In this document: positions 1 through 64,000 of the stretch, one piece after another
Position numbering within the stretch: the stretch's first letter is position 1
Layout: each line of letters opens with the position of its first letter
NCBI GenBank assembly: GCA_028715785.1
Contig: JAQURC010000001.1
Location: 12,766-76,765, forward strand
Length of the DNA stretch: 64,000 nt
DNA from: Candidatus Omnitrophota bacterium
GTDB lineage: Bacteria > Omnitrophota > Gorgyraeia > Gygaellales > Profunditerraquicolaceae
Direction: 5' to 3'
Position numbers and translations under genes: made by a program
The notes under the pieces: model-generated
Databases searched by the model: none
Told to the model about the DNA's origin: nothing
The model's input: the letters and a program-made list of their open reading frames with translations, nothing else

Positions 1-911
<911 letters not shown>

Positions 912-913
912 AT

Positions 914-2533
914 ATGTCGACGAATAAATTATTAGGGGAGATGCTGGTAAAAAGAAATTGTATTACCCAGGAGCAGCTTGACCAGGTGCTTAAGGACCCT
1001 GTCTGCCAGGAGGATATGCTCGGGGCTGTTCTGGTGAACAAGGGCCTGTTAAAAGAAGAGGACTTGCTCAAAGCGCTTTCCGAGCAGTTCAATTTACCGT
1101 TTTTCGCCCGCTTAAAAGACGCCCACATCTCTACGGAGGCGATTAAGGCTGTGCCGGCCAAATTCGTCAAGCACTATGGTTTTATGCCGATTAGTTTGGA
1201 GGGCCAGGTTTTGACCGTGGCGGTATTTAACCCCATGGATGTTTGGCTGGCGGAAAATATCAAATTGAACCTGGGGTTTAGGGTCAGCCGGATTTTAACT
1301 TCCCGGCGCGAGGTGGAGGCGGCGATACATAAATATTACGGGGCGGTGGCCGGAACCGTCGATAAGATCATGGAGGAGAAGATCGGCCAGGGCACAAAGT
1401 TAGCCAAGGATGAGAGCGTTGAAGATATTGAGAAAAACGCGGGTGAAGCATCGGTGATCGAGCTGGTTAACCAGATAATCAGCGAAGCAATCAAGATGCG
1501 CGCCACGGATATCCATATTGAGATATACGTGGACAAGGTAGTCTTGCGTTACCGTATTGACGGGGTCCTTCGGGAAATGAAGATGCCCCAGGACGCTTAT
1601 TATATCGAGCCGGCGATTGTTTCACGGATTAAAATTATGTGCCATTTGGATGTCGTCGAACACCGCGTCCCGCAGGACGGCCGGGCAAAGGTGCGCCTGC
1701 TTGACGGGCAGGAAGTAGACTTAAGGGTTTCGATATTGCAGGGATATTTCGGGGAGAATGTAGTTATCCGTATCCTGCCTTCCCAGGTGTTATTGGATTT
1801 GAATAAAATTGGATTTTCACCCGAAGATTTAAAAACGATCGAGAGGCTTTTACAAAGACCCCACGGGATTATTTTAATTACCGGCCCTACCGGAAGCGGC
1901 AAGACCACTACGCTTTATACCTGCTTAAGCCGCCTGAACCGCAAAGAGGTGAAAATTATCAGTATTGAAGACCCGGTTGAATACGCCATCGAAGGGATAA
2001 CCCAGATCCATGTTAATCCTAAAGTAGGTTTGACTTTTGCCAGCGCCTTAAGGAGCGTCTTAAGGCATGACCCGGATATTATGATGATCGGGGAGATCCG
2101 TGATTCTGAAACCGCGGACCTGGCGATCCGCTCGTCGCTTACCGGGCATTTAGTTTTTTCCACCCTGCATACCAATGATTCTGCTACCGGTATTGCCCGG
2201 CTGATGGATATGGGTATCGAACCGTATCTTTTAGCTTCTTCGGTTGAGGTAATTATCGCCCAGCGCCTGGTGCGCCTGCTTTGCCCGTTATGCAAAGGCC
2301 GCGGTTGTGAATCTTGCAGTGAGACGGGATTTAAGGGGAGAAGGGCGATATATGAAATTATGCTTATCGATGATGAAATCCGCGGTATGATTACCGAGCA
2401 TAAGAACGCCCAGGATATTAAGGCCAAAGCCAGGGAAAAGGGCATGCGCACGCTTATGGAGAATGGCATGCTTTTGGTCCAGCAGGGTTTAACGACTAAA
2501 GAAGAGATCATGCGGGTGGTGGAATTGGAGTAA
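914..2533 (+). CDS. gspE: Type II secretion / type IV pilus assembly ATPase (GspE/PilB family)
   Basis: N-terminal GSPII_E_N-like domain. Walker A LITGPTGSGKTTTLY. Tetracysteine CPLCKGRGCESC typical of GspE/PilB. ATG at 914 preferred over ORF-track start 887, which overlaps atpD. Confidence 0.9.
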   Translation: MSTNKLLGEMLVKRNCITQEQLDQVLKDPVCQEDMLGAVLVNKGLLKEEDLLKALSEQFNLPFFARLKDAHISTEAIKAVPAKFVKHYGFMPISLEGQVLTVAVFNPMDVWLAENIKLNLGFRVSRILTSRREVEAAIHKYYGAVAGTVDKIMEEKIGQGTKLAKDESVEDIEKNAGEASVIELVNQIISEAIKMRATDIHIEIYVDKVVLRYRIDGVLREMKMPQDAYYIEPAIVSRIKIMCHLDVVEHRVPQDGRAKVRLLDGQEVDLRVSILQGYFGENVVIRILPSQVLLDLNKIGFSPEDLKTIERLLQRPHGIILITGPTGSGKTTTLYTCLSRLNRKEVKIISIEDPVEYAIEGITQIHVNPKVGLTFASALRSVLRHDPDIMMIGEIRDSETADLAIRSSLTGHLVFSTLHTNDSATGIARLMDMGIEPYLLASSVEVIIAQRLVRLLCPLCKGRGCESCSETGFKGRRAIYEIMLIDDEIRGMITEHKNAQDIKAKAREKGMRTLMENGMLLVQQGLTTKEEIMRVVELE

Positions 2534-2573
2534 AAATAGAAACGGTTCCTTTATTTCAATAGGAGACATAAGT

Positions 2574-3800
2574 TTGGAATTTAAATATAAGGCCAAGAAA
2601 AACCTCAATGAAGTTGTCGAGGGTAAGATCGACGGCGGTAGTGTGGAGCAGGTGCTTGAAGAACTGCAGGCAAAAGGGCTTGTGCCGGTTTCCGTCGAGC
2701 CGTTAGCCGGCCCTCCTGTTTCCGCCCCACCATCCCCCAAACCCGAAACTGTTTCCAGCCCAATCGGGAAATGGGGTTTAAAAAACCTGGTTTTATTCAC
2801 TCAGAAACTTTACAATCTGGTTAATTCCCGCGTAGAGCTGCTTAGCGCCTTGAGGCTGTTAGAAAAGAACAGCCAGAATAAGACAGAAAAATTGTTGCTC
2901 GGCGAGGTGGTAAAGAATATTAAAGACGGCGTTTCGTTTTCCAGCTGCCTTAGCCGTTACCCGCAGTATTTCCCGCAATTTTACGTTAATATAATCCACA
3001 CCGGCGAGGCAACCGGCAAGCTCAAAGATGCTCTTATCCAGCTCTTGGATTACCTGCGCCGGTTTGAGGATTTAAGGACCAAGGTAAAGCAGGCGCTGGC
3101 TTATCCCATATTCATGACTTTGGTTGGCGCAGGCACAATATTTGTAATGCTTACTTTTGTCCTGCCGCGCTTGGCCGGGATGTTCGAAGATTTCCAGGCG
3201 CAGCTGCCCTTGCCCACGCTTATTTTGCTCAATATCGCCAATTTCCTTAAGGCTTATTGGATATTTATAATCGGATCTATTATTATGCTTGTTCTCGCTT
3301 TTAAGATCAGGGGCGCAGGCAAAGAAAGTGTTTTTAGCCGGCTGAAATATCATATCCCGATTGCCAAAGATATTGTCTATAAACAGTCGGTAGCGAATTT
3401 TTCCAGGAGTTTATCCCTGCTTTTGCAAAGCGGAGTGAACCTGCTTTCTGCTCTGGCCGACGCCGGCCCGATAATCGGCAACCCGGTTTATGTCAGCCAG
3501 CTTGAGCAGGTGCGCAAAGATATCAGCCAAGGCATGCCTTTTTCAGATTCCCTGGCCAAATTCAAGATCTTCCCGGACTTTTTTGTGCAGATGATCCGCG
3601 TCGGCGAAGAAGGGGGCAGGCTGGATAGCGTGCTTGCGGATATCGCCGATTCTTATGAAAAAGAGATTGAGGCGGATTTAAAGGTTGTCAGTTCCCTTAT
3701 TGAACCGGCAATAATTTTGGTCCTGGGCCTGGTTATCGGGGCGATGGTTATTGCCATGCTCCTGCCGATATTTAATATGAACACCCTCGTTGGCGGATAA
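2574..3800 (+). CDS. gspF: Type II secretion / type IV pilus inner-membrane platform protein (GspF/PilC family)
   Basis: 408 aa with two T2SSF-like repeats and 3 TM segments. TTG start 8 nt after AGGAGA. Position immediately after gspE. Confidence 0.85.
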   Translation: MEFKYKAKKNLNEVVEGKIDGGSVEQVLEELQAKGLVPVSVEPLAGPPVSAPPSPKPETVSSPIGKWGLKNLVLFTQKLYNLVNSRVELLSALRLLEKNSQNKTEKLLLGEVVKNIKDGVSFSSCLSRYPQYFPQFYVNIIHTGEATGKLKDALIQLLDYLRRFEDLRTKVKQALAYPIFMTLVGAGTIFVMLTFVLPRLAGMFEDFQAQLPLPTLILLNIANFLKAYWIFIIGSIIMLVLAFKIRGAGKESVFSRLKYHIPIAKDIVYKQSVANFSRSLSLLLQSGVNLLSALADAGPIIGNPVYVSQLEQVRKDISQGMPFSDSLAKFKIFPDFFVQMIRVGEEGGRLDSVLADIADSYEKEIEADLKVVSSLIEPAIILVLGLVIGAMVIAMLLPIFNMNTLVGG

Positions 3801-3854
3801 AAACAAGGGGACGGTTCTCGAAAACAGAGAACCGTCCCCAATATTCCAATATTC

Positions 3855-5228
3855 ATGAAAACTAAAGTAATCATTGAACTTGCGGAGTCCTATCTTAAGG
3901 TCGGTATCGGCCGAAGGGTTGCGGTTGAGCCCCTGGCCAGCACCGAACCGGCGGTTATTTCCAATGCTTTAAGCTTGATATTAAAACAAAATAAATGCAG
4001 TAAAAACTTCGATGTTTTTGTGGTGTTTAACCGCAACAAAATAACCGTTCGCCGCGTAGACCTGCCTTCGCAAGACCCCAAGGAGCTTGAACAGATGCTG
4101 GGCTTGTGCCTGGTGCGCCAGATCCCCTATCAAAAAGAAGAGGTTTGCTGGGCATATCAGAATTTGGGATTTGACGGCACAAACAACAGCCACCTGATCC
4201 TGGCCATTGCCTTAAAAAATGTTTTTAAAAATATTGTCAATGCTTTTATCCCCATAAATATCCTCCCGGAAGCCATATTAATGAGCTCGCAAGGGCTCCT
4301 GCATTATGTGGCTGAAGCATGCAAAGATAAATCTTTGCTGGAGGGTTCGTATCTGATCCTGGATATTGACGCAAATTACAGCGATTTGGTGCTGGTGCAT
4401 GATCACAAACTAGGCTCGAGCGTGGTAATACCGCAGGGGGCAGTCCAGTTAAAAAACGAGCAGGAAAAAGAAAAATTTGCCATTGAATTGAAGCAGGCGC
4501 TGGTTGCCTTGAATAATGAAATTCCCGAAGCCAAATGCGACAGGTTATTCTTAACCGGGGCGGCAGCCGAACATCTTGTTTTTATCGAGTCAGTCCTGGG
4601 CAGGGATTTTAATTTGAAGGCGCAGTATCTTTCTTCCAGAGAGTATGATACTTTTATCTCCGGAGGCTTAAAGGACATTTCTTTGTCTGCGGTGATGGGG
4701 TTTAATTCGCAGATAGCCAAGGACGATATTAAATTTATTGTCCCCGAGCTGCAGATAAAAAAAGAAATGAAATCCAAAGTGCAACAATTGATGATCCTGG
4801 GGGTCCTCCTGGTTTATATCTTGATTTCTTTGGGCGGAATTGCTTTGCTCAGGCTTATTCAGCAGCAGCTTTATTCAGCCAGCCTCAAGGGGAGAGTTGT
4901 CTCTTTAGCTAAAGAGACCAAGGACCTGGAGGATATTACCGAAAAATTAAAAATTGCCAGGCAATACGTAGACTCCAAGTCTTCGGTATTATCTTCTTTA
5001 TATTCGCTAAATAGATTATGCCCGGAGAGCGTAACCATTACCAATTTTAACTGGGAGCTTCAAAAGAGCCTGTCTTTCAGGGGGTACGCGCAACAGATCC
5101 CGGATATTTTAGCTTTTACCAATACTCTTAGCAATTCCGAATCTTTTAAGGGCGCGCAAAACCGTTACACCCGCAGGCGTAAATTAAAGGATAAGGATGT
5201 GGTTGATTTTGAGGTTGTCGTAAAATGA
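3855..5228 (+). CDS. pilM: PilM-like actin-fold assembly ATPase fused to a PilN-like transmembrane/coiled-coil domain
   Basis: N-terminal ~300 aa has PilM-like blocks (LILDIDANYSDLVLV, LFLTGAAAEHL). A single TM (LMILGVLLVYILISLGGIALL) is followed by a coiled coil and a PilN-like C-terminus. Confidence 0.6.
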   Translation: MKTKVIIELAESYLKVGIGRRVAVEPLASTEPAVISNALSLILKQNKCSKNFDVFVVFNRNKITVRRVDLPSQDPKELEQMLGLCLVRQIPYQKEEVCWAYQNLGFDGTNNSHLILAIALKNVFKNIVNAFIPINILPEAILMSSQGLLHYVAEACKDKSLLEGSYLILDIDANYSDLVLVHDHKLGSSVVIPQGAVQLKNEQEKEKFAIELKQALVALNNEIPEAKCDRLFLTGAAAEHLVFIESVLGRDFNLKAQYLSSREYDTFISGGLKDISLSAVMGFNSQIAKDDIKFIVPELQIKKEMKSKVQQLMILGVLLVYILISLGGIALLRLIQQQLYSASLKGRVVSLAKETKDLEDITEKLKIARQYVDSKSSVLSSLYSLNRLCPESVTITNFNWELQKSLSFRGYAQQIPDILAFTNTLSNSESFKGAQNRYTRRRKLKDKDVVDFEVVVK

Positions 5229-5758
5229 GAGAACTGACTTCCAAGGAAAAAATATTATCGGCATGCATCGGTTTATTGCTGGGGTTATTTATGGTTAAAA
5301 GCTTTGTCCTGGGCCCGATATACGAAAAAACCGCTGTTTTTTCCGCAGAGATAGAGCAGTCTAAAATGGCTATACGTAAATACCTGGCCTTAAACCATAA
5401 CCGCACCCAGATCCTTAAGGCGCAAAAACAAATCGAAGGTTATTCCAGCCTCCGGGGATCTGACGAAGAAAAATCAGCGATGGTGATGAGCAAGGTTGAG
5501 GCTGAAGCCAGGAGATCCAAACTGCAAATATTAGACATGAATGCAATCGGGGCGACCAAGGTAAAGGGCGGAGTGGTTACGCTTTACCGTGTTTCCTTGC
5601 GCGCCGAAGGCCAGCTGAAAAATATCCTGGATTTTATCTCCGGGATTGAAGGGGCAAATATTTTGTTGGAGGTTGAGAAAATCAGTTTGTCTGCCAAGGA
5701 TGAAACCGGAAGCGTTTTAAAAATAGATGCAACCATATTAGGAGTTTCATTTTCTTAA
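5225..5758 (+). CDS. PilO/GspM-like pilus assembly protein
   Basis: 177 aa with an N-terminal TM and coiled coil, then a small periplasmic domain. 4-bp overlap with pilM-N. Call rests on operon context. Confidence 0.45.
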   Translation: MRELTSKEKILSACIGLLLGLFMVKSFVLGPIYEKTAVFSAEIEQSKMAIRKYLALNHNRTQILKAQKQIEGYSSLRGSDEEKSAMVMSKVEAEARRSKLQILDMNAIGATKVKGGVVTLYRVSLRAEGQLKNILDFISGIEGANILLEVEKISLSAKDETGSVLKIDATILGVSFS

Positions 5759-5775
5759 GTGTCGCCTAATATGTA

Positions 5776-5801
5776 GTAGGGGAGGTTTAAACCTCCCCTA
5801 C
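5776..5801. repeat. 26-bp perfect palindrome GTAGGGGAGGTTTAAACCTCCCCTAC (REP-like hairpin family, copy 1)
   Basis: Exact inverted repeat centred on TTTAAA. Intergenic between the pilO-like gene and gspG. Identical core at 11448 and 14488, covariant cores at 15911 and 60555. Confidence 0.8.
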
Positions 5802-5831
5802 AGCTGTTAATAACTAACCAGGGAGGCGTCC

Positions 5832-6230
5832 ATGAAAAAAGCTTTTACCTTGATTGAGTTAATGCTGGTAGTAATTATTATCGGAGTTTTATCGGCGATG
5901 GTCGTCCCTAGGCTTGCCGGCCGCTCCGAGCAGGCGCGCGCGCAGGCGGCAAAAACAGATATTAATTCCAGTATCCCGCTTGCCCTTGATCTTTATGAGA
6001 TGGATATGGGCCGCTATCCTGAATCCCTGGATTACCTGAGGACGCGCCCGCCGGCGGAGGGGGATAGCTGGCATGGCCCATATTTAAAGAAGAGGCCGAT
6101 GGACCCCTGGAATAAACCTTATCTATATAAAGCCCCGGGCGACCATAATCCGGATGGCTACGATCTTTTTTCTGCCGGTAAGGATGGACAACCCGGCACA
6201 ACAGACGATATTATAAACTGGGGTGAATAA
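5832..6230 (+). CDS. gspG: Major pseudopilin (GspG family, prepilin-type N-terminal cleavage/methylation)
   Basis: MKKAFTLIELMLVV prepilin leader. C-terminal DPWNKPYLYKAPGDHNPDGYDLFSAGKDGQPGTTDDIINWG matches the GspG signature. Confidence 0.8.
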   Translation: MKKAFTLIELMLVVIIIGVLSAMVVPRLAGRSEQARAQAAKTDINSSIPLALDLYEMDMGRYPESLDYLRTRPPAEGDSWHGPYLKKRPMDPWNKPYLYKAPGDHNPDGYDLFSAGKDGQPGTTDDIINWGE

Positions 6231-6615
6231 TTTGAAAGGGTTCACTTTAGTCGAGATTATGATCAGCGTATTGATACTGGGATTTGGTTTGACCCTGGCG
6301 GCCAATTCCTATATTGTTGCCTTAAGAGGAATAAACTCTACGGCTAACAGCATCGAAGCTTTGCGCCTGGGGCGAGAAAAGCTGGATGCCCTTGAGGCCT
6401 CCAGTTTAAAAGACGGCTTATCCGCTTCCGTTAGCCGGGATATTTTAAAATCTTCCGCTAAAAATTATGATTATAAACAGGAAATCATTGAGATGACCCT
6501 GCCAAAAGATTTAGCTAAAATTCTCGTAAAGGCCTGCCTGAGCCTTAGCTGGCAGGAACAGAATGCCACAAAAAATGTCGCCCTTTCCACATACCTGCCC
6601 AGACAAAAACAATAA
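6223..6615 (+). CDS. Minor pseudopilin (GspI-like)
   Basis: MNNLKGFTLVEIMISVLIL prepilin N-terminus. ~130 aa. Overlaps the gspG stop. Confidence 0.55.
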   Translation: MNNLKGFTLVEIMISVLILGFGLTLAANSYIVALRGINSTANSIEALRLGREKLDALEASSLKDGLSASVSRDILKSSAKNYDYKQEIIEMTLPKDLAKILVKACLSLSWQEQNATKNVALSTYLPRQKQ

Positions 6616-7171
6616 ACTAGGCGCCTTCACTTTAGTGGAGCTGCTTATCGCGGTTTCTATATTTTCCGTCGTAAGCATCGCCATCTATTCGACTTTTAGT
6701 TCAGGCGCATCTGTTTTAAGCCGCGTAAAAAATATTGACCTTGCCCAGCAGAAGATCTTGCTTAAAACCGAGAGATTTTCCAGGGAATTAAGGGAACTTC
6801 CCGCTTGCAGGAAGCAGTTGTTCCTTGGCGCTAAAACAAAAATTAGTTTCCCCGGTAATTCCGATTATATCCCCTGCCGTATAACTTATTATTTTGATGA
6901 CGCCTCTTCTTGTTTTATGCGCGTAGCGGATAAACTAAGCCAGATCATTACCCCCGAGGGAAAAATAGACGCGCAGTTTAAATCCAAGCCCGTGGTTTTT
7001 TTATCCAAGGTCAAAGAAATAAAATTCAGCTACCTTGTTTTAGACCTGGCTAAGAACGAATATAAGTGGATAGATGAATGGCAGCAGGATTATCTGCCTG
7101 TTGCCGTTAAGTTAACCGTTACCAGCCAAACCCAAGAATATGTCTCGACGGTATTTTTACCCAAAGCATAA
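6563..7171 (+). CDS. Minor pseudopilin (GspJ-like)
   Basis: GAFTLVELLIAVSIF prepilin motif after a short leader. The true start may be the ATG at 6575. ~200 aa. Confidence 0.5.
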   Translation: MPQKMSPFPHTCPDKNNKLGAFTLVELLIAVSIFSVVSIAIYSTFSSGASVLSRVKNIDLAQQKILLKTERFSRELRELPACRKQLFLGAKTKISFPGNSDYIPCRITYYFDDASSCFMRVADKLSQIITPEGKIDAQFKSKPVVFLSKVKEIKFSYLVLDLAKNEYKWIDEWQQDYLPVAVKLTVTSQTQEYVSTVFLPKA

Positions 7172-8081
7172 ACATAAGCCAGAAGGCCATAAGAAAGCAA
7201 GCATCCTGGTGGTCTGCCTCTGGGCGATAATGATCCTTTCCATATTGGGCATGGGTTTGTCCGGCCTGGTTTTCCAGGAGATCAAGTTTGCCAGGACTTA
7301 TCAACGGTTATGTTTTTCTTTGCCCATGGCCAGAGGAGCGTTAAAAGAAGTATTCTACTTAAGGCAAACGGACATTAGCCCTGCTTTTGATACCTTTGAT
7401 GAATTAACCAAAGAGAATGAAACGGCCTTGTGCGGGGGCAATTCTTACAGATACTATTTTGCGGATAAAAGCGGCCCCGCCGATAAAAGCCCGGTTGTTA
7501 CCAGCCAGATTATCGACGAGAGCGCGCTGATTAATTTAAATACCGCTTCCAAGGATGTGCTGATGAGGCTGCCGGGGATGGATGAAGAGCTGGCGGAAAA
7601 AACAGTTAATTCCGGGCTGCGCCCTTTTAGCTCGATCAATGAAGTGTTTTTAGTCGAAGGCATGGGCCGCGATAATTTTATGCTTTTTAAGGATTTGATC
7701 ACTGTGTATGGGGCAGGGAAAATAAATATTAATACCGCAGGCAAAGCGGTACTTTTAGCCTTGGGTTTAGATGATGAGTTGGTGGGAGTGATTTTGCGTT
7801 TTCGGCAAGAGCACAAGATCCCCAATCCCGATCCGGCATCCACCGAAGATCTGGGTTATGGTTTTTCCAGTGCCAGTAAGATACTCGATGATTTAAGGGC
7901 GTTTACCTTTTTGAGTTTAAAGCAGGAGCAGGCTCTCCTGGGGCTGCTTCCCGTCCTGGATGTAAAATCAGAGTATCTGCGTTTTAATATTATCCCTTAC
8001 TCCGGCGGCAGGCAGGGGGTGCGCTATAGCATTGTTATCCATCCGGCAAGCAAAACGATTCTCTCCTGGAATGAACAATAA
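7140..8081 (+). CDS. Minor pseudopilin GspK-like protein with two helix-hairpin-helix motifs
   Basis: Hydrophobic N-terminus ILVVCLWAIMILSILGMG. INLNTASKDVLMRLPGMDEELAEK and KININTAGKAVLLALGL HhH motifs are characteristic of GspK. Confidence 0.6.
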   Translation: MSRRYFYPKHKHKPEGHKKASILVVCLWAIMILSILGMGLSGLVFQEIKFARTYQRLCFSLPMARGALKEVFYLRQTDISPAFDTFDELTKENETALCGGNSYRYYFADKSGPADKSPVVTSQIIDESALINLNTASKDVLMRLPGMDEELAEKTVNSGLRPFSSINEVFLVEGMGRDNFMLFKDLITVYGAGKININTAGKAVLLALGLDDELVGVILRFRQEHKIPNPDPASTEDLGYGFSSASKILDDLRAFTFLSLKQEQALLGLLPVLDVKSEYLRFNIIPYSGGRQGVRYSIVIHPASKTILSWNEQ

Positions 8082-8197
8082 TTGGCTTGACAAAGAAGAC
8101 TATATTTATTAAGATTAAATAGTAAAATTTTACTATATAACAGGAGCGCGCCGGTTGTTTTTGGAGCTAAACTCATTAATTTCAATAAGGTTAGGGA

Positions 8198-8464
8198 ATG
8201 ATTTGGGAAGCTGAAACTGAAAGTAAATTTAAGACCCTGATTTCCAAAATACCCGTATTCCATCGGCATATTACCGAATCAGTGGTCAGCCGCCAAGCAG
8301 AGAAAATCGCCGGCAATCGTAATTGCAGCCAGGTGGAAGATCGGGATGTGATCGCCGCTTTTTTCTCCGATGTCCCCTCGCCGTTCTACAGCATGATGGT
8401 CCGTCTTCTTGAGCAGAATGGTTTTGATTATAAAAAGTACGGTTTTCCAAAGGAGACTCGGTGA
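8198..8464 (+). CDS. Small PCP_red-like domain protein (protochlorophyllide-reductase 57 kDa C-terminal-like fold), function unknown
   Basis: 88 aa. WEAETESKFKTLISKIPVFHRHITESVVSRQAEKIAG resembles PCP_red family small proteins. First gene after a promoter-like gap (TTGACA at 8089). Confidence 0.35.
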   Translation: MIWEAETESKFKTLISKIPVFHRHITESVVSRQAEKIAGNRNCSQVEDRDVIAAFFSDVPSPFYSMMVRLLEQNGFDYKKYGFPKETR

Positions 8465-9468
8465 TGCGTATAGCAATCATTGGCGCCGGGGCCATAGGCT
8501 GTTTGGTTGCCGCTTATCTTAAGGAAAAGGGCGAAGATGTAACCTTAGTCGGCCGCAGTGGTGCGGTCAAGGCGATTAGAGAAAACGGTATTATTGTTTC
8601 AGGGATCAGGGGCAATCTTTTGGCGCATATCGGCATTTCCGACACCCTGAACTATGTCCCGGATTTAGCGATCCTGGCTACTAAAACACAGGATATCAAT
8701 TCTGTTTTGCAGGATAACTCGCATTTACTGCAGAACTCCCTCTTGTTGACCATTCAAAACGGCGTCCGGGCGGATAGTCTGGTTGCCCGGTACGTGCCTG
8801 CGCAGAAGGTTATTTCCAGCATAGTCATGTTCGGTGCAACCAACTTAGAGCCGGGCAAGGTAGTGCATAATTTCGAAGGCAGCTGGGTATTGGGGAGTTT
8901 CTTTAATCCCAATCCTTCCGAGTCTCTGCTGTCCGTGAGCCTGGTTTTAGATAAGGCGTTCCCGACGATAATAAGCAAAGACATAAAGGGGATGAAATAT
9001 TTGAAGATTTTTGTCAATGCCAGCAATTGCCTGCCGGCAATCATCGGCAAGAGCATGCAGGAGGTCTTTAGCGACCTGGCGGTCAGCCGGATCAGTATCG
9101 CTATCTGGAAAGAAGCCTTCAGGATTATCGATTATATCGGGATAGATCTGGTCTCTCTCCCGGGGTTCCCGCTGGAAAACCTTACCAAGCTTACTTCGAT
9201 GCCCAGCGAGTTGGCGGCCCAGGTTTTTTCGGAACGCATGAAAAACCTGAGCAAAGAACCGTTATACGGTTCGATACTACAGAGCATAATGCGCGGTAAC
9301 CTTTCGGAGATCGATTATATTAACGGTGAATTTGTGCGCCTGGCCGAAGAGAATTCTATGCAGGCTCCTTTAAATAAGATTTTAGTGGAGATGGTGCATC
9401 AGGTGGAAAAGAATAACCGGTTTTTCAGCAAAGAAGATTTAATCCAGAAAACAAAAGAGTTGATTTAG
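8461..9468 (+). CDS. 2-dehydropantoate 2-reductase family oxidoreductase (ApbA/PanE-like)
   Basis: N-terminal Rossmann IAIIGAGAIGCLVAAYL...DVTLVGR. ~335 aa typical of the ketopantoate reductase family. 4-bp overlap with the upstream gene. Confidence 0.65.
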   Translation: MMRIAIIGAGAIGCLVAAYLKEKGEDVTLVGRSGAVKAIRENGIIVSGIRGNLLAHIGISDTLNYVPDLAILATKTQDINSVLQDNSHLLQNSLLLTIQNGVRADSLVARYVPAQKVISSIVMFGATNLEPGKVVHNFEGSWVLGSFFNPNPSESLLSVSLVLDKAFPTIISKDIKGMKYLKIFVNASNCLPAIIGKSMQEVFSDLAVSRISIAIWKEAFRIIDYIGIDLVSLPGFPLENLTKLTSMPSELAAQVFSERMKNLSKEPLYGSILQSIMRGNLSEIDYINGEFVRLAEENSMQAPLNKILVEMVHQVEKNNRFFSKEDLIQKTKELI

Positions 9469-9472
9469 AAAA

Positions 9473-10060
9473 ATGAAAGAAGTTAAAACCCCTTTTCCCC
9501 GCTTAAAACTTACCGTAACCCAAGTCTTGGGGGATTGTTACCACGGTTATAAAAGCGGCGATGAAATTATTTTAGAAGATTTTACCCACGCCCCGGTCCA
9601 TTTTTGCTTAGGGCTGGCGCACGCGCTTTTTCCGGTAATCTATGCTTTGAGCTTTGGGGCAAAATTCGGGTTCCGCGATAACCAACGCTCTTTACTGGTC
9701 ACCTGCCCCGACGGAGGAAAGCTGGAATTTAAGGCCGAGATTTTAGATAAAGGGGGTAAACTTGAGGTTGTCCCAAGAGATCCCCGGCATAAAGGGCCAA
9801 ATCCCAAGAAGATGGTTATTGAGGTAGTTGAGGCAAAAGGGAAATGCGCCTTTGGATATAAAGTCGGGGACAAATGGGAGACGCAGGGTTTAAAATGTAT
9901 CCCGGGTTTTTGCGGGGCGGCATTCCACACGGCTTTTCCGGCATTGTTTGCCTTAAATTTCGGAGCCAAATTTTTCTTTATGCCGGATCCGGATTCAATC
10001 GATACGGTTACCTGCCCGGACGGCGGCAATATTGTGTTTAAGGTGACAAGGGTCGAATAA
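9473..10060 (+). CDS. Tandem-duplicated TIGR04076-family protein (two ~95-aa repeats with conserved Cys/His/Pro residues)
   Basis: Both halves carry KGxCxxGYKxGD...CP.GFCxxAFHxxFPxxxALxFGAKF...TCPDGG...VFKVTRVE. Internal repeat visible by eye. Confidence 0.55.
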   Translation: MKEVKTPFPRLKLTVTQVLGDCYHGYKSGDEIILEDFTHAPVHFCLGLAHALFPVIYALSFGAKFGFRDNQRSLLVTCPDGGKLEFKAEILDKGGKLEVVPRDPRHKGPNPKKMVIEVVEAKGKCAFGYKVGDKWETQGLKCIPGFCGAAFHTAFPALFALNFGAKFFFMPDPDSIDTVTCPDGGNIVFKVTRVE

Positions 10061-10083
10061 TCATTAAAGTAATTTACGACCCT

Positions 10084-10162
10084 TGTCATTGCGAGGAGCG
10101 TAGCGACGAAGCAATCACTAAAAGCGAGATTGCTTCGGGCACTTCGTGACCTCGCAATGACA
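10084..10162. repeat. MITE-like element, TGTCATTGCGAG...CTCGCAATGACA family, copy 1 (79 bp)
   Basis: 12-bp terminal inverted repeats plus inner inverted repeat GAAGCAATC/GATTGCTTC. Intergenic before the KS gene. Confidence 0.7.
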
Positions 10163-10178
10163 CAAGAAGGAATATTAT

Positions 10179-11441
10179 ATGAATAAACGACGAGTTGTGA
10201 TTACCGGCATTGGAGTAATTTCGCCAAACGGCATTGGTAAATATAACGCCTGGGAAGGTTTTTCCAGCGGAAAAAGCGGGGTACGTTTAGTTGACGGCTT
10301 TGACGTCTCGGTTTTTAATACCAAGATTGCCGCCGAAGTCAGGGATTTTGACCCTTTTAAATTAGGGCTGAACCACCAGGAGGCCATGCGTATGGACCGC
10401 TATGTGCAGTTCGGGGTAACTGCCGGCAAAATGGCGGTAGAGGACAGTAAATTAGATTTTTCCAAAGAAGATACCCGGCGCATCGGAGTTTGTTTGGCCA
10501 ATGCCATCTGCGGGACAAAATATATGGAGGAGGAGTTTGCTTTAGTTACCGAGGACGGGAAAAAACCGATTAATCCGGCTTTAGTGCGGCCGGATTTATA
10601 CGACGCGGCGATGTTTAACACTCCTTCGATAGAAATCAGCGCGCGTTTTGGCTTAAAAGGGATTTGCAATACTATTTCTACCGGATGCACTGCCGGCACG
10701 GATTCATTGGGTTTTGGTTTAGAAAGTATCCAGGATGGGGAGCAGGATGTAATGATCTGCGGGGCCGCGGAAGCCCCGCTTACCCCGATCACCTTCGGCG
10801 CTTTTGATGTGGTCAATGTTTTATCCGTGCACAATGACCATCCGCAGAAAGCATCGCGCCCTTTTGATAATCAGCGCGACGGATTTGTGCTCGGAGAAGG
10901 GGCGGGGATTCTAGTCCTTGAAGAATTAAATCACGCTTTAAAACGCAATGCCCCGATTTATTGCGAAGTGTTAGGTTTTGGCACCAGCTGTAATGCCTTT
11001 CACATGACCGACCTGCCTTCCGACGGCCGGGCAATGGAAACCTGTATCAGCTTGGCTTTAAAAGATGCGGAAATAAAACCGGATGAAATTGATTATATTA
11101 ACGCCCATGGCTCAAGCACGCGGATGAATGATATTTTTGAAACCAACGCCTACAAGGCGATTTTCGGCCAGTATGCTTATAAGCTGCCGATCAGTTCGCT
11201 TAAGTCCATGATCGGACATCCCCTGGCTGCGGCAAATGCCATTGAGATGACCATGGTTTCGATGATGTTTGAAAAAAACATCCTGCCTCCGACGATAAAT
11301 CAGGACGAAAAAGACCCGCAGTGCGATTTATATTATATTCCCAATCAGGCAATCCAGAAAAAAGTTAACACGATCATAAAAACCAGCAGCGGTTTTTCAG
11401 GGATACATTCGTCATTGGTTTTAAAAAGGTTTAAGGAGTAA
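10179..11441 (+). CDS. Beta-ketoacyl-ACP synthase (KAS I/II-type, catalytically intact; KS-alpha-like)
   Basis: Active-site Cys in TISTGCTAGTDS. His in AFHMTD and INAHGSST. GHPLAAANAIE. Full Cys-His-His triad. Confidence 0.9.
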   Translation: MNKRRVVITGIGVISPNGIGKYNAWEGFSSGKSGVRLVDGFDVSVFNTKIAAEVRDFDPFKLGLNHQEAMRMDRYVQFGVTAGKMAVEDSKLDFSKEDTRRIGVCLANAICGTKYMEEEFALVTEDGKKPINPALVRPDLYDAAMFNTPSIEISARFGLKGICNTISTGCTAGTDSLGFGLESIQDGEQDVMICGAAEAPLTPITFGAFDVVNVLSVHNDHPQKASRPFDNQRDGFVLGEGAGILVLEELNHALKRNAPIYCEVLGFGTSCNAFHMTDLPSDGRAMETCISLALKDAEIKPDEIDYINAHGSSTRMNDIFETNAYKAIFGQYAYKLPISSLKSMIGHPLAAANAIEMTMVSMMFEKNILPPTINQDEKDPQCDLYYIPNQAIQKKVNTIIKTSSGFSGIHSSLVLKRFKE

Positions 11442-11447
11442 TCCAGA

Positions 11448-11473
11448 GTAGGGGAGGTTTAAACCTCCCCTAC
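11448..11473. repeat. 26-bp palindrome GTAGGGGAGGTTTAAACCTCCCCTAC (REP-like, copy 2) with flanks CCAGAG/TCTGTGGATAA
   Basis: Identical core to 5776 and 14488. Between the two KS genes. Confidence 0.8.
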
Positions 11474-11493
11474 TCTGTGGATAACTTAGAATA

Positions 11494-12735
11494 ATGGAAA
11501 AAATCGCAATTACCGGCATCGGCGTAGTCAGCCCTTCGGGTATCGGAAAGCGGCAGTTCTGGGCAAACCTTAAAAGCGGGCGCTCGTTTATTAAAAAGAT
11601 CACCCGTTTTGACGCCTCATTATACCCGGCGCATATTGCCGGCCAGATCGACGATTTGGAAAAATACAGCCATATTTCCGAAAGGCTCTTAAAAAAAATC
11701 GACGCCTTTTCGCATATGGCGCTGGTGGCTTCGGAGATGGCCCTGCAGGACGCCGGGATCGATATTAAAAATGAGGATCCAAGTCTTGTGGGGATTTTTT
11801 TGGGCAACGCTATCGGCGGCTGGCTGTATGCTGAAACCGAATTAAGGGATTTATATTTAGAAGGCCGGGAGGGCGTTTCGCCTTATATGGCCTCGGCCTG
11901 GTTTCCCGCGGCTCCCCAGGGGCAGGTCTCCATTTATTATGGAATAAAAGGTTTTAGCAAGACCGTGGTCAGCGACCGGGCCAGCTCTTCGATGGCTTTA
12001 GGGTACGCCAGGAAAGTTTTAGCTAAAAACAAACTAAATATGATTTTGGCAGGGGGGATGGAGGCTCCGGTTACCCCGTATGCCTTATTATGTTGTAATA
12101 CTTATGGGGCGCTATCTAAGAATAACAACAATCCCCAGGGAGCGTACCGGCCATTCGATAAACAGCGCAGCGGTTTTGTCATCGGCGAAGGCGCCGGAAT
12201 TGTAGTAATGGAAAGTATCCCGCGCGCCCAAGAAAGAGGAGCAAATATTTTAGGGGTAATTAGCGGATACGGCACCACTTGTGACGGGGCGGATAGGATT
12301 AATTGCGCCAGTGACGGCAAAGAGTTGGCGCGCGCCATTAATATGGCGCTTAGTGACGCAAAGGTAAATCCCGAAGAGATCGGTTATATCAGTTTAGATG
12401 GTTTAGCAGTTGATCTTTGGGATAATTCTGAAATTGCGGCGTTGAAACTGGTTTTTGGAAATAATTTAAAAAATATTCCGCTCAGCTGCCCCAAATCCAT
12501 GTTCGGGAATTTGCTCGGCGCATCCGGGGCATTGGATATGATTATCGCGCTTTTAACTATGGAGCACGGTTTGGTTGCCCCGACTTTAAATTTAGAGGCC
12601 CCGGTTTTGAACAATTTAAATTATGTGGCCGGTGAAGCCAGGGAATATAAAGTAAGCAAGTCTTTGATCATCTCGCGCGGCCGCGGCGGGATTAATTCGG
12701 TTCTAGTAGTTGAGAAAAACGGAGGAAAAAAATGA
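11494..12735 (+). CDS. Ketosynthase-like protein lacking the catalytic triad (chain-length-factor / KS-beta-like partner)
   Basis: Thiolase-fold KS homology throughout. The active-site position reads SDRASS (Cys->Arg). The His positions read GTTCDG and ISLDGLAV (His->Cys/Asp). 4-bp ATGA overlap with the downstream radical SAM gene. Confidence 0.75.
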   Translation: MEKIAITGIGVVSPSGIGKRQFWANLKSGRSFIKKITRFDASLYPAHIAGQIDDLEKYSHISERLLKKIDAFSHMALVASEMALQDAGIDIKNEDPSLVGIFLGNAIGGWLYAETELRDLYLEGREGVSPYMASAWFPAAPQGQVSIYYGIKGFSKTVVSDRASSSMALGYARKVLAKNKLNMILAGGMEAPVTPYALLCCNTYGALSKNNNNPQGAYRPFDKQRSGFVIGEGAGIVVMESIPRAQERGANILGVISGYGTTCDGADRINCASDGKELARAINMALSDAKVNPEEIGYISLDGLAVDLWDNSEIAALKLVFGNNLKNIPLSCPKSMFGNLLGASGALDMIIALLTMEHGLVAPTLNLEAPVLNNLNYVAGEAREYKVSKSLIISRGRGGINSVLVVEKNGGKK

Positions 12736-14192
12736 AAATATTATTCGTTATGCCCAGGGTAGGCGCGTGGGCGACGCACGGCATTCACCGGTCACCGAAC
12801 CAGCTTTACGCGCACTGGGCTGCGTATGCGCGGGAGAGGGGTTACGAAGATGTCGCGGTCATCGACGGAAGGGCCCTGGAAATACCCATGGAGCAGCTGG
12901 TGGAGCAGGTAAAGGCAAAAAACCCGGATGTAGTGGTCATGGGAGAGCAACTGCACGGTTATGGCGGCTACGGCGTATTACGGCATTTTAAAGACGCGGC
13001 CATTGGGATTAAAAAAGCGCTGCCTAAAACAAAAATAATTCTCGGCGGGCTATGGTATTCAGCAATGCCGGTGCCGACATTAGAGGAGAACTCCGCGGTT
13101 GACTTTGTGGTTATGGGTGAAGAGGAATCTTTCGGAGACTTGATCGAAGCAATAGATAAAAATAAGCCGCTTGGCGATGTGGGTGGCGTTACTTCCCGTA
13201 TTGACGGGGCAATTGTTATGGGCCCGCATAAGCCGCTGATGGAAGATTTAGACAAGCTTCCTTTGCCGGCTTATGATTTATTTCCGATGGATAAATACGT
13301 GGGCCATACTTATTGGAAACCGTTTGTGGATATGGTAACCTCAAGGGGCTGCCCTTCAGCCTGTACTTTTTGCTACGAATGGGACCAGTTTGATCCGCGT
13401 TCGCCTTCAGATTTCTTGAAATGGCGGGCTAAATCTCCGGAAAGAGTCATGGAAGAAATGAATCTTCTGCATAGAAAATACGGGGTTAAAGTCGTAGTTA
13501 TTCAGGACGATAATTTTAATGTCGACCCTAAAAGAGTGCAGAAGTTTTGCGAACTTAAAAAAGCATCGAATAATCCAATCAAGTGGGTATCTTTAGGCCG
13601 GGCTGTTGATTGGGTCAATTGCGAATCCATCCTGCCCCTGATGAAAGAAAATGGTTTATTCATGGGCGTTTTTGGCATCGAGGTGACGACCCAGTCAGAG
13701 CTTAAACGGATCGCCAAAGGCATTACTATCGACCAGATTAAAAAAACCATAGAGATCTTACGCAAGAATGATATCGCTATCGTGGCGGATATCATGATGG
13801 GTTTTGATTATGACACCGAGGCTATCGTCAAGCAGAGGTTTGAGTTTACCGATATGGTGGACCCGGATATTTTATGGGTAGGTTATGTTACCCCTGCCCC
13901 GAATTCACCGATGTGGAGGATTGCTCTAAAGAAAAACTGGATTGATCCTAAGAAAGTAGATTTTAGCCAATGGGATTTTCTCCATCCGGTAATCCCTACG
14001 GACCATCTATCCACAGAAGACCTTGGCCGTTTGGGTTCCTGGTGCATGCGTGAATTTTTCTCAAAGCCCGGGCGGATAAACAGGATTATGGAGAGTAATT
14101 TTGATCCGTTAGCCAAGCTCTGTTTCAAGGATGTTATGGATGGAATAGGCAAATGGGAAGCAGTCGCGACAAAAGGCGAAGTGCAGATATAA
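12732..14192 (+). CDS. Class B (cobalamin-binding) radical SAM enzyme
   Basis: N-terminal B12-binding-like domain, then radical SAM SRGCPSACTFCYE (CxxxCxxC). 486 aa. The first ~300 nt are markedly GC-rich. Confidence 0.85.
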   Translation: MKILFVMPRVGAWATHGIHRSPNQLYAHWAAYARERGYEDVAVIDGRALEIPMEQLVEQVKAKNPDVVVMGEQLHGYGGYGVLRHFKDAAIGIKKALPKTKIILGGLWYSAMPVPTLEENSAVDFVVMGEEESFGDLIEAIDKNKPLGDVGGVTSRIDGAIVMGPHKPLMEDLDKLPLPAYDLFPMDKYVGHTYWKPFVDMVTSRGCPSACTFCYEWDQFDPRSPSDFLKWRAKSPERVMEEMNLLHRKYGVKVVVIQDDNFNVDPKRVQKFCELKKASNNPIKWVSLGRAVDWVNCESILPLMKENGLFMGVFGIEVTTQSELKRIAKGITIDQIKKTIEILRKNDIAIVADIMMGFDYDTEAIVKQRFEFTDMVDPDILWVGYVTPAPNSPMWRIALKKNWIDPKKVDFSQWDFLHPVIPTDHLSTEDLGRLGSWCMREFFSKPGRINRIMESNFDPLAKLCFKDVMDGIGKWEAVATKGEVQI

Positions 14193-14197
14193 TGTGC

Positions 14198-14251
14198 CAC
14201 CCCGCGCTTATAGGAATTGCGCGGGTGTGCCCTTGTGGGCTAGGAGAATAA
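14198..14251 (+). promoter_or_regulatory. Conserved two-hairpin 5' leader element (copy 1) ending in AGGAG-N7-ATG of the acp gene
   Basis: CCCCGCGCTTATAGGAATTGCGCGGGTGTGCCCTTGTGGGCTAGGAGAATAAATG. Same module upstream of rpsT, pilT and prfB. Confidence 0.6.
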
Positions 14252-14491
14252 ATGGATATAAAAATAAAAGTTAAAGAAGTGTTGGCGAATTTGCTAAAAG
14301 TTAAAATTGAAGAGTTAAAGGATGAGGTATCTTTGATCAACAGTATCGGCGTGGATTCTACCGAGATGGTGGAGTCGGTAATTGCCCTGGAAAAATCATT
14401 TGGGGTCAAGCTTAGCCCCAAGGAGATCACCAAGAATTCGACCATTAACGATATCGTAAATAATATCCAGCCAAAGTTATCCACAGAGTAG
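14252..14491 (+). CDS. Acyl carrier protein
   Basis: 79 aa. GVDSTEMVE phosphopantetheine-attachment motif. The stop TAG lies inside the REP palindrome. Confidence 0.8.
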   Translation: MDIKIKVKEVLANLLKVKIEELKDEVSLINSIGVDSTEMVESVIALEKSFGVKLSPKEITKNSTINDIVNNIQPKLSTE

Positions 14492-14513
14492 GGGAGGTTT
14501 AAACCTCCCCTAC
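14488..14513. repeat. 26-bp palindrome GTAGGGGAGGTTTAAACCTCCCCTAC (REP-like, copy 3), left flank TTATCCACAGA
   Basis: Identical core. Overlaps the acp stop codon. Confidence 0.8.
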
Positions 14514-14540
14514 TACGGGAATGGGAAAGGAGTTAGAGGG

Positions 14541-15341
14541 GTGAAGATTGTTGACTTGAGCCTGCCCATCGATGAAAAGGCTTTTGAGGTGCACAAGGTT
14601 GAGATCGAGCGGATAACCCATAAAGCCGGCGTCGATAAGTTCAACCGGGTGATTATGGGCAAGACCCTCTTAGGCAGAATAAAATACGCCTTAGGCGCCC
14701 GCATCGTCAGAAAGGGGCAGCTGCCCGATGAAGAATTCCTCTCTTTGGAGATTGTACATGCTCCGGTGCATATAGGAACACACCTGGATTACTCCTTCCA
14801 TTATGGATCAAAATCAGAAAATCGCCCTTCCAAGACCGCGGATGAGATCCCGTTAGAATATTGTTACCAGGACGGGGTTAAACTTGACTTCCGGCATAAA
14901 AGACCCAATGAAGTAATCAAGGCGCCGGATATAGAAAGCGCCCTGAAAAAGATAAATTATCAGCTTAAGCCTTTAGATATTGTGTTATTGCACACCGCCG
15001 CCGATAAGCTCTATGGCGGGCCAAAATATTTCTCGGATTATCCCGGGGTTGATCCTGGGGCCATCGGTTATCTTTTGGATAAAGGAATTAAAATCTTTGG
15101 CACAGACACGATGGGGATTGACCGGCCATACAAATTTATGCTTAAGGAATTCCTGGAAACAGGGGACCCCAAAACTTTTTATCCGGCGCATTTTTATGGA
15201 CGGAAAAGAGAATTTATTCATATAGAACGCCTGGCTAACTTAGAGAAGTTGCCGGATTGTGGATTTAAAATTATCTGTTTTCCTATACGCATCAAAAATA
15301 CCGGGGCCGCCTGGGCCAGAGTGGTGGCTTTTTTAGATTAA
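14541..15341 (+). CDS. Putative cyclase family protein (PF04199-like; kynurenine formamidase/polyketide cyclase fold)
   Basis: HAPVHIGTHLDYSFHYG matches the HxGTHxDxPxH cyclase signature. GTG start after AAGGAG. Confidence 0.7.
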   Translation: MKIVDLSLPIDEKAFEVHKVEIERITHKAGVDKFNRVIMGKTLLGRIKYALGARIVRKGQLPDEEFLSLEIVHAPVHIGTHLDYSFHYGSKSENRPSKTADEIPLEYCYQDGVKLDFRHKRPNEVIKAPDIESALKKINYQLKPLDIVLLHTAADKLYGGPKYFSDYPGVDPGAIGYLLDKGIKIFGTDTMGIDRPYKFMLKEFLETGDPKTFYPAHFYGRKREFIHIERLANLEKLPDCGFKIICFPIRIKNTGAAWARVVAFLD

Positions 15342-15455
15342 TGGCGTAAAACGGGTCCTGTCTTGGGTATTTTCTAGCGCTAAACGCGCGTCGAAAACAC
15401 CCAAGCCACCCGTTTTATCAAAATCTAAAAAAGCAAAATAATAGCGGAGGATGAA

Positions 15456-15896
15456 ATGGGACATACTTGCAATTCAATAATTATTAAGGCGCCTTATGAG
15501 TTAGTTTTTGATATCTCTAATGACATCCCGCGCTGGACGCAGTTGTTCGGCAGCGAATATAAAAAAGCCGAAATCCTAAAAAAAGAAGCCAACAAAATCA
15601 CTTTTCGCCTTACCGACGACGAAGATAAATCCTGGGTTTCCTGGAGATTGTTATACAAGGATAATTTCTTTACCTATTCGGAGCGCTATGAACCGAAATT
15701 CCCCTTTAATTATATGAAAATTATCTGGCTCTATACGCCAAAGCCCGAAGGGATAGAGTTAACTTGGATCCAGCATTTCCAGATGGATGAAAAGGCCAAG
15801 TTTAACGATGAGCAGGTGGAAGGTTTTATCAATAAACATTCCAAAGAGAACTTATTGATTTTTAAGAAGGTTATTGAAGAGGCAGCACTTAAATAA
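15456..15896 (+). CDS. SRPBCC superfamily protein (polyketide cyclase/dehydrase-like, Bet v1 fold)
   Basis: 146 aa. IIKAPYELVFDISNDIPRWTQLF N-terminus and overall pattern typical of Polyketide_cyc2/SRPBCC proteins. Confidence 0.55.
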   Translation: MGHTCNSIIIKAPYELVFDISNDIPRWTQLFGSEYKKAEILKKEANKITFRLTDDEDKSWVSWRLLYKDNFFTYSERYEPKFPFNYMKIIWLYTPKPEGIELTWIQHFQMDEKAKFNDEQVEGFINKHSKENLLIFKKVIEEAALK

Positions 15897-15910
15897 AGGT
15901 TATTCACAAT

Positions 15911-15936
15911 GTAGCGGACGTTTAAACGTCCGCTAC
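15911..15936. repeat. 26-bp palindrome GTAGCGGACGTTTAAACGTCCGCTAC (REP-like, copy 4; covariant arms)
   Basis: Same architecture and TTTAAA centre as 5776. Both arms changed in a complementary way. Confidence 0.75.
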
Positions 15937-15967
15937 GGTCAGGTTAGGATTATACGGGAGGTTAATT

Positions 15968-16744
15968 ATGAGCACAGATTTAAAAGGCAGGATTGCCATT
16001 GTTACCGGTGCCAGCCGCGGTATCGGTAAATCTTTAGCTTCAACCGCAGCAGGTTTGGGCATAAATTTAGTTATCGGCGCCAGAGGACAAGGCCCTTTAG
16101 AAGAAACTGCGGATGAGCTTGCCAGGAAATATAAGGTCCGGGTATTGCCGGTTGCCTGCGACGTCACAAAATTAGAGGACTTGGAAAATTTGGTAAACAA
16201 GGCTAAAGCTGAATTCGGCAAAGTCGATATTTTGATTAATTGCGCCGGAGTTTCCTCGCAATATCCTTTTAACGAGCAGCCGATCGAGGATTTTGAAAAA
16301 TTGGCGCATACGAATTATCTGGGCTATGTGCGGTTAATCCGCCTGGTAATTAACGATATGATCAAACAAAAATACGGGGCGATCATCAATATCGTTTCCG
16401 GCTCGACGCTGGTGGATCCTGTCCCCAGAAATTTCATTGTTTACAGCTCGCTTAAAGTCGGCCTGCGCGCTTTTTCAAAAGGCCTGTTTTGGGAGTTGCG
16501 CGACCACGGGATCAAGGTTACTTCTATTTTACCCGGAGTCACCGATACGGATTTAACCGGCAAGCTTAAGGATATTACCAGCGATACATCGCGCCTTATG
16601 AGCACGCAGGCAATCGAGGATGCGGTGCGTTTTGCTTTGACTGTGCCGGCTAATGTTTGTCCTCTTGAGATCTCGGTAATTAACCAACAAACACCTTGGA
16701 CTGCTCCGGTAATACCGTTTAAACAGCAGCACCCGGGAAAATAA
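15968..16744 (+). CDS. SDR-family oxidoreductase (ketoreductase-like)
   Basis: TGASRGIGKSLA cofactor motif. YSSLKVGLRAF (YxxxK) catalytic motif. Confidence 0.85.
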   Translation: MSTDLKGRIAIVTGASRGIGKSLASTAAGLGINLVIGARGQGPLEETADELARKYKVRVLPVACDVTKLEDLENLVNKAKAEFGKVDILINCAGVSSQYPFNEQPIEDFEKLAHTNYLGYVRLIRLVINDMIKQKYGAIINIVSGSTLVDPVPRNFIVYSSLKVGLRAFSKGLFWELRDHGIKVTSILPGVTDTDLTGKLKDITSDTSRLMSTQAIEDAVRFALTVPANVCPLEISVINQQTPWTAPVIPFKQQHPGK

Positions 16745-16757
16745 GCGGAGAGAAGAA

Positions 16758-17369
16758 ATGAAAAAAATATTTTTTGCGGCAGCAACAGTAGTTTTATTTA
16801 CGGCAGGGGTTTGTTTAGCTGAAGGCGGTAATTTATTAATTGATGATTTTGAAATTTCAGTTACCGGCGGCCCCGAAGGAACGGTTGATTTCGGCGCAGG
16901 TAACGGCTCAAGCGTGGAGGTAACAGCGGCTAGTGATATTAAAAATAGCGGCAATCAGGCATTAAAGGTAGTTTATGACGCATCTCCGGGAGGATATATT
17001 TATGTAGCCCGCGGCTTTGGGCTTGACGCCAGGAACGCTAACTGGCCAATCCAGCCTTCGGATATTAAATGGGAAGAATACAGCGCGATATCATTCTATG
17101 TTTACGGAGCGGATTCTAAAGCGAAAATCGCTTTTGATATAAAAGATAACGGCGGGGAGATCTGGCGTTTTATGACCGAGGATGATTTTAAAGGCTGGAA
17201 GAAAGTAGTTTGCAGTTTTGATAAATTTGTCGTGCGCGACGATTGGCAGCCAAACGACGCGGACAATAACAAGCAGTTGGATTTTCCGGTTAAGATCTTC
17301 CAATTTGAACCGCTTCCCGGATCAAAAGGGACTTTTTATTTTGACACGGTGGAGCTGGTTAGAAAATAA
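16758..17369 (+). CDS. Secreted beta-sandwich protein (CBM11/CIA30-like), function unknown
   Basis: Signal peptide MKKIFFAAATVVLFTAGVCLA. Gly/aromatic-rich beta-strand pattern. Confidence 0.35.
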   Translation: MKKIFFAAATVVLFTAGVCLAEGGNLLIDDFEISVTGGPEGTVDFGAGNGSSVEVTAASDIKNSGNQALKVVYDASPGGYIYVARGFGLDARNANWPIQPSDIKWEEYSAISFYVYGADSKAKIAFDIKDNGGEIWRFMTEDDFKGWKKVVCSFDKFVVRDDWQPNDADNNKQLDFPVKIFQFEPLPGSKGTFYFDTVELVRK

Positions 17370-17382
17370 GAAAGGTGGGGAT

Positions 17383-17796
17383 ATGAATAACCAGGATGTT
17401 AAAAATTTAAAGAAACGTTATTTTATCTGGCTCTATAAAACCGCCAAAGAAACCTTTGATAAATATGAACGCAAGTTTACGCAAGTCGATATCGATAAGG
17501 ATATCCTGGCGGAAATGGAGAAAGAGCTTTTAGGTTCCTACCTTCCCCATGAAAAAGATGCCCTGCAGAGGCAGATCAACGATTTTCAGAAATATATCGA
17601 AAATAAGGAAAAGGCCTGTTCAGAACTCAGGGACCAGCATAGAAAGATCAATCCGGATTTTATTTTCTCGGAAATAAAACTGAATGCGATTGAGAAGGTA
17701 ATCGTCAGGGGGTTGGGCAGGAGGGGGCTGGAAGAGATCAGGTCCCTTTATGAAAAAGAGATGGCCGAACGCATCTTAAAGAGCACGGAGCATTGA
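17383..17796 (+). CDS. Hypothetical coiled-coil protein
   Basis: ATG at 17383 after AAAGGTGGGG. The upstream part of the ORF-track frame overlaps the previous gene. Confidence 0.4.
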   Translation: MNNQDVKNLKKRYFIWLYKTAKETFDKYERKFTQVDIDKDILAEMEKELLGSYLPHEKDALQRQINDFQKYIENKEKACSELRDQHRKINPDFIFSEIKLNAIEKVIVRGLGRRGLEEIRSLYEKEMAERILKSTEH

Positions 17797-18707
17797 TGTT
17801 AATCGACGCGCATAGCCACTGGCTGCCGGATGAAATAATTAATAATGCCCATTTTTTCCATAAGGGCTGGGGGGATATCCAGGCGCAGCTGGCGATCATG
17901 GAGGCGCTGGGGATCAACCGGGCGGTTTTAAGTTATCCTAATTCGGACGCGCATTTGAAATTAGGCAGTGTCAGCCAAGTGGCGCATATTTATAATGATA
18001 ATGTCGCCAAAATTTTAAAGGCCCATCCCAAAAGATTTATCGGCGCCGCAGTTTTGCCTGTGGATAATTCCGTCGATATGCTGGAAGAGCTAAGGCGGGC
18101 AATCAATGAACTGGGTTTTAAGGCAATTTCCCTTGCCTCAAGCTATAACGGTATATATTTAGACGATAAGATGTTTTTACCTATATATAAAGAAGCGCAA
18201 GAGAAGGATATCCCGATCTTTGTGCATCCGCAGATTGTAAACCCGATAGGTTTTGAGCGGGTCAAGGATCCGCTGCTTACTCCGGTTGTTGAATATGTTT
18301 TTGACACCACGATTTCAATCGGCAAGCTTTTAATGTCGGATATTTTGCGCCAGTATCCTAAAGTAAAATTTATTTTCGCCCATTTCGGCGGGGCAATCTG
18401 CTATCTTAAGCAGCGTTTTGACGCCACCTATCAGATGCTGCGGGGGATGAACTTTGTCAAAGACCTGCAGGGGCTTCCTTCGGATTATCTTAAGAATATT
18501 TACGTTGATACCAGCGGCGATACTACTAGCGCGAATTTTCTGCTTGCCCTTGAACTTATGGGGCCTAAACATATTTTGTGGGGCAGCGACTGGCCGGCAA
18601 AGAAAGATGTTGCCAGCGGCATCAAAGCCGTCAACGATTTGGATATATCCCAGGAGAATAAACAGAATATCCTGGGGGGAAATTTAGAAAAATTATTTGT
18701 TCTTTAG
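17793..18707 (+). CDS. Amidohydrolase-2 family metal-dependent hydrolase (TIM barrel)
   Basis: N-terminal IDAHSHW metal-binding motif. ~300 aa. Confidence 0.65.
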   Translation: MMLIDAHSHWLPDEIINNAHFFHKGWGDIQAQLAIMEALGINRAVLSYPNSDAHLKLGSVSQVAHIYNDNVAKILKAHPKRFIGAAVLPVDNSVDMLEELRRAINELGFKAISLASSYNGIYLDDKMFLPIYKEAQEKDIPIFVHPQIVNPIGFERVKDPLLTPVVEYVFDTTISIGKLLMSDILRQYPKVKFIFAHFGGAICYLKQRFDATYQMLRGMNFVKDLQGLPSDYLKNIYVDTSGDTTSANFLLALELMGPKHILWGSDWPAKKDVASGIKAVNDLDISQENKQNILGGNLEKLFVL

Positions 18708-18933
18708 TATTTTGCTCTTTCAGGATATTGTTCGCGTGCGAAATTTTTCGCCGTGTGCTGCGGTTTACGGCTCGCTCCGGCAGCGCAGTGTTCCTTGCGT
18801 ATTATGAGATTGCCTGCGCTCGCCGTAACTCCTTGCACACATTTGCCGAAAAATTTCTAATGCACGCTCCACAATATCCTTCGAGTAAAATTTAACCGAG
18901 CAAGTCTCGTCACCGCAAAACGGAGTAAGGATT

Positions 18934-19308
18934 ATGATAAAATTATTGAATTTAATTATCGGGGGAGCGGCGGGGACAATTGCCAGGTATCTTTTGGCCG
19001 GCGTTGTTTACAGGTTTATGGGCGCCGGGTTCCCTTACGGCACCTTAATTGTCAATATCAGCGGCTGTTTTATCCTGGGTTTTCTAGCTTCTTTATCGGA
19101 TAAGAAATTTATCCTGGGCCCGGATGCCAGGATCCTGTTGATGATCGGTTTTTGCGGAGCGTATACCACATTTTCAACCTTGATCTTTGAAACCGACAGT
19201 TTAGTCAGGAATGGCCAGGCAGTCCGCGCTTTTACCAATATTTTTGCCAGCGTAATTTTTGGTTTTATATTATTCAGGATAGGCAGCTTATTAGGAGAGA
19301 TAATATGA
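18934..19308 (+). CDS. crcB: Fluoride ion channel CrcB/Fluc
   Basis: 124 aa with four TM segments. GxxGTxxRY-like N-terminus (GGAAGTIARYLL). Confidence 0.85.
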   Translation: MIKLLNLIIGGAAGTIARYLLAGVVYRFMGAGFPYGTLIVNISGCFILGFLASLSDKKFILGPDARILLMIGFCGAYTTFSTLIFETDSLVRNGQAVRAFTNIFASVIFGFILFRIGSLLGEII

Positions 19309-19634
19309 AAATTCCCGCGGATGGAAAGCTTTTAAGGATTTTTATCGGTGAGGCGGACAAATGGAACGGCCGGCCGCTTTATGAGGAGATTATATTGTTG
19401 GCCAAGAAGGAAAAATTGGCCGGGGCAACGGCAATCAAAGGATTTATGGGGTTTGGCTGTAAAAGCCATATGCATACCGCTAATTTATTGCGGCTTTCCG
19501 AGGACCTGCCGGTGGTTATTGAAATCGTGGATAGCGAAGAGAAAATCAATCAGTTTATTCCGCAGTTGGATAGCATGGTTAAGGAAGGGCTGGTTACTCT
19601 CGAAAAAGCAAACGTAATTATGTACCGGGCGTAA
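19305..19634 (+). CDS. DUF190 family protein (commonly co-transcribed with crcB)
   Basis: 109 aa. LRIFIGEADKWNGRPLYEEII pattern. 4-bp overlap with crcB. Confidence 0.65.
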   Translation: MKIPADGKLLRIFIGEADKWNGRPLYEEIILLAKKEKLAGATAIKGFMGFGCKSHMHTANLLRLSEDLPVVIEIVDSEEKINQFIPQLDSMVKEGLVTLEKANVIMYRA

Positions 19635-19658
19635 TCGTAATTAAGAGGAGAAACTAAA

Positions 19659-20408
19659 ATGCAAATGCAGAAGAATGTTCATCTCACAGGCAAGGATTTA
19701 ACGGAAATGGTCCAGCTTCGGAGGCAGGATGTGGGCAAATACGCCATTGTTCCCGGGCCGCGCGACCGGCTGGATGTTTTAATGAAAAAAATAGAAAACC
19801 CGGTGCGTAATTTTTCGTTTATGGAATACACTATGTATACCGGCACTTATGAGGGGATCAAGGTTACCGGGATTAACGGCGGGAGGTTTTCCACGGACAC
19901 TTCGATTACTACCGAGGTAATGTGCAATGCCGGGATACAAAATATTATCCGCATCGGCACAGCCGGCGCCCTTGATGAAAATATCAAAGTTGGCGATCTG
20001 TTTGTAGTAGATGAGGTTATCCGCGGGGACGGGGTAACCCCTTATTATGTGGATAAAGATTTTAAAACAGTCAGTGACAAGAAGATCTCCGACCTTCTTT
20101 TTGAGATTGCCAAAGGCATGGGGTTAAACGTGCACCGCGGCAAGGCATGGACTACGGATGCGCTTTTACGCGAAACCCGCGAAATTGTCGAAGCCAAGCG
20201 CAAAGAAGGAGCAAGGGCGGTAGATATGGTTTCCTCAACGCTCTTGACTATCTGCCAGACTTATAATATTAAAGCCGGATCAATCCTGGCGGTAAGCGAT
20301 AACGTGATCACCGGAGAGATGGGCTTTATGAATCCACTTTATTATATGGCGGAAAGTAATTTAATAAAGATTGCATTGGAATTAGTTAAAAAATTAGAGG
20401 GCAAATAA
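19659..20408 (+). CDS. DeoD-type purine/MTA nucleoside phosphorylase (PNP_UDP_1 family)
   Basis: TGTYEGIKVTGINGG...IIRIGTAGAL...MVSSTLLTICQTYNIKAGSILAVSDNV parallels DeoD/Udp conserved blocks. Confidence 0.7.
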   Translation: MQMQKNVHLTGKDLTEMVQLRRQDVGKYAIVPGPRDRLDVLMKKIENPVRNFSFMEYTMYTGTYEGIKVTGINGGRFSTDTSITTEVMCNAGIQNIIRIGTAGALDENIKVGDLFVVDEVIRGDGVTPYYVDKDFKTVSDKKISDLLFEIAKGMGLNVHRGKAWTTDALLRETREIVEAKRKEGARAVDMVSSTLLTICQTYNIKAGSILAVSDNVITGEMGFMNPLYYMAESNLIKIALELVKKLEGK

Positions 20409-20411
20409 ACT

Positions 20412-20556
20412 TGTCATTGCGAGCCCCGAAGGGGCGAAGCAATCTCGCTTTTAAGATTGCGCAGCCTGTTCCGAGCGAAGCGAAGGAATCCGGTTGCGAG
20501 GGGCTGCTGGTTTGCTTCGGCTTCGCCTCGCAACCGCTGCGCTCCTCGCAATGACA
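20412..20556. repeat. MITE-like element, TGTCATTGCGAG family, copy 2 (145 bp, composite)
   Basis: Terminal IRs TGTCATTGCGAG / CTCGCAATGACA with an extra internal partial copy (GGTTGCGAGG...CCTCGCAACC). Its translation forms the spurious N-terminal extension of ORF 20457. Confidence 0.7.
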
Positions 20557-20561
20557 CTAAA

Positions 20562-21482
20562 ATGACTATGAAATTTTCTCCCTTATTTTGGCCGATACAA
20601 TTGAAGGGCAATGTAATTTACATCTTGGATGAAACTAAATTGCCGCAAAGGTTGGTTTATCTCAAGGCCAAAAATTACTTAGAGGCATGCCGGGCAATCA
20701 AGCAGATGAAGACCCGCGCCGTAGGCCAGGTGCTTTTGGTAATGTATGCCTTTCTTTTAAGCAAGCGGCAGAATAAAAATTTAGCCAAAGTCGCCAAAGC
20801 CATTAACGCCACCCGGCCGACCCTATCCTTTAAATTTTTAACCGATATGGTTTTAAGCTGGGAAAAAGGCGGCGCGCCGCTTGAAAAAAGTATTTTAGGT
20901 TTCCTAGCGATGCTTAAAACCAAACGTATCGAGCAGGCCAGGGAGGCGGCTAAATTACTTAAAGACGGCGATGTAGTCTTGACACACTGTAATATCAGCG
21001 GCCTGATGCCCTTAATTGCCGAGTTTGCCAAAGAGCAGGGCAAGAAAATAAGTTTTTACGTTACGGAAACCCGTCCGTATTTGCAAGGCTCGCGCCTTAC
21101 TGCCTGGGAAATCCAGCGCGCGGGTTTTGATGTTACGATCATCACCGATAATATGGTGGCATATTTATTATCGTTAGGTAGAGTGACCAAAGTTATCGTC
21201 GGAGCAGACCACTTAACCTTAAACGGGGACATCGCCAATAAGATCGGCACCTATCAGATCGCGGTAGTCGCCAGGTATTTCAAGATTCCTTTTTACGTAA
21301 TCTGTCCGCCGGCATCGAAATTAAAAAGCGGAAAAGAAATTAAAATTGAAATCCGGCCGGATAATGAATTAAAAATTTATCAGGGGCTGCATTTGGCGCC
21401 CAAAGAGGTTAAAGCGTATTATCCGGCCTTTGACGTTACGCCGGCAAAATTAATTACCCGGCATATTCATTTGGGGGTTTAA
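20562..21482 (+). CDS. mtnA: S-methyl-5-thioribose-1-phosphate isomerase (eIF-2B alpha/beta/delta family)
   Basis: YVTETRPYLQGSRLTAWE and GADHLTLNGDIANKIGTYQIAVVA blocks. The ATG at 20562 follows the MITE, whose terminal CAATGAC supplies an upstream in-frame ATG-ACA-CTA-AAA-TGA mini-ORF. Confidence 0.8.
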   Translation: MTMKFSPLFWPIQLKGNVIYILDETKLPQRLVYLKAKNYLEACRAIKQMKTRAVGQVLLVMYAFLLSKRQNKNLAKVAKAINATRPTLSFKFLTDMVLSWEKGGAPLEKSILGFLAMLKTKRIEQAREAAKLLKDGDVVLTHCNISGLMPLIAEFAKEQGKKISFYVTETRPYLQGSRLTAWEIQRAGFDVTIITDNMVAYLLSLGRVTKVIVGADHLTLNGDIANKIGTYQIAVVARYFKIPFYVICPPASKLKSGKEIKIEIRPDNELKIYQGLHLAPKEVKAYYPAFDVTPAKLITRHIHLGV

Positions 21483-22478
21483 ATGCCAGAGCAGGAATTA
21501 AAACTGGAAATTATCCAGGTAGGCAGGCGGCTTTATGCTGCCGGCCTGGCCGTAGCCAAGTCCGGAAATTTAAGCGCACGGCTTGACAGCGAGAATATCC
21601 TGATTACCGCCACCGGAACAGCCTTGGGCCAGTTAAAAGAAAGCGATATCGTTAAGGTAAATTTAGCCACCGGTAAATCCGAGGCAGGGCCGAACCCCAG
21701 CTCCGAACTGCCTTTGCACAGTTTAGTCTATAAAAATTTTCCGGCTAAGGTTGTAATCCATTGCCATCCGCCGCTAATTAACGGATATTTTGCCGTCGCC
21801 AAAACGCTTAAGGCAATGAGTTTTGAAACTAAATTTTATCTCGGAGATATTCCGGTAATCCCCCAGGAAACCCCGACGGTGACGGCTCCTGCGCCGGTTA
21901 TCGCGGCATTAAAAACAAATAATCTGGTTATCTTGAAGAATCACGGGACAGTGGCAATTGGCGATAAGTTTGAAGAGGCCCTAAGTATTACCGAAGCATT
22001 AGAGGAGGCGGTTAAAAGCGCCGCCGTTGGCCGGCTGTTTGATAAAAACATTTTGGATGATTTAGACTTGGCTTTAAAAGATGATTTAAAGCGCAATGAC
22101 CCGGCCTATGCCATGTTTAGCCTGCCGCATATCCAGGCAATCGTGGATTTAGTCAACAAGGATGAGTTTATCGCCCAAAAGGGAAAAGAGCTGGGCCTGA
22201 CGGTGCAGCTGGCGATCAAGCTCGATGACACGAGCGAGGTTTTTAAATTTAGTTTTGAGCAAGGCAAAATCGTAAAACTGGATACTGACAGCCTTGCCCC
22301 TTTTGTTATTTCCGCGCCCCGGCCTGTATGGGAGCAGGTATTTTTAGGCAAACTGGATTCATTTGTGGCAGTTACCCAGGGTAAAATGAAATTAAGCGGC
22401 CAATTAGGCCAGCTTTCCAAATGGTATGTCCCGTTTAACCGCCTTTTTGTTTTATTCCGGGAGGTAAAAATCAAATGA
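21483..22478 (+). CDS. Class II aldolase/adducin-domain protein fused to a C-terminal SCP2-like domain (candidate methylthioribulose-1-P aldolase or dehydratase)
   Basis: VVIHCHPPLINGYFAV class II aldolase metal-binding block. C-terminal ~110 aa with GKMKLSGQLGQLSK is SCP2-like. Confidence 0.65.
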   Translation: MPEQELKLEIIQVGRRLYAAGLAVAKSGNLSARLDSENILITATGTALGQLKESDIVKVNLATGKSEAGPNPSSELPLHSLVYKNFPAKVVIHCHPPLINGYFAVAKTLKAMSFETKFYLGDIPVIPQETPTVTAPAPVIAALKTNNLVILKNHGTVAIGDKFEEALSITEALEEAVKSAAVGRLFDKNILDDLDLALKDDLKRNDPAYAMFSLPHIQAIVDLVNKDEFIAQKGKELGLTVQLAIKLDDTSEVFKFSFEQGKIVKLDTDSLAPFVISAPRPVWEQVFLGKLDSFVAVTQGKMKLSGQLGQLSKWYVPFNRLFVLFREVKIK

Positions 22479-23962
22479 ATTTAAAATGCCCGCTTTATAT
22501 CAACGGACAATTTATCGAAACCGCGGAAAAACAGAATATCATTAATCCCTCTACCGGTAAGGTGATTGCTGAGTCTTCTCATGCTTCGGTAAAAGAGGTG
22601 GAACTGGCTATATCCGCTGCCCGAGAAGCTTTTGATCATGGGCCCTGGCCGCATTTTTCTTTAGCTGAGCGTAAGGAATTTATTTCAAAGATCGCTCAAG
22701 GCATTTTAGCTAATGCTGGAGAACTTGCCCAGTTGGAGACACACAATACCGGCAAGCCGATCAAAGAAACTACTTTTATGGATATCCCCTCTAGCGCGAA
22801 AACTTTTGAGTTTATGGCGGACAATTTTGCCGCCTATCTTCACAATGAAAAAGTCAATATTCCTGAAGATGCCCAGGCCAAGATAGTTTCTGAAGCTATA
22901 GGGGTGGTGGTTTTGATTGTGCCTTGGAACTATCCGCTATTAATCGCCTGTTGGAAGCTGGCTTCCGCTTTGGCTGCCGGTAACACGGTTATTTTAAAGC
23001 CCTCCAGCCTTACTCCGCTTACGGCCTTAGAACTTGCAAAAATTATCCATCAAGCCGGTTTTCCCGCCGGAGTGGTAAATGTAATTAACGCAACCGGAGC
23101 AAAAATCGGGGAACATCTTTGCGCGGATAAACGCGTGGATATGGTCTCCTTTACCGGCAGCAACGAAACAGGCAAACAGGTCCTGCAGTATTCTTCCAAA
23201 AACGTGAAGAAGCTGATTATGGAGCTTGGCGGCAAATCCGCCAATTTGATATTTAATGATGTGGATTTGGATGTGGCGGTGAATAGCTCCCTTACCTCTA
23301 TTTTTTTAAACCAGGGGCAGATGTGCACGGCGATGTCGCGGATTTTCGTGCAAGAGGGTATTTATGATAATTTTCTGGCCAGCTTTATCGAGAAGGCCAA
23401 ACGCATAAAATTGGGTTTAGCCGATAATTTTGAAACGCAGATGGGCCCCTTGATCACCGACGCGCAGCGCAAAAAAGTCATTGCTTATATTGACAAGGCA
23501 AAGGCCGAAGGAGGCCAGGTCTTGTGCGGGGGGAAAATTCCGGAAGACGCGGAACTGAAAAACGGTTATTTCTTTGAGCCCACGGTTTTAGTTGACGTCG
23601 GAGCGCATTTGCATATAGCCAAGGAAGAGGTTTTTGGCCCGGTAGTCTTGGTGCATAAATTTTCCAGTCCGGATGAAGCCGTGGCTTTAGCCAATAGCGT
23701 GGATTTTGGTTTGGCTGCCTGCATTTGGAGCAAAGATTTATCTTTGGCACAGGATTTGGCCAAAAAAATAAATGCCGGCACGGTTTGGATCAATACTTAC
23801 GGCATGTTTTATAACCAGCTTCCTTACGGCGGGTTTAAGCAGAGCGGCTTCGGCAAGGAGCTGGGCCGGCACGGATTTTTGGAATATACCCGTTTAAAAA
23901 ATATAATTATCGACCAGTCCCAGGCAGGCAAGCCCCTGGTTAATTACTGGTACGGATTCTAA
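22475..23962 (+). CDS. NAD(P)-dependent aldehyde dehydrogenase
   Basis: 495 aa. ELGGKSANLIF and catalytic Cys in QGQMCTAMSRIFV. FTGSNETGK. ALDH-family architecture. Confidence 0.85.
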   Translation: MNLKCPLYINGQFIETAEKQNIINPSTGKVIAESSHASVKEVELAISAAREAFDHGPWPHFSLAERKEFISKIAQGILANAGELAQLETHNTGKPIKETTFMDIPSSAKTFEFMADNFAAYLHNEKVNIPEDAQAKIVSEAIGVVVLIVPWNYPLLIACWKLASALAAGNTVILKPSSLTPLTALELAKIIHQAGFPAGVVNVINATGAKIGEHLCADKRVDMVSFTGSNETGKQVLQYSSKNVKKLIMELGGKSANLIFNDVDLDVAVNSSLTSIFLNQGQMCTAMSRIFVQEGIYDNFLASFIEKAKRIKLGLADNFETQMGPLITDAQRKKVIAYIDKAKAEGGQVLCGGKIPEDAELKNGYFFEPTVLVDVGAHLHIAKEEVFGPVVLVHKFSSPDEAVALANSVDFGLAACIWSKDLSLAQDLAKKINAGTVWINTYGMFYNQLPYGGFKQSGFGKELGRHGFLEYTRLKNIIIDQSQAGKPLVNYWYGF

Positions 23963-25506
23963 TGAATGCAGCCAGACTCTTAGAGCAGCGCGCAAAAGAA
24001 TACGGGCAGAAAACGGCGGTTATTTTCCGCCAGGAGGAGATTTCATTTGCCCGGTTAAAGGACAGGGTATTTTCTCTAAGCGCCAGCCTGCTTAAGCTGG
24101 GCGTCAAGCCGCATGATTTAGTCGCAATTTATCTTCCTAACCGGCCGGAATATATTGTCAGCTATCTGGCGATCTGGTCCATCGGCGCCTGCAGCGTGCC
24201 GTTGGATTTTATGCTTACCGAAGATGAAATAACCTCCTGCCTGGCGCACTGCCAGGCAAAAATTTTAATTACCAAACATAAAGCCGGTATCTCATTTGCA
24301 AATTTAAAGGCCAGGCTCCCTTTATTAAAAAATATTATTTTCTGTCAGTCAGAAGATAAAGAATGCTTAAGTTTCGAGAAATTGCTGGAGGAGGGGGCCA
24401 AAGAAAACCCCGGAATAGAAATTAACGAGAAAGATCCCGCCATAATTTTTTATACCTCCGGCACTACCGGTAAGCCCAAAGGCGTCTTGATCAATTATGC
24501 CCAATTGGATGCCCCGCCAAAATCCATGGCCTTTTTTGTCAACTCGGATTTAAGCGCAAAAGATACCGCGCTCTGCGCTTTGCCATTCTCCCACTTAGGC
24601 GGGTTAATTTATATCCAGAATATGCTCTCTTTCGGCTTATCCCTGGTCCTAATGGAGCGTTTTATGCCTTTGGATTTTTTGAAAAACGTGCAGAATTATA
24701 AAGTTAATTTTTTCTGGATTGTCCCTTCGATGTATTACGCGCTCCTGCAGTTAAAAGAGTTTGAGACATTTGATTTATCCAGCCTGCGCTGGATTGTTAC
24801 TTTCGGCGCTTCCAATTCTCCGGATGCTTTACGCAGGTTTCATCAGTTTTGTCCCAAGGCTTATCTTTTAAACGGCTGGGGCCTGACCGAGACCAATGCC
24901 CCCACCGTAGTGCTGCCGATGGGCTCGGAAAATATCGAAAGCGTAGGGCGCCCTGCCCCTTGGATTGAGGTCAAGATATTTTCAGAGAGCGGCCAGGAGT
25001 TGCCCGCAGGCCGGATAGGGGAAGTAGCGGTAAAGAGCTGGGTAGTTACCGACGGATATTTTAAGGATGCGGAATTAACGCAGGAAACTATCCGCGCTGG
25101 CTGGTTTTACACCGGAGACTTAGGCAGGTTTGATGTCCGGGGTTTTCTTTATATCGTCGGCAGGAAAAAAGAAATGATTAAGGTCGGCGGCGAGATTGTT
25201 TTTGAGCCGGAGGTGGAGGCAGCCTTACAAAAATATCCGGATATTGCGGAAGCCGCGGTAATCGGAGTGGCCGATAAGCTAAGAGGAGAGGCGCCCAAGG
25301 CATTTTTGGTGGCTAAAGAAGGCAGGAAAGTTTGCGAAGAAGATTTACGTTATTTCTTGCGCCAGCATTTGGCGCATTTTAAGATTCCGCATTATTTCGA
25401 ATTTTGCGCCTGTCTTCCCAAGAACCGCGTTGGTAAGATTGATAAAGAACGATTACGTTTGTGTCATTGCGAGGGCGAAGCCCGAAGCAATCTTAAACAT
25501 ATATAA
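23962..25506 (+). CDS. AMP-dependent acyl-CoA synthetase/ligase
   Basis: YTSGTTGKPKGV AMP-binding motif. The last ~14 codons and the stop are supplied by the downstream MITE. Confidence 0.8.
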   Translation: MNAARLLEQRAKEYGQKTAVIFRQEEISFARLKDRVFSLSASLLKLGVKPHDLVAIYLPNRPEYIVSYLAIWSIGACSVPLDFMLTEDEITSCLAHCQAKILITKHKAGISFANLKARLPLLKNIIFCQSEDKECLSFEKLLEEGAKENPGIEINEKDPAIIFYTSGTTGKPKGVLINYAQLDAPPKSMAFFVNSDLSAKDTALCALPFSHLGGLIYIQNMLSFGLSLVLMERFMPLDFLKNVQNYKVNFFWIVPSMYYALLQLKEFETFDLSSLRWIVTFGASNSPDALRRFHQFCPKAYLLNGWGLTETNAPTVVLPMGSENIESVGRPAPWIEVKIFSESGQELPAGRIGEVAVKSWVVTDGYFKDAELTQETIRAGWFYTGDLGRFDVRGFLYIVGRKKEMIKVGGEIVFEPEVEAALQKYPDIAEAAVIGVADKLRGEAPKAFLVAKEGRKVCEEDLRYFLRQHLAHFKIPHYFEFCACLPKNRVGKIDKERLRLCHCEGEARSNLKHI

Positions 25507-25558
25507 TTATTTAGGATTGCTTCGTCGTCGCAAAAAAACGCTCCTCCTGGCAATGACA
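25463..25558. repeat. MITE-like element, TGTCATTGCGAG family, copy 3 (96 bp)
   Basis: TGTCATTGCGAGG...GAAGCAATC...GATTGCTTCG...CTCCTGGCAATGACA. Overlaps the 3' end of the acyl-CoA ligase gene. Confidence 0.7.
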
Positions 25559-25576
25559 CTAATTTAGAATACAATC

Positions 25577-26608
25577 ATGCAAGATATTAAGGAATTAGGT
25601 TTAAAAGAGCTGGAAGATAAATTACAATCCTTAGGCCTTCCCAAATACCACGCCAGACAAATCTTCAAATGGATCTATCAAAAAGGAGCCCTTGATTTTA
25701 ACAACATGAGCGATTTACCGGCAGCTTTAAGGAAGAAGTTAGCCGGTGAATTTTATATCCTGGGCCTTGAGCTTGCGGACCTGCAGAGATCTAGCGACGG
25801 GACAACCAAGTTCCTTTTTGAGTTAAAAGATAAAAACCTGATTGAAGCGGTGAATATCCCGGCGGCCCGGCGGGTTACCGGCTGCATCTCCTCGCAGGTA
25901 GGCTGCAAATTTTCCTGCCAATTTTGCGCAAGCAGCCTAAAAGGATTTAAGCGTAATTTAACCGTCGGCGAAATTCTGGATGAAGCGCTTTATTTAAAAA
26001 ACAATACGCAGCAGGCGGAGTTGACGCATATAGTGTTTATGGGCACCGGAGAGCCTTTGGATAATTACGAAGACGTGCTTAAATCCATCCGTATGATTAA
26101 TTCCCCTTATGCCTTTAATATCGGCGCCCGGCGGATTACCATCTCAACCAGCGGGATTATCCCGGGGATAAAGAAGCTGGCAGGCGAGGATTTACAGATC
26201 GAGCTTTCCATATCTTTGCACGCAGCCGATGATAAGACCCGCAGCCAGCTTATGCCGGTAAATAAACGGTATCCCCTGGAAGCGCTAATCAAATGCTGCC
26301 ATGAATATATTGCTAAAACCAACCGCCAGATTACTTTTGAGTATATCCTAATCAAAGGGGTTAATTCTAGTTTGCCTTCAGCGCAAAATCTGGTTAAGCT
26401 TTTAAAAGACCTGAGATTAGCCAAGGTAAACCTGATCCCGGCAAACCCAATTACCGCATTGAAGATCATCCCTCCGTCAAAAGCAGAGATCGGGGCATTT
26501 AAAGAATGTTTGTTTAAAAGCGGGATTAATGTTACATTAAGGCAGGAGCGCGGGCAGGATATCCAGGCGGCATGCGGACAATTGAGGTTAAGGTATGAGA
26601 ATAAATAA
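25577..26608 (+). CDS. rlmN: 23S rRNA/tRNA (adenine-C2)-methyltransferase, radical SAM
   Basis: CISSQVGCKFSCQFCAS radical SAM cluster in RlmN context. C-terminal ...IQAACGQL. Confidence 0.85.
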   Translation: MQDIKELGLKELEDKLQSLGLPKYHARQIFKWIYQKGALDFNNMSDLPAALRKKLAGEFYILGLELADLQRSSDGTTKFLFELKDKNLIEAVNIPAARRVTGCISSQVGCKFSCQFCASSLKGFKRNLTVGEILDEALYLKNNTQQAELTHIVFMGTGEPLDNYEDVLKSIRMINSPYAFNIGARRITISTSGIIPGIKKLAGEDLQIELSISLHAADDKTRSQLMPVNKRYPLEALIKCCHEYIAKTNRQITFEYILIKGVNSSLPSAQNLVKLLKDLRLAKVNLIPANPITALKIIPPSKAEIGAFKECLFKSGINVTLRQERGQDIQAACGQLRLRYENK

Positions 26609-26613
26609 ATTAT

Positions 26614-26699
26614 TGTCATTGCGACTGCGAGGCGAAGCCGAAGCAGGAAGCAATCTCTTTAAAAGGATTGCTTCGTCGCTGCCGCTCCTGGCAATGACG
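26614..26699. repeat. MITE-like element, TGTCATTGCGAG family, copy 4 (86 bp)
   Basis: TGTCATTGCGACTGCGAGG...GAAGCAATC...GATTGCTTCG...CTCCTGGCAATGACG. Its right terminus provides the ATG of the downstream lipoprotein gene. Confidence 0.7.
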
Positions 26700-27281
26700 A
26701 CTGTTTGTTCACTCATTATTTTTTCCGGCTGCGCAAAGCGGGAAATTAAAAACGCGGATTCAAAAGGCAAGGTTATTATCTGTTTCGGAGACAGCCTTAC
26801 CTTTGGTTATGGCGCCTCCCCCGGGGAGGATTACCCTGCAGCGCTGGCAAAATTAGTAAAACTTCCGGTGATTAATGCCGGCGGAGACGGAGATACCACA
26901 TTTATTGCTTTAGAGCGTTTAGATAATGATGTCTTGGCTAAAAATCCGCGCCTGGTGATTGTGGAGTTTTGCGGGAATGATTTTCTTAAAAAAATACCCA
27001 AAGAGGACACGGTCAGGAATTTAAGCGAAATTATCGGCCGCATCCAGGAGAAAGGGGCGATGGTTGCCCTGGTGGATATCAGTTCCGGGATGTTTTTCCA
27101 GGAATACCGCCGGGCTTTTAAAAAACTGGCCGCTGAGAAGGGGGCGATATTTGTCCCGGTAGTTTTGGGTAAAATTATCACTAACCCGGCGATGAAAAGC
27201 GATTTTTTCCACCCCAACGCCCGCGGCTACAAAATCATTGCCAGCCGGGTCTATAACGTAATAAACCGGTATATCCAATAA
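26694..27281 (+). CDS. SGNH/GDSL-family hydrolase lipoprotein
   Basis: Lipobox LIIFSGC. GDSLTFGYG block I. GNDF block III. C-terminal DFFHPN (DxxH). Start ATG lies inside the MITE terminal repeat. Confidence 0.7.
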   Translation: MTTVCSLIIFSGCAKREIKNADSKGKVIICFGDSLTFGYGASPGEDYPAALAKLVKLPVINAGGDGDTTFIALERLDNDVLAKNPRLVIVEFCGNDFLKKIPKEDTVRNLSEIIGRIQEKGAMVALVDISSGMFFQEYRRAFKKLAAEKGAIFVPVVLGKIITNPAMKSDFFHPNARGYKIIASRVYNVINRYIQ

Positions 27282-27283
27282 AG

Positions 27284-27517
27284 ATGAAGAAAATAAGTTT
27301 AAAGCAGATGAAGGAAAAACAAAAAGGGATTGTTTGCGATATTTCCGCCGGCCCGGCTTTGCAGAACAAGTTTATGAGCATGGGGATTTATAAAGGCAGG
27401 GAGATTGCCAAGATCAGCCATATCGGTTTAAAAGGCCCGGTTGCCATCAAGGTTGGCAGGAGCGTTCTGGTCCTAGGGCATGGGGTGGCCAGTAAAATCA
27501 CCATCGAAATCCAATGA
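27284..27517 (+). CDS. feoA: Ferrous iron transport protein A (FeoA)
   Basis: 77-aa SH3-like protein directly upstream of feoB with a 4-bp overlap. Confidence 0.7.
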   Translation: MKKISLKQMKEKQKGIVCDISAGPALQNKFMSMGIYKGREIAKISHIGLKGPVAIKVGRSVLVLGHGVASKITIEIQ

Positions 27518-29241
27518 TCAAAAAAATATTCTTAATCGGCAATCCAAATGTCGGCAAGAGCGTGGTTTTTTCGCGGCTTACCGGAGTTCAGGTTATCTCC
27601 TCTAACTATGGCGGAACGACAGTTGAGATTACCCGCGGGGTTTTAAAACTCGGAGGCCAGGAGATTGAAGTGGTGGACCTGCCGGGAACATATTCGCTTG
27701 AGGCAAGCTCTAAATCCGAGGAAGTAGCCGTAACGATATTAAAAGATTACCCTAAAGAAGAGTGCGTGGTGGTCAATATCGTTGATTCTACAAACCTGGA
27801 GCGCAATCTTTATCTGAGCTTAGAGCTTATCGAAGAGGGGCTGCCGGTAATTGTGGCTTTAAATATGTGCGATGAGGCCAAACATCACGGGGTGAGTATT
27901 CAGGTCGATAAACTGGAAAAAATCCTGGGAGTGCCGGTTATCCCGACTTGCGCGATTACCGGTTTAGGCATTAAGCTGCTTTTAGAAAGGATCGCGGAAA
28001 CCAAACCCGTAGAGCGCCAAAGATTTTCACATCGGCAGCGTTGGCAGGAAATCGGCAATATTATCGGACAGGTGCAGCAATTGACCCATCGTCATCACAG
28101 CCTGCGGGAAATTTTGGAGGATGCCTCGGTCAGGCCGTTTAGCGGCGCGCTAATTGCTATCGCAATAATCCTGGTTTCATTTGAGGTTGTGCGTTTTATC
28201 GGTGAAAATTTAATTAATAGGATCGCCGATCCAATATTTCTTAACCTCTACCAGCCTCTTTTGGCCAAGCTCAGTTCTTTTCTGGGTGAGGAGAGTTTTA
28301 TCCACCATTTGGTAATCGGGGACCTGATTAACGGCCGGATTGATTTTAAACAGTCTTTAGGGATATTGACGACCGCCCCTTATATCGAATTTGCCATGGT
28401 GCTGCCTTATATCATTTCGTTTTACTTTGTGTTGGGATTACTGGAGGATATCGGTATCCTGCCGCGCCTAGCGATGCTTTTGGATAATATTTTACACCAT
28501 TTAGGGCTGCACGGTTTTGCGATTATTCCGGTATTGTTGGGTTTAGGCTGCAATGTTCCCGGGATTTTAGCTACCCGTAATCTTGAATCCAGGCGCGAGC
28601 GTTTTATTGCCGCGACATTAATTTCTATCGGAGTGCCTTGCGTGGCATTGCAGGCAATGATCTTCGGCCTCTTGGGCAGGTTCTCCGGTTGGTATGTTTC
28701 CGGGGTGTATCTGGTGCTTTTGGCTGTTTGGCTGGTTTTAGGAATAATCCTTAATCATACGGTCAAAGGTTACAGCCCGGAGCTTTTAATCGAGATTCCC
28801 CCATACCGGCTGCCGTCGCTGTCGACATTATGGAAAAAGCTGTTTTTACGGATCAAGGGATTTTTAATCGAAGCCGCGCCGCTGGTCTTAGTGGGTGTTT
28901 TGATCATCAATGTTCTTTTATATTTTAAGTTGTTTGGTTTATTAACCGGCATCTTTGCCCCGGTGATTAAAGGATTGTTTGGTTTACCTAAAGAGGCCGT
29001 GGTTTCTTTGGTGATGGGGTTGTTTCGCAAAGATGTGGCAGTGGGCATGCTTATGCCGCTGGCATTAACCGCCAAACAGTTATTCATTACTGCGGTGCTT
29101 TTAGCGATATCTTTTCCCTGCGTGGCAACCTTTGTCGTATTTTTTAAGGAATTAGGGCTAAAGGATTTAATCAAGGCTTCCCTGATCATGCTTACCGTTG
29201 CCCTGGTTACCGGGACATTGCTTAATTTTGTTATTCATTAA
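27514..29241 (+). CDS. feoB: Ferrous iron transporter B (FeoB)
   Basis: N-terminal G domain IFLIGNPNVGKSVVFSRLTG...DLPGTYSL. Polytopic membrane C-terminus. Confidence 0.85.
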   Translation: MIKKIFLIGNPNVGKSVVFSRLTGVQVISSNYGGTTVEITRGVLKLGGQEIEVVDLPGTYSLEASSKSEEVAVTILKDYPKEECVVVNIVDSTNLERNLYLSLELIEEGLPVIVALNMCDEAKHHGVSIQVDKLEKILGVPVIPTCAITGLGIKLLLERIAETKPVERQRFSHRQRWQEIGNIIGQVQQLTHRHHSLREILEDASVRPFSGALIAIAIILVSFEVVRFIGENLINRIADPIFLNLYQPLLAKLSSFLGEESFIHHLVIGDLINGRIDFKQSLGILTTAPYIEFAMVLPYIISFYFVLGLLEDIGILPRLAMLLDNILHHLGLHGFAIIPVLLGLGCNVPGILATRNLESRRERFIAATLISIGVPCVALQAMIFGLLGRFSGWYVSGVYLVLLAVWLVLGIILNHTVKGYSPELLIEIPPYRLPSLSTLWKKLFLRIKGFLIEAAPLVLVGVLIINVLLYFKLFGLLTGIFAPVIKGLFGLPKEAVVSLVMGLFRKDVAVGMLMPLALTAKQLFITAVLLAISFPCVATFVVFFKELGLKDLIKASLIMLTVALVTGTLLNFVIH

Positions 29242-29339
29242 TTAAACCGGCCGATTTATTCTCTGTTGACTTAAGGTTATCATTGTAGTATTTTAAATTA
29301 GTGGTTTTATTAACAAAAAATAGAGAGGAGGGAGGGAGA

Positions 29340-30056
29340 ATGAAGAGGTTGTTTTTATTTGCGGTTGTTGTCAGTTTTTGTTTGTATTTACCGTTAGATA
29401 AGGCAGCTGCAGAGTCAGATGAAGCTCTGGCTCAAGGGGAGATTTCTTCTGATGTGCAGCAGGTAAAAGAACAGCGTCAACAGTTAAAGTCTGATATTGG
29501 GGAAGCAAGAAGCGAGCAAAAAGATTTGCGGGATCAGATTCGGGCGGCAACGCAGGCAGGAGATTATGAGAAAGCAAGAGAGCTTAGGGGGCAGTTAAGG
29601 ACAACGCGCCAGGAGAATAGGCAGCAGATAAAACAGGAAGCCCAGGCATTGAAGGGATCAAGGCAGGAATTAAAACATGATATAGGCCAGGCGCATCCAC
29701 GGGCAGCAGACCGTCTTGAAGATGTCCGTGACAGGAGAGAAGATATCCGTGATCGCAGAGAAGACGTCCGTGACCGTCGTGAAGATCGGCGCGACCGCGG
29801 GGAAGATGTCCGCGACCGTCGGGAGGACAGGGTTGATCGCCGGGAGGATGTGCGCGACCGGCGTGAAAATAGGCTTGATCGTCGGGAAGACGTGCGCGAT
29901 AGAAGAGAAGACGTCCGTGATCGAGGCCAGAAGCAGGGAGTTAGGGATCATGGCGCCGGTGTAGGCAGGGGAGCCGGACAGGGCGGTGCGCATAGGCCAG
30001 AATCGGTAAGGCCGGCTGGCGGTGGAGGGGCAAGAGGCGGCGGCAAGCGGCGTTAA
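29340..30056 (+). CDS. Secreted low-complexity protein with ~10 tandem heptad repeats (EDVRDRR) and a Gly-rich tail
   Basis: Signal peptide MKRLFLFAVVVSFCLYLPLDKAAA after GGAGGGAGGGAGA. 21-bp DNA tandem repeats encode the heptads. Confidence 0.5.
   Translation: MKRLFLFAVVVSFCLYLPLDKAAAESDEALAQGEISSDVQQVKEQRQQLKSDIGEARSEQKDLRDQIRAATQAGDYEKARELRGQLRTTRQENRQQIKQEAQALKGSRQELKHDIGQAHPRAADRLEDVRDRREDIRDRREDVRDRREDRRDRGEDVRDRREDRVDRREDVRDRRENRLDRREDVRDRREDVRDRGQKQGVRDHGAGVGRGAGQGGAHRPESVRPAGGGGARGGGKRR
29704..29922. repeat. Coding 21-bp tandem repeat array (~10 units) inside the heptad-repeat protein gene
   Basis: Repeating GAAGATGTCCGTGACCGTCGT-like units. GC-rich relative to surroundings. Also generates spurious alternate-frame ORFs. 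Confidence 0.7.
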
Positions 30057-30076
30057 TTTAATTGTTATTAATAGGA

Positions 30077-30112
30077 ATAGGGGGCAGAATTAATTCTGCC
30101 CCCTATTTTTTT
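30077..30112 (+). terminator. Rho-independent terminator (perfect 14-bp stem ATAGGGGGCAGAATT/AATTCTGCCCCCTAT followed by T7)
   Basis: Perfect palindrome followed by TTTTTTT, downstream of the repeat-protein gene. Confidence 0.7.
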
Positions 30113-30114
30113 AG

Positions 30115-30197
30115 TACCGGGAGAGGGACTTGAACCCACATGAGCTTGCGCTCGGCAGCTTTTGAGGCTGCTGCGTCTGCCATTTCGCCATCCCGGC
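30115..30197 (-). tRNA. tRNA-Leu (anticodon CAA)
   Basis: Reverse complement GCCGGGATGGCGAAATGGCAGACGCAGCAGCCTCAAAAGCTGC...GTGGGTTCAAGTCCCTCTCCCGGTA. Anticodon loop CTCAAAA. Long variable arm. TTCAAGT T-loop. Discriminator A. No encoded CCA. Confidence 0.75.
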
Positions 30198-30210
30198 ATA
30201 TATTTTTAAG

Positions 30211-30239
30211 TTGACGCTAAGCATTTTATATTCTAAAAT
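30211..30239 (+). promoter_or_regulatory. Sigma70-like promoter for tRNA-Ala (TTGACG-N17-TAAAAT)
   Basis: Consensus-like boxes with 17-nt spacing, ~25 nt upstream of the tRNA. Confidence 0.45.
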
Positions 30240-30263
30240 AGCAAAGGTCAATACATAAATTTT

Positions 30264-30339
30264 GGGGCTGTAGCTCAGCTGGGAGAGCACTTGCATGGCA
30301 TGCAAGGGGTCAGGAGTTCGATCCTCCTCAGCTCCACCA
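30264..30339 (+). tRNA. tRNA-Ala (anticodon GGC) with encoded CCA
   Basis: GGGGCTGTAGCTCAGCTGGGAGAGC...CTTGCATGGCATGCAAG...GGTTCGATCC...CAGCTCCACCA. G3:U70 alanine identity pair present. Confidence 0.85.
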
Positions 30340-30385
30340 ATTTTTTAAAAGGGCGGATAGTTTCCGTCCTTTGTTTTATAAGCTA

Positions 30386-30414
30386 TTGACGCTCATTTTA
30401 GGAGGGGGTATAAT
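30386..30414 (+). promoter_or_regulatory. Sigma70-like promoter (TTGACG-N17-TATAAT) placing the TSS within a few nt of the nfo ATG (leaderless-type)
   Basis: The -10 ends 9 nt before the ATG at 30424. No SD sequence between them. Confidence 0.45.
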
Positions 30415-30423
30415 CTAAACATT

Positions 30424-31272
30424 ATGATCCTAGGCGCGCATATTTCCGGGGCAGCTAAGATTTACCAGACGCTGGATATCGCTCACGGTTTAAAGTGCGA
30501 TACCATGCAGATATTCAGCCGTTCCCCGCAGTCCTGGCGCAACGGCAGCCAAATTGCCCCCGAAGAGATCAAGGAATTTATCATCCGGCGCAAGAAATAT
30601 AAAATTAACCCGGTTTTTATCCATATATCTTACCTGATCAATCTGGCTTCCCCTGATGCGCGCCTCTATCACGGCTCCATCCAGGCCTATATCGAGGATA
30701 TCCAGGAGGCGGGTAAGTTAGGCGCCGATTATATTGTTACGCATATGGGCAGCCATAAGGAGACCTCCGAGGATGCCGGGATCAAGCGGTTGATTGAGGC
30801 GCTGAATAAAATAATCGAAAAGACCAGAGATTCAAAGGTCGGAATATTATTGGAGAATACTTCCGGCAGCGGCTCCTGGCTGGGCTATAGATTCTATCAT
30901 CAGCATAAAATTATCAAAGGCATAAAAGAAAAATCGCGCGTAGGTTTGTGCCTGGATACCGCCCATGCTTATCTGGCCGGCTATAACCTGGCAACTGAAG
31001 ACGGGCTTGAGAAAATGATTGATGAGATTGATGAGATGGTTGGAATAAAATTAATTAAGCTCATCCATCTTAATGACGCCGCCGGAGAGTTAGGCTGCCA
31101 CTATGACCGCCACGCTCATATCGGCCAGGGCCATATTGGCTTGGCCGGAATGAAAAGAATTATCAATCATCCTAAGTTAAAGAATATCCCGATGATTTTA
31201 GAAACACCCAAAAGCACCGAAAACAGCGATAAGGAAAATCTGGCTTTGGTCAGAAAGCTGGCACGCAAATAA
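30424..31272 (+). CDS. nfo: Endonuclease IV (AP endonuclease family 2)
   Basis: 282-aa TIM-barrel protein with [19 protein letters not shown] and HLNDA metal-binding blocks. Confidence 0.85.
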
Positions 31273-31273
31273 A

Positions 31274-33673
31274 ATGCATTACGATTTTAAAAAGGTCGAA
31301 GAAAAATGGCAGAAGCACTGGCAGAAAACCCATGCCTTCCGCGCGCAGGCCGACCCTAAGCGCAAAAAATATTACCTGTTGGAAATGTTTCCCTATCCCA
31401 GCGGTAAAATCCATATGGGCCATGTGCGTAATTACACCATCGGCGATGTCGCCAGCCGTTTTAAGACCCTGGAAGGTTATAACGTAATGCACCCGATGGG
31501 TTTTGATGCCTTTGGCCAGCCGGCGGAGAACGCGGCGATAAAAAATAAAACCAAGCCCGGCGACTGGACGCGTAAATGCATCAAGGAGATGGAAACAGAG
31601 TTAAAAAAAATGGGTTTTTCTTATGACTGGGAGCGGGAAGTTTCTACCTGCCAAAGCGATTATTATCAATGGAACCAGTGGATCTTCCTCAAAATGCTTG
31701 AACGCGGCCTGGCGTATAGGAAGGCTTCGCAAGTCAACTGGTGCCCAAGCTGCGCCACGACTTTAGCCAATGAAGAAGTTATCGAAGGCGGCTGCTGGCG
31801 CTGCCATACAAAAGTAGAACAAAAAGATTTAGAGCAATGGTATTTAAAGATTACCGAATATAAAGAAAGGTTGCTGGAGGATTTGAGCCAGCTTAAAGAT
31901 TGGCCCCCGCGGGTTTTGGCAATGCAGAATAACTGGATCGGCAAAAGCAGCGGTGTGGATATTTATTTTCGCCTGGAGAATAGCGATAAATTAATTTCAG
32001 TATTTACTACCCGGGTGGATACTATTTTTGGGGCAACCTATATTGTTTTGGCCCCGGAGCACCCGTTAGTTTTAGATTTGATTAAAGGCACACGTCAGGA
32101 AAAAGAGGCCTTAGAGTTTATTAAAAAGGTTGCCAGCGAAAGTAAAATAGTGCGCGCCGCATCCGATGTTAAAAAAGAAGGGGTTTTTACCGGAAGCTTC
32201 GCGATTAATCCGGTAAATAATGAAAAGGTCCCGGTTTGGATTGCCGATTATGTTTTGATGGAATATGGAACGGGTGCGATTATGGCTGTGCCTACGCATG
32301 ACGGGCGGGATTTTCTTTTTGCCAAAGAGCATAAATTGCCGATGCGTATTGTCATCTCGCCTAAAGACGGGTCTTTAAAATCCGCGGAAGAATTAACGCA
32401 GGCATATGAAGGTAATGGCGTGCAAATAAATTCCGGAGAATTTAACGGCTTAGATAATCGGGAGGCAAAGACAAAGATCGCCCAATGGATGGAGGCTAGG
32501 GGCATTGGTAAAATTCAAACGCATTGGCGTTTACGTGATTGGTTGATTTCCCGCCAGCGTTATTGGGGCACCCCGATACCGGTGATTTATTGCCCGGCCT
32601 GCGGCATTGTTCCTGTCCCTTGTCAAGATTTACCCATTGAGCTGCCCGCTGATGCGCCTTTTACCGGAGAAGGCGGAAGCCCTTTAGGCAAGGTCAAGAA
32701 ATTTGTAGAGGTAAAATGTCCTAAGTGTAAAGCAAATGCCCGGCGCGAAACCGATACAATGGCCACTTTTTTTGACTCCTCATGGTATTTCTTAAGGTTC
32801 TGCTCGCCTAAATTTAAAGCCGGACCGTTTGATGTGAATGAAGCCAAATACTGGATGACCGTTGACCAGTATATCGGCGGCATTGAACACGCGATCTTGC
32901 ATTTATTGTATTCCCGTTTTTTTACTAAATTTTTCCAGGATTTAAAGATGGTTGATTTCAGCGAGCCATTCGATAAACTGCTCACTCAAGGGATGGTCCT
33001 AAAAGACGGCGAGGTTATGTCAAAGTCCAGGGGCAATATCGTTGATCCGGACTCAATGATCAAAAATTACGGCGCCGATGCCCTGCGCCTGTTTATCTTA
33101 TTTGCCGCTCCGCCGGAAACCGAGCTGGAGTGGGAGGAGCGCGGGTTAGAAGGAGCGTATAAATTTTTAAACCGTGTCTGGCGGATCCAGGAAAATTTAA
33201 AAGACGATGCAGATCCGCAGGTATTAAAAGCTTTACACAGGACGATAAAAAAAGTAGGCGCGGATTTTAGCGAATTTAAGTTTAACACGGCTATTGCCAG
33301 CTTAATGGAGTTGACCAACGTTATTTATCAGTCAGGCGCGGATAAACAGGTATTTTCTGCCTTGATAATTATGCTTAGCCCGATTGTCCCGCATTTTGCC
33401 GAGGAGCTTTGGCAGATTTTAGGGCATAAGGAAAGTATATTTAAAACCGGCTGGCCTAAATATGATCCCCAGTTATTGATTGAAGAAAAAGTGGAGTTGG
33501 TGATCCAGGTTAACGGTAAGCTGCGCAGTAAAATTGAAGTGCCATGCGGCATATCCGAAGATAAGCTTAAGGAGCTGGTATTTAAAGATGAGAAATTGGC
33601 CCCTTGGCTGGAAGGCAAAACCCCGAAGAAATTCATTCTTGTCCCGCAAAAACTCGTCAATATCGTAATCTAA
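31274..33673 (+). CDS. leuS: Leucyl-tRNA synthetase
   Basis: [13 protein letters not shown] (HIGH). VMSKSRGN (KMSKS). CP1 editing domain. 799 aa. Confidence 0.95.
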
Positions 33674-33676
33674 TAA

Positions 33677-34385
33677 GGGGGACGTCCTCTTAGGGGACAC
33701 CCTTATATTAAAATAATTGTTAGAAGCGGCCTCTTTTTACGTCAATTAAAGTAAAAGGAGGATTTTTTATGCCAAGAAAAGCGCGAGAGTTGATTGACGG
33801 GGGACATTACCATGTTGTAACCAGGGGGATTGATTGTAGGAGATTATTTAGGGATGAAACAGATAACCAGTATTTTTTAGACATCATGGCTGCTAATCTG
33901 CCGAAATTCAAAATTTCAATTTTTCATTATTGTCTTATGGTAAACCACATTCATCTGTTGATTAAAGCCATAAGAGCAGCGGATCTGCCAAAGTTTATGC
34001 AGGTAGTTTTACAAGGATACGCTCATTATTTCAGAAAGAAATACCTTTCGGCAGGATTTATTTTTCAGAACCGATATAGAAGCCGGTTAATCGATAATGA
34101 TCTCTATCTCTTGGAATGCGGCCGGTATATCGAAAAGAACCCTCTGAGATCAAAAATAGTGTCAGAGCTTTCCAGATATCGCTGGAGCAGTTATCTGCTA
34201 TATGCAACTGGTAAACAAAATGACATAGTTAAGGCATTGGATCCTTTATATTTAGATTTAGCCAGTACAGACGAGAAACGCAGGGAGGCGTATGTTAATT
34301 ATGTCTTACAGGGGCGGCCATATGAAGATATTTTAGATAAAGAATTTCATATCAAATAGGGTGTCCCTTTTTAGGACGTCCCCCC
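33677..34385 (+). mobile_element. REP-associated tyrosine transposase (RAYT) unit: tnpA-REP gene flanked by 26-bp inverted repeats
   Basis: Left IR GGGGGACGTCCTCTTAGGGGACACCC (33677-33702). Right IR GGTGTCCCTTTTTAGGACGTCCCCCC (34360-34385). They are reverse complements apart from the central loop. Confidence 0.75.
33769..34359 (+). CDS. IS200/IS605-like Y1 (HuH) transposase of the REP-associated (RAYT) type
   Basis: 196 aa. HuH motif GHYHVVTRG. Second His cluster NHIHLLI. Catalytic Tyr region QNRYRSRLIDND...RYIEKNP. Typical RAYT size. Confidence 0.8.
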   Translation: MPRKARELIDGGHYHVVTRGIDCRRLFRDETDNQYFLDIMAANLPKFKISIFHYCLMVNHIHLLIKAIRAADLPKFMQVVLQGYAHYFRKKYLSAGFIFQNRYRSRLIDNDLYLLECGRYIEKNPLRSKIVSELSRYRWSSYLLYATGKQNDIVKALDPLYLDLASTDEKRREAYVNYVLQGRPYEDILDKEFHIK

Positions 34386-34748
34386 AATTAAAACATCCTT
34401 AATGTCAAAAAGCAGTCTTTGGTAATCGATGGGTTTTTCGACATAGACGGTGATCCCGCTTTTGGCGGCGACATGCTTGTCGATCTCTTCATGTTTTAAG
34501 GAGGTGGCGATAATCGGTGTATCGATAAACTCCGGCAGGCTTTTTATATCCTGGGCGACTTTAAAACCGCTTTCATCCGGCAGGACCAGATCAAGGAGTA
34601 TGCAATCCGGTTTCTCCGCCTTAACTTTTTCTACGCCTTCCTTGCCGCTGTAGGCAGTTACTACCTGGTAACCCGCCTTAAGTAACGCTTCCTTATTTTC
34701 CTTGGCGATGTTGTAATCATCGTCAATGATCAGGATTTTCTTAGGCAT
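34371..34748 (-). CDS. Single-domain response regulator (CheY-like receiver)
   Basis: MPKKILIIDDD...ILLDLVLPDESG...ATSLKHE receiver motifs. Start chosen at MPKK, not the longer ORF-track frame. The stop overlaps the RAYT right IR. Confidence 0.75.
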   Translation of the reverse strand: MPKKILIIDDDYNIAKENKEALLKAGYQVVTAYSGKEGVEKVKAEKPDCILLDLVLPDESGFKVAQDIKSLPEFIDTPIIATSLKHEEIDKHVAAKSGITVYVEKPIDYQRLLFDIKDVLIGGTS

Positions 34749-34890
34749 AATTAAATTATACACTAAAAAACCCATGATTACAATTAGATAAGGCCCTGTT
34801 TCCCGATTGGCTGGGAAACAGTTTCTCATTCGATAGTTAGATTATGGGGTTTTGTGCGTCTATTGAAGCGGAAAGGAGAGCCAAAGCGGC

Positions 34891-35220
34891 ATGTTTAATT
34901 TTACCCCGGAAGAAAGAAAGGTCATTCTGTTCATTTTAGGGCTGGCGTTTTGCGGGCTGGCGTTAAGTAATTTAGCCAAAGCCGGCTGCCGCATCGAGAG
35001 AATAGTTTGTCCGCAAGTCCAATTAGCCAGAATAAACCTTAATCAAGTAACGTTGGAAGAATTAACCCGGTTTAAATGCGTCTCGGCGAAATTGGCTCAA
35101 GCCATCATAGAGCGCCGTAACCTGGGTAAAAAATTTGCCAGCTTAGAGGAGCTCAAAGAGGTTAAAGGGATAGGGGATAAACGCTACGAGAAATTAAAGG
35201 AGGTATTCTTTATCGAATGA
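34891..35220 (+). CDS. comEA: ComEA-like helix-hairpin-helix DNA-binding competence protein
   Basis: N-terminal TM. INLNQVTLEELTRFKCVSAKLAQAIIERRN and ELKEVKGIGDKRYEKLK HhH motifs. Confidence 0.7.
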   Translation: MFNFTPEERKVILFILGLAFCGLALSNLAKAGCRIERIVCPQVQLARINLNQVTLEELTRFKCVSAKLAQAIIERRNLGKKFASLEELKEVKGIGDKRYEKLKEVFFIE

Positions 35221-36728
35221 AACGCCCTCTTGCGGCCCTGACCGTATTTTATTGCCTAGGGATTATTCTAGCCGACCTTATGCCGGCAGGCTTGCGGATA
35301 ATTATGGCAGCAGGTGTAATTATTTTTTTTGCGGCAAGCTTATTGAGGGTAAAAAATTATATATTTGCGGCCTTACTGTTATTTTTAGCGCTGCTTTTCG
35401 GGTATTTAAGCTTAAAAAATTCCTGCCAATTGCCTAAATGCCATATCGCCAAATTAATTCCCTATAAAGCTGAGTCTGTTTCAGTGGTAGGCGTTATTGA
35501 TAATGATCCTATCTACCAGGACAGAAATGTATCCTTTATCCTTAAGACAGAAAAAGTGGGAATAGGCGACTTTTGGCAGAAGGCCTGTGGTAAGATTTTG
35601 GTCAGGGTTTTTAAAAAAGAGGCATTTTTTTATGGGGATAGATTATTTTTAAGAGGGAATTTATATCGACCATTTTCTTTCTCAAAGGGATTTGATTATA
35701 GGAATTACCTAAAACATCAGAATATCTACCTTATCCTTAGCCTAGGAAAAGATAGCGGCATGGTTAAGCATCTGGAGAAAAATGCCGGTAATTCCGTATT
35801 ATCTTTTTCCTTTAAGATAAAGCACCGATTCAGGGAGGTAATTATTAAGAATCTATCCCCTTTCTCGGCAGGCATAATGAATGCCCTTATCTTAGGAGAT
35901 AGGCAGGATTTGTCTCAGCATTTGTTGGATATTCTAATGAAATTAGGCACCATTCACATAATTGCAATCTCAGGATTTAATGTAGGAATAGTTGCTTTTA
36001 TAATCTTATTAATTTTAAAAATAATAAAAATCCCCAGAAAACCGCGCTATATCTTTACGATATTGTTGTTGATTATTTATTGCGTTCTAACCGGCGCAAG
36101 CCCACCGGTAGTGCGCGCAACGGTTATGGCGGTTATTTTCCTTTGTGCCTATTTTTTTGAGCGAGAGGTGGATATTTACAATTCCCTGTCACTTGCCATA
36201 TTAATAATACTTGGGGTTAACCCTTGGCAGATTTTTGAGATTAGTTTTCAACTTTCATTCTTAAGCGTGATTTCTATTGTCTGGCTTACGCCCAAAATTA
36301 AATCCATATTTCCAGAAAAGTTAGATAAAATACCGTGGCTGCGTTTTCTAATTTTAACATTCTCTGTATCATTCGCAGCCTGGATTGGACTCTTACCTTT
36401 AATTGCCTATTACTTTAGGACTTTCACGACCATTACCGTATTGGCAAATATGATTATTGTCCCTTATTCGGCTGTTATTACAACTACAGGGTTTAGTTTT
36501 GCGCTGATCGGCATATTAATTCCTCCTTTGGCCCCTATCTTCGCAGTGACCAATGAGTTGCTTATCTTAATATTATTTAGGATTCATTATTTCTTAGTCG
36601 GCATCCCCGGAGCATATTTTAAGCTGCCCAACATATCTTTTGTTTACGTTCTTCTTTATTACATCCTGCTTGCGTCAATTTTTAATTTCCCTAAGTTTTA
36701 TTTTAATAATAGGTTGCATAAAAAGTAG
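35217..36728 (+). CDS. comEC: ComEC/Rec2 DNA internalisation channel (competence domain only, no C-terminal metallo-beta-lactamase domain)
   Basis: Polytopic membrane protein with the Competence-domain pattern (IAISGFNVGIVAF...). 4-bp overlap with comEA. Confidence 0.75.
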   Translation: MKRPLAALTVFYCLGIILADLMPAGLRIIMAAGVIIFFAASLLRVKNYIFAALLLFLALLFGYLSLKNSCQLPKCHIAKLIPYKAESVSVVGVIDNDPIYQDRNVSFILKTEKVGIGDFWQKACGKILVRVFKKEAFFYGDRLFLRGNLYRPFSFSKGFDYRNYLKHQNIYLILSLGKDSGMVKHLEKNAGNSVLSFSFKIKHRFREVIIKNLSPFSAGIMNALILGDRQDLSQHLLDILMKLGTIHIIAISGFNVGIVAFIILLILKIIKIPRKPRYIFTILLLIIYCVLTGASPPVVRATVMAVIFLCAYFFEREVDIYNSLSLAILIILGVNPWQIFEISFQLSFLSVISIVWLTPKIKSIFPEKLDKIPWLRFLILTFSVSFAAWIGLLPLIAYYFRTFTTITVLANMIIVPYSAVITTTGFSFALIGILIPPLAPIFAVTNELLILILFRIHYFLVGIPGAYFKLPNISFVYVLLYYILLASIFNFPKFYFNNRLHKK

Positions 36729-36889
36729 CCTTGTAGAGCGGAGTTTTATTTGAATAAGGTGTATGTAAGTGGTAAAATACAGCCATAAATATTATAACTT
36801 TCGGTTGGCCGTTGGTTGCGGCGGCTCGGGATGGCGATAAAACAGCCTTTTAATTCCTGATAAAACATGCTTAAGCTAAAACCAGGGTT

Positions 36890-37190
36890 TCAATATGCGG
36901 ATAGAAAAGAAATAAGCTTGAAAGGGGGTTGAAAATATTATTTTCCTGGGGGGTGTCGGATGCGCTGGATTTGACGCAGAAAGCAAGGGCATCCTAAGAA
37001 AAATATTACAAAAGGAGGCAGATTTATTTTTCATTTTGGGCGACCTTGTATGTTCGGGTACCGTATATTTATAACCGGCGGAGGCGGAGCGAGAATCTAC
37101 GAATTAGAAAAAGATAGGTTAAGGTCACGCCATGCCATAAGGCTGGATTTAGAGAATGATGATGCGGTAATTTTTGAAGTTATGCCTATT
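36890..37190 (+). pseudogene. Possible decayed calcineurin-like metallophosphoesterase gene remnant
   Basis: No ORF >60 aa in 470 bp of GC-elevated sequence. Frame fragments read MRIEKK*, ...KEADLFFILGDLVCSGTVYL* (GDxxxxG phosphoesterase-like) and ARIYELEKDRLRSRHAIRLDLENDDAVIFEV. A G6 homopolymer sits at the frame break. Confidence 0.25.
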
Positions 37191-37195
37191 ATATT

Positions 37196-37789
37196 ATGAA
37201 GAAAATACTTTTTCTGGCTGTTATTTTAATATTAATTTGCGCGGGAACCTCGCTTCTTTACCATAATACTCAACAAGCGGATATAAATTATTATCAAGGC
37301 CGTAGATTATTTGAAAAGGGCAAGTTCGAACAGGCAATGCAATTTTTTCATAAGGCTTCTGACGTAGAGCCATCACGGCTCGATGTGCTTAAAGATTTGG
37401 CTTATACCTACCAGTGGACGGGTGAATATGAGAAAGCAGCAAGTATCTTTCAACAAATTCTTTCCCTTAAGCCGCATGATAACGAGATAAAAAAATCCTT
37501 AGCCCAGACTTTAAGTTGGCGGAAAGAATACGAGAAAGCCATCCGGCTTTATAAAGAGGTTATCGCAGACTCAAATAGCCTTGATGCCAAGAGACAATTG
37601 GCCGAAGTCTATATATGGAATAATCAGTTTAAAGAAGCCAAGGAAATTCTGGCTGAGATTTTAAAGATAGCTCCCCAAGACAGGAAAGCGAAATTCTTGC
37701 TTGCCAAAGCCATGCAGTATTCCGGCCAGGCAGAACAGGCTATTAAGATCTACAAAGAGCTCTTAGAGGAGAGGAATAGAGATGAATAA
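37196..37789 (+). CDS. TPR-repeat protein (N-terminal TM/signal anchor)
   Basis: Multiple 34-aa TPR units (YYQGRRLFEKGKFEQAMQFF...). Confidence 0.7.
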   Translation: MKKILFLAVILILICAGTSLLYHNTQQADINYYQGRRLFEKGKFEQAMQFFHKASDVEPSRLDVLKDLAYTYQWTGEYEKAASIFQQILSLKPHDNEIKKSLAQTLSWRKEYEKAIRLYKEVIADSNSLDAKRQLAEVYIWNNQFKEAKEILAEILKIAPQDRKAKFLLAKAMQYSGQAEQAIKIYKELLEERNRDE

Positions 37790-39416
37790 AAGAAGAGCCG
37801 GCAGCCATAAAAAAGAAATTTTTATTCTGGTTATTTTGTGTATTTTAATCAGCTTTGCTCTTGCATGGGCAGCTGACATTGAAACAAAAGAAATCAAAAG
37901 ATCCCTGGCAGAAGCTTATGTGGCTAGCGGAGATTACGCGCAGGCGGAAAAGATCCTTAAAGGCCTTATTAAAAATGACCCTCGAAACCTGGAAGCCAAA
38001 ATTTCCCTTGCGGACTTTTTCGCCTATAAACATGAGTTCGATAAAGCCGTCATTTTATATAAAGAGATTCTTAACGCGAAAAAGGATTTGGAAATTAAGA
38101 AAAAACTGGCAGATGTCTTAAGTTGGGATAAAAGATACGCGGAATCTTTGGAGTTGTATGATGAAATACTTAAGGAGAAAGAGGATGTCGGGGCAGGATT
38201 GCAGAAGGCGCGTGTCTTGGGTTGGGAAAGAAGATATGCGGAGTCGCTGAAAGAATACCATCGCATATACGAAGCCAGCCGCAATGAGCTGATTGGATTG
38301 GAAATGAAAGCAAAAGAGGCATATTGGAATAACCGGGTAAAAAGCGCCGCAAGCCATTATAACGAACTTATCAAAAATGATCCCGCTAATCTTGAGGCTA
38401 TGTTTGATTTAAGCCAGACATATGCTTATCAGTCTATGTGGAAGGATGCCCTTCAGGCATACCAGAGGATACTTGATATATCGCCTACTCATTTCAGGGC
38501 CAAGGAAGGATTAAAAAAGGCAAAGCTTATATCAGAACATTGTTCTTTAAAGTCTGGATACGAATTTTTTGAAGCTGACAGCACCGGCAGGGATCAGGAT
38601 ATTAGAAGGAGCAGTTTTTTTAATGAGTTCAATTATCCGCTGAATTATAATCTTAGCCTTAGCGCCGTATACCGGTTAACCTACAGGAGCTTTGCCGATT
38701 TTAGCGGCCTCTTGGAAAATGAGTGGAGGATAAAAGCGTCCTATATTAATAACCCGGACTGGCGGCTTGATGGATTTTATGATTTTATTGTTTATAACAG
38801 AGATATAAATACCATGCATACTTTTGGAGCAAGCTACAATTTTAGGATCTTTGATTACGGGATCTCCAATTTTTCTTATGAGAGGGAAAGGCTTGAAAAT
38901 AACAGTACCGTTATCAGGGGCAGGTTTTACAGCGATAATTATAAAGAGCGGCTGGATATGGAGATTAATAAAAGGCTTAAATTGGGGATGGATTACCTGT
39001 TTGCCAGTTATTCAGACGGCAATTACAAGCTTGAGCCGGGAATGGATCTTTTGTATTATTTTTCCCTTGATCCAAAGAGGCTCACGGTTAAATACAGGTA
39101 TTTCTATAATAATTTCGATAAGAAGGTGAGCGATTATTTCTCGCCCAAAGGTTTTTCTACGAATTCTCTGGCATTCAATTGGAGGCATTTTTTAAACAAG
39201 GAAGAGATATTTTTCGGCGCCGATGACCTTTATTATGGTCTGGGTTATGAAATTACAGTGGATTCCAAGAATGTGGTAGGCAATAAGTTCAGCGCGGAGC
39301 TAAATTGGGACATCAGTAAAAGTCTAAACATCAATATAAAAGGATCGGTGGTAAAATCCAGCTCAAACGTTTATAAGGATAAAAATATAATTACGGCAGT
39401 AAAATATTATTTCTAA
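37782..39416 (+). CDS. TPR-containing outer-membrane beta-barrel export protein (BcsC/PgaA-like)
   Basis: N-terminal TPRs. C-terminal ~300 aa of alternating Tyr/Phe-rich beta-strands ending in ...AVKYYF (C-terminal Phe, OMP signature). Confidence 0.6.
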   Translation: MNKRRAGSHKKEIFILVILCILISFALAWAADIETKEIKRSLAEAYVASGDYAQAEKILKGLIKNDPRNLEAKISLADFFAYKHEFDKAVILYKEILNAKKDLEIKKKLADVLSWDKRYAESLELYDEILKEKEDVGAGLQKARVLGWERRYAESLKEYHRIYEASRNELIGLEMKAKEAYWNNRVKSAASHYNELIKNDPANLEAMFDLSQTYAYQSMWKDALQAYQRILDISPTHFRAKEGLKKAKLISEHCSLKSGYEFFEADSTGRDQDIRRSSFFNEFNYPLNYNLSLSAVYRLTYRSFADFSGLLENEWRIKASYINNPDWRLDGFYDFIVYNRDINTMHTFGASYNFRIFDYGISNFSYERERLENNSTVIRGRFYSDNYKERLDMEINKRLKLGMDYLFASYSDGNYKLEPGMDLLYYFSLDPKRLTVKYRYFYNNFDKKVSDYFSPKGFSTNSLAFNWRHFLNKEEIFFGADDLYYGLGYEITVDSKNVVGNKFSAELNWDISKSLNINIKGSVVKSSSNVYKDKNIITAVKYYF

Positions 39417-39418
39417 CT

Positions 39419-40945
39419 ATGAAGTTAAATAAAATAGCCGTTTTCAATTTATTGCCTGTTTTTACCCTGATTGCCGTCTTAATTTATATTATTATCAGGG
39501 TGGGTTTATTTTTTATCGGCAGTTATTCAATAATAGACAGGGTTTTCGCTGTCATACTGATACTGGGGGATTTTTTTGTTCTTCTGCACAGCATTGGTTA
39601 TGCCTTGAATATTTTGAGGGTTGTCCCCGGCAAAAAAGGAAATTTAGCCGATGAAGCATCCGCAAAGGAAAAGTGGGAAGACTCGCCGCCGGTAGCCATC
39701 TTGGTTGCTGCCCGGCATGAGCCAAAAGAGGTTTTGGACGATACTTTTATGACGCTTTACAATCTTAATTACAGGAATAAAACAGTTTATTTCCTTGATG
39801 ACAGCTCCGAGGAAGAATATAAAAGAGAAGCTGAAGAATTAAGCAAGGAATATAATCTAAAACTTTTTAGAAGGGAACAAAGGCACGGCGCCAAGGCCGG
39901 GATTATAAACGATTGCCTTAAAAATCTGGCGGAGAAATACGTGGTTATTTTTGACGCTGACCAGAACCCTCTTCCGGATTTTTTGGGAGATCTCGTGCCG
40001 ATAATGGAGCAAAATGAAAGGCTTGGTTTTATACAGACACCCCAGTTTTACTCAAACATAGAAGAGACAAGAGTTGCCAGGGCTGCCGCATTTCAACAGG
40101 CGGTATTTTATGAATACATCTGCGAAGGAAAAGGTTCGGGCGGCGCGATGTTTTGTTGCGGAACCAATATTATTTTCAGGCGAGACGCTCTTTTAGATGT
40201 AGGCGGGCTTGATGAGTCTACGGTCACCGAGGATTTTGCCACTTCCGTTAAGCTGCATAGCCGCGGCTGGAAGTCGCTTTATTATAACCATGTATCCACC
40301 TTTGGGATGGCGCCCCAAGATCTCGTTGGTTATTTTAAGCAACAGTTCAGATGGGCAACAGGGACAATATCAGTGTTTAAAAAATTGCTCCGGAGATTCT
40401 TTACTCACCCCTTTTCCTTAAGGCCAATACAGTGGTGGGAATATTTTTTATCAAGTTCTTATTATTTGATAGGACTTGCTTTTTTCTGTTTGATGATTTG
40501 CCCGGTAGTATATCTTTTGTTTAAGGTGCCCTCATTTTTCGTCAAGCCGGAGATATATTTTGCGGCTTATTTACCTTACATCATCCTTTCAATGATGGTT
40601 TTTTATATTTTACTTGGTTCAAGAAGCTATAAGATAAAAGACTTATTTTTAGGCCAGCTGCTGGGGGTATGCACATTTTCTGTTTATATCAGGGCAGCAG
40701 TATCTGCTTTTTTAGGGGTTAAAACTACTTTTGGAATAACCGAAAAGACCAAAGGAAAGGCAACGCCGTATATAAAATTATGGCCTCAGCTAACTTTTAT
40801 GCTTTTAAATTTTATAGCCGCAGCCTGGGGTATAAATAGGTTTATCTATGAAAGAGAGCCGGCAATACTGGTTAACGGGTTCTGGGCTTTTTACCATTTT
40901 GGAATTTTATCCAGTATATTCTATTTTAACCAGGAAGCCAGATGA
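39419..40945 (+). CDS. Processive family-2 glycosyltransferase (cellulose/hyaluronan-synthase-like exopolysaccharide synthase), no PilZ domain
   Basis: YFLDDSSEE, VIFDADQNP (DxD), TVTEDFAT (TED) and QQFRWATG (QxxRW) motifs in order. 2+~5 TM segments. Confidence 0.8.
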   Translation: MKLNKIAVFNLLPVFTLIAVLIYIIIRVGLFFIGSYSIIDRVFAVILILGDFFVLLHSIGYALNILRVVPGKKGNLADEASAKEKWEDSPPVAILVAARHEPKEVLDDTFMTLYNLNYRNKTVYFLDDSSEEEYKREAEELSKEYNLKLFRREQRHGAKAGIINDCLKNLAEKYVVIFDADQNPLPDFLGDLVPIMEQNERLGFIQTPQFYSNIEETRVARAAAFQQAVFYEYICEGKGSGGAMFCCGTNIIFRRDALLDVGGLDESTVTEDFATSVKLHSRGWKSLYYNHVSTFGMAPQDLVGYFKQQFRWATGTISVFKKLLRRFFTHPFSLRPIQWWEYFLSSSYYLIGLAFFCLMICPVVYLLFKVPSFFVKPEIYFAAYLPYIILSMMVFYILLGSRSYKIKDLFLGQLLGVCTFSVYIRAAVSAFLGVKTTFGITEKTKGKATPYIKLWPQLTFMLLNFIAAAWGINRFIYEREPAILVNGFWAFYHFGILSSIFYFNQEAR

Positions 40946-41886
40946 GAAATTTATTTTGGATAGGAATCTTTGTTTTGGTTGTTGCAAGCGCCGCCGCGCT
41001 TATTTACCATGGAAGAACAGGCTCATATTGTTATACGGGAGCATTCTTGACGGATAACCCAGCCAAAGATGATATAACTAATTTTAAAAATAGGTATGGG
41101 AAAAAGCCGTTTCTGGTTATGGTTTTTATTGATTGGGATAAATTTTTAGATGACAGAGTGATAAAAGATGTCTATTCGCAAGGCAGTGTTTTATGCGTTA
41201 CCTGGGAACCCTGGAACGCGCAGACTCAAGAAGGCATTAATTTTGATGAGCTGTTAGCGGGAAAATATGATAAATACATAACTGATTTATCCTTGCAGCT
41301 TAAGAATATCGAAAAGGGTGTTTTTATCAGGTTTGGCCATGAAATGAACGGGAATTGGTATCCTTGGGCTGGAACTAAGATAGGCGGGGATAAGTTTATC
41401 GCGGCATATAAATATGTAAAAGACATATTTGATAAAACAGGCGCAATTAATGTAAAATGGGTTTTTTCCATAAACTGGGAGGACGCGCCCAAAGAAAATA
41501 ACTCCTTTGTATCGTATTATCCCGGCGACGCATACGTAGATTATATCGGCATAGACGGTTATAATTGGGGCAATACAAAGCCGTGGAGCAGGTGGCTGAG
41601 TTTCCGCGATATTTTCTTAAAGGTTTACAATACTATTGTTGAGAATTATAATAAGCCTGTATTAATAACGGAATTCAGCTCTACTGGTAAGGGGGGAGAT
41701 AAGGCAGGCTGGATTAAGGGGGCGATGAGCGAAATCAAGAAAATGAAAAAAATAAAGGCATTTGTCTTATTTAACGCCGACAAAGAGACAGATTGGAGTT
41801 TTCCGCATAACAGCGGATGCGCAGAGGAGCTTAAAAGGCAGCTGAAGAGCCCATATTTTATAGACATGCCGGGAGAAAACCTATGA
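40942..41886 (+). CDS. Glycoside hydrolase, GH26-like (beta-mannanase/mixed-linkage glucanase fold)
   Basis: RFGHEMNGNWYPW (acid/base Glu) and LITEFS (nucleophile Glu) blocks. N-terminal signal anchor. Confidence 0.6.
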   Translation: MRNLFWIGIFVLVVASAAALIYHGRTGSYCYTGAFLTDNPAKDDITNFKNRYGKKPFLVMVFIDWDKFLDDRVIKDVYSQGSVLCVTWEPWNAQTQEGINFDELLAGKYDKYITDLSLQLKNIEKGVFIRFGHEMNGNWYPWAGTKIGGDKFIAAYKYVKDIFDKTGAINVKWVFSINWEDAPKENNSFVSYYPGDAYVDYIGIDGYNWGNTKPWSRWLSFRDIFLKVYNTIVENYNKPVLITEFSSTGKGGDKAGWIKGAMSEIKKMKKIKAFVLFNADKETDWSFPHNSGCAEELKRQLKSPYFIDMPGENL

Positions 41887-42122
41887 TAAAAAAAGAAGAG
41901 CTGTTGAAATTCTTAAAAGAGGCCGAGGTATTGGAAGAAAAAAGCATACCTGTTTATACTAAACATCTTGACAGCACCTTATTTCTCTCCGGATTCAGTA
42001 AAGAGGAGCAGGAGGAACTAAAGAAAGTTCTTTTAATCCTGAAGAAAGGGTCAGAAGAACATAGAGAAATATACGAAGATTTAATTAATAAGATAAGGGA
42101 GTCCGCTAAAGATGTTTACTAA
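41883..42122 (+). CDS. Small hypothetical protein (helical, EExxH-like motifs)
   Basis: 79 aa. Overlaps flanking genes by 4 bp/11 bp, suggesting translational coupling inside the EPS operon. Confidence 0.35.
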   Translation: MIKKEELLKFLKEAEVLEEKSIPVYTKHLDSTLFLSGFSKEEQEELKKVLLILKKGSEEHREIYEDLINKIRESAKDVY

Positions 42123-42639
42123 AGAAGATTATAAGAAATACTTTGAACAGCTTGCCGGGATTGAAAGGCTTATGATATACCTTGTCAGGGACATGCTTCT
42201 TTTGATAGAAGATGAGGGGTTAAAGGATACGCTAAGCCGGATTGCAAGCGATGAAGTAAGGCATTATGAATATGTAAAGCAGTTATTTGACAGCCTCTTG
42301 TTAGGTGGCGAGCAAGACAAGCGGCAGTTTGTCCGCCGCCATTCATTAGGCAGAATGAAAATAAAAGTTGTGGGTAAAGATATCATTTTTGATGCATATT
42401 GCGCGAATATTTCCCAGACAGGAGTATGCATAGAATTTGAAGGGGGAAAAGCGCCCGAAGGCGATCTTGAGTTATGGATTGAGTTTTTTGATAAACAAGA
42501 ACCCCAGCATCATTTCGGCAGGATTGTGTGGTCTGCGCAAATAGATCCGGAATTGAGCGTGGGAAAGATAAATTATAAAGGAGGGTTAGAGTTTCAAGAA
42601 AAAGCGGCCTATTATGAAAATAATTTTAAAAAAAGCTAA
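42112..42639 (+). CDS. Stand-alone PilZ-domain (c-di-GMP receptor-like) protein
   Basis: C-terminal RRHSLGR...NISQTGVCI matches the PilZ RxxxR / (D/N)xSxxG motifs. Immediately downstream of the GT2 synthase locus. Confidence 0.55.
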   Translation: MFTKEDYKKYFEQLAGIERLMIYLVRDMLLLIEDEGLKDTLSRIASDEVRHYEYVKQLFDSLLLGGEQDKRQFVRRHSLGRMKIKVVGKDIIFDAYCANISQTGVCIEFEGGKAPEGDLELWIEFFDKQEPQHHFGRIVWSAQIDPELSVGKINYKGGLEFQEKAAYYENNFKKS

Positions 42640-42873
42640 CCATATCAGTTAACGTTGGGGGAAAAGGCATTAGGATTCAAACCTACCTTTTAAAAAACTC
42701 CCACCTAAGAGATATCCTGAAAATGCAAAATATGTAACTGTAAATATAGGCCTGTCCGGCTTGATTTATCCGCATCCGGCCGGCCTTTTTAGCGCTCCTG
42801 CCTCGATGTCGATCAATTTACTCTTAACCATAAATGCCATCATGGTTAAGCTGCCGTTTGCCTATATTTACCT

Positions 42874-42902
42874 TTGACAAAGCCATTCGGCTATGCTAAA
42901 TT
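42874..42902 (+). promoter_or_regulatory. Sigma70-like promoter (TTGACA-N17-TAAATT) ~9 nt upstream of the bamD ATG (leaderless-type)
   Basis: Perfect -35 hexamer. AT-rich -10. No SD. Confidence 0.4.
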
Positions 42903-42911
42903 CATAATATT

Positions 42912-43865
42912 ATGAAACGCATAATTTTAAGCTTGTTAATAATTTCCTTTTTGTCTATCCAGCCGGCATATTCTTACTGGATTTGGACTCCCAAAAGCGG
43001 CAAATGGGTAAACCCGAAAAGCCTGCCAAAGGATAATCCTAAAGAACAGTTTGCGTATGCCAAGTCTTATTTTGATAATAATAAATACGAAGAAGCAAAG
43101 CGTGAATTCCGTAAACTGCTTAAGGCTTATCCTAAGTCTGCTGAAGCCGCGGAAAGCCAGTATTATCTGGGTTTGGTAGAAGAGCAGCAGGGTAAATTAT
43201 ATGAAGCATTCCAGGCTTATCAAATGGTTATCGACAAATATCCTTTTAGCGAGCGCATCCAGGAGATCATTGAGAAGGAATATAAAATTGCCGAGAAATT
43301 TATGGCCGGGGAAAAACGTAAAGCATTGGGCATAGATTTGCCTGTGGATAACCCGGCGATCGAGATATTTGGGAAGGTGGTGGAAAATTCCACCTACGGG
43401 CCTCTGGCGCCAAAAGCGCAATATAAATTAGGCCTGGTCTTAAAAGGACTGCTGCGTTATTACGAGGCCGAAGAGGAATTTAATAAAGTGGTTTCCCGCT
43501 ATCCGGACAGCGAATGGGCATCGGCGGCAAAATTCCAGATCGCCTCCTGCCGGGCCAGCCTGTCCAAAGGCGCAGCTTACGACCAGGGCGCGGCGCAGGA
43601 GGCTAAAGAAAGGTTTGAGGATTTTGTAAAAGAGCATCCCGATGCCGTGCTTTCACTGGATGCGCAGAAAAACATCGATCAAATCCGGGAGAAGGAGGCG
43701 CAAGCCAGCTATGATATCGCCCGTTTTTATGAAAAACAAAGAGCCTTTGATTCGGCAAAGATCTATTATAATGACATCATCAATAACCACGCGGAAAGCC
43801 CCTGGGCCAAGGAAGCTTCGGCTAGGTTACAGATAATGGAGCAGAAAAATGAAAAAAAGAATTAA
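42912..43865 (+). CDS. bamD: Outer membrane protein assembly factor BamD-like TPR lipoprotein
   Basis: Signal peptide. TPR-like repeats (YYLGLVEEQQGKLYEAFQAYQMVIDKYPFSE...). Size and context with lptE. Confidence 0.6.
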   Translation: MKRIILSLLIISFLSIQPAYSYWIWTPKSGKWVNPKSLPKDNPKEQFAYAKSYFDNNKYEEAKREFRKLLKAYPKSAEAAESQYYLGLVEEQQGKLYEAFQAYQMVIDKYPFSERIQEIIEKEYKIAEKFMAGEKRKALGIDLPVDNPAIEIFGKVVENSTYGPLAPKAQYKLGLVLKGLLRYYEAEEEFNKVVSRYPDSEWASAAKFQIASCRASLSKGAAYDQGAAQEAKERFEDFVKEHPDAVLSLDAQKNIDQIREKEAQASYDIARFYEKQRAFDSAKIYYNDIINNHAESPWAKEASARLQIMEQKNEKKN

Positions 43866-44430
43866 ATTTTCTTTATTCCTGATTAGCGCATTTTGCCTCT
43901 TAACCGCTGTTTTAGCCGGTTGCGGCTATACCAGCCGCTCGATGATTTCCGGCAAATACCGGACAATCTACATCGCACCCTTCCTGAATAAAGTAGATAT
44001 AACTCAGGAGGCTTATTCCGCTAATAAATACCGAATTTACCGTCCGATGCTGGAAACGGATATTACCAAAAAAGTAATTAACAAGTATCTTTTTGACGGA
44101 AACCTGAAACCGATAAAGGAAGACCTGGCGGATTTAGCGCTCAAGGGGGAATTGATTGAATACCGTAAAGACCCTTTGAGTTATACTGCAAACGGCGAGG
44201 ATGTTACCGAATACCGCATCAATATCTATGTAAATTTAAGCCTCTGGGATAAAAAAGAAAATAAACTTGTTTGGGAAGAGAAGAACTTTAACGGCAACTA
44301 TTCTTATTTTGTCAGGACCTCAACGATAAATCCGGGAAATGTGGTTGTAGTATCCGAAGATACGGCGGTGACCAATGCTATCGAAGACCTTGCCCGCCGG
44401 ATTGTCGAGCGTACAGTTGAGCAATGGTAA
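43849..44430 (+). CDS. lptE: LPS-assembly lipoprotein LptE-like
   Basis: Lipobox LAGCGY. ~190 aa. Immediately upstream of holA as in the enterobacterial leuS-lptE-holA arrangement. Confidence 0.5.
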   Translation: MKKRIKFSLFLISAFCLLTAVLAGCGYTSRSMISGKYRTIYIAPFLNKVDITQEAYSANKYRIYRPMLETDITKKVINKYLFDGNLKPIKEDLADLALKGELIEYRKDPLSYTANGEDVTEYRINIYVNLSLWDKKENKLVWEEKNFNGNYSYFVRTSTINPGNVVVVSEDTAVTNAIEDLARRIVERTVEQW

Positions 44431-44431
44431 T

Positions 44432-45070
44432 ATGGTTTATTTACTTGTCGGCCAGGATGTGGCGGCTAAAGAAACCCAGCTTAAGAAAATAAAACAGGAA
44501 TCCCTTCCGAAAGAGCTGCAAGATTTCAATCTTGATACCTTATACGCTAAAGAAATAACTTTAAAAGATATCCAGGAGCGTCTTCTGGCCATTCCGCTAA
44601 AAAGCGCCAAAAGAATCGTAGTGATTAAAGACGCGCATTTTCTTAATGCGCAGTCCCGTAATTTCCTCTTGAGCTATGCCAAAAAACCCCATCAACAATT
44701 AATCCTGGTTTTGGATTTCCAGCAGTATGATTATAAGGATGAATTTATTAAGGGTATATCCGCGCATGGTTCGCTGCTGCGTTTTAAGGAGGTAACCAAT
44801 CCGGACACCTTCACTTTAAACCGGCAGATTGAATTAAGGCAAACCGATTATGCCCTGCGCATATTAAATCAGCTCCTTAAAGAGGGAGAGGCCCCGGAGC
44901 GTATCCTCGGAGGCTTGCGTTTTGCCTGGGAGAAGCAGGATATCCGGACTCAAGCAGCCAGAAGGAAGCTTAAGCTCCTGCTTAATTGCGATATAGAGAT
45001 AAAAACAGGCCGTTTAAAGCCTGCTTTTGCTTTGGAAAAATTAGTGGTAAACTTATGCGGATTTGCTTAA
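44432..45070 (+). CDS. holA: DNA polymerase III delta subunit (short form)
   Basis: MVYLLVGQD...IVVIKDAHFLN...LILVLDF pattern of HolA N-terminal domains. ATG at 44432 chosen. Confidence 0.55.
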   Translation: MVYLLVGQDVAAKETQLKKIKQESLPKELQDFNLDTLYAKEITLKDIQERLLAIPLKSAKRIVVIKDAHFLNAQSRNFLLSYAKKPHQQLILVLDFQQYDYKDEFIKGISAHGSLLRFKEVTNPDTFTLNRQIELRQTDYALRILNQLLKEGEAPERILGGLRFAWEKQDIRTQAARRKLKLLLNCDIEIKTGRLKPAFALEKLVVNLCGFA

Positions 45071-45316
45071 GCGGCGCATCAGGCGCGATTTTTTGCGGTT
45101 AGCTGTGCCTGCGGGGATTATATTTTTCTTGGCCGCCTTATCCAGCTGGGAAAAGACCTTGGAGATAAATGTTTTGGCTTCGCCAGCGTCTTTTTTAGCA
45201 ATTAATTCCTGGAATTTTTTGACGGCTTTTTTAAGCTGCAGCTTGACCTTAAGATTACGGGCATGCTTTCTTTTATTTACGCGGTTGCTTTTTAATGATG
45301 TTCTGCGTCTTGGCAT
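45053..45316 (-). CDS. rpsT: 30S ribosomal protein S20
   Basis: MPRRRTSLKSNRVNKRKHARNLKVKLQLKKAVKKF... 87 aa, basic. Confidence 0.9.
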   Translation of the reverse strand: MPRRRTSLKSNRVNKRKHARNLKVKLQLKKAVKKFQELIAKKDAGEAKTFISKVFSQLDKAAKKNIIPAGTANRKKSRLMRRLSKSA

Positions 45317-45370
45317 ATATTCTCCTTGCCCAGAAGGGCATACCCGCGCAATTCCTTATAAGCGCGGGGT
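45317..45370 (-). promoter_or_regulatory. Conserved two-hairpin 5' leader element (copy 2, minus strand) directly upstream of rpsT
   Basis: Reverse complement CCCCGCGCTTATAAGGAATTGCGCGGGTATGCCCTTCTGGGCAAGGAGAATATATG. Confidence 0.6.
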
Positions 45371-45412
45371 ATTAATTTTATAGATTAATATTATTAACAT
45401 AATTAACCGCTC

Positions 45413-46963
45413 ATGTCAACAAACAAATATTCCTTAAATAGCCAGAATCAGGCGGTTGCCCGTTCAGCCGGGGTGATTAGCCTGGCTACCCTTGCCTCGC
45501 GCATCCTGGGATTTATAAGGGACATAGTCATCGCCCGGCTGTTTGGAATCTATGTTTATGCCCAGGCCTTTGTCATCGCTTTTCGCATACCCAACCTTTT
45601 CCGCGACCTGGTCGGCGAAGGGGCTTCTAATGCCGCGATTGTCCCGGTCTTAAGCGAATATAACCTTAAGCGTCCCAAAGAAGAGTTCTGGGAGCTGGCC
45701 AATCTCCTGCTTAACCTGCTTTTGGTTATACTTAGCGCAATAACCATACTGGGGATTATTTTTTCTCCGTTGATCGTGCGCCTGATTGCTCCCGGATTTA
45801 TTGCCTCTCCGGATAAGCTGCAGGCAACCATTAATTTAAACCGGATGATCTTTCCCTATATACTGCTTATCGGCCTGTCTGTTTATGCCATGGCCGTGCT
45901 TAACTCGCTGAAGAATTTTACGGTTTCGGCGTTTGCTCCCTGTTTTTTAAATATCTCGATAATTATTTGCTCTCTGCTTTTGGGGGAAGGCACAAAGGGC
46001 CTGGCAACCGGAGTCTTGCTGGGCGGCATCCTGCAGTTGGCAGTGCAGGTCCCGGTTTTGTATAAGAAAGGTTTCCGTCCAAAACTCAAGCTTGATTTTA
46101 AACATCCCGGGTTAATCCAGATTAAAAAATTAATGCTGCCGCGGCTGGCAAGTTCCGGCATTTACCAGCTGAATAATTTTGTGGATTCGATTTTCGGTTC
46201 GTTGGCCGCCGTTGTCGGAGACGGAGGGGTAGCCGTGCTTTATTTTGCCTATCGGCTTATCCAATTCCCCATAGGTATTTTTAGCAATGCCATTGCCCAG
46301 GCAATCCTGCCGACCTTCTCGACGCAGGTATTGGAAGACAGCCATGAGAACCTTAAAATTACCCTTTCCTGGGGGCTGCGCGCGGTTCTTTTTGTGATGT
46401 TACCGATAACCGCGCTTTTTATGGTTTTGGCCCAGCCTTTGGTTTTTACTTTTTTTGGCGGCGGCAGGTTTGATTCTCATTCGGGTTTTTTGACCAGCAA
46501 CGCCTTATTTTTCTATAGTATCGGCTTATGCGCTTACGGGAGCACGAAAATATTGCAATGCTGTTTTTTTGCCCTCAAGGATACGGCCACTCCCGCAAAA
46601 ATAGCCGGCCTTGCCCTGGTGATGAATGTTATCCTGAATACACTTTTGATGTTTCCGCTTAAAACCGGCGGCCTGGCTTTGGCAACCTCGATTTCCGGGA
46701 TAGCCGTTTTTTTTCTCCTGTTTTTTATTCTGGGCAGGCGCCTGGGAGGGTTCGGAGAACGTAAAATATTATTTTCGTTCCTGCGTATTTTTGCCGCATC
46801 CAGCTGCATGGCCGGCGTCTGTTTCCTGGTGAACCGGGCCTTAAACCTTGGCTGGGCGTTATTTTGCGGGGTTTTATCTTATATTGTTTTTTGTTTTATT
46901 TTTGGCGTCGTTGAATTAAAAGAGCTTATCCGGAAATTCTTATGGGGAAGGTACAAGATCTAA
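45413..46963 (+). CDS. murJ: Lipid II flippase MurJ (MviN)
   Basis: 516 aa, 14 TM. N-terminal ARSAGVISLATLASRILGFIRDIVIARLFG and FRIPNLFRDLVGEGA blocks. Confidence 0.9.
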   Translation: MSTNKYSLNSQNQAVARSAGVISLATLASRILGFIRDIVIARLFGIYVYAQAFVIAFRIPNLFRDLVGEGASNAAIVPVLSEYNLKRPKEEFWELANLLLNLLLVILSAITILGIIFSPLIVRLIAPGFIASPDKLQATINLNRMIFPYILLIGLSVYAMAVLNSLKNFTVSAFAPCFLNISIIICSLLLGEGTKGLATGVLLGGILQLAVQVPVLYKKGFRPKLKLDFKHPGLIQIKKLMLPRLASSGIYQLNNFVDSIFGSLAAVVGDGGVAVLYFAYRLIQFPIGIFSNAIAQAILPTFSTQVLEDSHENLKITLSWGLRAVLFVMLPITALFMVLAQPLVFTFFGGGRFDSHSGFLTSNALFFYSIGLCAYGSTKILQCCFFALKDTATPAKIAGLALVMNVILNTLLMFPLKTGGLALATSISGIAVFFLLFFILGRRLGGFGERKILFSFLRIFAASSCMAGVCFLVNRALNLGWALFCGVLSYIVFCFIFGVVELKELIRKFLWGRYKI

Positions 46964-48186
46964 GGGAAAAGATTTTAGCGGCTCCGGATTCTCCGGGTGT
47001 TTATTTGATGCGCGACAGCGCCGGGGAGGTGCTTTATGTCGGCAAGGCCAATTCGCTAAAAAAGCGTCTTTTTAGTTATCTAGCCAATAATTTAGACGCC
47101 AAAACCTCGGCCTTGATCTCTAAGACAGCAGGCTTGGAGTTTAAGTTATCCGCTAATGAGGCGATGGCCTTATTGCTGGAGGCCGGCCTCATCCATGAGC
47201 TTAAGCCAAGATACAATATTTCTCTTAAAGATGACAAGAGTTTTCCTTTGGTTAAGATCTCCAACGAAGAGTTTCCGGCAATTTCTATTACGCGCAGGAA
47301 AAATGGGGCGGCCGGACGATACCTGGGGCCTTATACCAACGCCAAGCTCCTGAAAAATGCGCTTAAAATTATCCGGCATAGTTTTGGGTACCGCTCATGC
47401 CGGCGCCTGCCCAAGCAGAGCTGTATTTATTACCGGATCAATCTCTGCCCGGCTCCTTGTATCGGCGGGATCAGCGCTAAAGAATATAAGGCCCTGATTG
47501 ACAAAATTATTTTTGTTTTAGAAGGAAGGACGGATCTGTTGATCCGCAAGCTGAATAAGTCAATGCAGGATAAATCCCGGGCCCATGATTTTGAGGCGGC
47601 CGCCAGGAGGCGCGATCAGATCATTGTTTTATCCGAGATGTCGGCATCTCCCGGAAGGTTTACCCGCCAAGGGGAATTAGAGGACTTAAAAAACAGGCTG
47701 GGTTTGGAAAATCTGCCCGAAAGGATCGAGGGGTTTGATATTTCCAATATTTCAGGAAAGCAGGCCGTCGGTTCAATGGTCAGTTTTCAAAATGGCATCG
47801 CGGATAAAAATAACTACCGCCGTTTTCGCATCAAGGGTTTTTCCGGGATCAACGATTATAAAATGCTTGCGGAGGTGGTCACCCGGCGCTATAGCCGGCT
47901 GGCCAGGGAAAAGGCGGCCTTGCCGGATCTCCTGCTTATCGACGGAGGCAGGGGGCACCTATTGGCCGCTTCCTCGGAATTGAGAAAGCTTAACCTTACT
48001 ATTCCCCTGGTCAGCATTGCCAAAGAAAAAGAGAATATCTATAGCAGTACAAAATCCGGCGTTTTAGTTTTTCCTAAAGATACGCCGGCAATAAATTTGA
48101 TCCGCCGCATACGCGATGAGGCGCATCGGTTTGCTTTGAGTTACCATCGTATCTTGCGCAAAAAAGAGATATTTAAAAAATGCTGA
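46942..48186 (+). CDS. UvrC-family excinuclease, short form (GIY-YIG + UVR + endonuclease region; lacks C-terminal RNase H-like/HhH part)
   Basis: GIY-YIG GVYLMRDSAGEVLYVGKANSLKKR. UVR-like FEAAARRRDQIIVL. 414 aa versus ~600 for canonical UvrC. Confidence 0.65.
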   Translation: MGKVQDLREKILAAPDSPGVYLMRDSAGEVLYVGKANSLKKRLFSYLANNLDAKTSALISKTAGLEFKLSANEAMALLLEAGLIHELKPRYNISLKDDKSFPLVKISNEEFPAISITRRKNGAAGRYLGPYTNAKLLKNALKIIRHSFGYRSCRRLPKQSCIYYRINLCPAPCIGGISAKEYKALIDKIIFVLEGRTDLLIRKLNKSMQDKSRAHDFEAAARRRDQIIVLSEMSASPGRFTRQGELEDLKNRLGLENLPERIEGFDISNISGKQAVGSMVSFQNGIADKNNYRRFRIKGFSGINDYKMLAEVVTRRYSRLAREKAALPDLLLIDGGRGHLLAASSELRKLNLTIPLVSIAKEKENIYSSTKSGVLVFPKDTPAINLIRRIRDEAHRFALSYHRILRKKEIFKKC

Positions 48187-49151
48187 ATTTTCAAAGGATA
48201 AGAGGGGTTTTGTTTTATTTAAGCGTGTTTTTGTTTTTTGCCGGGCTCCCCCTTATCATTTCTTTTGCTTTAGGGTATAAATTCAATGCGCATACTTTAA
48301 AATTCTCCAAGACCGGGTTAATTTTCGTTAAGACCCAGCCCGACGGGGCAAAAATATATCTTAACGGAAAGCTCATCCCCCAGAGGAGCCCGGCAAGTAT
48401 GCAAGAGCTGGTCCCCGGTGTTTATAAAATTTCCATAGAGTTAGCGCAGCATTATCCCTGGAAAGGAGAGGTTGATGTGGAGGCAGGCAAGGTCAGCCGC
48501 CTGGATAAGGTCATCCTCTTCCCCCTAAGGCCTAACCTCCAGCAGTTGAATCAGGAGAGGTTTTCTTCTTTTCACATCGACACTGAAAAGAAACTGATTT
48601 ATTATCTGGATCGGGAAAATAAGGTTGTTTACAGGTCGGACTTAGAAGCGAACAATTTTGAGGATGTGGCAAGTTTACCAGAAAAATTTACGCAGATTGC
48701 CGGCTGGCAGGTCTGCGAGGATAAAAGAAAACTGTTTGTTTTTAATCCGCATCAGATCAGCGTGGTTTTTTTTGATAATCAGGGCGATTATGGGTATCCG
48801 GATTACCCCGTATTTTTGGATTACCCGCAGGAAAAGATAGCCAGTGTTTTTTGGCATTCGGACAGCTACCATTTGATCGTGCTGACCGACAAACACGTCC
48901 AGGTAATTGAGTCCAGGCCGCGGGCCTTGCCGGTTAATTTGGTGGAATTGAATAAAGAAGGGGCAGCGGCATTTTATGATCGCCAAGAAAACGCGCTTTA
49001 TTTCAGCGACAGCCAAAGGAGCCCCGATGGCAGTTTTTATAATAACCTGTATAAGTTGAACTTAAGCACCAGTTCTCTTTTGTTGGAAAGGCTGATGGCC
49101 CAGCCCTTCAAGGGCGTTAAATCGATAAGAAAGGAAAGGCCCGGTGAATAA
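48180..49151 (+). CDS. PEGA-domain membrane protein
   Basis: N-terminal TM, then QPDGAKIYLNGKLIPQRSPASMQELVPGVYKISIELAQHYPWKGEV (PEGA pattern). Confidence 0.55.
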   Translation: MLNFQRIRGVLFYLSVFLFFAGLPLIISFALGYKFNAHTLKFSKTGLIFVKTQPDGAKIYLNGKLIPQRSPASMQELVPGVYKISIELAQHYPWKGEVDVEAGKVSRLDKVILFPLRPNLQQLNQERFSSFHIDTEKKLIYYLDRENKVVYRSDLEANNFEDVASLPEKFTQIAGWQVCEDKRKLFVFNPHQISVVFFDNQGDYGYPDYPVFLDYPQEKIASVFWHSDSYHLIVLTDKHVQVIESRPRALPVNLVELNKEGAAAFYDRQENALYFSDSQRSPDGSFYNNLYKLNLSTSSLLLERLMAQPFKGVKSIRKERPGE

Positions 49152-50637
49152 GAGAGTGTTCTTAAGGCGCGCCTTGGAAATTATACCCGGAGGATTGTCC
49201 TGGGGGGTAATCATTTCGTTGATCCTCTTGTCTATTGTGCATCCGGTAGCCAGCGCCATAATAATCATTACTTTTGATTTCTATTGGATTATTCGCACGG
49301 TTTATCTGACCACTCTTTTGATCATGGCGCATCACCGGCTTTTCCAGCTTCGGCGCGAGGATTGGCTGCAGCGTTGTTTGGGGCTGCCCAAAGATAAAGG
49401 TTTCTTGCGATTGTATCAATTAATCATATTTCCGGTTTATAACGAGGGCCTGGAGGTCTTGCGGCCGTCTTTGTCCGCTTTAAGCAGGAGCCATTACCCG
49501 GAAGAAAGGATTATCGTGGTTATGGCTTTTGAAGAACGCAATATCCACGCGCATGATAATGCTTTAATTTTGGAAAAAGAATTTGCCGGCCGGTTCGGCG
49601 CCTATTTGTCCACCTTCCATCCCGATGGTTTATCCGGGGAGGCCCGGACCAAAGGGGCAAACGCCACCTGGAGCGCTAAAGCTGCCAGAAAATTCATCGA
49701 TAGCCGCAAGATTGCTTATGAAGATGTGATCGTTTCCTGTTTTGACGCGGATACCTGTGTCGAGCCGCAATATCTTGGGTGTCTGAGTTACCATTTTTTG
49801 ACTTCCGATAAGAAACATCAGGCAAGTTACCAGCCGATGCCGGTTTATAATAATAATATCTGGCAGGCCCCTTCCTTTGCCAGGCTGGTTGAGATCAGCA
49901 GTTCATTTTGCCAGTTGATTGAAAGCATGCGCCTGGAAAAGTTCGTTACATTTTCAAGCCACAGCATGAGTTTTAAGACGCTGGTGGAGGTGGATTATTG
50001 GCCGACGAACATGATCTCCGATGATTCGGTGATCTATTGGAAAGGGTATCTGCATTATAACGGAGATTACCGGGTGGTACCGTTATATATCACGGTTTCC
50101 ATGGACGTGGCTTATTCCAGCAATATCTGGCGGACCATTGTTGTGCAGTATAAGCAGAAGAGGAGATGGGCCTGGGGGGTGGAGAATTTTCCTTTCGTCG
50201 TCGATGGATTTATAAAAAATAAAGATATCCCGCTGGCCAATAAATTAAGGAGGTCATTCCATCTTTTAGAAAGCCATGTCACCTGGGCCGTCTGGGCGTT
50301 TATACTTGTGGTGATCGGATACCTGCCCATACTTTTCGGCGGGGCTTTTTTCAGCCAGATGGCCATTGCTTATAATTTACCGAAAATCACCGGATTATTA
50401 TTCCGGTTTACTTTGTTGACCAGTTTGACCTGGATATTCTTAAGCTGGACAATTTTGCCTCCGAAACCTAAAGGGGTCAGTGTATTTAAGAATGTGCTTT
50501 TGGTTTTGGAGTGGGTCTTTGTCCCGTTTATAATCTTGATTGTCGGTTCCTTCCCGGCAATCGATGCCCAGAGCCGGCTGATGTTTGCCAAATATATGGA
50601 ATTTAATCCTACGTTAAAAGGGGATAAGGTGTTATAA
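49144..50637 (+). CDS. Membrane-embedded family-2 glycosyltransferase-like protein
   Basis: SCFDADT (DxD-like), ISDDS and QYKQKRRWAWG (QxxRW-like) motifs with N- and C-terminal TM clusters. Confidence 0.55.
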   Translation: MNKRVFLRRALEIIPGGLSWGVIISLILLSIVHPVASAIIIITFDFYWIIRTVYLTTLLIMAHHRLFQLRREDWLQRCLGLPKDKGFLRLYQLIIFPVYNEGLEVLRPSLSALSRSHYPEERIIVVMAFEERNIHAHDNALILEKEFAGRFGAYLSTFHPDGLSGEARTKGANATWSAKAARKFIDSRKIAYEDVIVSCFDADTCVEPQYLGCLSYHFLTSDKKHQASYQPMPVYNNNIWQAPSFARLVEISSSFCQLIESMRLEKFVTFSSHSMSFKTLVEVDYWPTNMISDDSVIYWKGYLHYNGDYRVVPLYITVSMDVAYSSNIWRTIVVQYKQKRRWAWGVENFPFVVDGFIKNKDIPLANKLRRSFHLLESHVTWAVWAFILVVIGYLPILFGGAFFSQMAIAYNLPKITGLLFRFTLLTSLTWIFLSWTILPPKPKGVSVFKNVLLVLEWVFVPFIILIVGSFPAIDAQSRLMFAKYMEFNPTLKGDKVL

Positions 50638-50645
50638 TATTTATC

Positions 50646-50699
50646 CACTCCGCGCTTATAATGTATTGCGCGGGTGTGTCCTTATGGGCAGGAGGGAAA
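50646..50699 (+). promoter_or_regulatory. Conserved two-hairpin 5' leader element (copy 3) directly upstream of pilT
   Basis: CTCCGCGCTTATAATGTATTGCGCGGGTGTGTCCTTATGGGCAGGAGGGAAAATG. The G-U wobble in hairpin 2 keeps the pairing. Confidence 0.6.
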
Positions 50700-51773
50700 A
50701 TGGATATTAAGAAATTATTGCGGGAAATGGTGGACAAGAACGCCTCGGATCTTTTTTACCGTGCCGGAGGCACCCCCCGCCTGCGAATTGACGGCAAAAT
50801 CGTCTCTATGGATACCAAGGTTTTAAGCATGGAAGAGGTTATGTTTGCTACCGAACAGCTGGCTAGTGCCAAGCAGCTGGAAGTCTTCAGAAACTACCTG
50901 GACGTGGATTTTGCGGTATACCTGGATGAATTCAGGCGCCGTTTCCGGGTAAGTATATTTACGCAGAGAAATTGGCCTTCAATCGTTATTCGAAATGTGC
51001 GCAACAGTATAGCTACATTTGAAGAGCTGAATCTTCCTGCCGAGATATTTAAAAAACTCTCTATGGAAACCCGCGGCCTTGTGCTTCTGACCGGAAGTAT
51101 GGGCAGCGGCAAGTCCACGACGATTGCCAGCATGATCGAATATATCAATAATAACTCCAAAAAACACATCTTGACTGCCGAGGAGCCGATTGAGTTTACC
51201 TTCGAAGACAAGCAGTCAATTATCAACCAGCGGGAGCTGGGGGTCGATGTCACAACTTATTCCACCGCCCTGCGCGCCTTTACCCTGCAGAGCCCGGATG
51301 TGATGTTTATCGGCAATATCCGCGATTATGAAACCGTCTCCAGCGCCATTGCCGCCGCGGAAACCGGGGTTTTGGTTTTGAGCACTTTGCACACAATTAA
51401 TGCTTCCCAGTCCGTGGAAAGATTGATCAACTTTTTCCCTCCGCACCAGCATCAGGAGGTAAAGAATCAGTTGGCCTCGCTGCTTAAAGGGATAATTTCA
51501 TTACGCCTGGTGCCTGCTAAGCATGGTGTCGGAAGGGTCCCCGCTTATGAGATTATGCTTTTGACCCCCACGATCAGCCGCCTGATCCGCGAAGGAAAGA
51601 TTTGGGAGATCCCCGATTTTATCGACGATGGAGCGGTATTCGGTATGCAGTCGTTTACCCAATCTTTGGTTAAATTAGTTCATGAAGGCAAAATAAGCCT
51701 GGAGGATGCCACGCTTGCCGCGGATAGCCGCGAAGAATTTATGCTGGCCTACAGGGGGATCAAGAAATCTTAA
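50700..51773 (+). CDS. pilT: Type IV pilus retraction ATPase PilT
   Basis: Walker A LLTGSMGSGKSTT. No N-terminal GSPII_E_N domain and no tetracysteine. PilT-specific C-terminal region. ~358 aa. Confidence 0.85.
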   Translation: MDIKKLLREMVDKNASDLFYRAGGTPRLRIDGKIVSMDTKVLSMEEVMFATEQLASAKQLEVFRNYLDVDFAVYLDEFRRRFRVSIFTQRNWPSIVIRNVRNSIATFEELNLPAEIFKKLSMETRGLVLLTGSMGSGKSTTIASMIEYINNNSKKHILTAEEPIEFTFEDKQSIINQRELGVDVTTYSTALRAFTLQSPDVMFIGNIRDYETVSSAIAAAETGVLVLSTLHTINASQSVERLINFFPPHQHQEVKNQLASLLKGIISLRLVPAKHGVGRVPAYEIMLLTPTISRLIREGKIWEIPDFIDDGAVFGMQSFTQSLVKLVHEGKISLEDATLAADSREEFMLAYRGIKKS

Positions 51774-51837
51774 TGCAACAGTTTCCTCTTCACCTTGGGA
51801 ACTGCTTACGACCCAATCGGGAAATGGGGCCTAAGAC

Positions 51838-51892
51838 ACCCCGCGCTTATAAGGTATTGCGCGGGTCTGCCCTTGCGGGCAAGGAGATAATT
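51838..51892 (+). promoter_or_regulatory. Conserved two-hairpin 5' leader element (copy 4) directly upstream of prfB
   Basis: CCCCGCGCTTATAAGGTATTGCGCGGGTCTGCCCTTGCGGGCAAGGAGATAATTATG. Confidence 0.6.
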
Positions 51893-52991
51893 ATGCTAGA
51901 AGAAATTAAAAGTAAGCTTAGTGAAATCGGAGTAAGGATTGAGAACCTACGAGGTTATCTTTGACGTTGCCGGGAAAAAGAAACGGATAGATATTTTATC
52001 CGGCCAAATGTCTTCCGAAGGATTCTGGAATAATACCGAACAGTCTACCAGGATAGTCAGGGAATTGAAGGACCTTAAAGGCACGGTCGAGCCTTGGGAT
52101 CTGGCTTATAAAAAATATCAGGAGCTGGTTGAGCTTATCCCTTTGCTTAAAGAGGATGACCAGGACCTGATTTTAGATCTAACGCATAATGCCGGAGCCC
52201 TTACGGAAATAATCGATAAATTGGAATTCCAGGTGCTTTTGGGGGGCAGGCTGGATAAGAATAGCGCGATCTTAAGTATCAATGCCGGAGCAGGGGGCAC
52301 GGAATCCTGCGATTGGGCGGGGATGCTCTTTAGGATGTACAGCCGTTTTGCGCAAAGGTGCGGCTATAGCGTAAAGACAATCGATATACTTGCCGGAGAA
52401 GAAGCGGGGATTAAAAATATAACTGTTTTAATCGAAGGCCCGTATGCCTTTGGTTATTTAAAAGCCGAGCGCGGCGTGCATCGGTTAGTGCGTATTTCGC
52501 CTTTTGACGCCAATAAACGCAGGCATACCTCTTTTGCTTCCGTAGATGTGATCCCGGAAATAGAGGAGGAGCTGGATATAAAAATCGAGGAGAAAGACCT
52601 GCGCATAGATGTTTACCGGTCTAAGGGGGCCGGCGGCCAAAGCGTCAACACCACGGATTCGGCGGTGAGGATTACCCATATACCGACCGGAATCGTGGCG
52701 CAGTGCCAGAATGAGCGTTCGCAGTTTCAAAATAAACAGACAGCCCTAAAAATACTCAAGGCCCGTATTTATGAAGCCCAGCAGGCGAAAAAACAGGAGG
52801 AATTAAAACAGCAGGATGCGGATAAAAAGAAAATTGAGTGGGGCAGCCAGATCCGTTCGTATGTTTTACATCCCTATAATTTGGTTAAAGACCACCGCAC
52901 GGATTTTGAGACCGCAGACAGCCAGAAAGTTTTAGACGGCGGCCTGGATGAATTTATCGAGGCCTATTTAAAGTTCAGTGCCGGCAAATAA
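51893..52991 (+). CDS. prfB: Peptide chain release factor 2 with programmed +1 ribosomal frameshift (frame 0: 51893-51961, shift at CTT TGA C, frame +1 to 52991)
   Basis: Frame 0 MLEEIKSKLSEIGVRIENLRGYL stops at TGA 51962-51964 within GAGGTTATCTTTGAC (SD-like GAGG + CUU UGA C). +1 frame continues DVAGKKKRIDILSG... and contains GGQSVNTTDSAVRITHIPTG (GGQ) and SPF. Confidence 0.9.
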
Positions 52992-53000
52992 GAAGGAAAA

Positions 53001-55922
53001 ATGTTAGGTTTAATTAAAAAAATTATCCTGCAAAATAAACAGAATGCTATCCGCAGCAGGTTCCCCGGATTAAATATAACTTTACATTCTGAGATGCCCA
53101 GCCCTTCGATGAATAAGATGGTTGAAGTAGCCGGGCTGGTTAATTTGGTGAATTCTTTGGAGCCCAAGATAAGCGCCTTAAGCGATACGGCCTTGGCCGC
53201 CAAGTCGGATGAATTCAGGGAACATTTAAAAAATAAATCCGCGCAATTTTCCCAGGAGCTGGAGGAATTGCGCCAGGCCATGCTCAGGGTGGTTATTCCC
53301 GAAGAAAAGGAAAAATTAAAGGAAAAATTAAAGGTCAGCCGTAACCGGATCTTTGCCGAGATATTGCCCGAGGCTTTTGCCGTGGTCAGGGAGGCATCCA
53401 AGCGCACCATCGGCCTGAGGCATTTTGACGTGCAGATTGCCGGAGGCATTATCCTGCACGAAGGCAGGATCGCCGAGATGTCTACCGGAGAAGGAAAGAC
53501 CTTGGTGGCTACCCTGGCTGCCTATCTTAACGCTTTATTGGGCAAAGGGGTGCATGTGGTTACAGTCAACGATTATCTTGCCCGGCGCGACCGCCAGTGG
53601 ATGGGGCCGATTTATGAGTTCTTAGGTTTGTCCGTGGGCGCTATCCAGCATGATATGAGCGATGAAGAAAGAAAGGTTGCTTATGCCTGCGATATAACTT
53701 ACGGCACGAACAATGAATTTGGTTTTGATTATCTGCGCGATAATATGAAATATTCGCTTGAGGAATTGGTGCAGAGGCCTTTCTATTATGCTGTCGTCGA
53801 TGAGGTTGATTCGATATTAATCGATGAGGCGCGCACTCCTTTGATTATCTCCGGGCCTGCGGAGGAATCCACGGAAAAATATTACACTGCCAAGAAAATA
53901 GTCGAGCAATTAGACGGCCGCAGGGTCACGGAAAAAGACGAGATCGACGCAAAATATAAAGGCATAGACCTGGGCAAAGGATTTGACTATGTCGCCGATG
54001 AGAAGGCCCAGACCGTAGCCTTGACCGAGGCAGGAGAGATCAAGGCCTCAAAGCTTTGGGGCGTAGAGACCCTGCATGCCTTAGAAACAATCGAATACCG
54101 GCACCACACTATCCAGGCTTTACGGGCAAAAGAATTTTTCCAGCTCGATGTGGATTATGTGATTAAGGACGGGCAGGTGATTATCGTCGATGAATTTACG
54201 GGGCGCCTGATGCCCGGCCGGCGCTGGTCAGACGGCCTGCACCAGGCGGTTGAATCTAAGGAAGGTTTAAAGATCGAGCGGGAAAACCAGACTCTGGCCA
54301 CCATAACTTTCCAGAATTATTTCCGCATGTATGAAAAATTAGCGGGGATGACCGGCACGGCTTTTACCGAAGCCAACGAATTTAAAAGCATCTATCAATT
54401 GGACGTGGTTGTTTTGCCCACCAACAAAGTTTTAGCGCGCAAGAATTATTCCGACCGGATTTATAAAACCGAAAAAGAAAAATTTAACGCTGTCGTCGAT
54501 GAGATTGCCGAGCTTTACAATTTAGGCAAGCCCGTATTAGTCGGTACGATCACTATCGATAAATCCGAGAGGCTTTCGGAGATGCTCAAGCGCCGGGGGA
54601 TCCCGCACCAGGTATTAAATGCCAAATATCATGAAATGGAAGCCCAGATTATCGCCCAGGCCGGCAGTTATAAAGCCGTAACGATTGCCACCAATATGGC
54701 CGGCCGCGGCACGGATATACTTTTGGGAGGCAACCCCGAATTTATCGCCAAAAATGTGGCCAAAGAGAAATTGGACCCCCAGGATCCAGATTACCATAGT
54801 GAATATAAGAAGATACTTGAGCGTTATAAAACCGAGTCCGCCATTGAACATAATAAAGTAGTGGAATTAGGCGGGTTACATGTCTTAGGCACGGAGCGCC
54901 ATGAGGCCAGGCGTATCGATAATCAGCTGCGCGGCCGCAGCGGCCGCCAGGGGGATCCGGGATCTTCGCGTTTTTATGTTTCATTGAAGGATGACCTCAT
55001 GCGCCTGTTCGGCTCAGACAGGATCATCGGATTAATGGATAAACTGGGTTTAGAGGAGGGCCAGGTTATCGAACACCCCTGGGTCAGCGGCTCCATCGAG
55101 ATCGCCCAGCGCCGGGTGGAACAGCATAACTTTGAAATCAGGAAGCAGCTCTTAGAATATGATAATGTGATGAATAAACAAAGAGAGATTATTTACGGCC
55201 AGCGCCTGCAGATCCTGGAAGGTTTTTCTCTGAAAGAGAACATCATCGGAATTATTCCCAGGCTGGTGGATGATTATCTAAAAATTTACGGCCATGGGGA
55301 TTCCCCGGGGATAGACATAACCGGCCTGGTTAATTCGATAGTTTTAAATTTCGGGCTGCAGTTGGATACGCAGGCATTTATGAATCAAAACCCGCAGGAA
55401 TTGAATGATAAATTAACCGGCCTGATGCTTGAAGCTTATGGGAATAAAGAAAAGGAGATTGAACCGCAATTGCTGCGTAGTTTAGAGCGCATGGTCTTCC
55501 TGCAGATTATCGACAGTAAATGGAAGGACCATCTTTATGCCATGGACAGCCTGCGCGAGGGCATTGGTTTGCGCGCCTACGGGCAAAGGGATCCTTTAAT
55601 CGAGTATAAGCGTGAGGCCTTCGGCATGTTTAGCCAGATGATCGGGGCTATCGAAGAAGACGCGGTGCAGACTATCTTTAAATTACAGCCGGCCAGACCG
55701 GACAGGTTCCAGGGTGTTTTTAGCTCTGTCCCCAAGGAGTTTTCTCATCCTGAGGCGGACAAGTTTCAAGCTTCTTCTCCGGGAGAAGATTTGCCAGAAT
55801 TTGCCGCAGCCCCAAAAGAGCCGGCAGCTAAACCCGCGCAATCCCAGCATCCTAAAGTAGGCCGCAATGACCTCTGTCCTTGCGGTTCGGGCAAGAAATA
55901 TAAAAAGTGTTGCGGAAGATGA
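53001..55922 (+). CDS. secA: Preprotein translocase ATPase SecA
   Basis: 973 aa. DEAD-like motor. C-terminal zinc-binding [14 protein letters not shown]. Confidence 0.95.
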
Positions 55923-57415
55923 GCGCTACGATCCTGCCTGTGCTGGCCGCGGTTTTGTTGTCGCTTTCATTCTCCAGTTTTAATCTTTGGTTATTCGGCT
56001 GGTGGGCTTTTATCCCTCTTTTTTTCGCGCTGGAAAATAAATCCCTGCGCCGGTCGTTTATTACCGCTTATCTGTTCGGGATTGTTTTCTGGAGCCTGAC
56101 AATATACTGGCTCATCCATGTCACCTTAACCGGCCAGGTAGTTTTAATTCTATATCTGGCGGTATATCCGGCTATTTTTGGCTGCGTTTTTTATTTTTCC
56201 CGTTTTTTCTCACCGGCCTGCCGCCTGGTTTTTCTGCCCGCTTCCTGGGTATTATTGGAATATATCCGCAGCCGTTTATTTAGCGGATTTCCCTGGTCAC
56301 TGGCCGGGTTTTCCCAATACCAGAATTTGCCGGTTATCCAAATTGCCGATATCACCGGCGCCTGGGGAGTCAGTTTTCTGGTTGTTTTAGTTAATATCGC
56401 CGCCTATCTAATCTTGCGTAAACAATCAAGGATAAAGGTTTTTTTGATCTGCGCGTCAATACTGTTTTTATCTTTGCTCTACGGATTTTATAAATTAAGT
56501 TCTAAACCTGATTTGGCCGGAGCTGGAAAACCGTTGAAGGTTTCCGTAGTCCAGGGCAATATCCCCCAATATTTAAAATGGAATAAGCAGGCGGTCGATT
56601 TTATCTTAAATAATTATAAGGAATTGACGGCTGCGGCTGCTCAAGATAAGCCGGGCCTGGTTATCTGGCCTGAAGCATCTGTGCCGGGCGTCTTTGGGCA
56701 GGATGATGCCGAATTTAAACAGGTTTTTTCTTTAGCCGGCCGGCTAAAAATCAATTTATTGACCGGGGCGGTCTCGCGTTTTGGCCAGAGTTATTTTAAT
56801 AGCGCCCTGTTTATTGATAGTTCGGGTGAGCCGGCAGCAATTTATCATAAGCTCCATTTGGTGCCGTTCGGAGAATATATACCGCTTAAAAGTATTTTCC
56901 CATTTTTGCAGACGATCGCCCCTATCGGGGACATCGAGCCCGGAAGGGAATACACCATATTCAGGCAGCCGGCTGATTTCGGCGTGCTTATTTGTTTTGA
57001 GGATCTTTTTCCCGCGTTGTCCCGCCAGTTTGTAAAAAGAGGCGCAAGGTTTTTGGTTAATATTACCAATGACGCCTGGTATAAGGAGGGCAGCGCCCCT
57101 TACCAGCATTTTGCCGCTTCGGTTTTCAGGGCAGTTGAGAATCATGTGTACCTGGCCCGGGCAGCCAATACCGGGATCTCCGGATTTATCGGCCCTTCCG
57201 GCAGGATTTTATCAATAGTGGGCGGCGCGGGCGGCCGGAAGATTTTTGTAACAGGCTATTGCAGCCAGGATATTTATTTAATCCCGGCCCAGCGCACTTT
57301 CTACACCCGTTACGGAGATATCTTCATTATTTTTTGCCTGTTGCTTGAGTGTTTGGTGATAGTATTTTCTCGACCGCAAATTCATAAGATGCTAAGATAT
57401 AACCATGCGCAATAG
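55919..57415 (+). CDS. lnt: Apolipoprotein N-acyltransferase
   Basis: N-terminal polytopic membrane domain. C-terminal CN-hydrolase domain ([10 protein letters not shown]..., WPEAS, ICFEDLF). ATG at 55919 overlaps the secA stop (ATGA). An alternative GTG start exists at 55907. Confidence 0.85.
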
Positions 57416-58805
57416 AAAATTTTTAATCTTTTTACTGTTCTTATCGCTTAGCGGCTGCGTTACGGTTAAAAAACCTGATTTAGCCCGTTGGAAGGCCCTG
57501 CCGGCATTAGAATCGTTTAAAAAAGATGAACGGATTTTAATTTTGGCTCCGCATCCCGATGATGAAGCAATCGCCTGCGCCGGGGTCATTCAAGAGGCGC
57601 TTAGTTCCGGGGCTAAAGTGAAAGTGGCCTATTTGACCAACGGCGACCATAATGAACTGGCATTTATCGTTTATGAAAAAAGAATAACCGTCCGCCAGGG
57701 CGAATTTATCCATATGGGGCAGGTGCGCCGGAAAGAAGCCGTGAAAGCAATGGAATCTTTAGGGCTTTCTGAAAATGACCTGGTTTTTTTAGGATACCCC
57801 GATTTTGGCACCTTTGAAATCTTTTGCAATTATTGGCGCACCCAACGGCCCTTTCGTGACCGCCTGACCCGCATATCCTATGTTCCTTACAAAAACAACC
57901 CTTCTTATGGGGCGCCATATTACGGAGAAAGCATTTTAAACGACCTGGTTAACCAGATTTTAGATTTTAAACCCGATAAAATATTTGTTTCACATCCTTT
58001 CGATGTTAATGTCGACCATAAGTCATTATATCTGTTTCTTCAAGTGGTTTTGAGCGATTTAGAGGGCAAGGTCCCTAAGCCTAAAGTTTACCCCTACCTT
58101 GTGCACTGCGTCGGCTGGCCCAAGCCGCGGCATTACCATCCGGAACTGGAGCTATATCCGCCGGATAAATTCATCGGTTCCAAGATTAATTGGCAGCGTT
58201 TCAATTTGAGTTTTAAGCAATTGGATAAGAAACATGAGTCGGTCCTCTTTTATAAAAGCCAGACCCAATCCAGCGCTTTTTATTTATTGTCTTTTGCCAG
58301 GGAAAATGAGCTTTTCGGCGATTATCCGGCCCTTGAGCTGGCCCCAAAACCAAAAGACAGCCTAATTTCTTATCTGGGCGCTTCAAAAATATTCAGCGCC
58401 CCGCAGTATGCGCAGGATTCACGGGATTCTGATGCGGCAGAAGATAAGGGGCTTGTCAGCTACGCGCAGGAAAATAATTATTTTATCATCCGCCTGGATA
58501 CGCCTAAACAGCCTGGCAGCAGGCTCAAGGTAATGTTTTATATCTTTGGATATGCCAAGGACACCGCTTTTGCCCGGATGCCCAAGATACGCATTATTAC
58601 CGCGGGCAGGAAGTTTAAGGTATTTAGCGCCAAGGACAAAGTTGTCAATTCCGGAGTCCGCTTAGATTTCGGCAAGGACTATTTAATTTTAAGAGTCCCG
58701 CTTAAACTTTTAGGAGGGCCGGATTACCTGCTTACATCGCTTAAGGTTTACCATGGCAATTTACCCGTTGATGCCATAGGTTACCGTAAAATAAAAATTA
58801 AATAG
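57405..58805 (+). CDS. PIG-L/LmbE-family N-acetylglucosaminyl deacetylase-like lipoprotein with extra C-terminal domain
   Basis: Lipobox LSLSGC. ILILAPHPDDEAIACAG and HxxH-type motifs of the PIG-L family. Confidence 0.6.
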   Translation: MRNRKFLIFLLFLSLSGCVTVKKPDLARWKALPALESFKKDERILILAPHPDDEAIACAGVIQEALSSGAKVKVAYLTNGDHNELAFIVYEKRITVRQGEFIHMGQVRRKEAVKAMESLGLSENDLVFLGYPDFGTFEIFCNYWRTQRPFRDRLTRISYVPYKNNPSYGAPYYGESILNDLVNQILDFKPDKIFVSHPFDVNVDHKSLYLFLQVVLSDLEGKVPKPKVYPYLVHCVGWPKPRHYHPELELYPPDKFIGSKINWQRFNLSFKQLDKKHESVLFYKSQTQSSAFYLLSFARENELFGDYPALELAPKPKDSLISYLGASKIFSAPQYAQDSRDSDAAEDKGLVSYAQENNYFIIRLDTPKQPGSRLKVMFYIFGYAKDTAFARMPKIRIITAGRKFKVFSAKDKVVNSGVRLDFGKDYLILRVPLKLLGGPDYLLTSLKVYHGNLPVDAIGYRKIKIK

Positions 58806-58816
58806 GGGGAGGGTAT

Positions 58817-59302
58817 ATGTTGGAGTTGAAGCTAATAAAGATAGAGAAGCCGCTTGAGCTGAATTTTATTTTAGGCCAGGGGCATTTCATCAAAATAGTA
58901 GAGGACCTTTATGAGGCTTTAGTTAATAGCGCTCCGGGGATAAAATTCGGCCTGGCATTTACCGAAGCTTCAGGGGCGTGTAAAATAAGATGCGAAGGCA
59001 ACGATACTGCCCTTAAAGAGTTAGCCTGCAAAAATGCGCTGGAGCTGGCAAGCGGGCACAGTTTCATTATTTTCTTAAAAGACGCCTATCCGATCAATGT
59101 GTTAAATGCCATAAAGAACATCCCCGAAGTATGCAGCATATATTGCGCTACCGCTAACTCTGTAGAAGTAATTGTCGCAGAAAACCAAACCGGCCGGGGA
59201 ATATTAGGGGTAATTGACGGCCTAAGCCCTAAGGGCATAGAGGATGGTTCAGATGTCGCCTGGCGCAAGGGGCTGTTGCGTAAAATCGGCTATAAACTTT
59301 AA
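58817..59302 (+). CDS. Conserved hypothetical protein resembling the 'adenosine-specific kinase' (PF04008) family
   Basis: 161 aa. IIGQGHFIKIVEDLYEALV...GIKFGLAFTEASG...NVLNAIKNIPEVCSIYCATAN...GRGILGVIDG pattern recalled from that family. No search was run. Confidence 0.4.
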   Translation: MLELKLIKIEKPLELNFILGQGHFIKIVEDLYEALVNSAPGIKFGLAFTEASGACKIRCEGNDTALKELACKNALELASGHSFIIFLKDAYPINVLNAIKNIPEVCSIYCATANSVEVIVAENQTGRGILGVIDGLSPKGIEDGSDVAWRKGLLRKIGYKL

Positions 59303-59325
59303 CCGGGCCCGGAGCGGATTTATTA

Positions 59326-59353
59326 TTGAAATTCAAAAGCAGTTTGCTATAAT
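59326..59353 (+). promoter_or_regulatory. Sigma70-like promoter (TTGAAA-N16-TATAAT) 13 nt upstream of the lpxL-like ATG (leaderless-type)
   Basis: Consensus -10. No SD before the ATG at 59367. Confidence 0.45.
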
Positions 59354-59366
59354 TTGACTAAATTAT

Positions 59367-60278
59367 ATGGATACTAAAAAACTCCGTAAAAGCGCCGGCC
59401 GTTTTGCGGCATGGCTGGGATTGAATATATGTTCTTTGATCGTTAAGGTTATCCCTGCCGCCTGGCTTTATGTTTTTGCCAAGAACATTGCTATGCTGGC
59501 TTATGTTTTTGCGAAAAAACAAAGAAAGATCGCTTTGGACAGCCTGACTATCGCCTTCGGCAAGGAGAAATCCCGCCGGGAAATCGAAGAAATAGCCAGG
59601 AATTGTTTTATCTATATGGCCAAGAGCGCCGTTGAGCTGATGTTCTTTTTTGACAAGCCCCGGGCTTTAAGGGAAATGATAGAAATCCAGGGCCGCCAAA
59701 ATCTGGATAAGGCATTGGCCGGCGGCCGGGGCGCGATTTTAGTCAGCGCGCATTTTGGCAATTTCCCGCTTCTTTTAGGCAGGCTGGCATTGGAAGGATA
59801 TAAAGCCGGCGGAATTATGCGGCCGATGCGCGATAGCAGGGTAGAAAAGATTTTCCTGGAGAAAAGGGATAAGTTTGGCGTAAAGACAATTTACAGCCAG
59901 CCGCGCAATGAATGCGTGAATAACACAATTGCCGCTTTGCGCAATAATGAACTGGTTTTTATCCCCATTGACCAGAATTTTGGGACAGGGGGAGTGTTCG
60001 TGAATTTTTTTGGGGAGAAAGCGGCAACCGCTACCGGCCCGGTAATTTTTGCGCAGAGGACCAAAGCCGCCCTTATCCCGTGTTTTATCCTCAGGCAGCC
60101 TGATGACAGGCACAAGATAATTTTTGAAACAGAGCTGGAATTAAAAGAAGGCAAGGACCCCCAGGACACCATCTTGATAAATATCCAGAGGCTCACCGAT
60201 GTTATCGAATCTTATATACGCAGGTATCCTGCGGAATGGGGCTGGATCCACCGCAGATGGAAAAGTAAACCCGGTTAA
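59367..60278 (+). CDS. Lipid A biosynthesis (Kdo2-lipid IVA) acyltransferase, LpxL/HtrB family
   Basis: N-terminal TM. ILVSAHFGNF (HX4D-like acyltransferase motif region). ~300 aa. Confidence 0.7.
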   Translation: MDTKKLRKSAGRFAAWLGLNICSLIVKVIPAAWLYVFAKNIAMLAYVFAKKQRKIALDSLTIAFGKEKSRREIEEIARNCFIYMAKSAVELMFFFDKPRALREMIEIQGRQNLDKALAGGRGAILVSAHFGNFPLLLGRLALEGYKAGGIMRPMRDSRVEKIFLEKRDKFGVKTIYSQPRNECVNNTIAALRNNELVFIPIDQNFGTGGVFVNFFGEKAATATGPVIFAQRTKAALIPCFILRQPDDRHKIIFETELELKEGKDPQDTILINIQRLTDVIESYIRRYPAEWGWIHRRWKSKPG

Positions 60279-60294
60279 AAAAGGAGGAGTTAAA

Positions 60295-60519
60295 ATGGCG
60301 CAAGAAGAGAAAAAATGTTGTGGTTCAGGGGAGAGCTGTTGTGATCCTAAAAAAATGCTTTCAACGCTGCTTAAGGTCATTTTAGGCTTGGTGTTTTTAG
60401 TTTTAGGAGGCCTGGCAATTTATAAATTCTGGCCGGATCTTCTTACGATTATTAGGGGCGGGGTGGGTTTATTCCTGCTTTTAGCCGGTGTAATTACTTT
60501 GGCCATAGCCAAGGAGTGA
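60295..60519 (+). CDS. Small membrane protein with N-terminal Cys-rich motif (CCGSGESCCD) and two TM helices
   Basis: ATG at 60295 after AAAGGAGGAG. The ORF-track frame starts earlier inside lpxL. Confidence 0.4.
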   Translation: MAQEEKKCCGSGESCCDPKKMLSTLLKVILGLVFLVLGGLAIYKFWPDLLTIIRGGVGLFLLLAGVITLAIAKE

Positions 60520-60526
60520 AAATAAA

Positions 60527-60612
60527 AAGGGGACGTCTATTCTTTCTGTGCTTTGTAGCTGACGTTTAAACGTCAGCTACTCTGTGGATAAAAAATAGAA
60601 CGTCCCCTTTAT
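60527..60612. repeat. Nested palindrome: outer arms AAAGGGGACGT(T)CTATT enclosing 26-bp REP-like palindrome GTAGCTGACGTTTAAACGTCAGCTAC (copy 5, 60555-60580) plus TCTGTGGATAA flank
   Basis: Inner palindrome is covariant with copies 1-4. Outer arms share the GGGGACGT motif with the RAYT terminal IRs. Confidence 0.75.
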
Positions 60613-60615
60613 TAA

Positions 60616-62007
60616 ATGAAAAGCCAGATTTTTAAGCTGATCTCTTTGTTCCTCTTAGCCTTCTCCCTTGGCGCCTGCGCCAATTTTTCCGGGATGAACG
60701 CGCAGCAGTCCCTTTCCATCGGCATATTTTCCGCATCGATATTAGGCACTCTTTTCTTCTGGGATTTCCGACTCAGTTTTGCTTTTATCGGCACATCCAT
60801 ATTGTTGATGACCAAGACCATCGACCTGGAGCATGTCATTGAATTTTCATCGCTTGAGGTCATCCTTTTTCTGGTGGGGATGATGGTGATCATCGGGCTG
60901 CTTAAAGACTCGGGGGTTTTTGCCTGGATCGTCAGCCTCATTTTACGGATACCCAAATTGACCGGTAAAAGATTTGTTTTGTTTATTGCCCTCTTATCTG
61001 CCTTGCTTGCGTGCATGGTTGATGAAGTAACCTCGATCATTTTTATTGTGGCGGCGGTTCTGGAAATTTGCGATTATTTTGAGGTTAATCCCGTGCCTTT
61101 TGTGATCATCTCTGTTTTGGCTACCAATATCGGATCTGCGGCTACGGTTTTGGGAAACCCTATCGGCATACTTATTGCTTCAAAATCCGGCCTGACCTTC
61201 GAAGACTTTATCGCCAAAGCTTTCCCCCTGGTTTTATTTTGTTTGGCCGCCGCTATTTTTATCCTTTTGTTTTGGTACAGGAAATCCATAAAGTTCCTTG
61301 ACGGGCAGATGAAAAGCCTGGGGGCCAATGAAATATTGATCAGGTTGATTTCCGTGCCGCCGGAAAGAAACCTTAAAATAAGCCTGGGGATATTCGGGGC
61401 AATGCTTATTTTCATCTCTTTGCACCACCGCATGGAAATCGCCTGGGGCCTGCCGCCAAATACCGTTTTACTGGTCGTGCCCCTGGTTGCCAGCGGCCTG
61501 GTAATGATCTGGAAGCATCATCGGGCCAGGAAGTTTATCGAAAAGGACGTGGAGTGGTGGACCCTGCTTTTTTTCCTGCTCTTATTCGTGCAGGCAGGGA
61601 CATTAAAATATACCGGGGCAACTGTTTTTATCGCCAAGCAGATGCTTTCGGCAACCGGGAATAATTTGAACTTTTTGATTTCTTCCATGCTCTGGGTAAG
61701 CACAATCGGCTCAAGCGTCCTGGATAACGTGGTCCTGGTGGCAGCTTTTATCCCTGTGGTGCAGGGGTTTCAGAGTTTGAATATGAACCTGCAGCCGTTA
61801 TGGTGGGCTTTGCTTTTTGGCGGCTGCCTGGGAGGCAATATCACCCTTGTCGGCTCTACCGCAAATATCGTGGCCATCGGTATTGTTGAAAAGGAAAAAC
61901 GGATCAAGATAAGTTTTCTTACCTGGTTTTGGATCGGGTTATTGGTGGGTCTGGCGACTACTTTGATTGTTATGGCGGCGCTTATTTTCCTGCCGTTTTA
62001 CAGATAG
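60616..62007 (+). CDS. ArsB/NhaD-superfamily ion transporter (Na+/H+ antiporter NhaD or anion permease-like)
   Basis: 463 aa with ~12 TM segments. Internal duplication pattern. GNPIGILIA and GGNITLVGSTANIVA motifs. Confidence 0.65.
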   Translation: MKSQIFKLISLFLLAFSLGACANFSGMNAQQSLSIGIFSASILGTLFFWDFRLSFAFIGTSILLMTKTIDLEHVIEFSSLEVILFLVGMMVIIGLLKDSGVFAWIVSLILRIPKLTGKRFVLFIALLSALLACMVDEVTSIIFIVAAVLEICDYFEVNPVPFVIISVLATNIGSAATVLGNPIGILIASKSGLTFEDFIAKAFPLVLFCLAAAIFILLFWYRKSIKFLDGQMKSLGANEILIRLISVPPERNLKISLGIFGAMLIFISLHHRMEIAWGLPPNTVLLVVPLVASGLVMIWKHHRARKFIEKDVEWWTLLFFLLLFVQAGTLKYTGATVFIAKQMLSATGNNLNFLISSMLWVSTIGSSVLDNVVLVAAFIPVVQGFQSLNMNLQPLWWALLFGGCLGGNITLVGSTANIVAIGIVEKEKRIKISFLTWFWIGLLVGLATTLIVMAALIFLPFYR

Positions 62008-62063
62008 CTTGACAAATAAAAAAATATATGATAATTTATACCCAATCTTAAAAGGAGGCTGCG

Positions 62064-62588
62064 ATGGATTTAAAAAAATTTGCGCTTTTGTCCGGCTTTA
62101 TTATCTTAGTTACGGTTACTACGTTTATCGCCTTTGCAGAGGAGCCTGTTGCGGCTCCGGAAGCTCCTGCGGCGGCTCCGGTTGAGCAAACGGCTGCGCC
62201 CAAGGGTGAAAATGAAACACAGTGGGCCTGGGGCGAGGTAACCAATTTAGACGCGCAGGCAAAAACGCTTACCTTAAAGTGCCTGGATTATGAAACTGAT
62301 CAGGAGAAAAACATTGTTTTGACCGTCGATGAAAAGACGGGTTTTGAAAATATTAAAAGTTTCGATGAAATAAAGATAAATGACACTTTAAGCATAGACT
62401 ATACGGTTGGCTCCGACGGTAAGAATATCGCCAAGAACATCAATTTTGAGAAACCGGATTCCTCCCCTGCTGCTCCTGCTTCGGCTGTAGAAGCGCAGCC
62501 GGCGAGCCAACCGGTAGAAGCCGCCGGCTCATCCGCACCGGCAGCGCCACCAGCACCGGCTGTCCAAGAGTCCCAGGTTCAGCAATAA
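62064..62588 (+). CDS. Secreted protein with Pro/Ala-rich linkers, function unknown
   Basis: Signal peptide. AAPEAPAAAPVEQ and PAAPASAVEAQPAS low-complexity segments flank a ~90-aa globular domain. Confidence 0.4.
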   Translation: MDLKKFALLSGFIILVTVTTFIAFAEEPVAAPEAPAAAPVEQTAAPKGENETQWAWGEVTNLDAQAKTLTLKCLDYETDQEKNIVLTVDEKTGFENIKSFDEIKINDTLSIDYTVGSDGKNIAKNINFEKPDSSPAAPASAVEAQPASQPVEAAGSSAPAAPPAPAVQESQVQQ

Positions 62589-62704
62589 TTTTCGGCTAGC
62601 GTTTGCCCTTGGCGGAGTTTTGCCGGATAAAAACTTAAAAGGTGTTCAAAGGCAGGGCCTTAAAACCCTGCCTTAAGTTTTTCTATTACAGAATCCAATT
62701 TATT

Positions 62705-63343
62705 ATGCAAGATATAAAACTGATTATTTTTGATTTAGACGGCACCCTGGTGGATGCTTACGCGGCGATAAACAGCAGCTTTAATTATGTGCTGCGCAAA
62801 TTGGGGCTAAAACCGCAAAGAGCAGATGTCATCCGGCGTTCTGTGGGCTGGGGAGACCTGAATTTACTTAAGCCGTATGTTCCCGGCAGTGACCTGAAGC
62901 GGGCTTTGAGGCTATACCGCAGACATCATAAACATAGCCTGCTTGAGCATGCGCATCTCTATCCCCATGCCAGGCCTCTTTTGCGCCGTCTTAAAGCAGA
63001 AGGCTATAAATTGGCGGTAGCCAGTAATCGGCCAACCGAATTTTCCCTTATCTTATTAAGGCATCTGCGGCTGATAGAGCTGTTTGATTATGTGCTTTGT
63101 GCCGATAAATTAAGACACGGGAAGCCCAATCCGGAAATATTAAATAAAATAATCAAGCGTTTTTCTTTTAAAAAAGCGCAGGTTTTATATGTAGGAGATA
63201 TGGCCATCGATGCGCAGGCCGGCAGGCGCGCCAAGGTTAAAACAATAATTGTTACCGGGGGCTCCAGCAGCAACCTTGAGATTAAAAAAGAGAAGCCGTT
63301 TAAGGTTATTTCTAGAATCGACAGGCTTCCGGCATTACTTTGA
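62705..63343 (+). CDS. HAD-superfamily hydrolase (phosphoglycolate phosphatase-like)
   Basis: LIIFDLDGTLVD motif I. VASNRP motif II. YVGDMAIDAQAG motif III/IV. ATG at 62705. Confidence 0.75.
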   Translation: MQDIKLIIFDLDGTLVDAYAAINSSFNYVLRKLGLKPQRADVIRRSVGWGDLNLLKPYVPGSDLKRALRLYRRHHKHSLLEHAHLYPHARPLLRRLKAEGYKLAVASNRPTEFSLILLRHLRLIELFDYVLCADKLRHGKPNPEILNKIIKRFSFKKAQVLYVGDMAIDAQAGRRAKVKTIIVTGGSSSNLEIKKEKPFKVISRIDRLPALL

Positions 63344-63450
63344 TTTGGGTGACGAGCCTTGGCTTTGGCAGGACCCGTTAAGCTTAAGTTATCCGTATAA
63401 TTAGTTTCCCTTGACAGTCAGGTTAATCGGTAATATTATAAAAAATAAGC

Positions 63451-64000
63451 ATGAAAAAAAGTTTCCAATTACTTGGATGCGCGGTTACGCTGTTGTTTCT
63501 GGCAGGGTGTTTTTCGACAAAAGCGCATTCCGTGTTAGACAAATCTTTGATGGGCCAGCCGCTTAGCCCATACGCCGGAGCCCGCGCCAAAATCGCGGTT
63601 AACGATTTTGAGTTAAAAACCTCCGGGATAGACGCGCAGACCGGTTTGGCCGTAAAGGATTATTTTATTAGTATCCTAAATACTACCAAGCGTTTTACGG
63701 TCGTTGCCCCGCAAGAGGCGGATCTAGTTATCAGCGTCGGAATTATTGAGTTCATACCGGAGAGCTCCGGAGGAAAATCCGGTTTAGCCGGAGGCGGAAG
63801 CAGCGCCAGTAGTTTTATGGGGGGCCTGTTGGGGGAGGTTTTAAACAAAGCAAATATGCAACTGAGTTTGCGCATTATTGACCGGGCCAGCTCGACGGTA
63901 ATAAACAGCCGGGATATCCAAAGCCAGGCGGTGGAGAATCCCGGGAAGAAAATAAAGACTCCCCATGATAAGGTTTTTAAGGCGGGCTTAAGCGAATACG
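63451..64000 (+). CDS. Lipoprotein, CsgG-like fold suspected (3' end outside window)
   Basis: Lipobox FLAGC. KIAVNDFELKTSG...KRFTVVAPQEAD pattern. Open to the window end. Confidence 0.35.
   Translation, partial: MKKSFQLLGCAVTLLFLAGCFSTKAHSVLDKSLMGQPLSPYAGARAKIAVNDFELKTSGIDAQTGLAVKDYFISILNTTKRFTVVAPQEADLVISVGIIEFIPESSGGKSGLAGGGSSASSFMGGLLGEVLNKANMQLSLRIIDRASSTVINSRDIQSQAVENPGKKIKTPHDKVFKAGLSEY

Follow-up and report, generated by a model that had tools for sequence, protein, structure and literature searches.

The window analysed here, a stretch of 64,000 nt from Candidatus Omnitrophota bacterium (contig JAQURC010000001.1, positions 12,766 to 76,765, forward strand), contains exactly four copies of a module of about 46 nt, against a chance expectation of none. 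They precede genes encoding an ACP-like carrier protein, S20, PilT and RF2, which bears out the assignments acp, rpsT, pilT and prfB made in an earlier, sequence-only reading. Copy 1 (14198..14246, + strand; covariance model 70 bits) lies before the ACP-like gene (ATG 14252) and downstream of the rSAM gene, whose stop codon is at 14190-14192. It comprises the tag CACC (14198-14201), the arms of hairpin 1 (14201-14207 and 14219-14225) around a loop of 11 nt (14208-14218), hairpin 2 (14228-14241) and the Shine-Dalgarno sequence (SD) AGGAG (14242-14246); carrying a 1-nt deletion in the loop, this copy was found via a pattern for the 3′ half. Copy 2 (45322..45372, − strand; 75 bits) occupies the 5′-UTR of rpsT (ATG 45316), with hairpin 1 arms at 45368-45362 and 45349-45343, loop at 45361-45350, hairpin 2 at 45340-45327 and SD at 45326-45322. 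Copy 3 (50646..50695, + strand; 59 bits) precedes pilT (ATG 50700); its hairpin 1 arms (50649-50655 and 50668-50674) include a U-G closing pair and enclose the loop 50656-50667, followed by hairpin 2 (50677-50690) and the SD GGAGG (50691-50695). Copy 4 (51836..51886, + strand; 69 bits), before prfB (ATG 51893), has hairpin 1 arms at 51840-51846 and 51859-51865, loop at 51847-51858, hairpin 2 at 51868-51881 and the resident SD at 51882-51886.

Pattern search, shuffles, covariance model and predicted folds agree that this four-copy, two-hairpin module is real. A 26-nt core with up to three mismatches was recovered from three window copies and from none of 100 shuffles, while the covariance model, run with filters off, returned only these four copies in the window (58.8-75.1 bits), the next match reaching 11 bits. 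All four copies were predicted to fold into two hairpins, with SD and AUG left unpaired. The layout proposed from the sequence stands, except that the gap from SD to ATG is 4-6 nt and not 6-8 and that prfB really starts at 51893; hairpin 1 was likewise drawn correctly, and extends by two more pairs (A-U and a covarying C-G/U-A) across a bulged C. Within the module of 46 nt, which opens with the 5′ tag R-Y-A-C-C, hairpin 1 takes up 26-33 nt with a covarying stem of 7-9 bp, and is a short palindromic stem-loop with a family consensus, as in REP sequences of about 14-40 nt. Both stems covary: 90% of cells were paired, double changes occurred in 10 of 14 pairs and none of 500 shuffles was as good. 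The loop keeps its 3′ half, GGAAUU, and stem variants such as CCGACGC/GCGTCGG, CCGGCGC/GCGCCGG and CCAACGC/GCGTTGG, among others, retain the GGAATT loop, the invariance of stem, TTATA and ATT in most copies being partly imposed by the search pattern. The orthologue of the pilT copy in the related locus L103 carries a compensatory stem change, to CCGGCGC/GCGCCGG. The abrupt onset of conservation seen in the window was confirmed in 86 independent copies, with an information content of about zero upstream of −6. Wobble pairs in hairpin 1 (15 G-U and 13 A-C) do not tell the strands apart, so that the hairpin could equally matter as single-stranded DNA. A scan against Rfam 15 returned only tRNAs and RNase P RNA, the best match of the element scoring 14.8 bits against a threshold of 49.

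Of 101 GTDB genome stretches with the core, about 95 belong to roughly 45 Omnitrophota MAGs; the six matches outside Omnitrophota comprised the core only and were as many as expected by chance. Besides the four copies in the 64 kb of the window, there are 1-10 exact cores per MAG, and loci not selected for the element hold about one per 40-100 kb, so that multiple copies per genome occur as for REPs, though in modest number. Intergenic positions are taken by the four window copies and about 120 others, and in 14 cases the overlap with the upstream ORF is confined to its last codons; the element is thus extragenic and, judging from operon position and upstream promoters, co-transcribed, again as REPs are. 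Other copies adjoin tRNA genes in both orientations (L013, L071, L001), follow the RNase P RNA gene rnpB or gene ends, or form tandem and nested arrays upstream of promoters, and a role in ribosome binding is impossible for copies at tRNA genes, after RNase P RNA or in such arrays. Judged by its sequence and distribution, the element is a REP-like, lineage-specific family of short interspersed palindromic repeats of Candidatus Omnitrophota.

The placement of copies is sense-biased and, for those with a canonical hairpin 2, tied to the SD. Eighty-nine copies are co-oriented with both neighbouring genes and 6 opposed (p=5e-20). Copies with a canonical hairpin 2 end 0-4 nt upstream of the resident SD even in roomy intergenic space: abutment was observed for 52/69 of them versus 12/59 of the others (p=6e-10), and in roomy spacers for 16/20 versus 5/31. 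The junction itself varies, with 0-4 A between GGGCA and GGAG. Most copies start 0-9 nt past the stop codon of an upstream gene that runs in the same direction, and some supply that stop; even where the SD falls within the upstream ORF, as at L22/S3, the element keeps its place at the SD, and the TAA of its loop provides a new end for that ORF. Among the downstream genes are those for EF-Tu, GroES, DnaK, ClpB, S3, S8, S16, S20, L6, L20, L35 and L7/L12, together with ATP synthase c, P-II, Amt, PEPCK and MetK, and ribosomal-protein genes are over-represented (p~1e-4).

Many orthologous pairs of filled and empty sites preserve the SD and its spacing, close relatives lacking the element at the same genes. 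At prfB, comparison with L103, where the site is empty, shows bases 51836-51881 to be a clean insertion of 46 nt, and this copy is absent from 20 RF2-related loci of relatives. The window also holds empty sites, all on the + strand: the stop/SD junction before the rSAM gene (12717..12731), filled in the orthologous junction of L019; 58803..58810, whose orthologous junction in L034 (2430-2475) has a variant-stem copy; and 60281..60295, where the orthologous L034 junction (3932-3982) has a canonical copy. None of eight filled/empty junctions showed a target-site duplication, and the module is asymmetric, hairpin 1 then hairpin 2, which sets it apart from classical MITEs with terminal inverted repeats and target-site duplication. 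Read from these comparisons, the element is inserted DNA. The earlier suggestion of a portable cassette in the 5′-UTR therefore holds, in that orthologous sites are insertion-polymorphic and the element sits in transcribed leader or intercistronic RNA.

The same reading had offered a portable promoter. As such, the element would have TATAAK in the loop as its −10 box, and transcription would start in the 3′ arm of hairpin 1. Loop hexamers do resemble TATAAG/TATAAT, and the downstream genes are functionally unrelated, but the box is just the 5′ half of the hairpin 1 loop, its final T is missing in most copies and a 1-nt deletion shortens it in about 20. Across the 86 independent copies no −35 or TG extension is conserved at any fixed upstream distance, and the element accordingly has neither the −35/−10 pair at 16-18 nt spacing nor the TG-extended −10 of sigma-70 promoters. 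Within operons, moreover, it comes right after stop codons or holds the stop codon itself, where any promoter would fall inside the upstream coding sequence. Genuine signals are already present upstream of the element: rpsT has a sigma-70-type promoter, TTGACA-18-AATAAT (45390..45419, − strand; 11/12 matches), upstream of copy 2, which is kept in the syntenic relative L191, itself without the element, and groES has a perfect CIRCE operator. The lack of a conserved upstream signal, the intercistronic sites and these upstream elements identify the module as transcribed leader or intercistronic RNA and not a promoter, a role that we regard as extremely improbable. An extended −10-like TGTTATAAT (50630..50638, + strand), conserved in L103, lies 7 nt before copy 3, where it overlaps the upstream gene's stop codon, and, if active, would start the pilT mRNA at the foot of hairpin 1. 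Termination or attenuation of the upstream gene could be suspected from a GC-rich hairpin right behind stop codons and from the arrays behind rnpB and gene ends; nevertheless, neither hairpin has a U-tract in either orientation, no T-run of the kind found at intrinsic terminators lies beside the element on either strand, the 3′ flank is A-rich and leads into the SD, and copies inside ribosomal-protein operons need read-through, all of which makes a terminator very unlikely.

A candidate for mobilising the element lies in the window itself. This RAYT-like Y1/HUH transposase gene (33769-34359, within 33671..34390, + strand) has 33-nt inverted repeats at 33671-33703 and 34358-34390. Its product matches PF01797 with 52 bits (cutoff 23) and has 4ER8 TnpArep as its best PDB profile match, and with H60, H62 and Y120 invariant both the HUH motif and the catalytic Tyr are intact; the NCBIfam RAYT model scores 54, below its cutoff of 80. 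The gene is conserved in the lineage with conserved synteny, and its Y1_Tnp fold, single copy, vertical inheritance and flanking inverted repeats are those of a RAYT gene at 33.8 kb. Its involvement is possible, though its flanks belong to another repeat family: at 12/12 loci examined, RAYT homologues are flanked by GGGGACGTCC-N5-GGGACACCC, and REPIN-like doublets of this repeat in L040, L067 and L191 form a family separate from the element. Only CACCC/GGGTG is common to the two, as the foot of hairpin 1 and as the inner ends of the RAYT inverted repeats; in L184, a half element adjoins the RAYT inverted repeat, with a full copy nearby.

As a whole, the observations are best explained by a REP-like interspersed repeat kept as a cis-acting mRNA module, an explanation in which we place roughly even confidence. 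The element most likely acts on mRNA, and among the roles proposed earlier an mRNA-stabilising stem-loop appears the most plausible; its effects on RNA stability, processing and translation, like the means of mobilisation, are what we infer from the sequence. New copies would enter the few non-coding nucleotides that separate a stop codon, or a 5′-UTR, from the resident SD. The sense transcript would then contain first a GC-clamped hairpin, whose AU-rich loop is conserved, and next a small second hairpin ending 0-4 nt before the SD. Such a barrier or processing point could part the cistrons, giving the downstream one a protected, structured 5′ end and the upstream one a structured 3′ end, and it could act as an insulator that keeps SD and AUG single-stranded regardless of the upstream sequence. 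The loop might even provide a defined endonuclease site, since its end, G-N-A-U-U, fits the RNase E motif RN|WUU (PMC5222698), a fit of low information content. Copies would be preferentially retained at highly expressed genes.

Three other views share part of this evidence. The element may be a mobile translation-initiation module, a hairpin cassette homing to, or selectively retained, immediately 5′ of SDs; by protecting or processing the 5′ end and insulating the RBS, it would raise or buffer downstream expression, and the conserved loop might be read by a nuclease or binding protein specialised for it. This is a tentative possibility. Rather doubtful is a selfish or neutral hairpin transposon that is non-autonomous and relies on a Y1/HUH enzyme, of RAYT or IS200/IS605 type, for its movement. 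Its position at SDs and its sense bias would then stem from the choice of target, for instance by guide pairing to CTCCT/AGGAG or through single-stranded DNA being accessible where genes are heavily transcribed, together with purifying selection, and the host would gain nothing. Insertions are clean and lack target-site duplication, as those of the IS200/IS605 type do; copies occur in tandem or nested, and in both orientations at tRNA genes; and SD abutment depends on hairpin 2 type, as a guide-defined target would give. These features are consistent with a transposon, as are the lineage-conserved RAYT-like gene with its intact HUH and Tyr, the shared CACCC/GGGTG and the half element of L184. 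However, every RAYT homologue examined has the other repeat at its flanks, the variable SD junction speaks against a single fixed cleavage or target site, the compensatory stem change in the orthologous pilT copy shows maintenance after insertion, and without a constraint at the RNA level it is difficult to account for the 89:6 sense bias or for the surplus of copies at highly expressed genes. An RNA operator, in which a trans-acting RNA-binding protein or sRNA would read the loop and foot of hairpin 1 beside the SD and abundant housekeeping genes would form a translational or stability regulon, has in its favour a conserved loop GGAAUU and foot CAC...GUG on a covarying stem, the classic signature of a recognised hairpin, as well as the fixed geometry relative to the SD and a sequence kept across many species. 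Yet loop conservation is largely imposed by the search pattern, gene occupancy shifts between close relatives, unlike a regulon, further copies adjoin tRNA genes, follow rnpB or form arrays, and no candidate factor was found, leaving an operator clearly unlikely. A CsrA-type dual site, which needs one GGA in the loop and another in the SD, was rejected, the loop having GGA in only 56/94 copies and GGU in 27, with 2/4 window copies devoid of GGA.

Stabiliser hairpins of the ompA 5′-UTR type, and the synthetic insulator parts that mimic them, likewise have a stem-loop near the 5′ end and a hairpin right before an exposed RBS, and are portable between genes; those are single-gene features, whereas the element is a dispersed, self-similar family. 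In the REP/BIME sequences of Proteobacteria, too, imperfect GC-rich palindromes of small size follow a family consensus; they are extragenic yet transcribed, often lie in intercistronic spacers or no more than 15 nt from a stop codon, and occur in several copies per genome, in clusters, alongside a RAYT-type Y1 gene. According to PMC12306157, which cites Liang 2015 (PMC4427526), REP-type elements are established to act on the stability of mRNA and, close to stop codons, on its translation, with mRNA stabilisation and ribosome stalling as RNA-level effects. The element differs from them in being almost exclusively sense, in its second hairpin and fixed abutment to the downstream SD, in its conserved 12-nt loop and its tag R-Y-A-C-C instead of GTAG/CGTC, in arrays that are direct or nested and not alternating inverted, in copies numbering tens and not the hundreds of E. 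coli or Pseudomonas, and in a RAYT flanked by another repeat. With the IS200/IS605-derived PATEs and with REPINs it shares hairpin ends, the lack of classical terminal inverted repeats and target-site duplication, and insertion beside a specific sequence of short length; PATEs and REPINs depend on a Y1/HUH enzyme whose gene lies elsewhere, as the element may. In contrast to these, no autonomous parent with its ends was found and its SD junction varies by 0-4 A. Correia/ERIC-type MITEs, which change the expression of adjacent genes and affect processing and stability, are also small, structured, co-transcribed insertions in 5′-UTRs or between cistrons, but they have terminal inverted repeats and TA duplications, occur in both orientations, measure 100-150 bp and keep no set position relative to the SD. 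Putative mobile promoters and reused 5′ regions (PMC3488235, PMC3575422) resemble the element as near-identical upstream sequences before non-homologous genes, within and between genomes, whereas what is reused here is a leader module of 46 nt that lies past the TSS or within operons.

Descriptions of interspersed palindromes usually treat them as passengers at gene 3′ ends that have no preferred orientation. This family is instead almost always sense, tied to the RBS and enriched before ribosomal-protein, chaperone and central-metabolism genes, and it is conserved over many uncultured Omnitrophota species while single insertions are gained and lost. It can be used as an annotation marker for operon junctions and 5′-UTRs in Omnitrophota MAGs, and gives a testable handle on RNA biology in a phylum without a genetic system. 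If the RNA-level role is true, the element would be a natural portable leader part, both stabiliser and RBS insulator, and expression would evolve via inserted post-transcriptional modules; if it serves as a mobile module of translation initiation, the output of housekeeping genes in a candidate phylum would be rewired by copying and pasting a post-transcriptional part, and not promoters.

Four copies of the element occur in the window, at 14198-14246 (+) before acp, 45372-45322 (-) before rpsT, 50646-50695 (+) before pilT and 51836-51886 (+) before prfB, all of them recovered both by motif search and by the covariance model R1. The genes on their 3′ side encode an ACP-like carrier protein, ribosomal protein S20, PilT and RF2. 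A 26-nt core allowing at most three mismatches retrieved three copies and had no match in 100 dinucleotide-preserving shuffles, while the acp copy, with a 1-base deletion in its loop, was picked up through the motif's 3′ half. Run on the window without filters, R1 returned exactly four matches (58.8-75.1 bits), the next best reaching 11 bits. The module proposed by the sequence-only reading upstream of these four genes is thereby borne out, and the two hairpins it drew in each copy are supported by the predicted folds of all four, which leave both SD and AUG unpaired. Hairpin 1 is indeed present, but its stem is longer than was described, and the gap between SD and ATG is 4-6 nt instead of 6-8 nt. 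A general habit of small hairpins before SDs was ruled out, as the survey of the window's genome found one in only 1 of 56 candidate starts, that one being an element copy.

The surroundings of these copies show further features. ORF0 of prfB (51893-51964) starts at 51893 and ends in a classical programmed +1 frameshift site, TAT CTT TGA C (51956-51965), the main frame running to 52991. Right after the pilT stop, at 51783-51812, there is a hairpin CAGTTTCC...GGGAACTG, which lacks a U-tract and is kept in the orthologous locus L103. The acp locus (10179-16744) lies outside any standard fab operon. Two ketosynthases, a B12-binding radical SAM enzyme, the ACP, an uncharacterised protein, a cyclase/dehydrase-like protein and an SDR ketoreductase are clustered there, an arrangement suggestive of a specialised pathway for lipids or polyketides.

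Alignment of 94 distinct copies (A2) gave a consensus of R-Y-A-C-C / CCGCGC / UUAUAAGG(A/U)AUU / GCGCGG / G-U-R-U, followed by hairpin 2 (typically UGCCC-UUNU-GGGCA), A and AGGAG. On the proposed structure 90% of the alignment cells are paired and both partners have changed in 10 of the 14 pairs, values matched by none of 500 shuffles. Exact-match seeds make the stem invariant by construction, and independent evidence was therefore sought in four other places. Covariation is seen in the closing pair, which the search pattern did not include (C-G 67, U-A 14, U-G 4; ACACC...GGGUGU versus AUACC...GGGUAU), and hairpin 2 covaries freely. A structure-only scan yielded 11 copies with variant stems, including CCGACGC/GCGUCGG, CUGGCGC/GCGCCAG, CCGGCGC/GCGCCGG, CCAACGC/GCGUUGG and CCGGCCC/GGGCCGG, eight of which keep GGAAUU as the 3′ half of the loop, and a compensatory stem change separates the pilT copy of the window from its orthologue in L103. 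Wobble pairs (15 G-U versus 13 A-C) are uninformative as to strand, so that both RNA strands, or single-stranded DNA, could form the hairpin equally well. A CsrA site was rejected, given that the loop GGA is not conserved.

When the flanks of every copy were compared by BLAST with all loci, many orthologous pairs turned out to be filled with the element in one genome and empty in the other. The prfB junction is the clearest example: there the empty locus L103 reads ...ggggttctaat|AGGAGaaagatATG and the window ...ggggcctaag[46 nt]AGGAGataattATG, and none of 20 loci with an RF2 at least 69% identical carries this copy. Conversely, three junctions that are empty in the window are filled elsewhere, 12717-12731 in L019 and both 58803-58810 and 60281-60295 in L034. 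Filled and empty members of a pair keep the resident SD at an unchanged distance from the start codon. Neither a target-site duplication nor a strict target motif was found at the filled/empty junctions, the sole flank preferences being (A)GGAG immediately 3′ and TAR immediately 5′, the latter in many cases the stop codon. Copies also form tandem arrays (L066, after the RNase P RNA, L009 and L057) and are nested, a whole unit lying within the loop of another between AAGG and AAUU (L005, L007, L014, L055, L066, L096, L099 and L190). The element is thus an insertion-polymorphic repeat family. In L066 (7116-7835), the RNase P RNA (7116-7464) is followed by nested and tandem units up to the contig end, the last of them near-identical 52-nt tandem repeats. 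Relatives have unrelated long palindromic inserts before the acp orthologue (L019:3712-3810) and in the rpsT 5′-UTR (L191:13165-13275, hairpin GTCATTGCGAGCGA...TCGCTCGCAATGA); the acp and rpsT junctions serve hairpin elements generally as landing sites.

A scan of GTDB with one genome per species, using the pattern CCGCGCTTATA-N3-5-ATTGCGCGG, matched 101 stretches. About 95 of them belong to some 45 MAGs labelled Candidatus Omnitrophota or 'Planctomycetales', and the flanks of the element in the latter bins align to Omnitrophota loci. The six matches in other phyla consist of the 24-nt core alone and are close to the number that 20 specified bases would yield by chance in 1.2e12 positions. The count of exact cores in a MAG is 1-10, and loci fetched independently of the motif contained one match in 164 kb (RF2 relatives) and three in ~120 kb (RAYT neighbourhoods), which together indicate a family of low to moderate copy number, perhaps tens per genome; the window is comparatively rich in it. 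The scanned viral contigs held no copy, no Rfam family matched the element, and full-text literature searches for Omnitrophota repeats or hairpins found nothing relevant. Three MAGs (L065, L068 and L084), one labelled Patescibacteria, are 100% identical around one shared copy, which suggests shared or mis-binned contigs.

A promoter had been among the candidate roles, and the TATAAK box lies in the 5′ half of the hairpin 1 loop. Conservation does begin as abruptly as was claimed, with information content close to zero at all positions upstream of -6 in 86 independent copies, and hence neither a -35 nor a TG extension is present. About half of the copies begin 0-9 nt past a co-directional stop codon. 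At rpsT, a TTGACA-18-AATAAT promoter stands upstream of the element and is kept in the syntenic L191, which lacks the element, and at groES (L023:4365-4430(-) and L038) it is likewise preceded by a perfect CIRCE, the HrcA operator (TTAGCACTC-N9-GAGTGCTAA), and by an extended -10. On these grounds a promoter function was rejected. At pilT a conserved TGTTATAAT is located 7 nt upstream of the element and would put the transcription start at the foot of hairpin 1. An intrinsic terminator was excluded as well, since no T-run follows hairpin 1 or hairpin 2 on either strand.

Both neighbouring ORFs run in the direction of the element for 89 of ~125 copies and against it for 6 (p=5e-20). Of copies with a canonical hairpin 2, 52 of 69 abut an SD that has a start codon and an ORF, compared with 12 of 59 for other forms of hairpin 2 (p=6e-10). 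This abutment does not merely arise from cramped operon junctions, as it holds at sites with at least 40 nt free upstream (16/20 versus 5/31). Where the downstream SD lies inside the upstream ORF (L22 to S3, L017 versus L095) the element is still at the SD, and 14 cases were counted in which the upstream ORF is re-ended at the loop UAA. The orientation rule breaks down in non-coding contexts: at tRNA-Arg(CCU), the upstream copy is sense and the downstream one antisense in L013, an antisense copy lies upstream in L071 and no element is present in L006 and L081, and an antisense copy after tRNA-Thr is kept in four genomes.

The 60 non-redundant downstream proteins scanned include, for translation and as chaperones, HSP70, EF-Tu, GroES and a Clp ATPase; ribosomal proteins S3, S8, S16, S20, L6, L20, L35 and L7/L12; for energy and nitrogen, ATP synthase c, P-II (twice), Amt and a type III glutamine synthetase; for central metabolism, PEPCK, CdhD and MetK; for envelope and chromosome, Skp (twice), BamA and SMC; and many lipoproteins. 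Eight ribosomal-protein families in ~58 genes represent a ~5-fold excess (p~1e-4).

A RAYT-like Y1/HUH transposase gene is present in the window at 33769-34359 (33671-34390 including 33-nt inverted repeats). Its product matches Pfam Y1_Tnp with 52 bits, its best NCBIfam model is 'REP-associated tyrosine transposase', below the cutoff of that model, and neither the HUH histidines nor the RYIxxNP tyrosine varies among 24 homologues. Phmmer against PDB gave no match, and it was a profile search that reached E. coli TnpA-REP (4ER8) as top match. The synteny LeuRS-RAYT-response regulator-ComEA-ComEC is conserved in relatives and, together with the inverted-repeat flanks, is the behaviour expected of a RAYT. 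Between ComEC and a BamD-like gene, a ~6.2-kb block (~36730-42910; G+C 0.39-0.41 versus 0.45-0.48) encodes TPR, GT2 and GH26-like proteins and is likely an insertion or variable region, being absent from the otherwise syntenic L191.

At each of the 12 loci inspected the RAYT is flanked by a different repeat, GGGGACGTCC-N5-GGGACACCC, of which RAYT-less doublets also occur (L040:4751-4850, L067:6093-6196 and L191:4335-4393), and tblastn against all motif-seeded loci detected no second RAYT and none with element flanks. The inner ends of the RAYT inverted repeats are identical to the foot of hairpin 1 (CACCC...GGGUG), and in L184 half an element lies by the left repeat of the RAYT, with a full copy 120 nt downstream. 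These links are no more than suggestive, the RAYT being at most a possible mobiliser. Three tandem GGGTGCAAAT units lead from the half element of L184 (2820-2866; ACACCCCGCGC...CGGGTG) into the left inverted repeat. The element as a simple deletion derivative of the RAYT unit was rejected, the CGCGC/GCGCG clamp and hairpin 2 having no counterpart there.

Our results establish a conserved two-hairpin structure that is sense-oriented and abuts the SD, and its sequence context places it in what would be transcribed leader or intercistronic RNA. We infer that it acts in cis on mRNA. According to a rival view, it is a selfish hairpin transposon whose target choice creates the pattern; the bias towards abundant products fits either insertion into heavily transcribed DNA or selection for an expression-favouring leader. 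Alternatively, it could be an RNA operator of some trans factor. The reading as a leader or stabiliser is retained as the best hypothesis. Hairpins that stabilise mRNA from its 5′ terminus are a known kind of mRNA part, and analogy with these and with REPs underlies the three roles proposed here, namely that the element might punctuate polycistronic RNA, provide a structured 5′ end for the downstream cistron and hold the RBS open. REPs, according to PMC12306157 (citing Liang 2015), stabilise transcripts and influence ribosomes near stop codons. The core motif of RNase E is RN|WUU (PMC5222698), and the conserved loop end G-N-A-U-U fits it, a low-information match in a loop whose conservation is partly imposed by the search pattern; the loop could therefore be a defined cleavage site, at which RNase E might cut.

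Like REPs, the element is extragenic, palindromic and short, with a consensus and multiple copies, whereas their mechanistic hallmarks, a GTAG tag, alternating clusters and a RAYT gene between copies of the same repeat, are lacking here or not clearly displayed. It differs from every described family in the joint presence of four traits: its copies are almost exclusively sense-oriented, carry a second hairpin, lie directly against the SD and are conserved across a large lineage of uncultured bacteria. The element is hence REP-like by description, yet distinct in that combination.

Follow-up and report, generated by a model that had tools for sequence, protein, structure and literature searches.

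The window analysed here, a 64-kb stretch of a Candidatus Omnitrophota contig, carries five head-to-tail forward-strand open reading frames that fill positions 19659-25506 and encode a purine nucleoside phosphorylase (PNP), an MtnA-type isomerase, a class II aldolase fused to an SCP2 domain (AldSCP2), an aldehyde dehydrogenase (ALDH) and an acyl-CoA ligase (Table 1). Coordinates and Pfam matches agree with the five consecutive genes and domains of the original prediction. At the MtnA/aldolase, aldolase/ALDH and ALDH/ligase junctions, the reading frames leave no gap or overlap by 1-4 nt. Among 80 Omnitrophota species representatives, AldSCP2 adjoins MtnA in 72 of 74 testable loci and ALDH in 65 of 67, while adjacency is kept for the PNP in 49 of 62 and for the ligase in 40 of 60. 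Because adjacency recurs across these species, the five-gene arrangement is not due to chance. An Omnitrophota subclade without the PNP keeps MtnA-AldSCP2-ALDH, an ADC-lyase-like gene standing where the PNP gene is otherwise found. No protein of the five reached its NCBIfam equivalog cut-off.

Table 1 Genes and MITE copies of the cluster, in window coordinates.
Feature	Position	Strand	Evidence
Small DUF2621/PCP_red-like protein	8198-8464	+	Orthologues in L084, L086
ApbA/PanE-type reductase	8461-9468	+	Orthologues in L084, L086
TIGR04076 protein	9473-10060	+	Orthologues in L084, L086
MITE copy	10085-10161
Ketosynthase (KS), Cys-His-His intact	10179-11441	+	KS/CLF pairs in L084, L086, L088
CLF-like partner, triad lost	11494-12735	+	KS/CLF pairs in L084, L086, L088
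B12-binding radical SAM enzyme (B12-rSAM), BchE/HpnJ-like	12732-14192	+	PF02310 + PF04055
ACP	14252-14491	+	Orthologues in L084, L086, L088
PF04199 cyclase	14541-15341	+	Orthologues in L084, L086, L088
SRPBCC polyketide cyclase	15456-15896	+	Orthologues in L084, L086, L088
SDR ketoreductase	15968-16744	+	Orthologues in L084, L086, L088
Conserved 137-aa protein	17383-17796	+	Orthologue in tight L088 operon
Amidohydro_2	17793-18707	+	Orthologue in tight L088 operon
PNP, divergent hexameric type (DeoD/Udp-like), 249 aa	19659-20408	+	PF01048 (PNP_UDP_1) 3e-33
MITE copy, PNP-MtnA spacer	20413-20555		TIRs GTCATTGCGAG/CTCGCAATGAC
MtnA-type (eIF-2B-related) pentose-1-phosphate isomerase, 306 aa	20562-21482	+	PF01008 (IF-2B) 4.5e-56
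Class II aldolase (aa 1-185) + SCP2 (aa ~205-331), 331 aa	21483-22478	+	Pfam, AF2
NAD(P)+ aldehyde dehydrogenase, 495 aa	22475-23962	+	PF00171 (Aldedh) 9e-167
AMP-forming acyl-CoA (or acyl-ACP) ligase, 514 aa	23962-25506	+	PF00501 (AMP-binding) 5e-84 + PF13193 (AMP-binding_C)
MITE copy, 3' end of ligase gene	25463-25557		TIR core, comparison of ligase C-termini
MITE copy	26615-26698

The gene set had been described as interrupted and bounded by MITE copies, and four such elements were located; the 11-nt TIR core GTCATTGCGAG occurs eight times against 0.58 expected. The interruption holds, as one copy fills the PNP-MtnA spacer, a gap of no more than about 6 bp in relative L001. The bounding holds on the 3' side only, where another copy has taken the place of the final three codons of the ligase gene and contributes 12 residues. 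On the 5' side lies a CrcB-DUF190 pair and no MITE. The mechanical MtnA frame begins at TTG 20457, within the spacer MITE, and the true start is likely ATG 20562, from which the predicted N-terminus (MKFSPLFWP) agrees with that of L001.

The PNP is the most conserved of the five (median identity of 88% among Omnitrophota), although it scored far below the cut-offs of the equivalog models Udp (117 bits versus 280), DeoD (84 versus 232) and HpnG (50 versus 187). It retains the purine-type Asp equivalent to DeoD Asp204 (SDN) and has no counterpart of the Udp uracil insert. In place of the EME ribose motif, each of the five cluster-type PNPs has DMV[ST]S, and the ribose-binding Glu and inter-subunit phosphate Arg of Udp and DeoD are lost. 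Its proposed role as a candidate MTA phosphorylase found no backing in the MTAP model TIGR01694 (18.5 bits, cut-off 274.85). The MtnA protein passes the subfamily model TIGR00524 (204.4 bits versus 185.85), falls below the equivalog TIGR00512 (220 versus 279), and contains the THCN Cys and GAD Asp, which we take to be the MtnA catalytic pair. Judged from conserved residues, the catalytic equipment of PNP, MtnA and aldolase appears intact.

The AldSCP2 family comprises more than 1100 database relatives and about 30 clusters at 50% identity. Pfam assigns Aldolase_II firmly (8e-38) and SCP2 marginally (21.9 bits, cut-off 21.3), the two being joined by a disordered linker (aa 193-203) in a full-length AF2 model (pLDDT 90.9, pTM 0.79) that places SCP2 immediately after the catalytic core. 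A profile of 24 C-terminal domains matches Thermus thermophilus SCP2 (8.8e-8), and the modelled domain (pLDDT 95.6) superposes on SCP2 structure 2CX7 (TM 0.84, E 3.6e-9) and also matches UbiJ-SCP2 and alkylsulfatase C-terminal domains. Since profile and model agree independently, a real SCP2 fold is confirmed despite the marginal Pfam score. The fusion is thus genuine, and in line with the earlier remark that it lacks precedent, we found no described example.

Within the aldolase domain, G28, N29, S31, E75, H79, H93, H95, E115, H154, G155, G160 and E174 are invariant in 26 diverse members, including the GN.S and PSSE motifs and three His, and Glu75 occupies the position of DrdA Glu76. The family profile matches FucA (104-118 bits) and DrdA (107 bits) over their full length, and MtnB structure 4M6R at 41 bits over its N-terminal part only; with TIGR03328 also missed (62.8 bits, cut-off 137), an MtnB dehydratase identity is rejected, in agreement with the aldolase role given in the original prediction. 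Where FucA and DrdA have an aldehyde-pocket Tyr, AldSCP2 proteins carry the invariant Glu115, so the true aldolase substrate may differ.

The ALDH has BADH as its top NCBIfam match (531 bits, cut-off 669) and betaine-aldehyde and generic ALDHs as its top PDB matches. The ligase falls short of PRK06187 (430 bits, cut-off 476), and its closest structures are FadD5 and feruloyl-, oxalyl- and 4-coumarate-CoA ligases, a FadD/4CL type unlike Acs-type acetate ligase.

We show that these genes form a module within a larger conserved cluster (8198-25506), centred on the B12-rSAM and a type II PKS-like KS-CLF-ACP system, rather than a free-standing salvage operon; the original prediction had missed this context. 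The KS/CLF pair shares 56-74% identity with its counterparts in L084, L086 and L088, and in 51 of 52 Omnitrophota loci an Amidohydro_2 gene is found upstream in the same orientation. The B12-rSAM scored 199.5 bits with BchE and 152 bits with HpnJ, both under cut-off, and the nearest structure is AprD4 (62 bits). The same genes recur, in another order, in relatives with only 37-40% identity in the fused aldolase. Four lineages co-inherit the five genes, rearranged, with KS, CLF, ACP, cyclases and B12-rSAM; one is a tight operon with a phosphopantetheinyl transferase (PPTase) gene between PNP and MtnA. The ALDH also adjoins the aldolase in L084, L086, L088 and L089, and ligase orthologues of 53-54% identity are the first structural gene, behind a PadR regulator, in L084 and L086.

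A B12-rSAM occurs in the clusters of the window, L084, L086, L088 and L089, although gene orders differ. The orthologues in L084, L086 and L088 (50-63% identity) adjoin ALDH or PNP. The L089 homologue, about 40% identical to these three, adjoins PNP in a compact rSAM-PNP-MtnA-small IF-2B-AldSCP2-ALDH operon without KS genes, which lies ~3 kb from a canonical MTAP gene. In L091, a related aldolase lies behind MtnA genes and forms a fusion with a radical SAM/SPASM enzyme that belongs to another class. In L094, the second gene downstream from the fused aldolase encodes an acetyl-CoA hydrolase/transferase.

A phosphorylase variant of the DHAP shunt, known in the literature also as 5-deoxyribose disposal, uses a phosphorylase/isomerase/class II aldolase trio (PMC6079011, PMC10986504). 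The trio found here matches those 5-deoxyribose/5'-deoxyadenosine disposal clusters and the MtnP variant of the shunt, differing in its two further enzymes (ALDH and ligase) and the SCP2 domain. Of the DHAP-shunt methionine salvage originally predicted, the shunt part is supported; nothing ties it to methionine or MTA in particular. Our best reading, tentative and somewhat short of an even chance, is that 5'-deoxyadenosine produced by the clustered radical SAM enzyme is cleared through a phosphorolytic DHAP shunt, with DHAP and acetyl-CoA as the recovered products.

The analysis establishes the domain identities, the conserved catalytic residues and the co-inheritance with radical SAM and KS genes. 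Substrate, flux direction and thioester fate we infer as follows. The PNP would take the base off a 5'-deoxy-5'-X-adenosine, most likely 5'-deoxyadenosine (X = H); MTA would react in the same way. The isomerase would turn 5-deoxypentose-1-phosphate into 5-deoxypentulose-1-phosphate, which the metal-dependent aldolase domain would split into DHAP and X-CH2-CHO, acetaldehyde in the case of 5'-deoxyadenosine. ALDH would yield the acid and the AMP-forming ligase its CoA thioester, here acetyl-CoA. The earlier proposal of aldehyde oxidation and CoA activation is the natural reading of ALDH and ligase, both of which are co-conserved in distant relatives. An inhibitory by-product would thereby be removed at its place of origin, and its carbon would come back as DHAP and an acyl-CoA usable by the adjacent ketosynthase system.

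Canonical radical SAM turnover releases 5'-deoxyadenosine, and reductive SAM cleavage, common to both radical SAM classes, normally gives this compound. The linkage recurs independently with two classes, which supports this shared by-product as substrate, and the acetyl-CoA hydrolase/transferase of L094 also speaks for the disposal reading. The conserved B12-rSAM/KS-CLF-ACP setting argues for 5'-deoxyadenosine or a biosynthetic role rather than sulfur salvage, and, given the separate MTAP of L089, the cluster PNP is not simply the housekeeping MTA enzyme. Against disposal, five or six genes for by-product removal would be unusual within a biosynthetic operon, and an SCP2 lipid-binding domain would have no obvious use with an acetaldehyde moiety; its role falls outside the disposal model. 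The FadD/4CL type of the ligase, the missed equivalog cut-offs (0/5), the Glu and Arg losses of the PNP, Glu115 and the PNP-less subclade also count against it.

A biosynthetic module, which we consider possible but rather unlikely, would account for the SCP2 domain; here the route would recycle no waste and would instead supply the KS-CLF-ACP system with an acyl unit. Either a small 5'-substituted adenosine, for example MTA or a B12-rSAM product modified at the 5' position, would be cut to X-CH2-COOH and loaded by the ligase as a non-acetate primer, or the radical SAM enzyme, in the manner of HpnH and MqnE, would join 5'-deoxyadenosyl to a polyketide or lipid intermediate of hydrophobic nature, after which PNP, MtnA and aldolase would trim the ribose to a two-carbon extension (R-CH2-CHO to acid to CoA) while SCP2 holds the hydrophobic tail. 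In type II PKS clusters, a ligase normally loads a non-acetate primer. This proposal draws on the co-inheritance in four lineages, including the PPTase-containing operon, the leading position of the ligase behind PadR, Glu115, and the divergent PNP alongside canonical MTAP in L089. It also accommodates the finding that the SCP2 fold most resembles SCP2 proteins that bind lipids and isoprenoids, among them UbiJ and the substrate-recruiting domain of alkylsulfatase, and the attachment of the domain directly behind the catalytic core, where the FucA C-terminal tail closes the aldehyde pocket. The nearest families of the B12-rSAM (HpnJ, AprD4, BchE) include enzymes acting on sugar moieties. However, an HpnH- or MqnE-type adenosylating enzyme is absent, the PNP fails HpnG membership, and B12-binding radical SAM enzymes are not known to adenosylate their substrates. 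Fused aldolases also occur without KS genes (L085, L089, L090, L094) or alone (L087), and the aldolase-radical SAM fusion of another class fits a common by-product better than one specific chemistry.

Anaerobic methionine salvage, with the PNP as MTA phosphorylase and 2-methylthioacetaldehyde not reduced to 2-methylthioethanol but converted by oxidation to methylthioacetate and then to methylthioacetyl-CoA, seems improbable. Known DHAP shunts process both MTA and 5'-deoxyadenosine, the aldolase is followed by ALDH and ligase, the 64-kb window holds no mtnB, C, D, K, N or W, and a relative of the aldolase that lacks the fusion, from another Omnitrophota genome, adjoins spermidine synthase/AdoMet decarboxylase genes, an MTA source. 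Yet the PNP does not resemble MTAP, L089 encodes a genuine MTAP besides its cluster PNP, no sulfur-recovery genes were found in the window or the Pfam-annotated flanks of relatives' loci, and the module is regularly accompanied by radical SAM and KS/ACP genes rather than by genes of methionine or polyamine metabolism.

We regard catabolism of purine nucleosides through ribose-1-phosphate (X = OH) as very improbable: ribulose-1-phosphate would be split into DHAP and glycolaldehyde, the latter passing through glycolate to glycolyl-CoA. The DeoD/Udp type of the PNP fits, as does a weak match to the NCBIfam ribulose-1-phosphate aldolase model, although its 64 bits lie far under the cut-off of 300; isomerisation of ribose-1-phosphate is not known for MtnA-type enzymes, and the radical SAM linkage and SCP2 domain would go unexplained. 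Finally, a fluoro- or halo-metabolite route, prompted by the CrcB fluoride channel and sharing the PNP-isomerase-aldolase-ALDH order of the Streptomyces cattleya fluoroacetate pathway (5'-FDA, FDRP, FDRulP, fluoroacetaldehyde, fluoroacetate), is essentially refuted, as no fluorinase- or chlorinase-type domain occurs in the scanned window ORFs of at least 150 aa or relatives' annotated flanks, a search for a fluoride riboswitch found none, and CrcB-DUF190, although directly upstream here, has CrcB at this position in only 9 of 54 relatives.

Five consecutive genes, whose open reading frames and Pfam matches agree with the domain content originally predicted, encode a PNP_UDP_1-family phosphorylase (PNP), an MtnA-type isomerase, a class II aldolase fused to an SCP2 domain (AldSCP2), an aldehyde dehydrogenase (ALDH) and an AMP-forming ligase. 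At the last three junctions the genes meet end to end or share 1-4 nt, which is what a single operon would show. We also examined the claim that MITEs interrupt and bound the set. One MITE family, with the terminal inverted repeat (TIR) TGTCATTGCGAG and an interior GAAGCAATC/GATTGCTTC inverted repeat, is present in four copies of 77-143 bp, and the 11-nt TIR core occurs eight times in the window against 0.58 expected matches. The interruption is borne out by the copy in the PNP-MtnA spacer, which measures only ~6 bp in L001, the locus of a relative. Bounding holds on the 3' side only; the 5' side is occupied by CrcB and DUF190 genes, an insertion found at this position in just 9 of 54 Omnitrophota relatives.

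Coordinates of the features in the window and in the relatives' loci
Locus	Feature	Coordinates	Strand	Length	Remark
Window	Upstream cluster genes	8198-18707			
Window	MITE copy	10085-10161			TIR match
Window	CrcB fluoride channel gene	18934-19308			Between Amidohydro_2 and PNP genes
Window	DUF190 gene	19305-19634			Between Amidohydro_2 and PNP genes
Window	Five-gene set	19659-25506	+		
Window	PNP_UDP_1 (PF01048) protein		+	249 aa	
Window	MITE copy	20413-20555			Fills PNP-MtnA spacer, within the operon
Window	IF-2B/MtnA (PF01008) protein	From ATG 20562	+	306 aa	Mechanical ORF starts at TTG 20457, inside the repeat element
Window	Aldolase_II (PF00596) + SCP2 protein		+	331 aa	
Window	Aldedh protein		+	495 aa	
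Window	AMP-binding + AMP-binding_C protein		+	514 aa	
Window	MITE copy	25463-25557			Replaces last three ligase codons, adds 12 residues
Window	MITE copy	26615-26698			Overlaps RlmN/GDSL gene junction
Window	Two divergent tRNA genes	30115-30336			
Window	tRNA gene	30115-30197	-		
Window	tRNA gene	30264-30336	+		
Window	IS200-like Y1 transposase gene	33769-34359			Borders the low-G+C stretch
Window	Region of the transposase gene and the low-G+C stretch	33769-42000			G+C 0.39-0.40 vs ~0.46
L084	Small IF-2B paralogue	9583-10008			
L085	Small IF-2B paralogue	9361-9879			
L086	Small IF-2B paralogue	9306-9785			
L088	Small IF-2B paralogue	9534-10004			
L089	Small IF-2B paralogue	9568-10008			
L091	Small IF-2B paralogue	529-1089			
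L094	Small IF-2B paralogue	9528-10028			
L089	Canonical MTAP gene	13961-14746	-		~3 kb from the operon
L091	P0188, aldolase fusion	1082-2737		551 aa	
L036	Class IV aminotransferase/aminodeoxychorismate-lyase-like gene	6190-7020			Between divergent Amidohydro_2 and MtnA
L092	Unfused aldolase locus	7175-8621			

More than 1100 proteins in the collection are related to AldSCP2. Identity is 80-96% for the best 120, of which the named ones are labelled Candidatus Omnitrophota/Omnitrophica; the best 80 loci, taken as one genome per species, show 63-89% identity and are labelled Omnitrophota, generic 'bacterium' or 'uncultured Planctomycetales'. A search of 50%-identity representatives added ~30 clusters of full-length fusions (24-59% identity), indicating that AldSCP2 is a family rather than a single oddity. 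The window's exact fusion protein has no record in the contig index. Twelve residues are invariant in an alignment of 26 diverse members, including G28, N29 and S31 of the DHAP phosphate site (retained together with the PSSE motif), the catalytic Glu75 and the metal-binding His93, His95 and His154, and the conserved residues align with their counterparts in L-fuculose-1-P aldolases (FucA) and the 5-deoxyribulose-1-P aldolase DrdA. Against FucA proteins the family profile reaches 104-118 bits along the full length, and against DrdA 107 bits, compared with 41 bits on the MtnB dehydratase structure 4M6R, where only the N-terminal part is matched. MtnB identity was rejected on this partial match and on the NCBIfam MtnB models, which fall far below cut-off (TIGR03328: 62.8 bits vs 137.05; PRK09220: residues 4-98 only). 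Together, these scores identify an aldolase-type enzyme, as originally predicted. The family stands as far from FucA as from DrdA and passes no equivalog cut-off, so orthology to Ald2 or DrdA is unsupported. An invariant Glu115 occupies the aldehyde-pocket Tyr position of FucA and DrdA.

The C-terminal 127 residues of AldSCP2 score 21.9 bits against the SCP2 Pfam model (cut-off 21.3), and their family profile matches SCP2 structures in the PDB at 8.8e-8. In Foldseek, the AF2 model of this domain (pLDDT 95.6) aligns with Thermus thermophilus SCP2 (2CX7) at TM 0.84 (E 3.6e-9), with UbiJ-SCP2 at TM 0.57-0.60 and with alkylsulfatase C-domains at TM 0.50-0.62. The full-length model is also confident (pLDDT 90.9), the two domains being separated only by a disordered linker at residues 193-203. 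By sequence and predicted fold, the domain is a genuine, putatively lipid-binding SCP2, and the fusion itself is real. When members of this SCP2 subfamily were sought as stand-alone proteins, the hits were mostly fragments of the same fusion. SCP2 folds are attached to, or serve, enzymes of hydrophobic substrates in UbiJ/UbiT (ubiquinone synthesis), the alkylsulfatases SdsA1/Pisa1 and MFE-2/SCPx, whereas here the predicted C-terminal SCP2 fold accompanies a class II aldolase. The claim that such a fusion lacks precedent agrees with our literature searches, in which we found no aldolase-SCP2 fusion and no described fusion of SCP2 to any sugar-phosphate enzyme. In another Omnitrophota lineage (L092 and L093), a syntenic, unfused 206-aa aldolase with 55% identity stands before RlmN-GDSL. 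Upstream of it comes an LsrF/ADH-synthase-like DeoC-family aldolase, with a Zn-ADH still further upstream in L092, and its neighbours include spermidine synthase and AdoMet decarboxylase genes.

The cluster PNP falls in the hexameric DeoD/Udp group, as a divergent member, and is not the MTA phosphorylase (MTAP) equivalog that the original prediction had considered (TIGR01694: 18.5 bits, cut-off 274.85). Its top models, Udp (117/280) and DeoD (84-89/230), both remain below cut-off, and HpnG (TIGR03468, 50/187.1) and futalosine hydrolase (27.5/124.7) were rejected on score. Uridine phosphorylase was rejected as well: relative to what we take to be the E. coli Udp and DeoD reference sequences, the protein lacks the uracil-binding insert of Udp and retains the purine-type Asp of DeoD. 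Where Udp, DeoD and MTAN carry EME, cluster-type PNPs carry DMV[ST]S, replacing the ribose-binding Glu with Val in five of five cluster-associated orthologues (the window and L084-L088); alignment to the Streptococcus pyogenes Udp structure likewise shows EME changed to DMV. Cluster-type PNPs also lack the inter-subunit phosphate Arg. These sequence features mark a distinct, uncharacterised PNP subfamily. The isomerase exceeds the MtnA-type subfamily cut-off (TIGR00524: 204.4 bits vs 185.85) but not that of the MtnA equivalog (TIGR00512: 220 bits vs 279), and carries the THCN Cys and GAD Asp that are presumably the MtnA catalytic pair. ALDH and the ligase are generic members of their families, the latter of FadD/4CL rather than Acs type.

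Acting in sequence on a 5'-deoxy-5'-X-adenosine, where X denotes the 5' substituent, these proteins would form a short pathway. PNP would release 5-deoxypentose-1-P by phosphorolysis, the isomerase would convert it into 5-deoxypentulose-1-P, and the aldolase would cleave the latter to DHAP and an aldehyde. The aldehyde would then be oxidised by the NAD(P)+-dependent ALDH and the resulting acid converted by the ligase into a CoA thioester. Since ALDH runs acid-ward in practice and the ligase is AMP-forming, flux would be expected from nucleoside to X-CH2-CO-SCoA; the oxidation and CoA activation originally proposed fit the predicted roles of both enzymes.

The first three steps match, in logic and order, the clustered MtnP-MtnA-Ald2 DHAP shunt of Rhodospirillum rubrum and R. 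palustris; a kinase variant occurs in ExPEC E. coli. The phosphorylase variant of the shunt and of 5-deoxyribose disposal runs from the 5'-deoxynucleoside through 5-deoxypentose-1-P and 5-deoxypentulose-1-P to DHAP and an aldehyde (PMC6079011, PMC10986504). The genes for PF01048, PF01008 and PF00596 are consecutive on the plus strand of the window and adjacent in most of the 80 relatives and in four distant lineages. This gene trio and the catalytic residues suggest a DHAP-shunt-like working at the family level, and to that extent the original designation stands; its MTAP component does not, and neither does orthology to Ald2 or DrdA. The window differs from the known shunt in that its phosphorylase is DeoD/Udp-like instead of an MTAP, its aldolase forms a separate, SCP2-fused clade, its aldehyde is apparently oxidised and CoA-activated where the known shunt reduces it to the alcohol, and its genes sit within a radical SAM/KS-CLF-ACP cluster. 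In our literature searches, we found no shunt with an added ALDH and ligase, or with the small IF-2B paralogue described below. A second relative is DrdK-DrdI-DrdA of Bacillus thuringiensis, which disposes of 5-deoxyribose (DrdA structures 6BTD/6BTG; PMC6079011). Both systems combine an isomerase with a class II aldolase, conserving the catalytic Glu and three His, with salvage of a radical SAM by-product as the common theme. However, Drd entry is by kinase rather than phosphorylase, DrdA is a stand-alone protein of ~220 aa with Tyr in place of Glu115, and the Drd cluster holds no ALDH, ligase or SCP2.

A larger cluster around the five genes was overlooked in the original prediction. Upstream lie genes for a small DUF2621/PCP_red-like protein, an ApbA-type reductase, a TIGR04076 protein, a ketosynthase (KS), a CLF-like partner, a BchE/HpnJ-like B12-binding radical SAM enzyme (B12-rSAM), an ACP, a PF04199 cyclase, an SRPBCC polyketide cyclase, an SDR, a CBM11 protein, a conserved 137-aa protein and an Amidohydro_2 protein. 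The Cys-His-His triad of the first KS is intact (STGC...FHMTD...AHGSS). At the aligned positions, its CLF-like partner has Arg for Cys and Asp for the second His, with no His in the first-His segment; the KS proteins score as FabF-like. An intact KS, a triad-less CLF, a discrete ACP and cyclases together indicate, from predicted functions, a type II PKS-like system. KS-CLF pairs from Candidatus Omnitrophica and other phyla have been catalogued as non-actinobacterial type II PKS-like systems, and the portions of that catalogue covering this phylum give occurrence alone, with no product named and no radical SAM mentioned (PMC10132072). In comparison, the window provides the intact KS, the triad-less CLF-like protein, the ACP, the SRPBCC and PF04199 cyclases and the SDR. 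The B12-rSAM scores best on BchE and HpnJ, under cut-off in both cases.

Among the best 80 loci, genes adjacent to that of AldSCP2 encode MtnA (72 of 74 testable), ALDH (65/67), PNP (49/62) and the ligase (40/60). Locus context was sampled from ten lineages, and the distant loci L084, L086 and L088 hold much of the window's gene set in a different order. L084, on a 3.36-Mb contig, and L086 read PadR, ligase, PNP, MtnA, small IF-2B paralogue, AldSCP2, ALDH, B12-rSAM, small protein, SRPBCC-like, ApbA, (TIGR04076), KS, CLF, ACP, cyclase, SRPBCC and MFS. The tight operon of L088 runs KS, CLF, ACP, cyclase, SRPBCC, SDR, 137-aa protein, B12-rSAM, Amidohydro_2, PNP, phosphopantetheinyl transferase, MtnA, small IF-2B, AldSCP2 and ALDH. 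Reciprocal BLAST confirmed orthology gene by gene between the window and the distant clusters, and this shared gene set identifies the five genes as one module of a larger co-inherited cluster.

Reduced versions occur in other distant lineages. L089 has B12-rSAM, PNP, MtnA, small IF-2B, AldSCP2 and ALDH without KS genes; L085 has an LpxL-like gene, PNP, MtnA, small IF-2B and AldSCP2; L090 has PNP remnants, AldSCP2 and the ligase next to cobalamin genes; L094 has small IF-2B, AldSCP2, alanine dehydrogenase and an acetyl-CoA hydrolase/transferase; and L087 has the fused aldolase by itself. In L091, an aldolase without SCP2 (P0188; 34% identity to that of the window) is fused to a radical SAM/SPASM enzyme, with MtnA and the small paralogue upstream. 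A 694-aa B12-rSAM::AldSCP2 protein with truncated domains (P0146), on a 3.4-kb contig, may have arisen as an assembly or deletion chimera and is not relied upon. In seven loci from outside Omnitrophota, the gene directly upstream of the aldolase gene, mostly overlapping it, encodes the small IF-2B/MtnA paralogue (141-186 aa). One of them, L094, has no full-length MtnA close by. The paralogue may serve the aldolase as a subunit or partner. No such ORF separates MtnA and aldolase in the window, where the two genes abut. L036 represents an Omnitrophota subclade that lacks PNP and the ligase, and itself carries an aminotransferase-like gene between Amidohydro_2 and MtnA (see table); by synteny, a similar Amidohydro_2-MtnA gap is seen in L039, L043, L050, L061, L064, L069, L070, L076, L080 and L083.

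As the module recurrently partners with radical SAM enzymes, which belong to two unrelated classes (B12-binding and SPASM), we tentatively favour a salvage model in which X = H and the substrate would be 5'-deoxyadenosine. The two classes share reductive SAM cleavage, which normally yields this nucleoside. An acetate product fits the acetyl-CoA transferase neighbour in L094. The canonical MTAP of L089 (TIGR01694: 278 bits, above cut-off) gives that genome two different phosphorylases and argues against the cluster PNP as a housekeeping MTA enzyme. We stop short of calling the salvage model probable because it leaves the SCP2 domain, a ligase of FadD/4CL rather than Acs type, the altered ribose site of PNP and the Tyr-to-Glu change in the aldehyde pocket unexplained.

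The SCP2 fold, the tight embedding of the five genes in a PKS-type operon, the phosphopantetheinyl transferase gene between PNP and MtnA in L088 and the ligase as first structural gene in L084 and L086 are instead in keeping with the main rival reading, a biosynthetic module. Here, the module would apply phosphorolysis, isomerisation and retro-aldol cleavage to a 5'-deoxyadenosyl group that comes from SAM, leaving two carbons as an acyl unit and starting either from a free 5'-substituted adenosine, as a primer for KS-CLF, or from an adenosyl group placed by the B12-rSAM on a hydrophobic polyketide or lipid intermediate, which would then be trimmed. The acyl unit would be oxidised, CoA-activated and consumed by KS-CLF-ACP, with SCP2 holding the hydrophobic tail at the aldolase site. 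However, the cluster contains no known adenosylating radical SAM enzyme, the module is also found without KS genes, and the L091 fusion involves a second radical SAM class. We consider this scheme rather unlikely, with a real chance nonetheless that the shunt has acquired a new biosynthetic use. HpnH with HpnG (hopanoid side chain) and MqnE with MqnB (futalosine) likewise cluster a radical SAM enzyme with a PNP_UDP_1-family enzyme, and a hydrophobic substrate and ribose carbons kept in the product would be shared, by analogy only. The window does not qualify for HpnH/HpnG-type adenosyl-lipid processing, as its PNP fails the HpnG and futalosine hydrolase models and the radical SAM enzyme is B12-binding and BchE/HpnJ-like, unlike HpnH and MqnE.

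The original prediction, conversion of MTA (X = SCH3) to methylthioacetyl-CoA, is chemically the same route, but nothing specific speaks for it and L089 has its separate MTAP; we regard this methionine-salvage assignment as improbable. No mtnC, mtnD, mtnW or mtnK was found in the 64-kb window or in the relatives' flanks. A fluoroacetate-like route, suggested by the adjacent CrcB and by the PNP-isomerase-aldolase-ALDH chain shared with Streptomyces cattleya (fluorinase, FlB PNP, isomerase, aldolase, fluoroacetaldehyde dehydrogenase), which takes in a 5'-substituted 5'-deoxyadenosine and releases a substituted acetate, fails because the CrcB association is sporadic, Rfam gave no fluoride riboswitch and no fluorinase or chlorinase domain was found in the scanned window ORFs of at least 150 aa or in the precomputed annotation of L084-L090.

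The by-product 5'-deoxyadenosine inhibits the radical SAM enzymes that release it, and its disposal in small-genome anaerobes is only partly known. The locus suggests a version of the shunt with a genetic link to one particular radical SAM enzyme, to the point of an aldolase-radical SAM fusion in one relative (L091), and this version would carry the aldehyde to the CoA thioester. AldSCP2, an abundant, unstudied family strongly conserved within Omnitrophota (63-96% identity), marks a conserved B12-rSAM/type II PKS-like cluster in this phylum and in several lineages known from metagenome contigs only. Literature searches found no link of the DHAP shunt to polyketide clusters or to a B12-rSAM/type II PKS-like cluster. 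Were the module to feed the ketosynthase, it would represent a new polyketide primer source and a new use of the SAM ribose, with SAM as a C2 donor in a cluster conserved in Omnitrophota and other anaerobic lineages. To our knowledge, Omnitrophota have no cultured members, and salvage or biosynthesis would either way offer an assayable entry into their metabolism.

Two further features of the window were recorded. The divergent tRNA genes are flanked by a 251-aa ORF without a Pfam match and by an ORF orthologous to the relatives' AP_endonuc_2 gene. The low-G+C stretch encodes ComEC, TPR proteins, a GT2 cellulose-synthase-like protein and a GH26-like protein, and may be a horizontally acquired segment.

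Follow-up and report, generated by a model that had tools for sequence, protein, structure and literature searches.

Results

Organisation of the locus

A single Y1 gene was found in the 64-kb stretch of Omnitrophota DNA analysed here (the window). It is part of a unit of about 706 bp, in which a left end of 25 nt and a leader of 66 nt precede the 591-bp gene and an inverted right end of 25 nt follows it; the unit lies between leuS and a convergent response-regulator gene. The features of the locus are the following:

31274–33673, + strand: leuS, context gene and upstream boundary of the insertion site
33678–33702, + strand: left terminal inverted repeat of 25 nt, GGGGACGTCC-TCTTA-GGGGACACCC, beginning 4 nt past the leuS stop
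33720–33747, + strand: promoter-like motif TTAGAA-N14-CGTCAATT, a putative promoter whose second box falls in the hairpin loop of the leader
33730–33761, + strand: leader hairpin, with 5' arm CCTCTTTTTAC (33730–33740), loop GTCAATTAAA and 3' arm GTAAAAGGAGG (33751–33761)
33769–34359, + strand: Y1 HUH nuclease/transposase gene, ORF of 196 aa, assigned by Pfam, homolog motifs and an AF2 model
34359–34383, − strand: right terminal inverted repeat of 25 nt, reading GGGGACGTCC-TAAAAA-GGGACACCC on the minus strand
34371–34748, − strand: convergent stand-alone response-regulator gene (context)

The first base of the right repeat is the final base of the Y1 stop codon, and a distance of 0–5 nt from the Y1 stop to the right repeat is seen in nearly all homologs. 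As already observed in an earlier sequence-only reading of this DNA, the right repeat also overlaps the stop codon of the response-regulator gene (TTA on the + strand, 34371–34373), whose frame enters the repeat by 4 codons (GGTS). In relatives the same gene either reads into the repeat too (L104, EGTS) or stops just outside it (L001 and L210).

The 25-nt ends

A repeat search retrieved inverted arms of 33 nt with 82% complementarity, at 33671–33703 and 34358–34390. The sequence-only reading had described intact 26-bp inverted repeats; inverted repeats do flank the gene, but they are identical at 22 of 26 positions and are not exact reverse complements. A 12-nt block (GGGGGACGTCCT) and a 9-nt block (GGGACACCC) are shared perfectly by the two ends, and the 5 nt between the blocks diverge. 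Each end is bipartite, with two GGGGAC motifs 15–16 nt apart, and its length is constant at 25 nt. The outer block (GGGGACGT) holds the palindrome GGACGTCC, which is its own reverse complement. Comparison was made with TIRtrons, units formed by a TIR-associated tyrosine transposase (TIRYT; Di Nocera, De Gregorio & Rocco 2013, PMC3733652), whose main TIR type, not common to all TIRYTs, carries the motif GGGGWSAS. The inner block (GGGGACAC) fits this consensus, while the outer block departs from it at positions 7–8.

The pattern GGGGACGTYCY-N5-GGGACACCC occurs at exactly two sites of the window, with 0 mismatches, corresponding to the two ends, and was not matched in any shuffle. No further copy of the 25-nt element was detected in the 64 kb, the full 26-mer found itself alone in the window when up to 3 mismatches were allowed, and the 7-mer GGGGACG was not over-represented there (7 vs 5.7 expected).

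Outside the window, the same 25-nt element was found upstream of homologs at other loci. Indeed, 25-nt ends flank homologs of 46–89% identity at other loci (RmuC, PBP/tmk and others), including homologs in MAGs labelled Aminicenantes and Deltaproteobacteria; the ends accompany the gene when it changes locus or phylum. In homologs of about 40–45% identity the ends are different yet still inverted. More distant relatives, P. aeruginosa and R. rubrum plasmid genes among them, are arranged alike, with TIRs of the GGGGACAG or GGGGTCAG type, in agreement with the description of TIRYTs (PMC3733652).

Flanks of this kind could also be read as REP hairpins belonging to a high-copy REP/REPIN population kept by the enzyme, the gene being then a canonical RAYT in a REPtron, a system reportedly described by Nunvar (2010), Bertels and Rainey (2011), Ton-Hoang (2012) and Messing (2012). 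We regard this as quite unlikely. The flanking repeats have no 5' GT[AG]G foot, and the DNA hairpin within a single end is weak (z −2.3/−2.6 for the left end, −0.7/−1.1 for the right). No compensatory changes were detected among 103 variant copies of the end, and the common variant GGTACC breaks the proposed stem. Because of this weak fold, the lack of compensatory changes and the stem-breaking variant, the ends were not called REPs. Assignment to the CGTC-tagged REP superfamily, considered since CGTC is present in the ends, was also discarded, this superfamily needing an AT-started stem of 8–9 bp and a CCA tail that do not fit. As judged from their sequence, the flanks fit bipartite terminal inverted repeats of the TIRYT/TIRtron type rather than REPs.

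Other palindromes in the window

The recurrence of GGGGACGT in a nested palindrome, proposed in the sequence-only reading, was confirmed: the window contains 4 copies (0.93 expected, with 1 of 100 shuffles reaching 4), and both non-end copies are in the outer arms of the palindrome at 60529–60607, which has just its outer 8–11 nt in common with the ends. On the contrary, the link proposed through GGACGT with the palindrome at 15911 concerns a 6-mer at chance level, and the palindrome itself is a member of a distinct GTAG...CTAC family. The further suggestion that the enzyme may mobilise the palindrome family of the window was not supported either, the GTAG palindromes showing no link to the gene and no third copy of the 25-nt element being present in the 64 kb. 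The GTAG...TTTAAA...CTAC palindromes were considered as substrates and rejected, as they do not flank the gene and have at most a 6-mer in common with the ends. Both the position of these real GTAG palindromes, away from the gene flanks, and the lack of any additional copy of the element in the window also speak against a canonical RAYT.

The Y1 protein

The 196-aa protein matched Pfam Y1_Tnp with 52 bits (cut-off 23) and, at E <= 1, no other Pfam family, the C-terminal HTH being absent; Bac_DnaA_C HTH domains occur in the nearest longer, distant homologs of 321–338 aa. H60-I-H62 (NHIHLL) forms the HUH motif and Y120, within RYIEKNP, is the catalytic tyrosine. Residues H60, H62, Y120, N124 and P125 are invariant across 38 homologs, and a tail motif, Y137-x-W-S-S, is conserved as well. 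An HUH motif had thus been rightly expected, but it is not the 'HYH' at residues 13–15, of which only H15 is invariant in the 38 homologs; the expected catalytic tyrosine of the Y1 transposase type was found in Y120, with the motif Y-x3-NP. Overall, the window protein displays NHIH, FQ and YIEKNP, the family consensus for the latter being YIERNP.

The best-scoring NCBIfam family was REP_Tyr_transpos (NF047646, equivalog), at 54.4 bits and below its cut-off of 80. A PDB search with the single Y1 sequence found nothing, while the family profile matched 4ER8 (E. coli TnpA_REP) with E = 1e-6, followed by ISDra2 TnpA with 1e-4. The AF2 model (pLDDT 90.7) had again 4ER8 as its best fold match (E = 2e-8, TM 0.65/0.77). 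The RAYT identity initially proposed holds to the extent that the protein lies on the RAYT side of the Y1 HUH family (54 bits vs 18 for the IS200 model, with 4ER8 as best structure), but the curated RAYT threshold is not reached. For a canonical RAYT, the closest structure and curated family are in favour; the score under the cut-off is against it, and so is FQ, given that subclasses associated with GTAG REPs have WQ or WE (Quentin 2018, PMC6006769).

The Y1 gene has a dN/dS of 0.06–0.17, with dS up to 2.2, and leuS a dN/dS of 0.05–0.07; purifying selection on the Y1 gene is as strong as on leuS. Y1 genes were found as one copy per contig, none near-identical, and each protein cluster was seen on 1–5 contigs. 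Only distant relatives, with at most 41% identity, were retrieved from plasmid and phage collections. An exact search of public assemblies for the Y1 protein of the window gave no record; the LeuS of the window is 100% identical to P0074.

These data bear on a second alternative, an ordinary IS200/IS605 insertion sequence with TnpA alone, transposing via subterminal hairpins. The unit does match Pfam Y1_Tnp and have the same catalytic fold, it is an insertion (see below), it measures about 706 bp against the 707 bp of IS200, and it has in common with IS200 the order of left-end structure, SD-sequestering stem-loop and transposase gene (tnpA in IS200; PMC4513863). Nevertheless, this possibility appears very remote. 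The tyrosine motif is Y-x3-NP and not the Y-x3-Q of IS200 (PMC6006769), and the NCBIfam IS200 model (NF033573) gives 18.3 bits against a cut-off of 55; by this motif and these scores the protein stands apart from ordinary IS200 TnpA, clustering with which would, in the sequence-only reading, have spoken against its proposal. Moreover, IS200 (TnpA of subclass 1.1) has same-strand subterminal hairpins, has no terminal inverted repeats and is multicopy, with several near-identical copies, whereas the unit has inverted ends, a single copy per contig without near-identical copies, and a long-stable position under purifying selection.

The leader of the Y1 gene

The Shine-Dalgarno sequence of the Y1 gene lies within the 3' arm of the leader hairpin, which has an RNA minimum free energy of −13.8 kcal/mol (z = −3.4). 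The fold was seen in 10 of 10 homologous leaders when these were folded singly. In an alignment of 11 distinct leaders fitted to the model, 115 of 121 cells were paired and 8 of 11 pairs had changed on both sides; this guided alignment and the single folds were required because RNAalifold, run on a MAFFT alignment, retrieved no more than the 8 outer pairs. Rfam gave no meaningful match in the region 33400–34600.

The promoter-like motif was matched twice in the window, against 0.21 matches expected; the site outside the leader is at 34837–34864, upstream of comEA. Y1 genes at unrelated loci also have the motif upstream, and comEA retains it in relatives without Y1. A simple sigma-70 scan called no + strand promoter in the leader.

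The insertion site in relatives

The order leuS, Y1, response regulator, comEA is kept down to 77% Y1 identity, the filled site being found in the window, L001/L002, L003, L104, L210 and the P0004 contig (in the latter by gene order only). The site is empty in L211 and L212, where the stops of leuS and of the response-regulator gene are 2 nt apart or overlapping, which bears out the insertion between these two genes suggested at first. In L215 and L216 the same junction is occupied by a gene-less doublet from another TIR family. Bounded by its two ends, the unit either lies as a whole between the convergent stops or is missing there altogether, and filled and empty sites are explained equally well by one gain and by one precise loss. 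Within the carrying clade, the unit holds its position under purifying selection.

Gene-less copies and doublets in relatives

A scan for dispersed copies of the end retrieved no fewer than 147 matches, spread over at least 58 genomes; of the matches listed, 133 were exactly 25 nt long. Among the matches listed, the gene was present on only 9 of 119 stretches. The sequence-only reading would have been contradicted by the absence of such copies elsewhere; they occur in relatives, mostly without the gene. The copies per relative genome (lower bounds) range from 4 to 15, reaching at least 15, and in several copy-rich genomes no Y1 gene was seen in the stretches retrieved. Again among the matches listed, 18 of 20 adjacent pairs were in the order '+ then −' and none of the 20 in the order '− then +', and gene-less doublets numbered at least 14, with spacers of 8–246 nt. 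The gene-less copies in relatives are typically inverted doublets of fixed polarity, REPIN- or MITE-like and in most cases with the GGGGACGT block facing outward. In the genome PCWB01, where Y1 is 78% identical and in the same synteny, at least 6 extra copies were found, including 2 doublets whose arms match the end variants of that genome's own Y1 gene.

REPIN-like dispersed inverted doublets in relatives, together with a single-copy, syntenic gene under purifying selection, would be in line with a canonical RAYT; the copy numbers of relatives, moderate (lower bounds of 6–15) and not in the hundreds, are against it.

The matches listed were enriched outside long ORFs (53%, vs 12% for random 25-mers), and the dispersed copies in relatives are bordered by A-runs and T-runs. 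The latter feature, resembling bidirectional terminators, and the location of the repeats exactly at the gene ends are what would be expected if the Y1 gene had been domesticated and moved no DNA, the repeats being relics that now act as terminators or insulators between leuS, Y1 and the regulator. The position of the gene, fixed in all close relatives, its dN/dS, as low as that of leuS, and a window with no second copy of the element beyond the ends agree with such a scenario, which we nonetheless deem unlikely. The 12-nt and 9-nt blocks are perfect at both ends despite saturated synonymous sites (dS 1.7–2.2) and accompany the gene at unrelated loci and in unrelated phyla, which argues for their recognition by the encoded protein and not for a generic terminator role. 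In addition, neither end was called by the terminator scan, the PCWB01 doublets copy the end variants of the gene itself, and the junction between leuS and the response regulator was independently hit by another TIR doublet.

Discussion

The unit is probably a TIRtron encoding a TIRYT-type enzyme related to REP-associated tyrosine transposases, a reading that we hold with good confidence. It belongs to a known, barely studied class and is not a new kind of system. To our knowledge no TIRYT biochemistry has been reported, and TIRYTs are scarcely mentioned in the literature searched.

As in TIRtrons, a RAYT-like Y1 HUH gene lies between non-GTAG TIRs, with an inner block fitting GGGGWSAS; the left repeat is tens of nt upstream of the gene and the right one at its stop, a layout also found for the P. 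aeruginosa and R. rubrum plasmid genes; and in some genomes, here those of relatives, the repeats are also moderately abundant as singles and dimers, which in the original survey are found elsewhere in the genome for some TIRYTs only (PMC3733652). TIRYT is largely equivalent to TnpA_Y1 subclass 2.1 (Quentin 2018, PMC6006769) and to RAYT Group 1 (Bertels 2017, PMC5581495). Proteins of subclass 2.1 have the motifs NHVH or NH[YF]H, W[EQ] or FQ, and YIELNP or Y[IV]HLNP, FQ being listed for this subclass only (Table 1, PMC6006769), a median length of 238 aa and a C-terminal HTH (Bac_DnaA_C, HTH_23 or HTH_28). The FQ and YIE-x-NP motifs of the window protein are closest to subclass 2.1, and its nearest longer homologs have the Bac_DnaA_C HTH. 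On the other hand, the window protein is of 196 aa and without the C-terminal HTH of most described members, and its repeat is bipartite, fixed at 25 nt and conserved across MAGs labelled as different phyla; no repeats were reported for subclass 2.1 by Quentin et al. (PMC6006769). The host, the uncultivated phylum Omnitrophota, is outside the TIRYT surveys.

The unit also resembles RAYTs: E. coli TnpA_REP (4ER8) is the best solved match and Y-x3-NP is common to both, a single copy of the gene is inherited vertically and evolves like a housekeeping gene, under purifying selection, and its flanking elements are inverted, with dispersed doublets in relatives analogous to REPINs. The unit differs from RAYTs in having ends without the GT[AG]G guide tetranucleotide and without a stable REP hairpin, a protein under the curated threshold with F for the conserved W of the W-Q motif, and lower copy numbers (as lower bounds, in relatives). 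Empty-site evidence and an SD-sequestering leader are, as far as we know, without description for TIRtrons.

For a TIRtron of this type, the following mechanism may be proposed. The enzyme would bind the bipartite end on single-stranded DNA, e.g., at replication forks, and would cut and rejoin beside the outer block via Y120, with a metal held by H60 and H62. Acting in trans, it might move or copy the gene-less doublets, and the whole unit would have moved once. Because GGACGTCC reads identically on the two strands, the octamer found at one end recurs on the same strand at the other, and a strand-specific enzyme could in this way use inverted ends. We infer the cleavage sites and the strand logic, since we know of no Y1 enzyme shown to act on inverted ends.

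Expression of Y1 would be held low, as read-through transcripts from leuS may fold the anti-SD arm onto the Shine-Dalgarno sequence, while the promoter-like motif, with its second box in the loop, might give rise to transcripts devoid of that arm. By analogy, we infer that such a brake resembles the left end of IS200 and the read-through protection of other insertion sequences.

It is conceivable, although we put it forward only tentatively and would sooner bet against it, that the unit and the gene-less doublets are an autonomous/non-autonomous pair (an insertion sequence and its MITEs), moved by the Y1 HUH enzyme and still active in several phyla. If so, Y1 HUH chemistry would operate on inverted ends, which as far as we know is undescribed for any insertion-sequence family, and through the palindromic GGACGTCC the two ends would present an identical cleavage signal on one strand. 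A weaker addition to this scenario is that, as the Y1 leader and comEA have the promoter-like motif in common, expression of the Y1 enzyme could be induced along with that of DNA-uptake genes, at times when the cell contains single-stranded DNA.

The locus bears on how Y1 HUH enzymes spread REP, REPIN and TIR repeat families. It offers a very small and well-delimited example, with both ends delimited by comparing the same site when filled, when empty and when occupied otherwise, a 25-nt end kept with its protein across labelled phyla, matching gene-less doublets in relatives and a predicted built-in translational brake. With a unit so small and delimited, binding, cleavage and strand transfer can readily be assayed on short oligonucleotides. 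The locus also shows that elements of this kind shape intergenic regions in the uncultivated Omnitrophota.

The Y1 gene and its inverted ends

The following features were located between leuS and the response-regulator (RR) gene:

up to 33673, leuS, upstream neighbour of the Y1 ORF
33678-33702 (+), left 25-nt end
33769-34359 (+), Y1 ORF, 196 aa
34359-34383 (-), right 25-nt end
34371, end of the convergent, stand-alone RR gene, downstream neighbour of the Y1 ORF

An inverted-repeat search retrieved arms of 33 nt around the ORF (33671-33703 and 34358-34390, 82% complementary). The sequence-only reading had described intact 26-nt inverted repeats, one the exact reverse complement of the other. 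Inverted repeats do flank the gene, but the two 26-mers, placed in register, are identical at 22/26 positions and therefore are not exact reverse complements, the blocks of perfect identity, 12 nt (GGGGGACGTCCT) and 9 nt (GGGACACCC), lying on either side of a divergent centre; the 26-mer had no match in the window besides itself at up to 3 mismatches. The family pattern GGGGACGTYCY-N5-GGGACACCC, derived from relatives and afterwards run on the window, matched exactly the two 25-nt ends with 0 mismatches each and was absent from every shuffled sequence, and no third copy of the 25-nt element was found in the 64-kb window within 5 mismatches.

The Y1 stop codon and the right repeat share one base, the last of the codon and the first of the repeat. 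The overlap of this repeat with the RR stop codon, already noticed, was confirmed: the stop lies in the repeat centre, the last four RR codons (GGTS) being repeat sequence. In L001 and L210, two stretches from other genomes, the RR stop is just outside the repeat. Reading of RR into the repeat was observed in the window (34371-34385) and at the right end of L104, ending in ...GGTS and ...EGTS, respectively, the original RR stop having been lost independently in these two lineages. Several units with the gene have a tandem duplication of the outer block (TAAGGGGGAC or GGACGTCCCC) at one end (L210:4901-4925; L104:1248-1290; L103 and L112 flanks); such duplications may record repeated rounds of cleavage and joining.

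The protein

In accordance with its identification as a Y1 transposase, the 196-aa protein scored 52 bits with Pfam Y1_Tnp (cut-off 23). The RAYT model was the best NCBIfam match, yet below its cut-off (54.4 vs 80), and the IS200 model scored 18.3 (cut-off 55), so the protein did not turn out to be an ordinary IS200 TnpA, one part of what would have contradicted the earlier proposal. A family profile search placed E. coli TnpA_REP (4ER8) first (E = 1e-6), with ISDra2 TnpA behind (1e-4); the best fold match of the AlphaFold model (pLDDT 90.7) was likewise 4ER8 (E = 2e-8, TM 0.65/0.77), IS608 and ISDra2 TnpA being clearly behind.

Alignment of 38 homologs showed H15, R19, G20, H60, H62, L64, G96, Y120, I121, N124, P125 and Y137 to be invariant. 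The HYH previously taken for the HUH motif sits at residues 13-15 of the protein and is not that motif; the invariance of H60, H62 and Y120 identifies H60-I-H62 (NHIHLL) as the true HUH motif and Y120, in RYIEKNP, as the catalytic Tyr. As judged from sequence, the Y1 HUH fold is catalytically intact. At E <= 1e-3 the superfamily counts 26,396 cluster representatives, and 65 at E <= 1e-30; the close family (195-202 aa, >=48% identity) comes from Omnitrophota metagenomes, with 1-5 contigs per cluster. No second Y1 gene was found in the window.

Filled and empty sites in relatives

The same site was compared across relatives through LeuS orthologs.

Content of the leuS/RR site in relatives (LeuS identity to the window in parentheses)
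L001/L002 and L210 (93%): Y1 unit; order leuS, Y1, RR, comEA, comEC
L003 (88%): Y1 unit; same order
L104 (88%): Y1 unit; same order
P0004 contig (relative known by gene order only): Y1 unit; same order
L211 (83%): empty; leuS and RR stop codons 2 nt apart
L212 (81%): empty; leuS and RR stop codons overlapping
L215:3945-4030 (85%) and L216:3905-3962 (84%): gene-less inverted doublet (two inverted copies of an end) of another terminal inverted repeat (TIR) type, ATGGGGTCAGAGCTAATTTATCT, at the junction

The proposed insertion between leuS and RR is thus borne out by L211 and L212, where leuS directly meets RR. The segment separating filled from empty sites, from 0-4 nt past the leuS stop to 0-3 nt before the RR stop, coincides with the unit that the two 25-nt ends enclose. 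A single gain or a single precise loss would explain this pattern equally well; either way, the repeats delimit a mobile block. The other-type doublet in L215 and L216 makes the convergent junction a repeated landing site, which therefore has been hit at least twice.

Among syntenic copies, dN/dS of Y1 was 0.06-0.17 (dS up to 2.2) and that of leuS 0.05-0.07, and the 12-nt and 9-nt blocks at both ends stay perfect across the same distances. The Y1 gene is maintained by selection.

Conservation of the ends with homologs

Homologs 46-61% identical, some of them in MAGs labelled Aminicenantes and Deltaproteobacteria, occupy unrelated loci, adjoining RmuC or PBP and tmk, and keep both the bipartite element and its layout (left copy 66-190 nt upstream, right copy 0-5 nt past the stop). 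At ~40-45% identity the ends are different, still inverted, with both arms altered together (e.g., GGTGCCATCC/GGATGGCACC in L132). An unbiased scan of metagenomes yielded 80 more distant relatives (31-55% identical, 145-386 aa), which are frequently bordered by inverted repeats with cores GGGGAC(G/A)G, GGGGTCAG or GGGACGTTG; the longest of these proteins have a Bac_DnaA_C HTH. Two plasmid genes annotated as 'transposase' share the architecture of the window unit, with a perfect 32-nt TIR (AAAGGGGACAGATTT...) in P. aeruginosa and a 19-nt TIR (TTAAAAGGGGTCAGACCCC) in R. rubrum. The ends, which mark the limits of the insertion, are conserved together with the protein.

Dispersed copies without the gene

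When one genome per species was scanned for the exact pattern (at least 119 stretches, element length allowed 22-28 nt), at least 147 matches were obtained in at least 58 genome records, 133 being exactly 25 nt long among the matches listed. By our own estimate, which assumes uniform composition, some 52 matches would arise by chance across the whole collection, and chance probably accounts for the single matches in actinobacterial and similar genomes. The suggested search for the flanking repeats elsewhere thus found them dispersed in relatives, mostly without the gene: a Y1 homolog is encoded in 9/119 stretches among the matches listed. At least 15 copies were counted in CAYTTR01, at least 9 in an Aminicenantes MAG, and at least 8 each in a Desulfaltia MAG and in the Omnitrophica MAG PCWB01, whose Y1 is 78% identical to that of the window and lies at the same leuS site.

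Adjacent pairs less than 1.5 kb apart, among the matches listed, were '+ then -' in 18/20 cases, '- then -' in 2/20 and '- then +' in 0/20; in the '+ then -' pairs GGGGACGT points outward, as around the Y1 gene. Gene-less doublets of fixed polarity occur in relatives (14 pairs among the matches listed, spacers of 8-246 nt). The doublet arms of PCWB01 are left-type and right-type variants of its own gene ends, and arms within a doublet are more alike than arms across genomes (6.9 vs 4.6 of 8 variable positions). The element is outside long ORFs in 53% of copies vs 12% of random 25-mers. The dispersed copies show properties of REPIN- or MITE-like derivatives.

Other arrangements were also observed. 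The RR-comEA spacer of L212 (5300-5395) contains four inner blocks alone (GGGGACACCC / GGGTGTCCCC), two per orientation. L057 (5157-6238) has three 25-nt ends in direct orientation, all of them continuing into TGATGGCGCG (left-end fragments) and one having a Y1-type leader without a Y1 ORF; a pair of genes for a HigB-like toxin and an HTH antitoxin is enclosed by these copies, an arrangement suggestive of one-ended copying or cargo capture. Outward-polarity pairs separated by 914-927 nt without an intervening Y1 gene occur at L016:1544-2520, enclosing a 202-aa putative lipoprotein ORF, and at L086:2895-3858, with no clear gene; they may represent alternative cargo, or single copies independent of each other.

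Leader hairpin and promoter-like motif

The leader between the left end and the ATG (CCTCTTTTTAC-GTCAATTAAA-GTAAAAGGAGG, 33730-33761) is predicted to fold by pairing the Shine-Dalgarno (SD) sequence (-13.8 kcal/mol, z = -3.4). The same fold was obtained in 10/10 homologous leaders tested, with z <= -3.4 in eight, and a covariance-model alignment of 11 distinct leaders, fitted to the model, has 115/121 cells paired and changes on both sides in 8/11 pairs. IS200 likewise has a left-end structure and an SD-sequestering stem-loop (PMC4513863).

The leader loop and an upstream box form the motif TTAGA-N14-CGTCWATT, with 2 matches in the window vs 0.21 expected, one in the Y1 leader and the other upstream of comEA:

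34837-34864, TTAGAT-N14-CGTCTATT, comEA following at 34891

The motif also precedes comEA in L211 (5351-5377) and L212 (5392-5418), without the Y1 unit. A simple sigma-70 scan of the leader called no promoter; this lineage may use the motif as a special type of promoter, and co-regulation of Y1 with DNA-uptake genes is conceivable. As the second box of the motif falls within the hairpin loop, transcripts starting from it would lack the anti-SD arm; leuS read-through transcripts would contain it and be poorly translated.

Other palindromes in the window

5776-5801, 11448-11473, 14488-14513, 15911-15936 and 60555-60580, perfect palindromes GTAG-N6-TTTAAA-N6-CTAC
60529-60607, nested palindrome with outer arms GGGGACGT(T)CTATT... 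and a 26-nt GTAG...CTAC palindrome as core
3807-3839, perfect 13-nt inverted repeat, GGGGACGGTTCTC-7 nt-GAGAACCGTCCCC

Two of these had been connected to the Y1 enzyme. The nested palindrome, then placed at 60527-60612, does share AAAGGGGACGT with the 25-nt ends in its outer arms, but nothing more, making a relationship plausible, not established. A different repeat type (AAAGGGGACGGTTCTATT...), present at L123:5790-5860 as AAAGGGGACGGTTCTATTTTTC...GAAAAATAGAACCGTCCCCTTT, resembles these arms, and the nested palindrome may have arisen by entry of a GTAG palindrome into a TIR-type doublet. As for the 15911 variant, no evidence of a link to Y1 was obtained; it belongs to the separate GTAG-N6-TTTAAA-N6-CTAC family. 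Three members of this family are identical and some have the flank ttatccacaga/tctgtggataa; they occupy short gaps past stop codons and resemble the 'double-foot' GTAG REPs of another RAYT subclass, with no cognate gene in the window. The 12-13-nt sequence of 3807-3839 recurs in L137, L180 and L200 as the TIRs flanking Y1 genes of 211-255 aa. The repeat at 3807-3839 thus resembles a gene-less doublet belonging to a second TIR family, the enzyme of which the window does not encode.

Proposed mechanism and class assignment

IS608 TnpA and TnpA_REP cut and rejoin DNA on their hairpins via a 5'-phosphotyrosine. By analogy, the Y1 enzyme would recognise the bipartite end on single-stranded DNA, cutting and rejoining beside the outer block via a 5'-phosphotyrosine at Y120. 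A hairpin inside a single end is weakly predicted by folding, and variant copies of the end gave it no support; the arms of a doublet could pair mutually along 25 bp. Because the outer core GGACGTCC is self-complementary, a single strand carries it at both ends.

RAYT-like genes with terminal inverted repeats instead of GTAG REPs have been described as TIRYTs in 'TIRtrons', many of whose repeats have GGGGWSAS in common and some of which form moderately abundant families of singles and dimers (Di Nocera et al. 2013, PMC3733652). In the literature searched, the term TIRYT appears in two works only. Most TIRYTs belong to TnpA_Y1 subclass 2.1, Bertels' Group 1, characterised by NH[VYF]H, FQ or W[EQ], YIELNP or Y[IV]HLNP, an SS motif in the tail and an HTH at the C-terminus; no REPs were found for it (Quentin et al. 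2018, PMC6006769). The window protein has NHIH, FQ, YIEKNP and W-S-S, without the HTH, and the inner block GGGGACAC of its ends fits GGGGWSAS; on these grounds we file the locus as a putative TIRtron with a short, HTH-less TIRYT, rather than as a canonical REPtron or an IS200. The sequence-only reading as a RAYT holds in that the protein is nearest to TnpA_REP, but being below the RAYT cut-off and TIR-flanked it is better termed a TIRYT. That reading was of a real element and largely sound, with corrections made here to the HUH motif, to the identity between the repeats and to the class. TIRtrons are a known kind of element, little studied, to which the window locus adds one more member.
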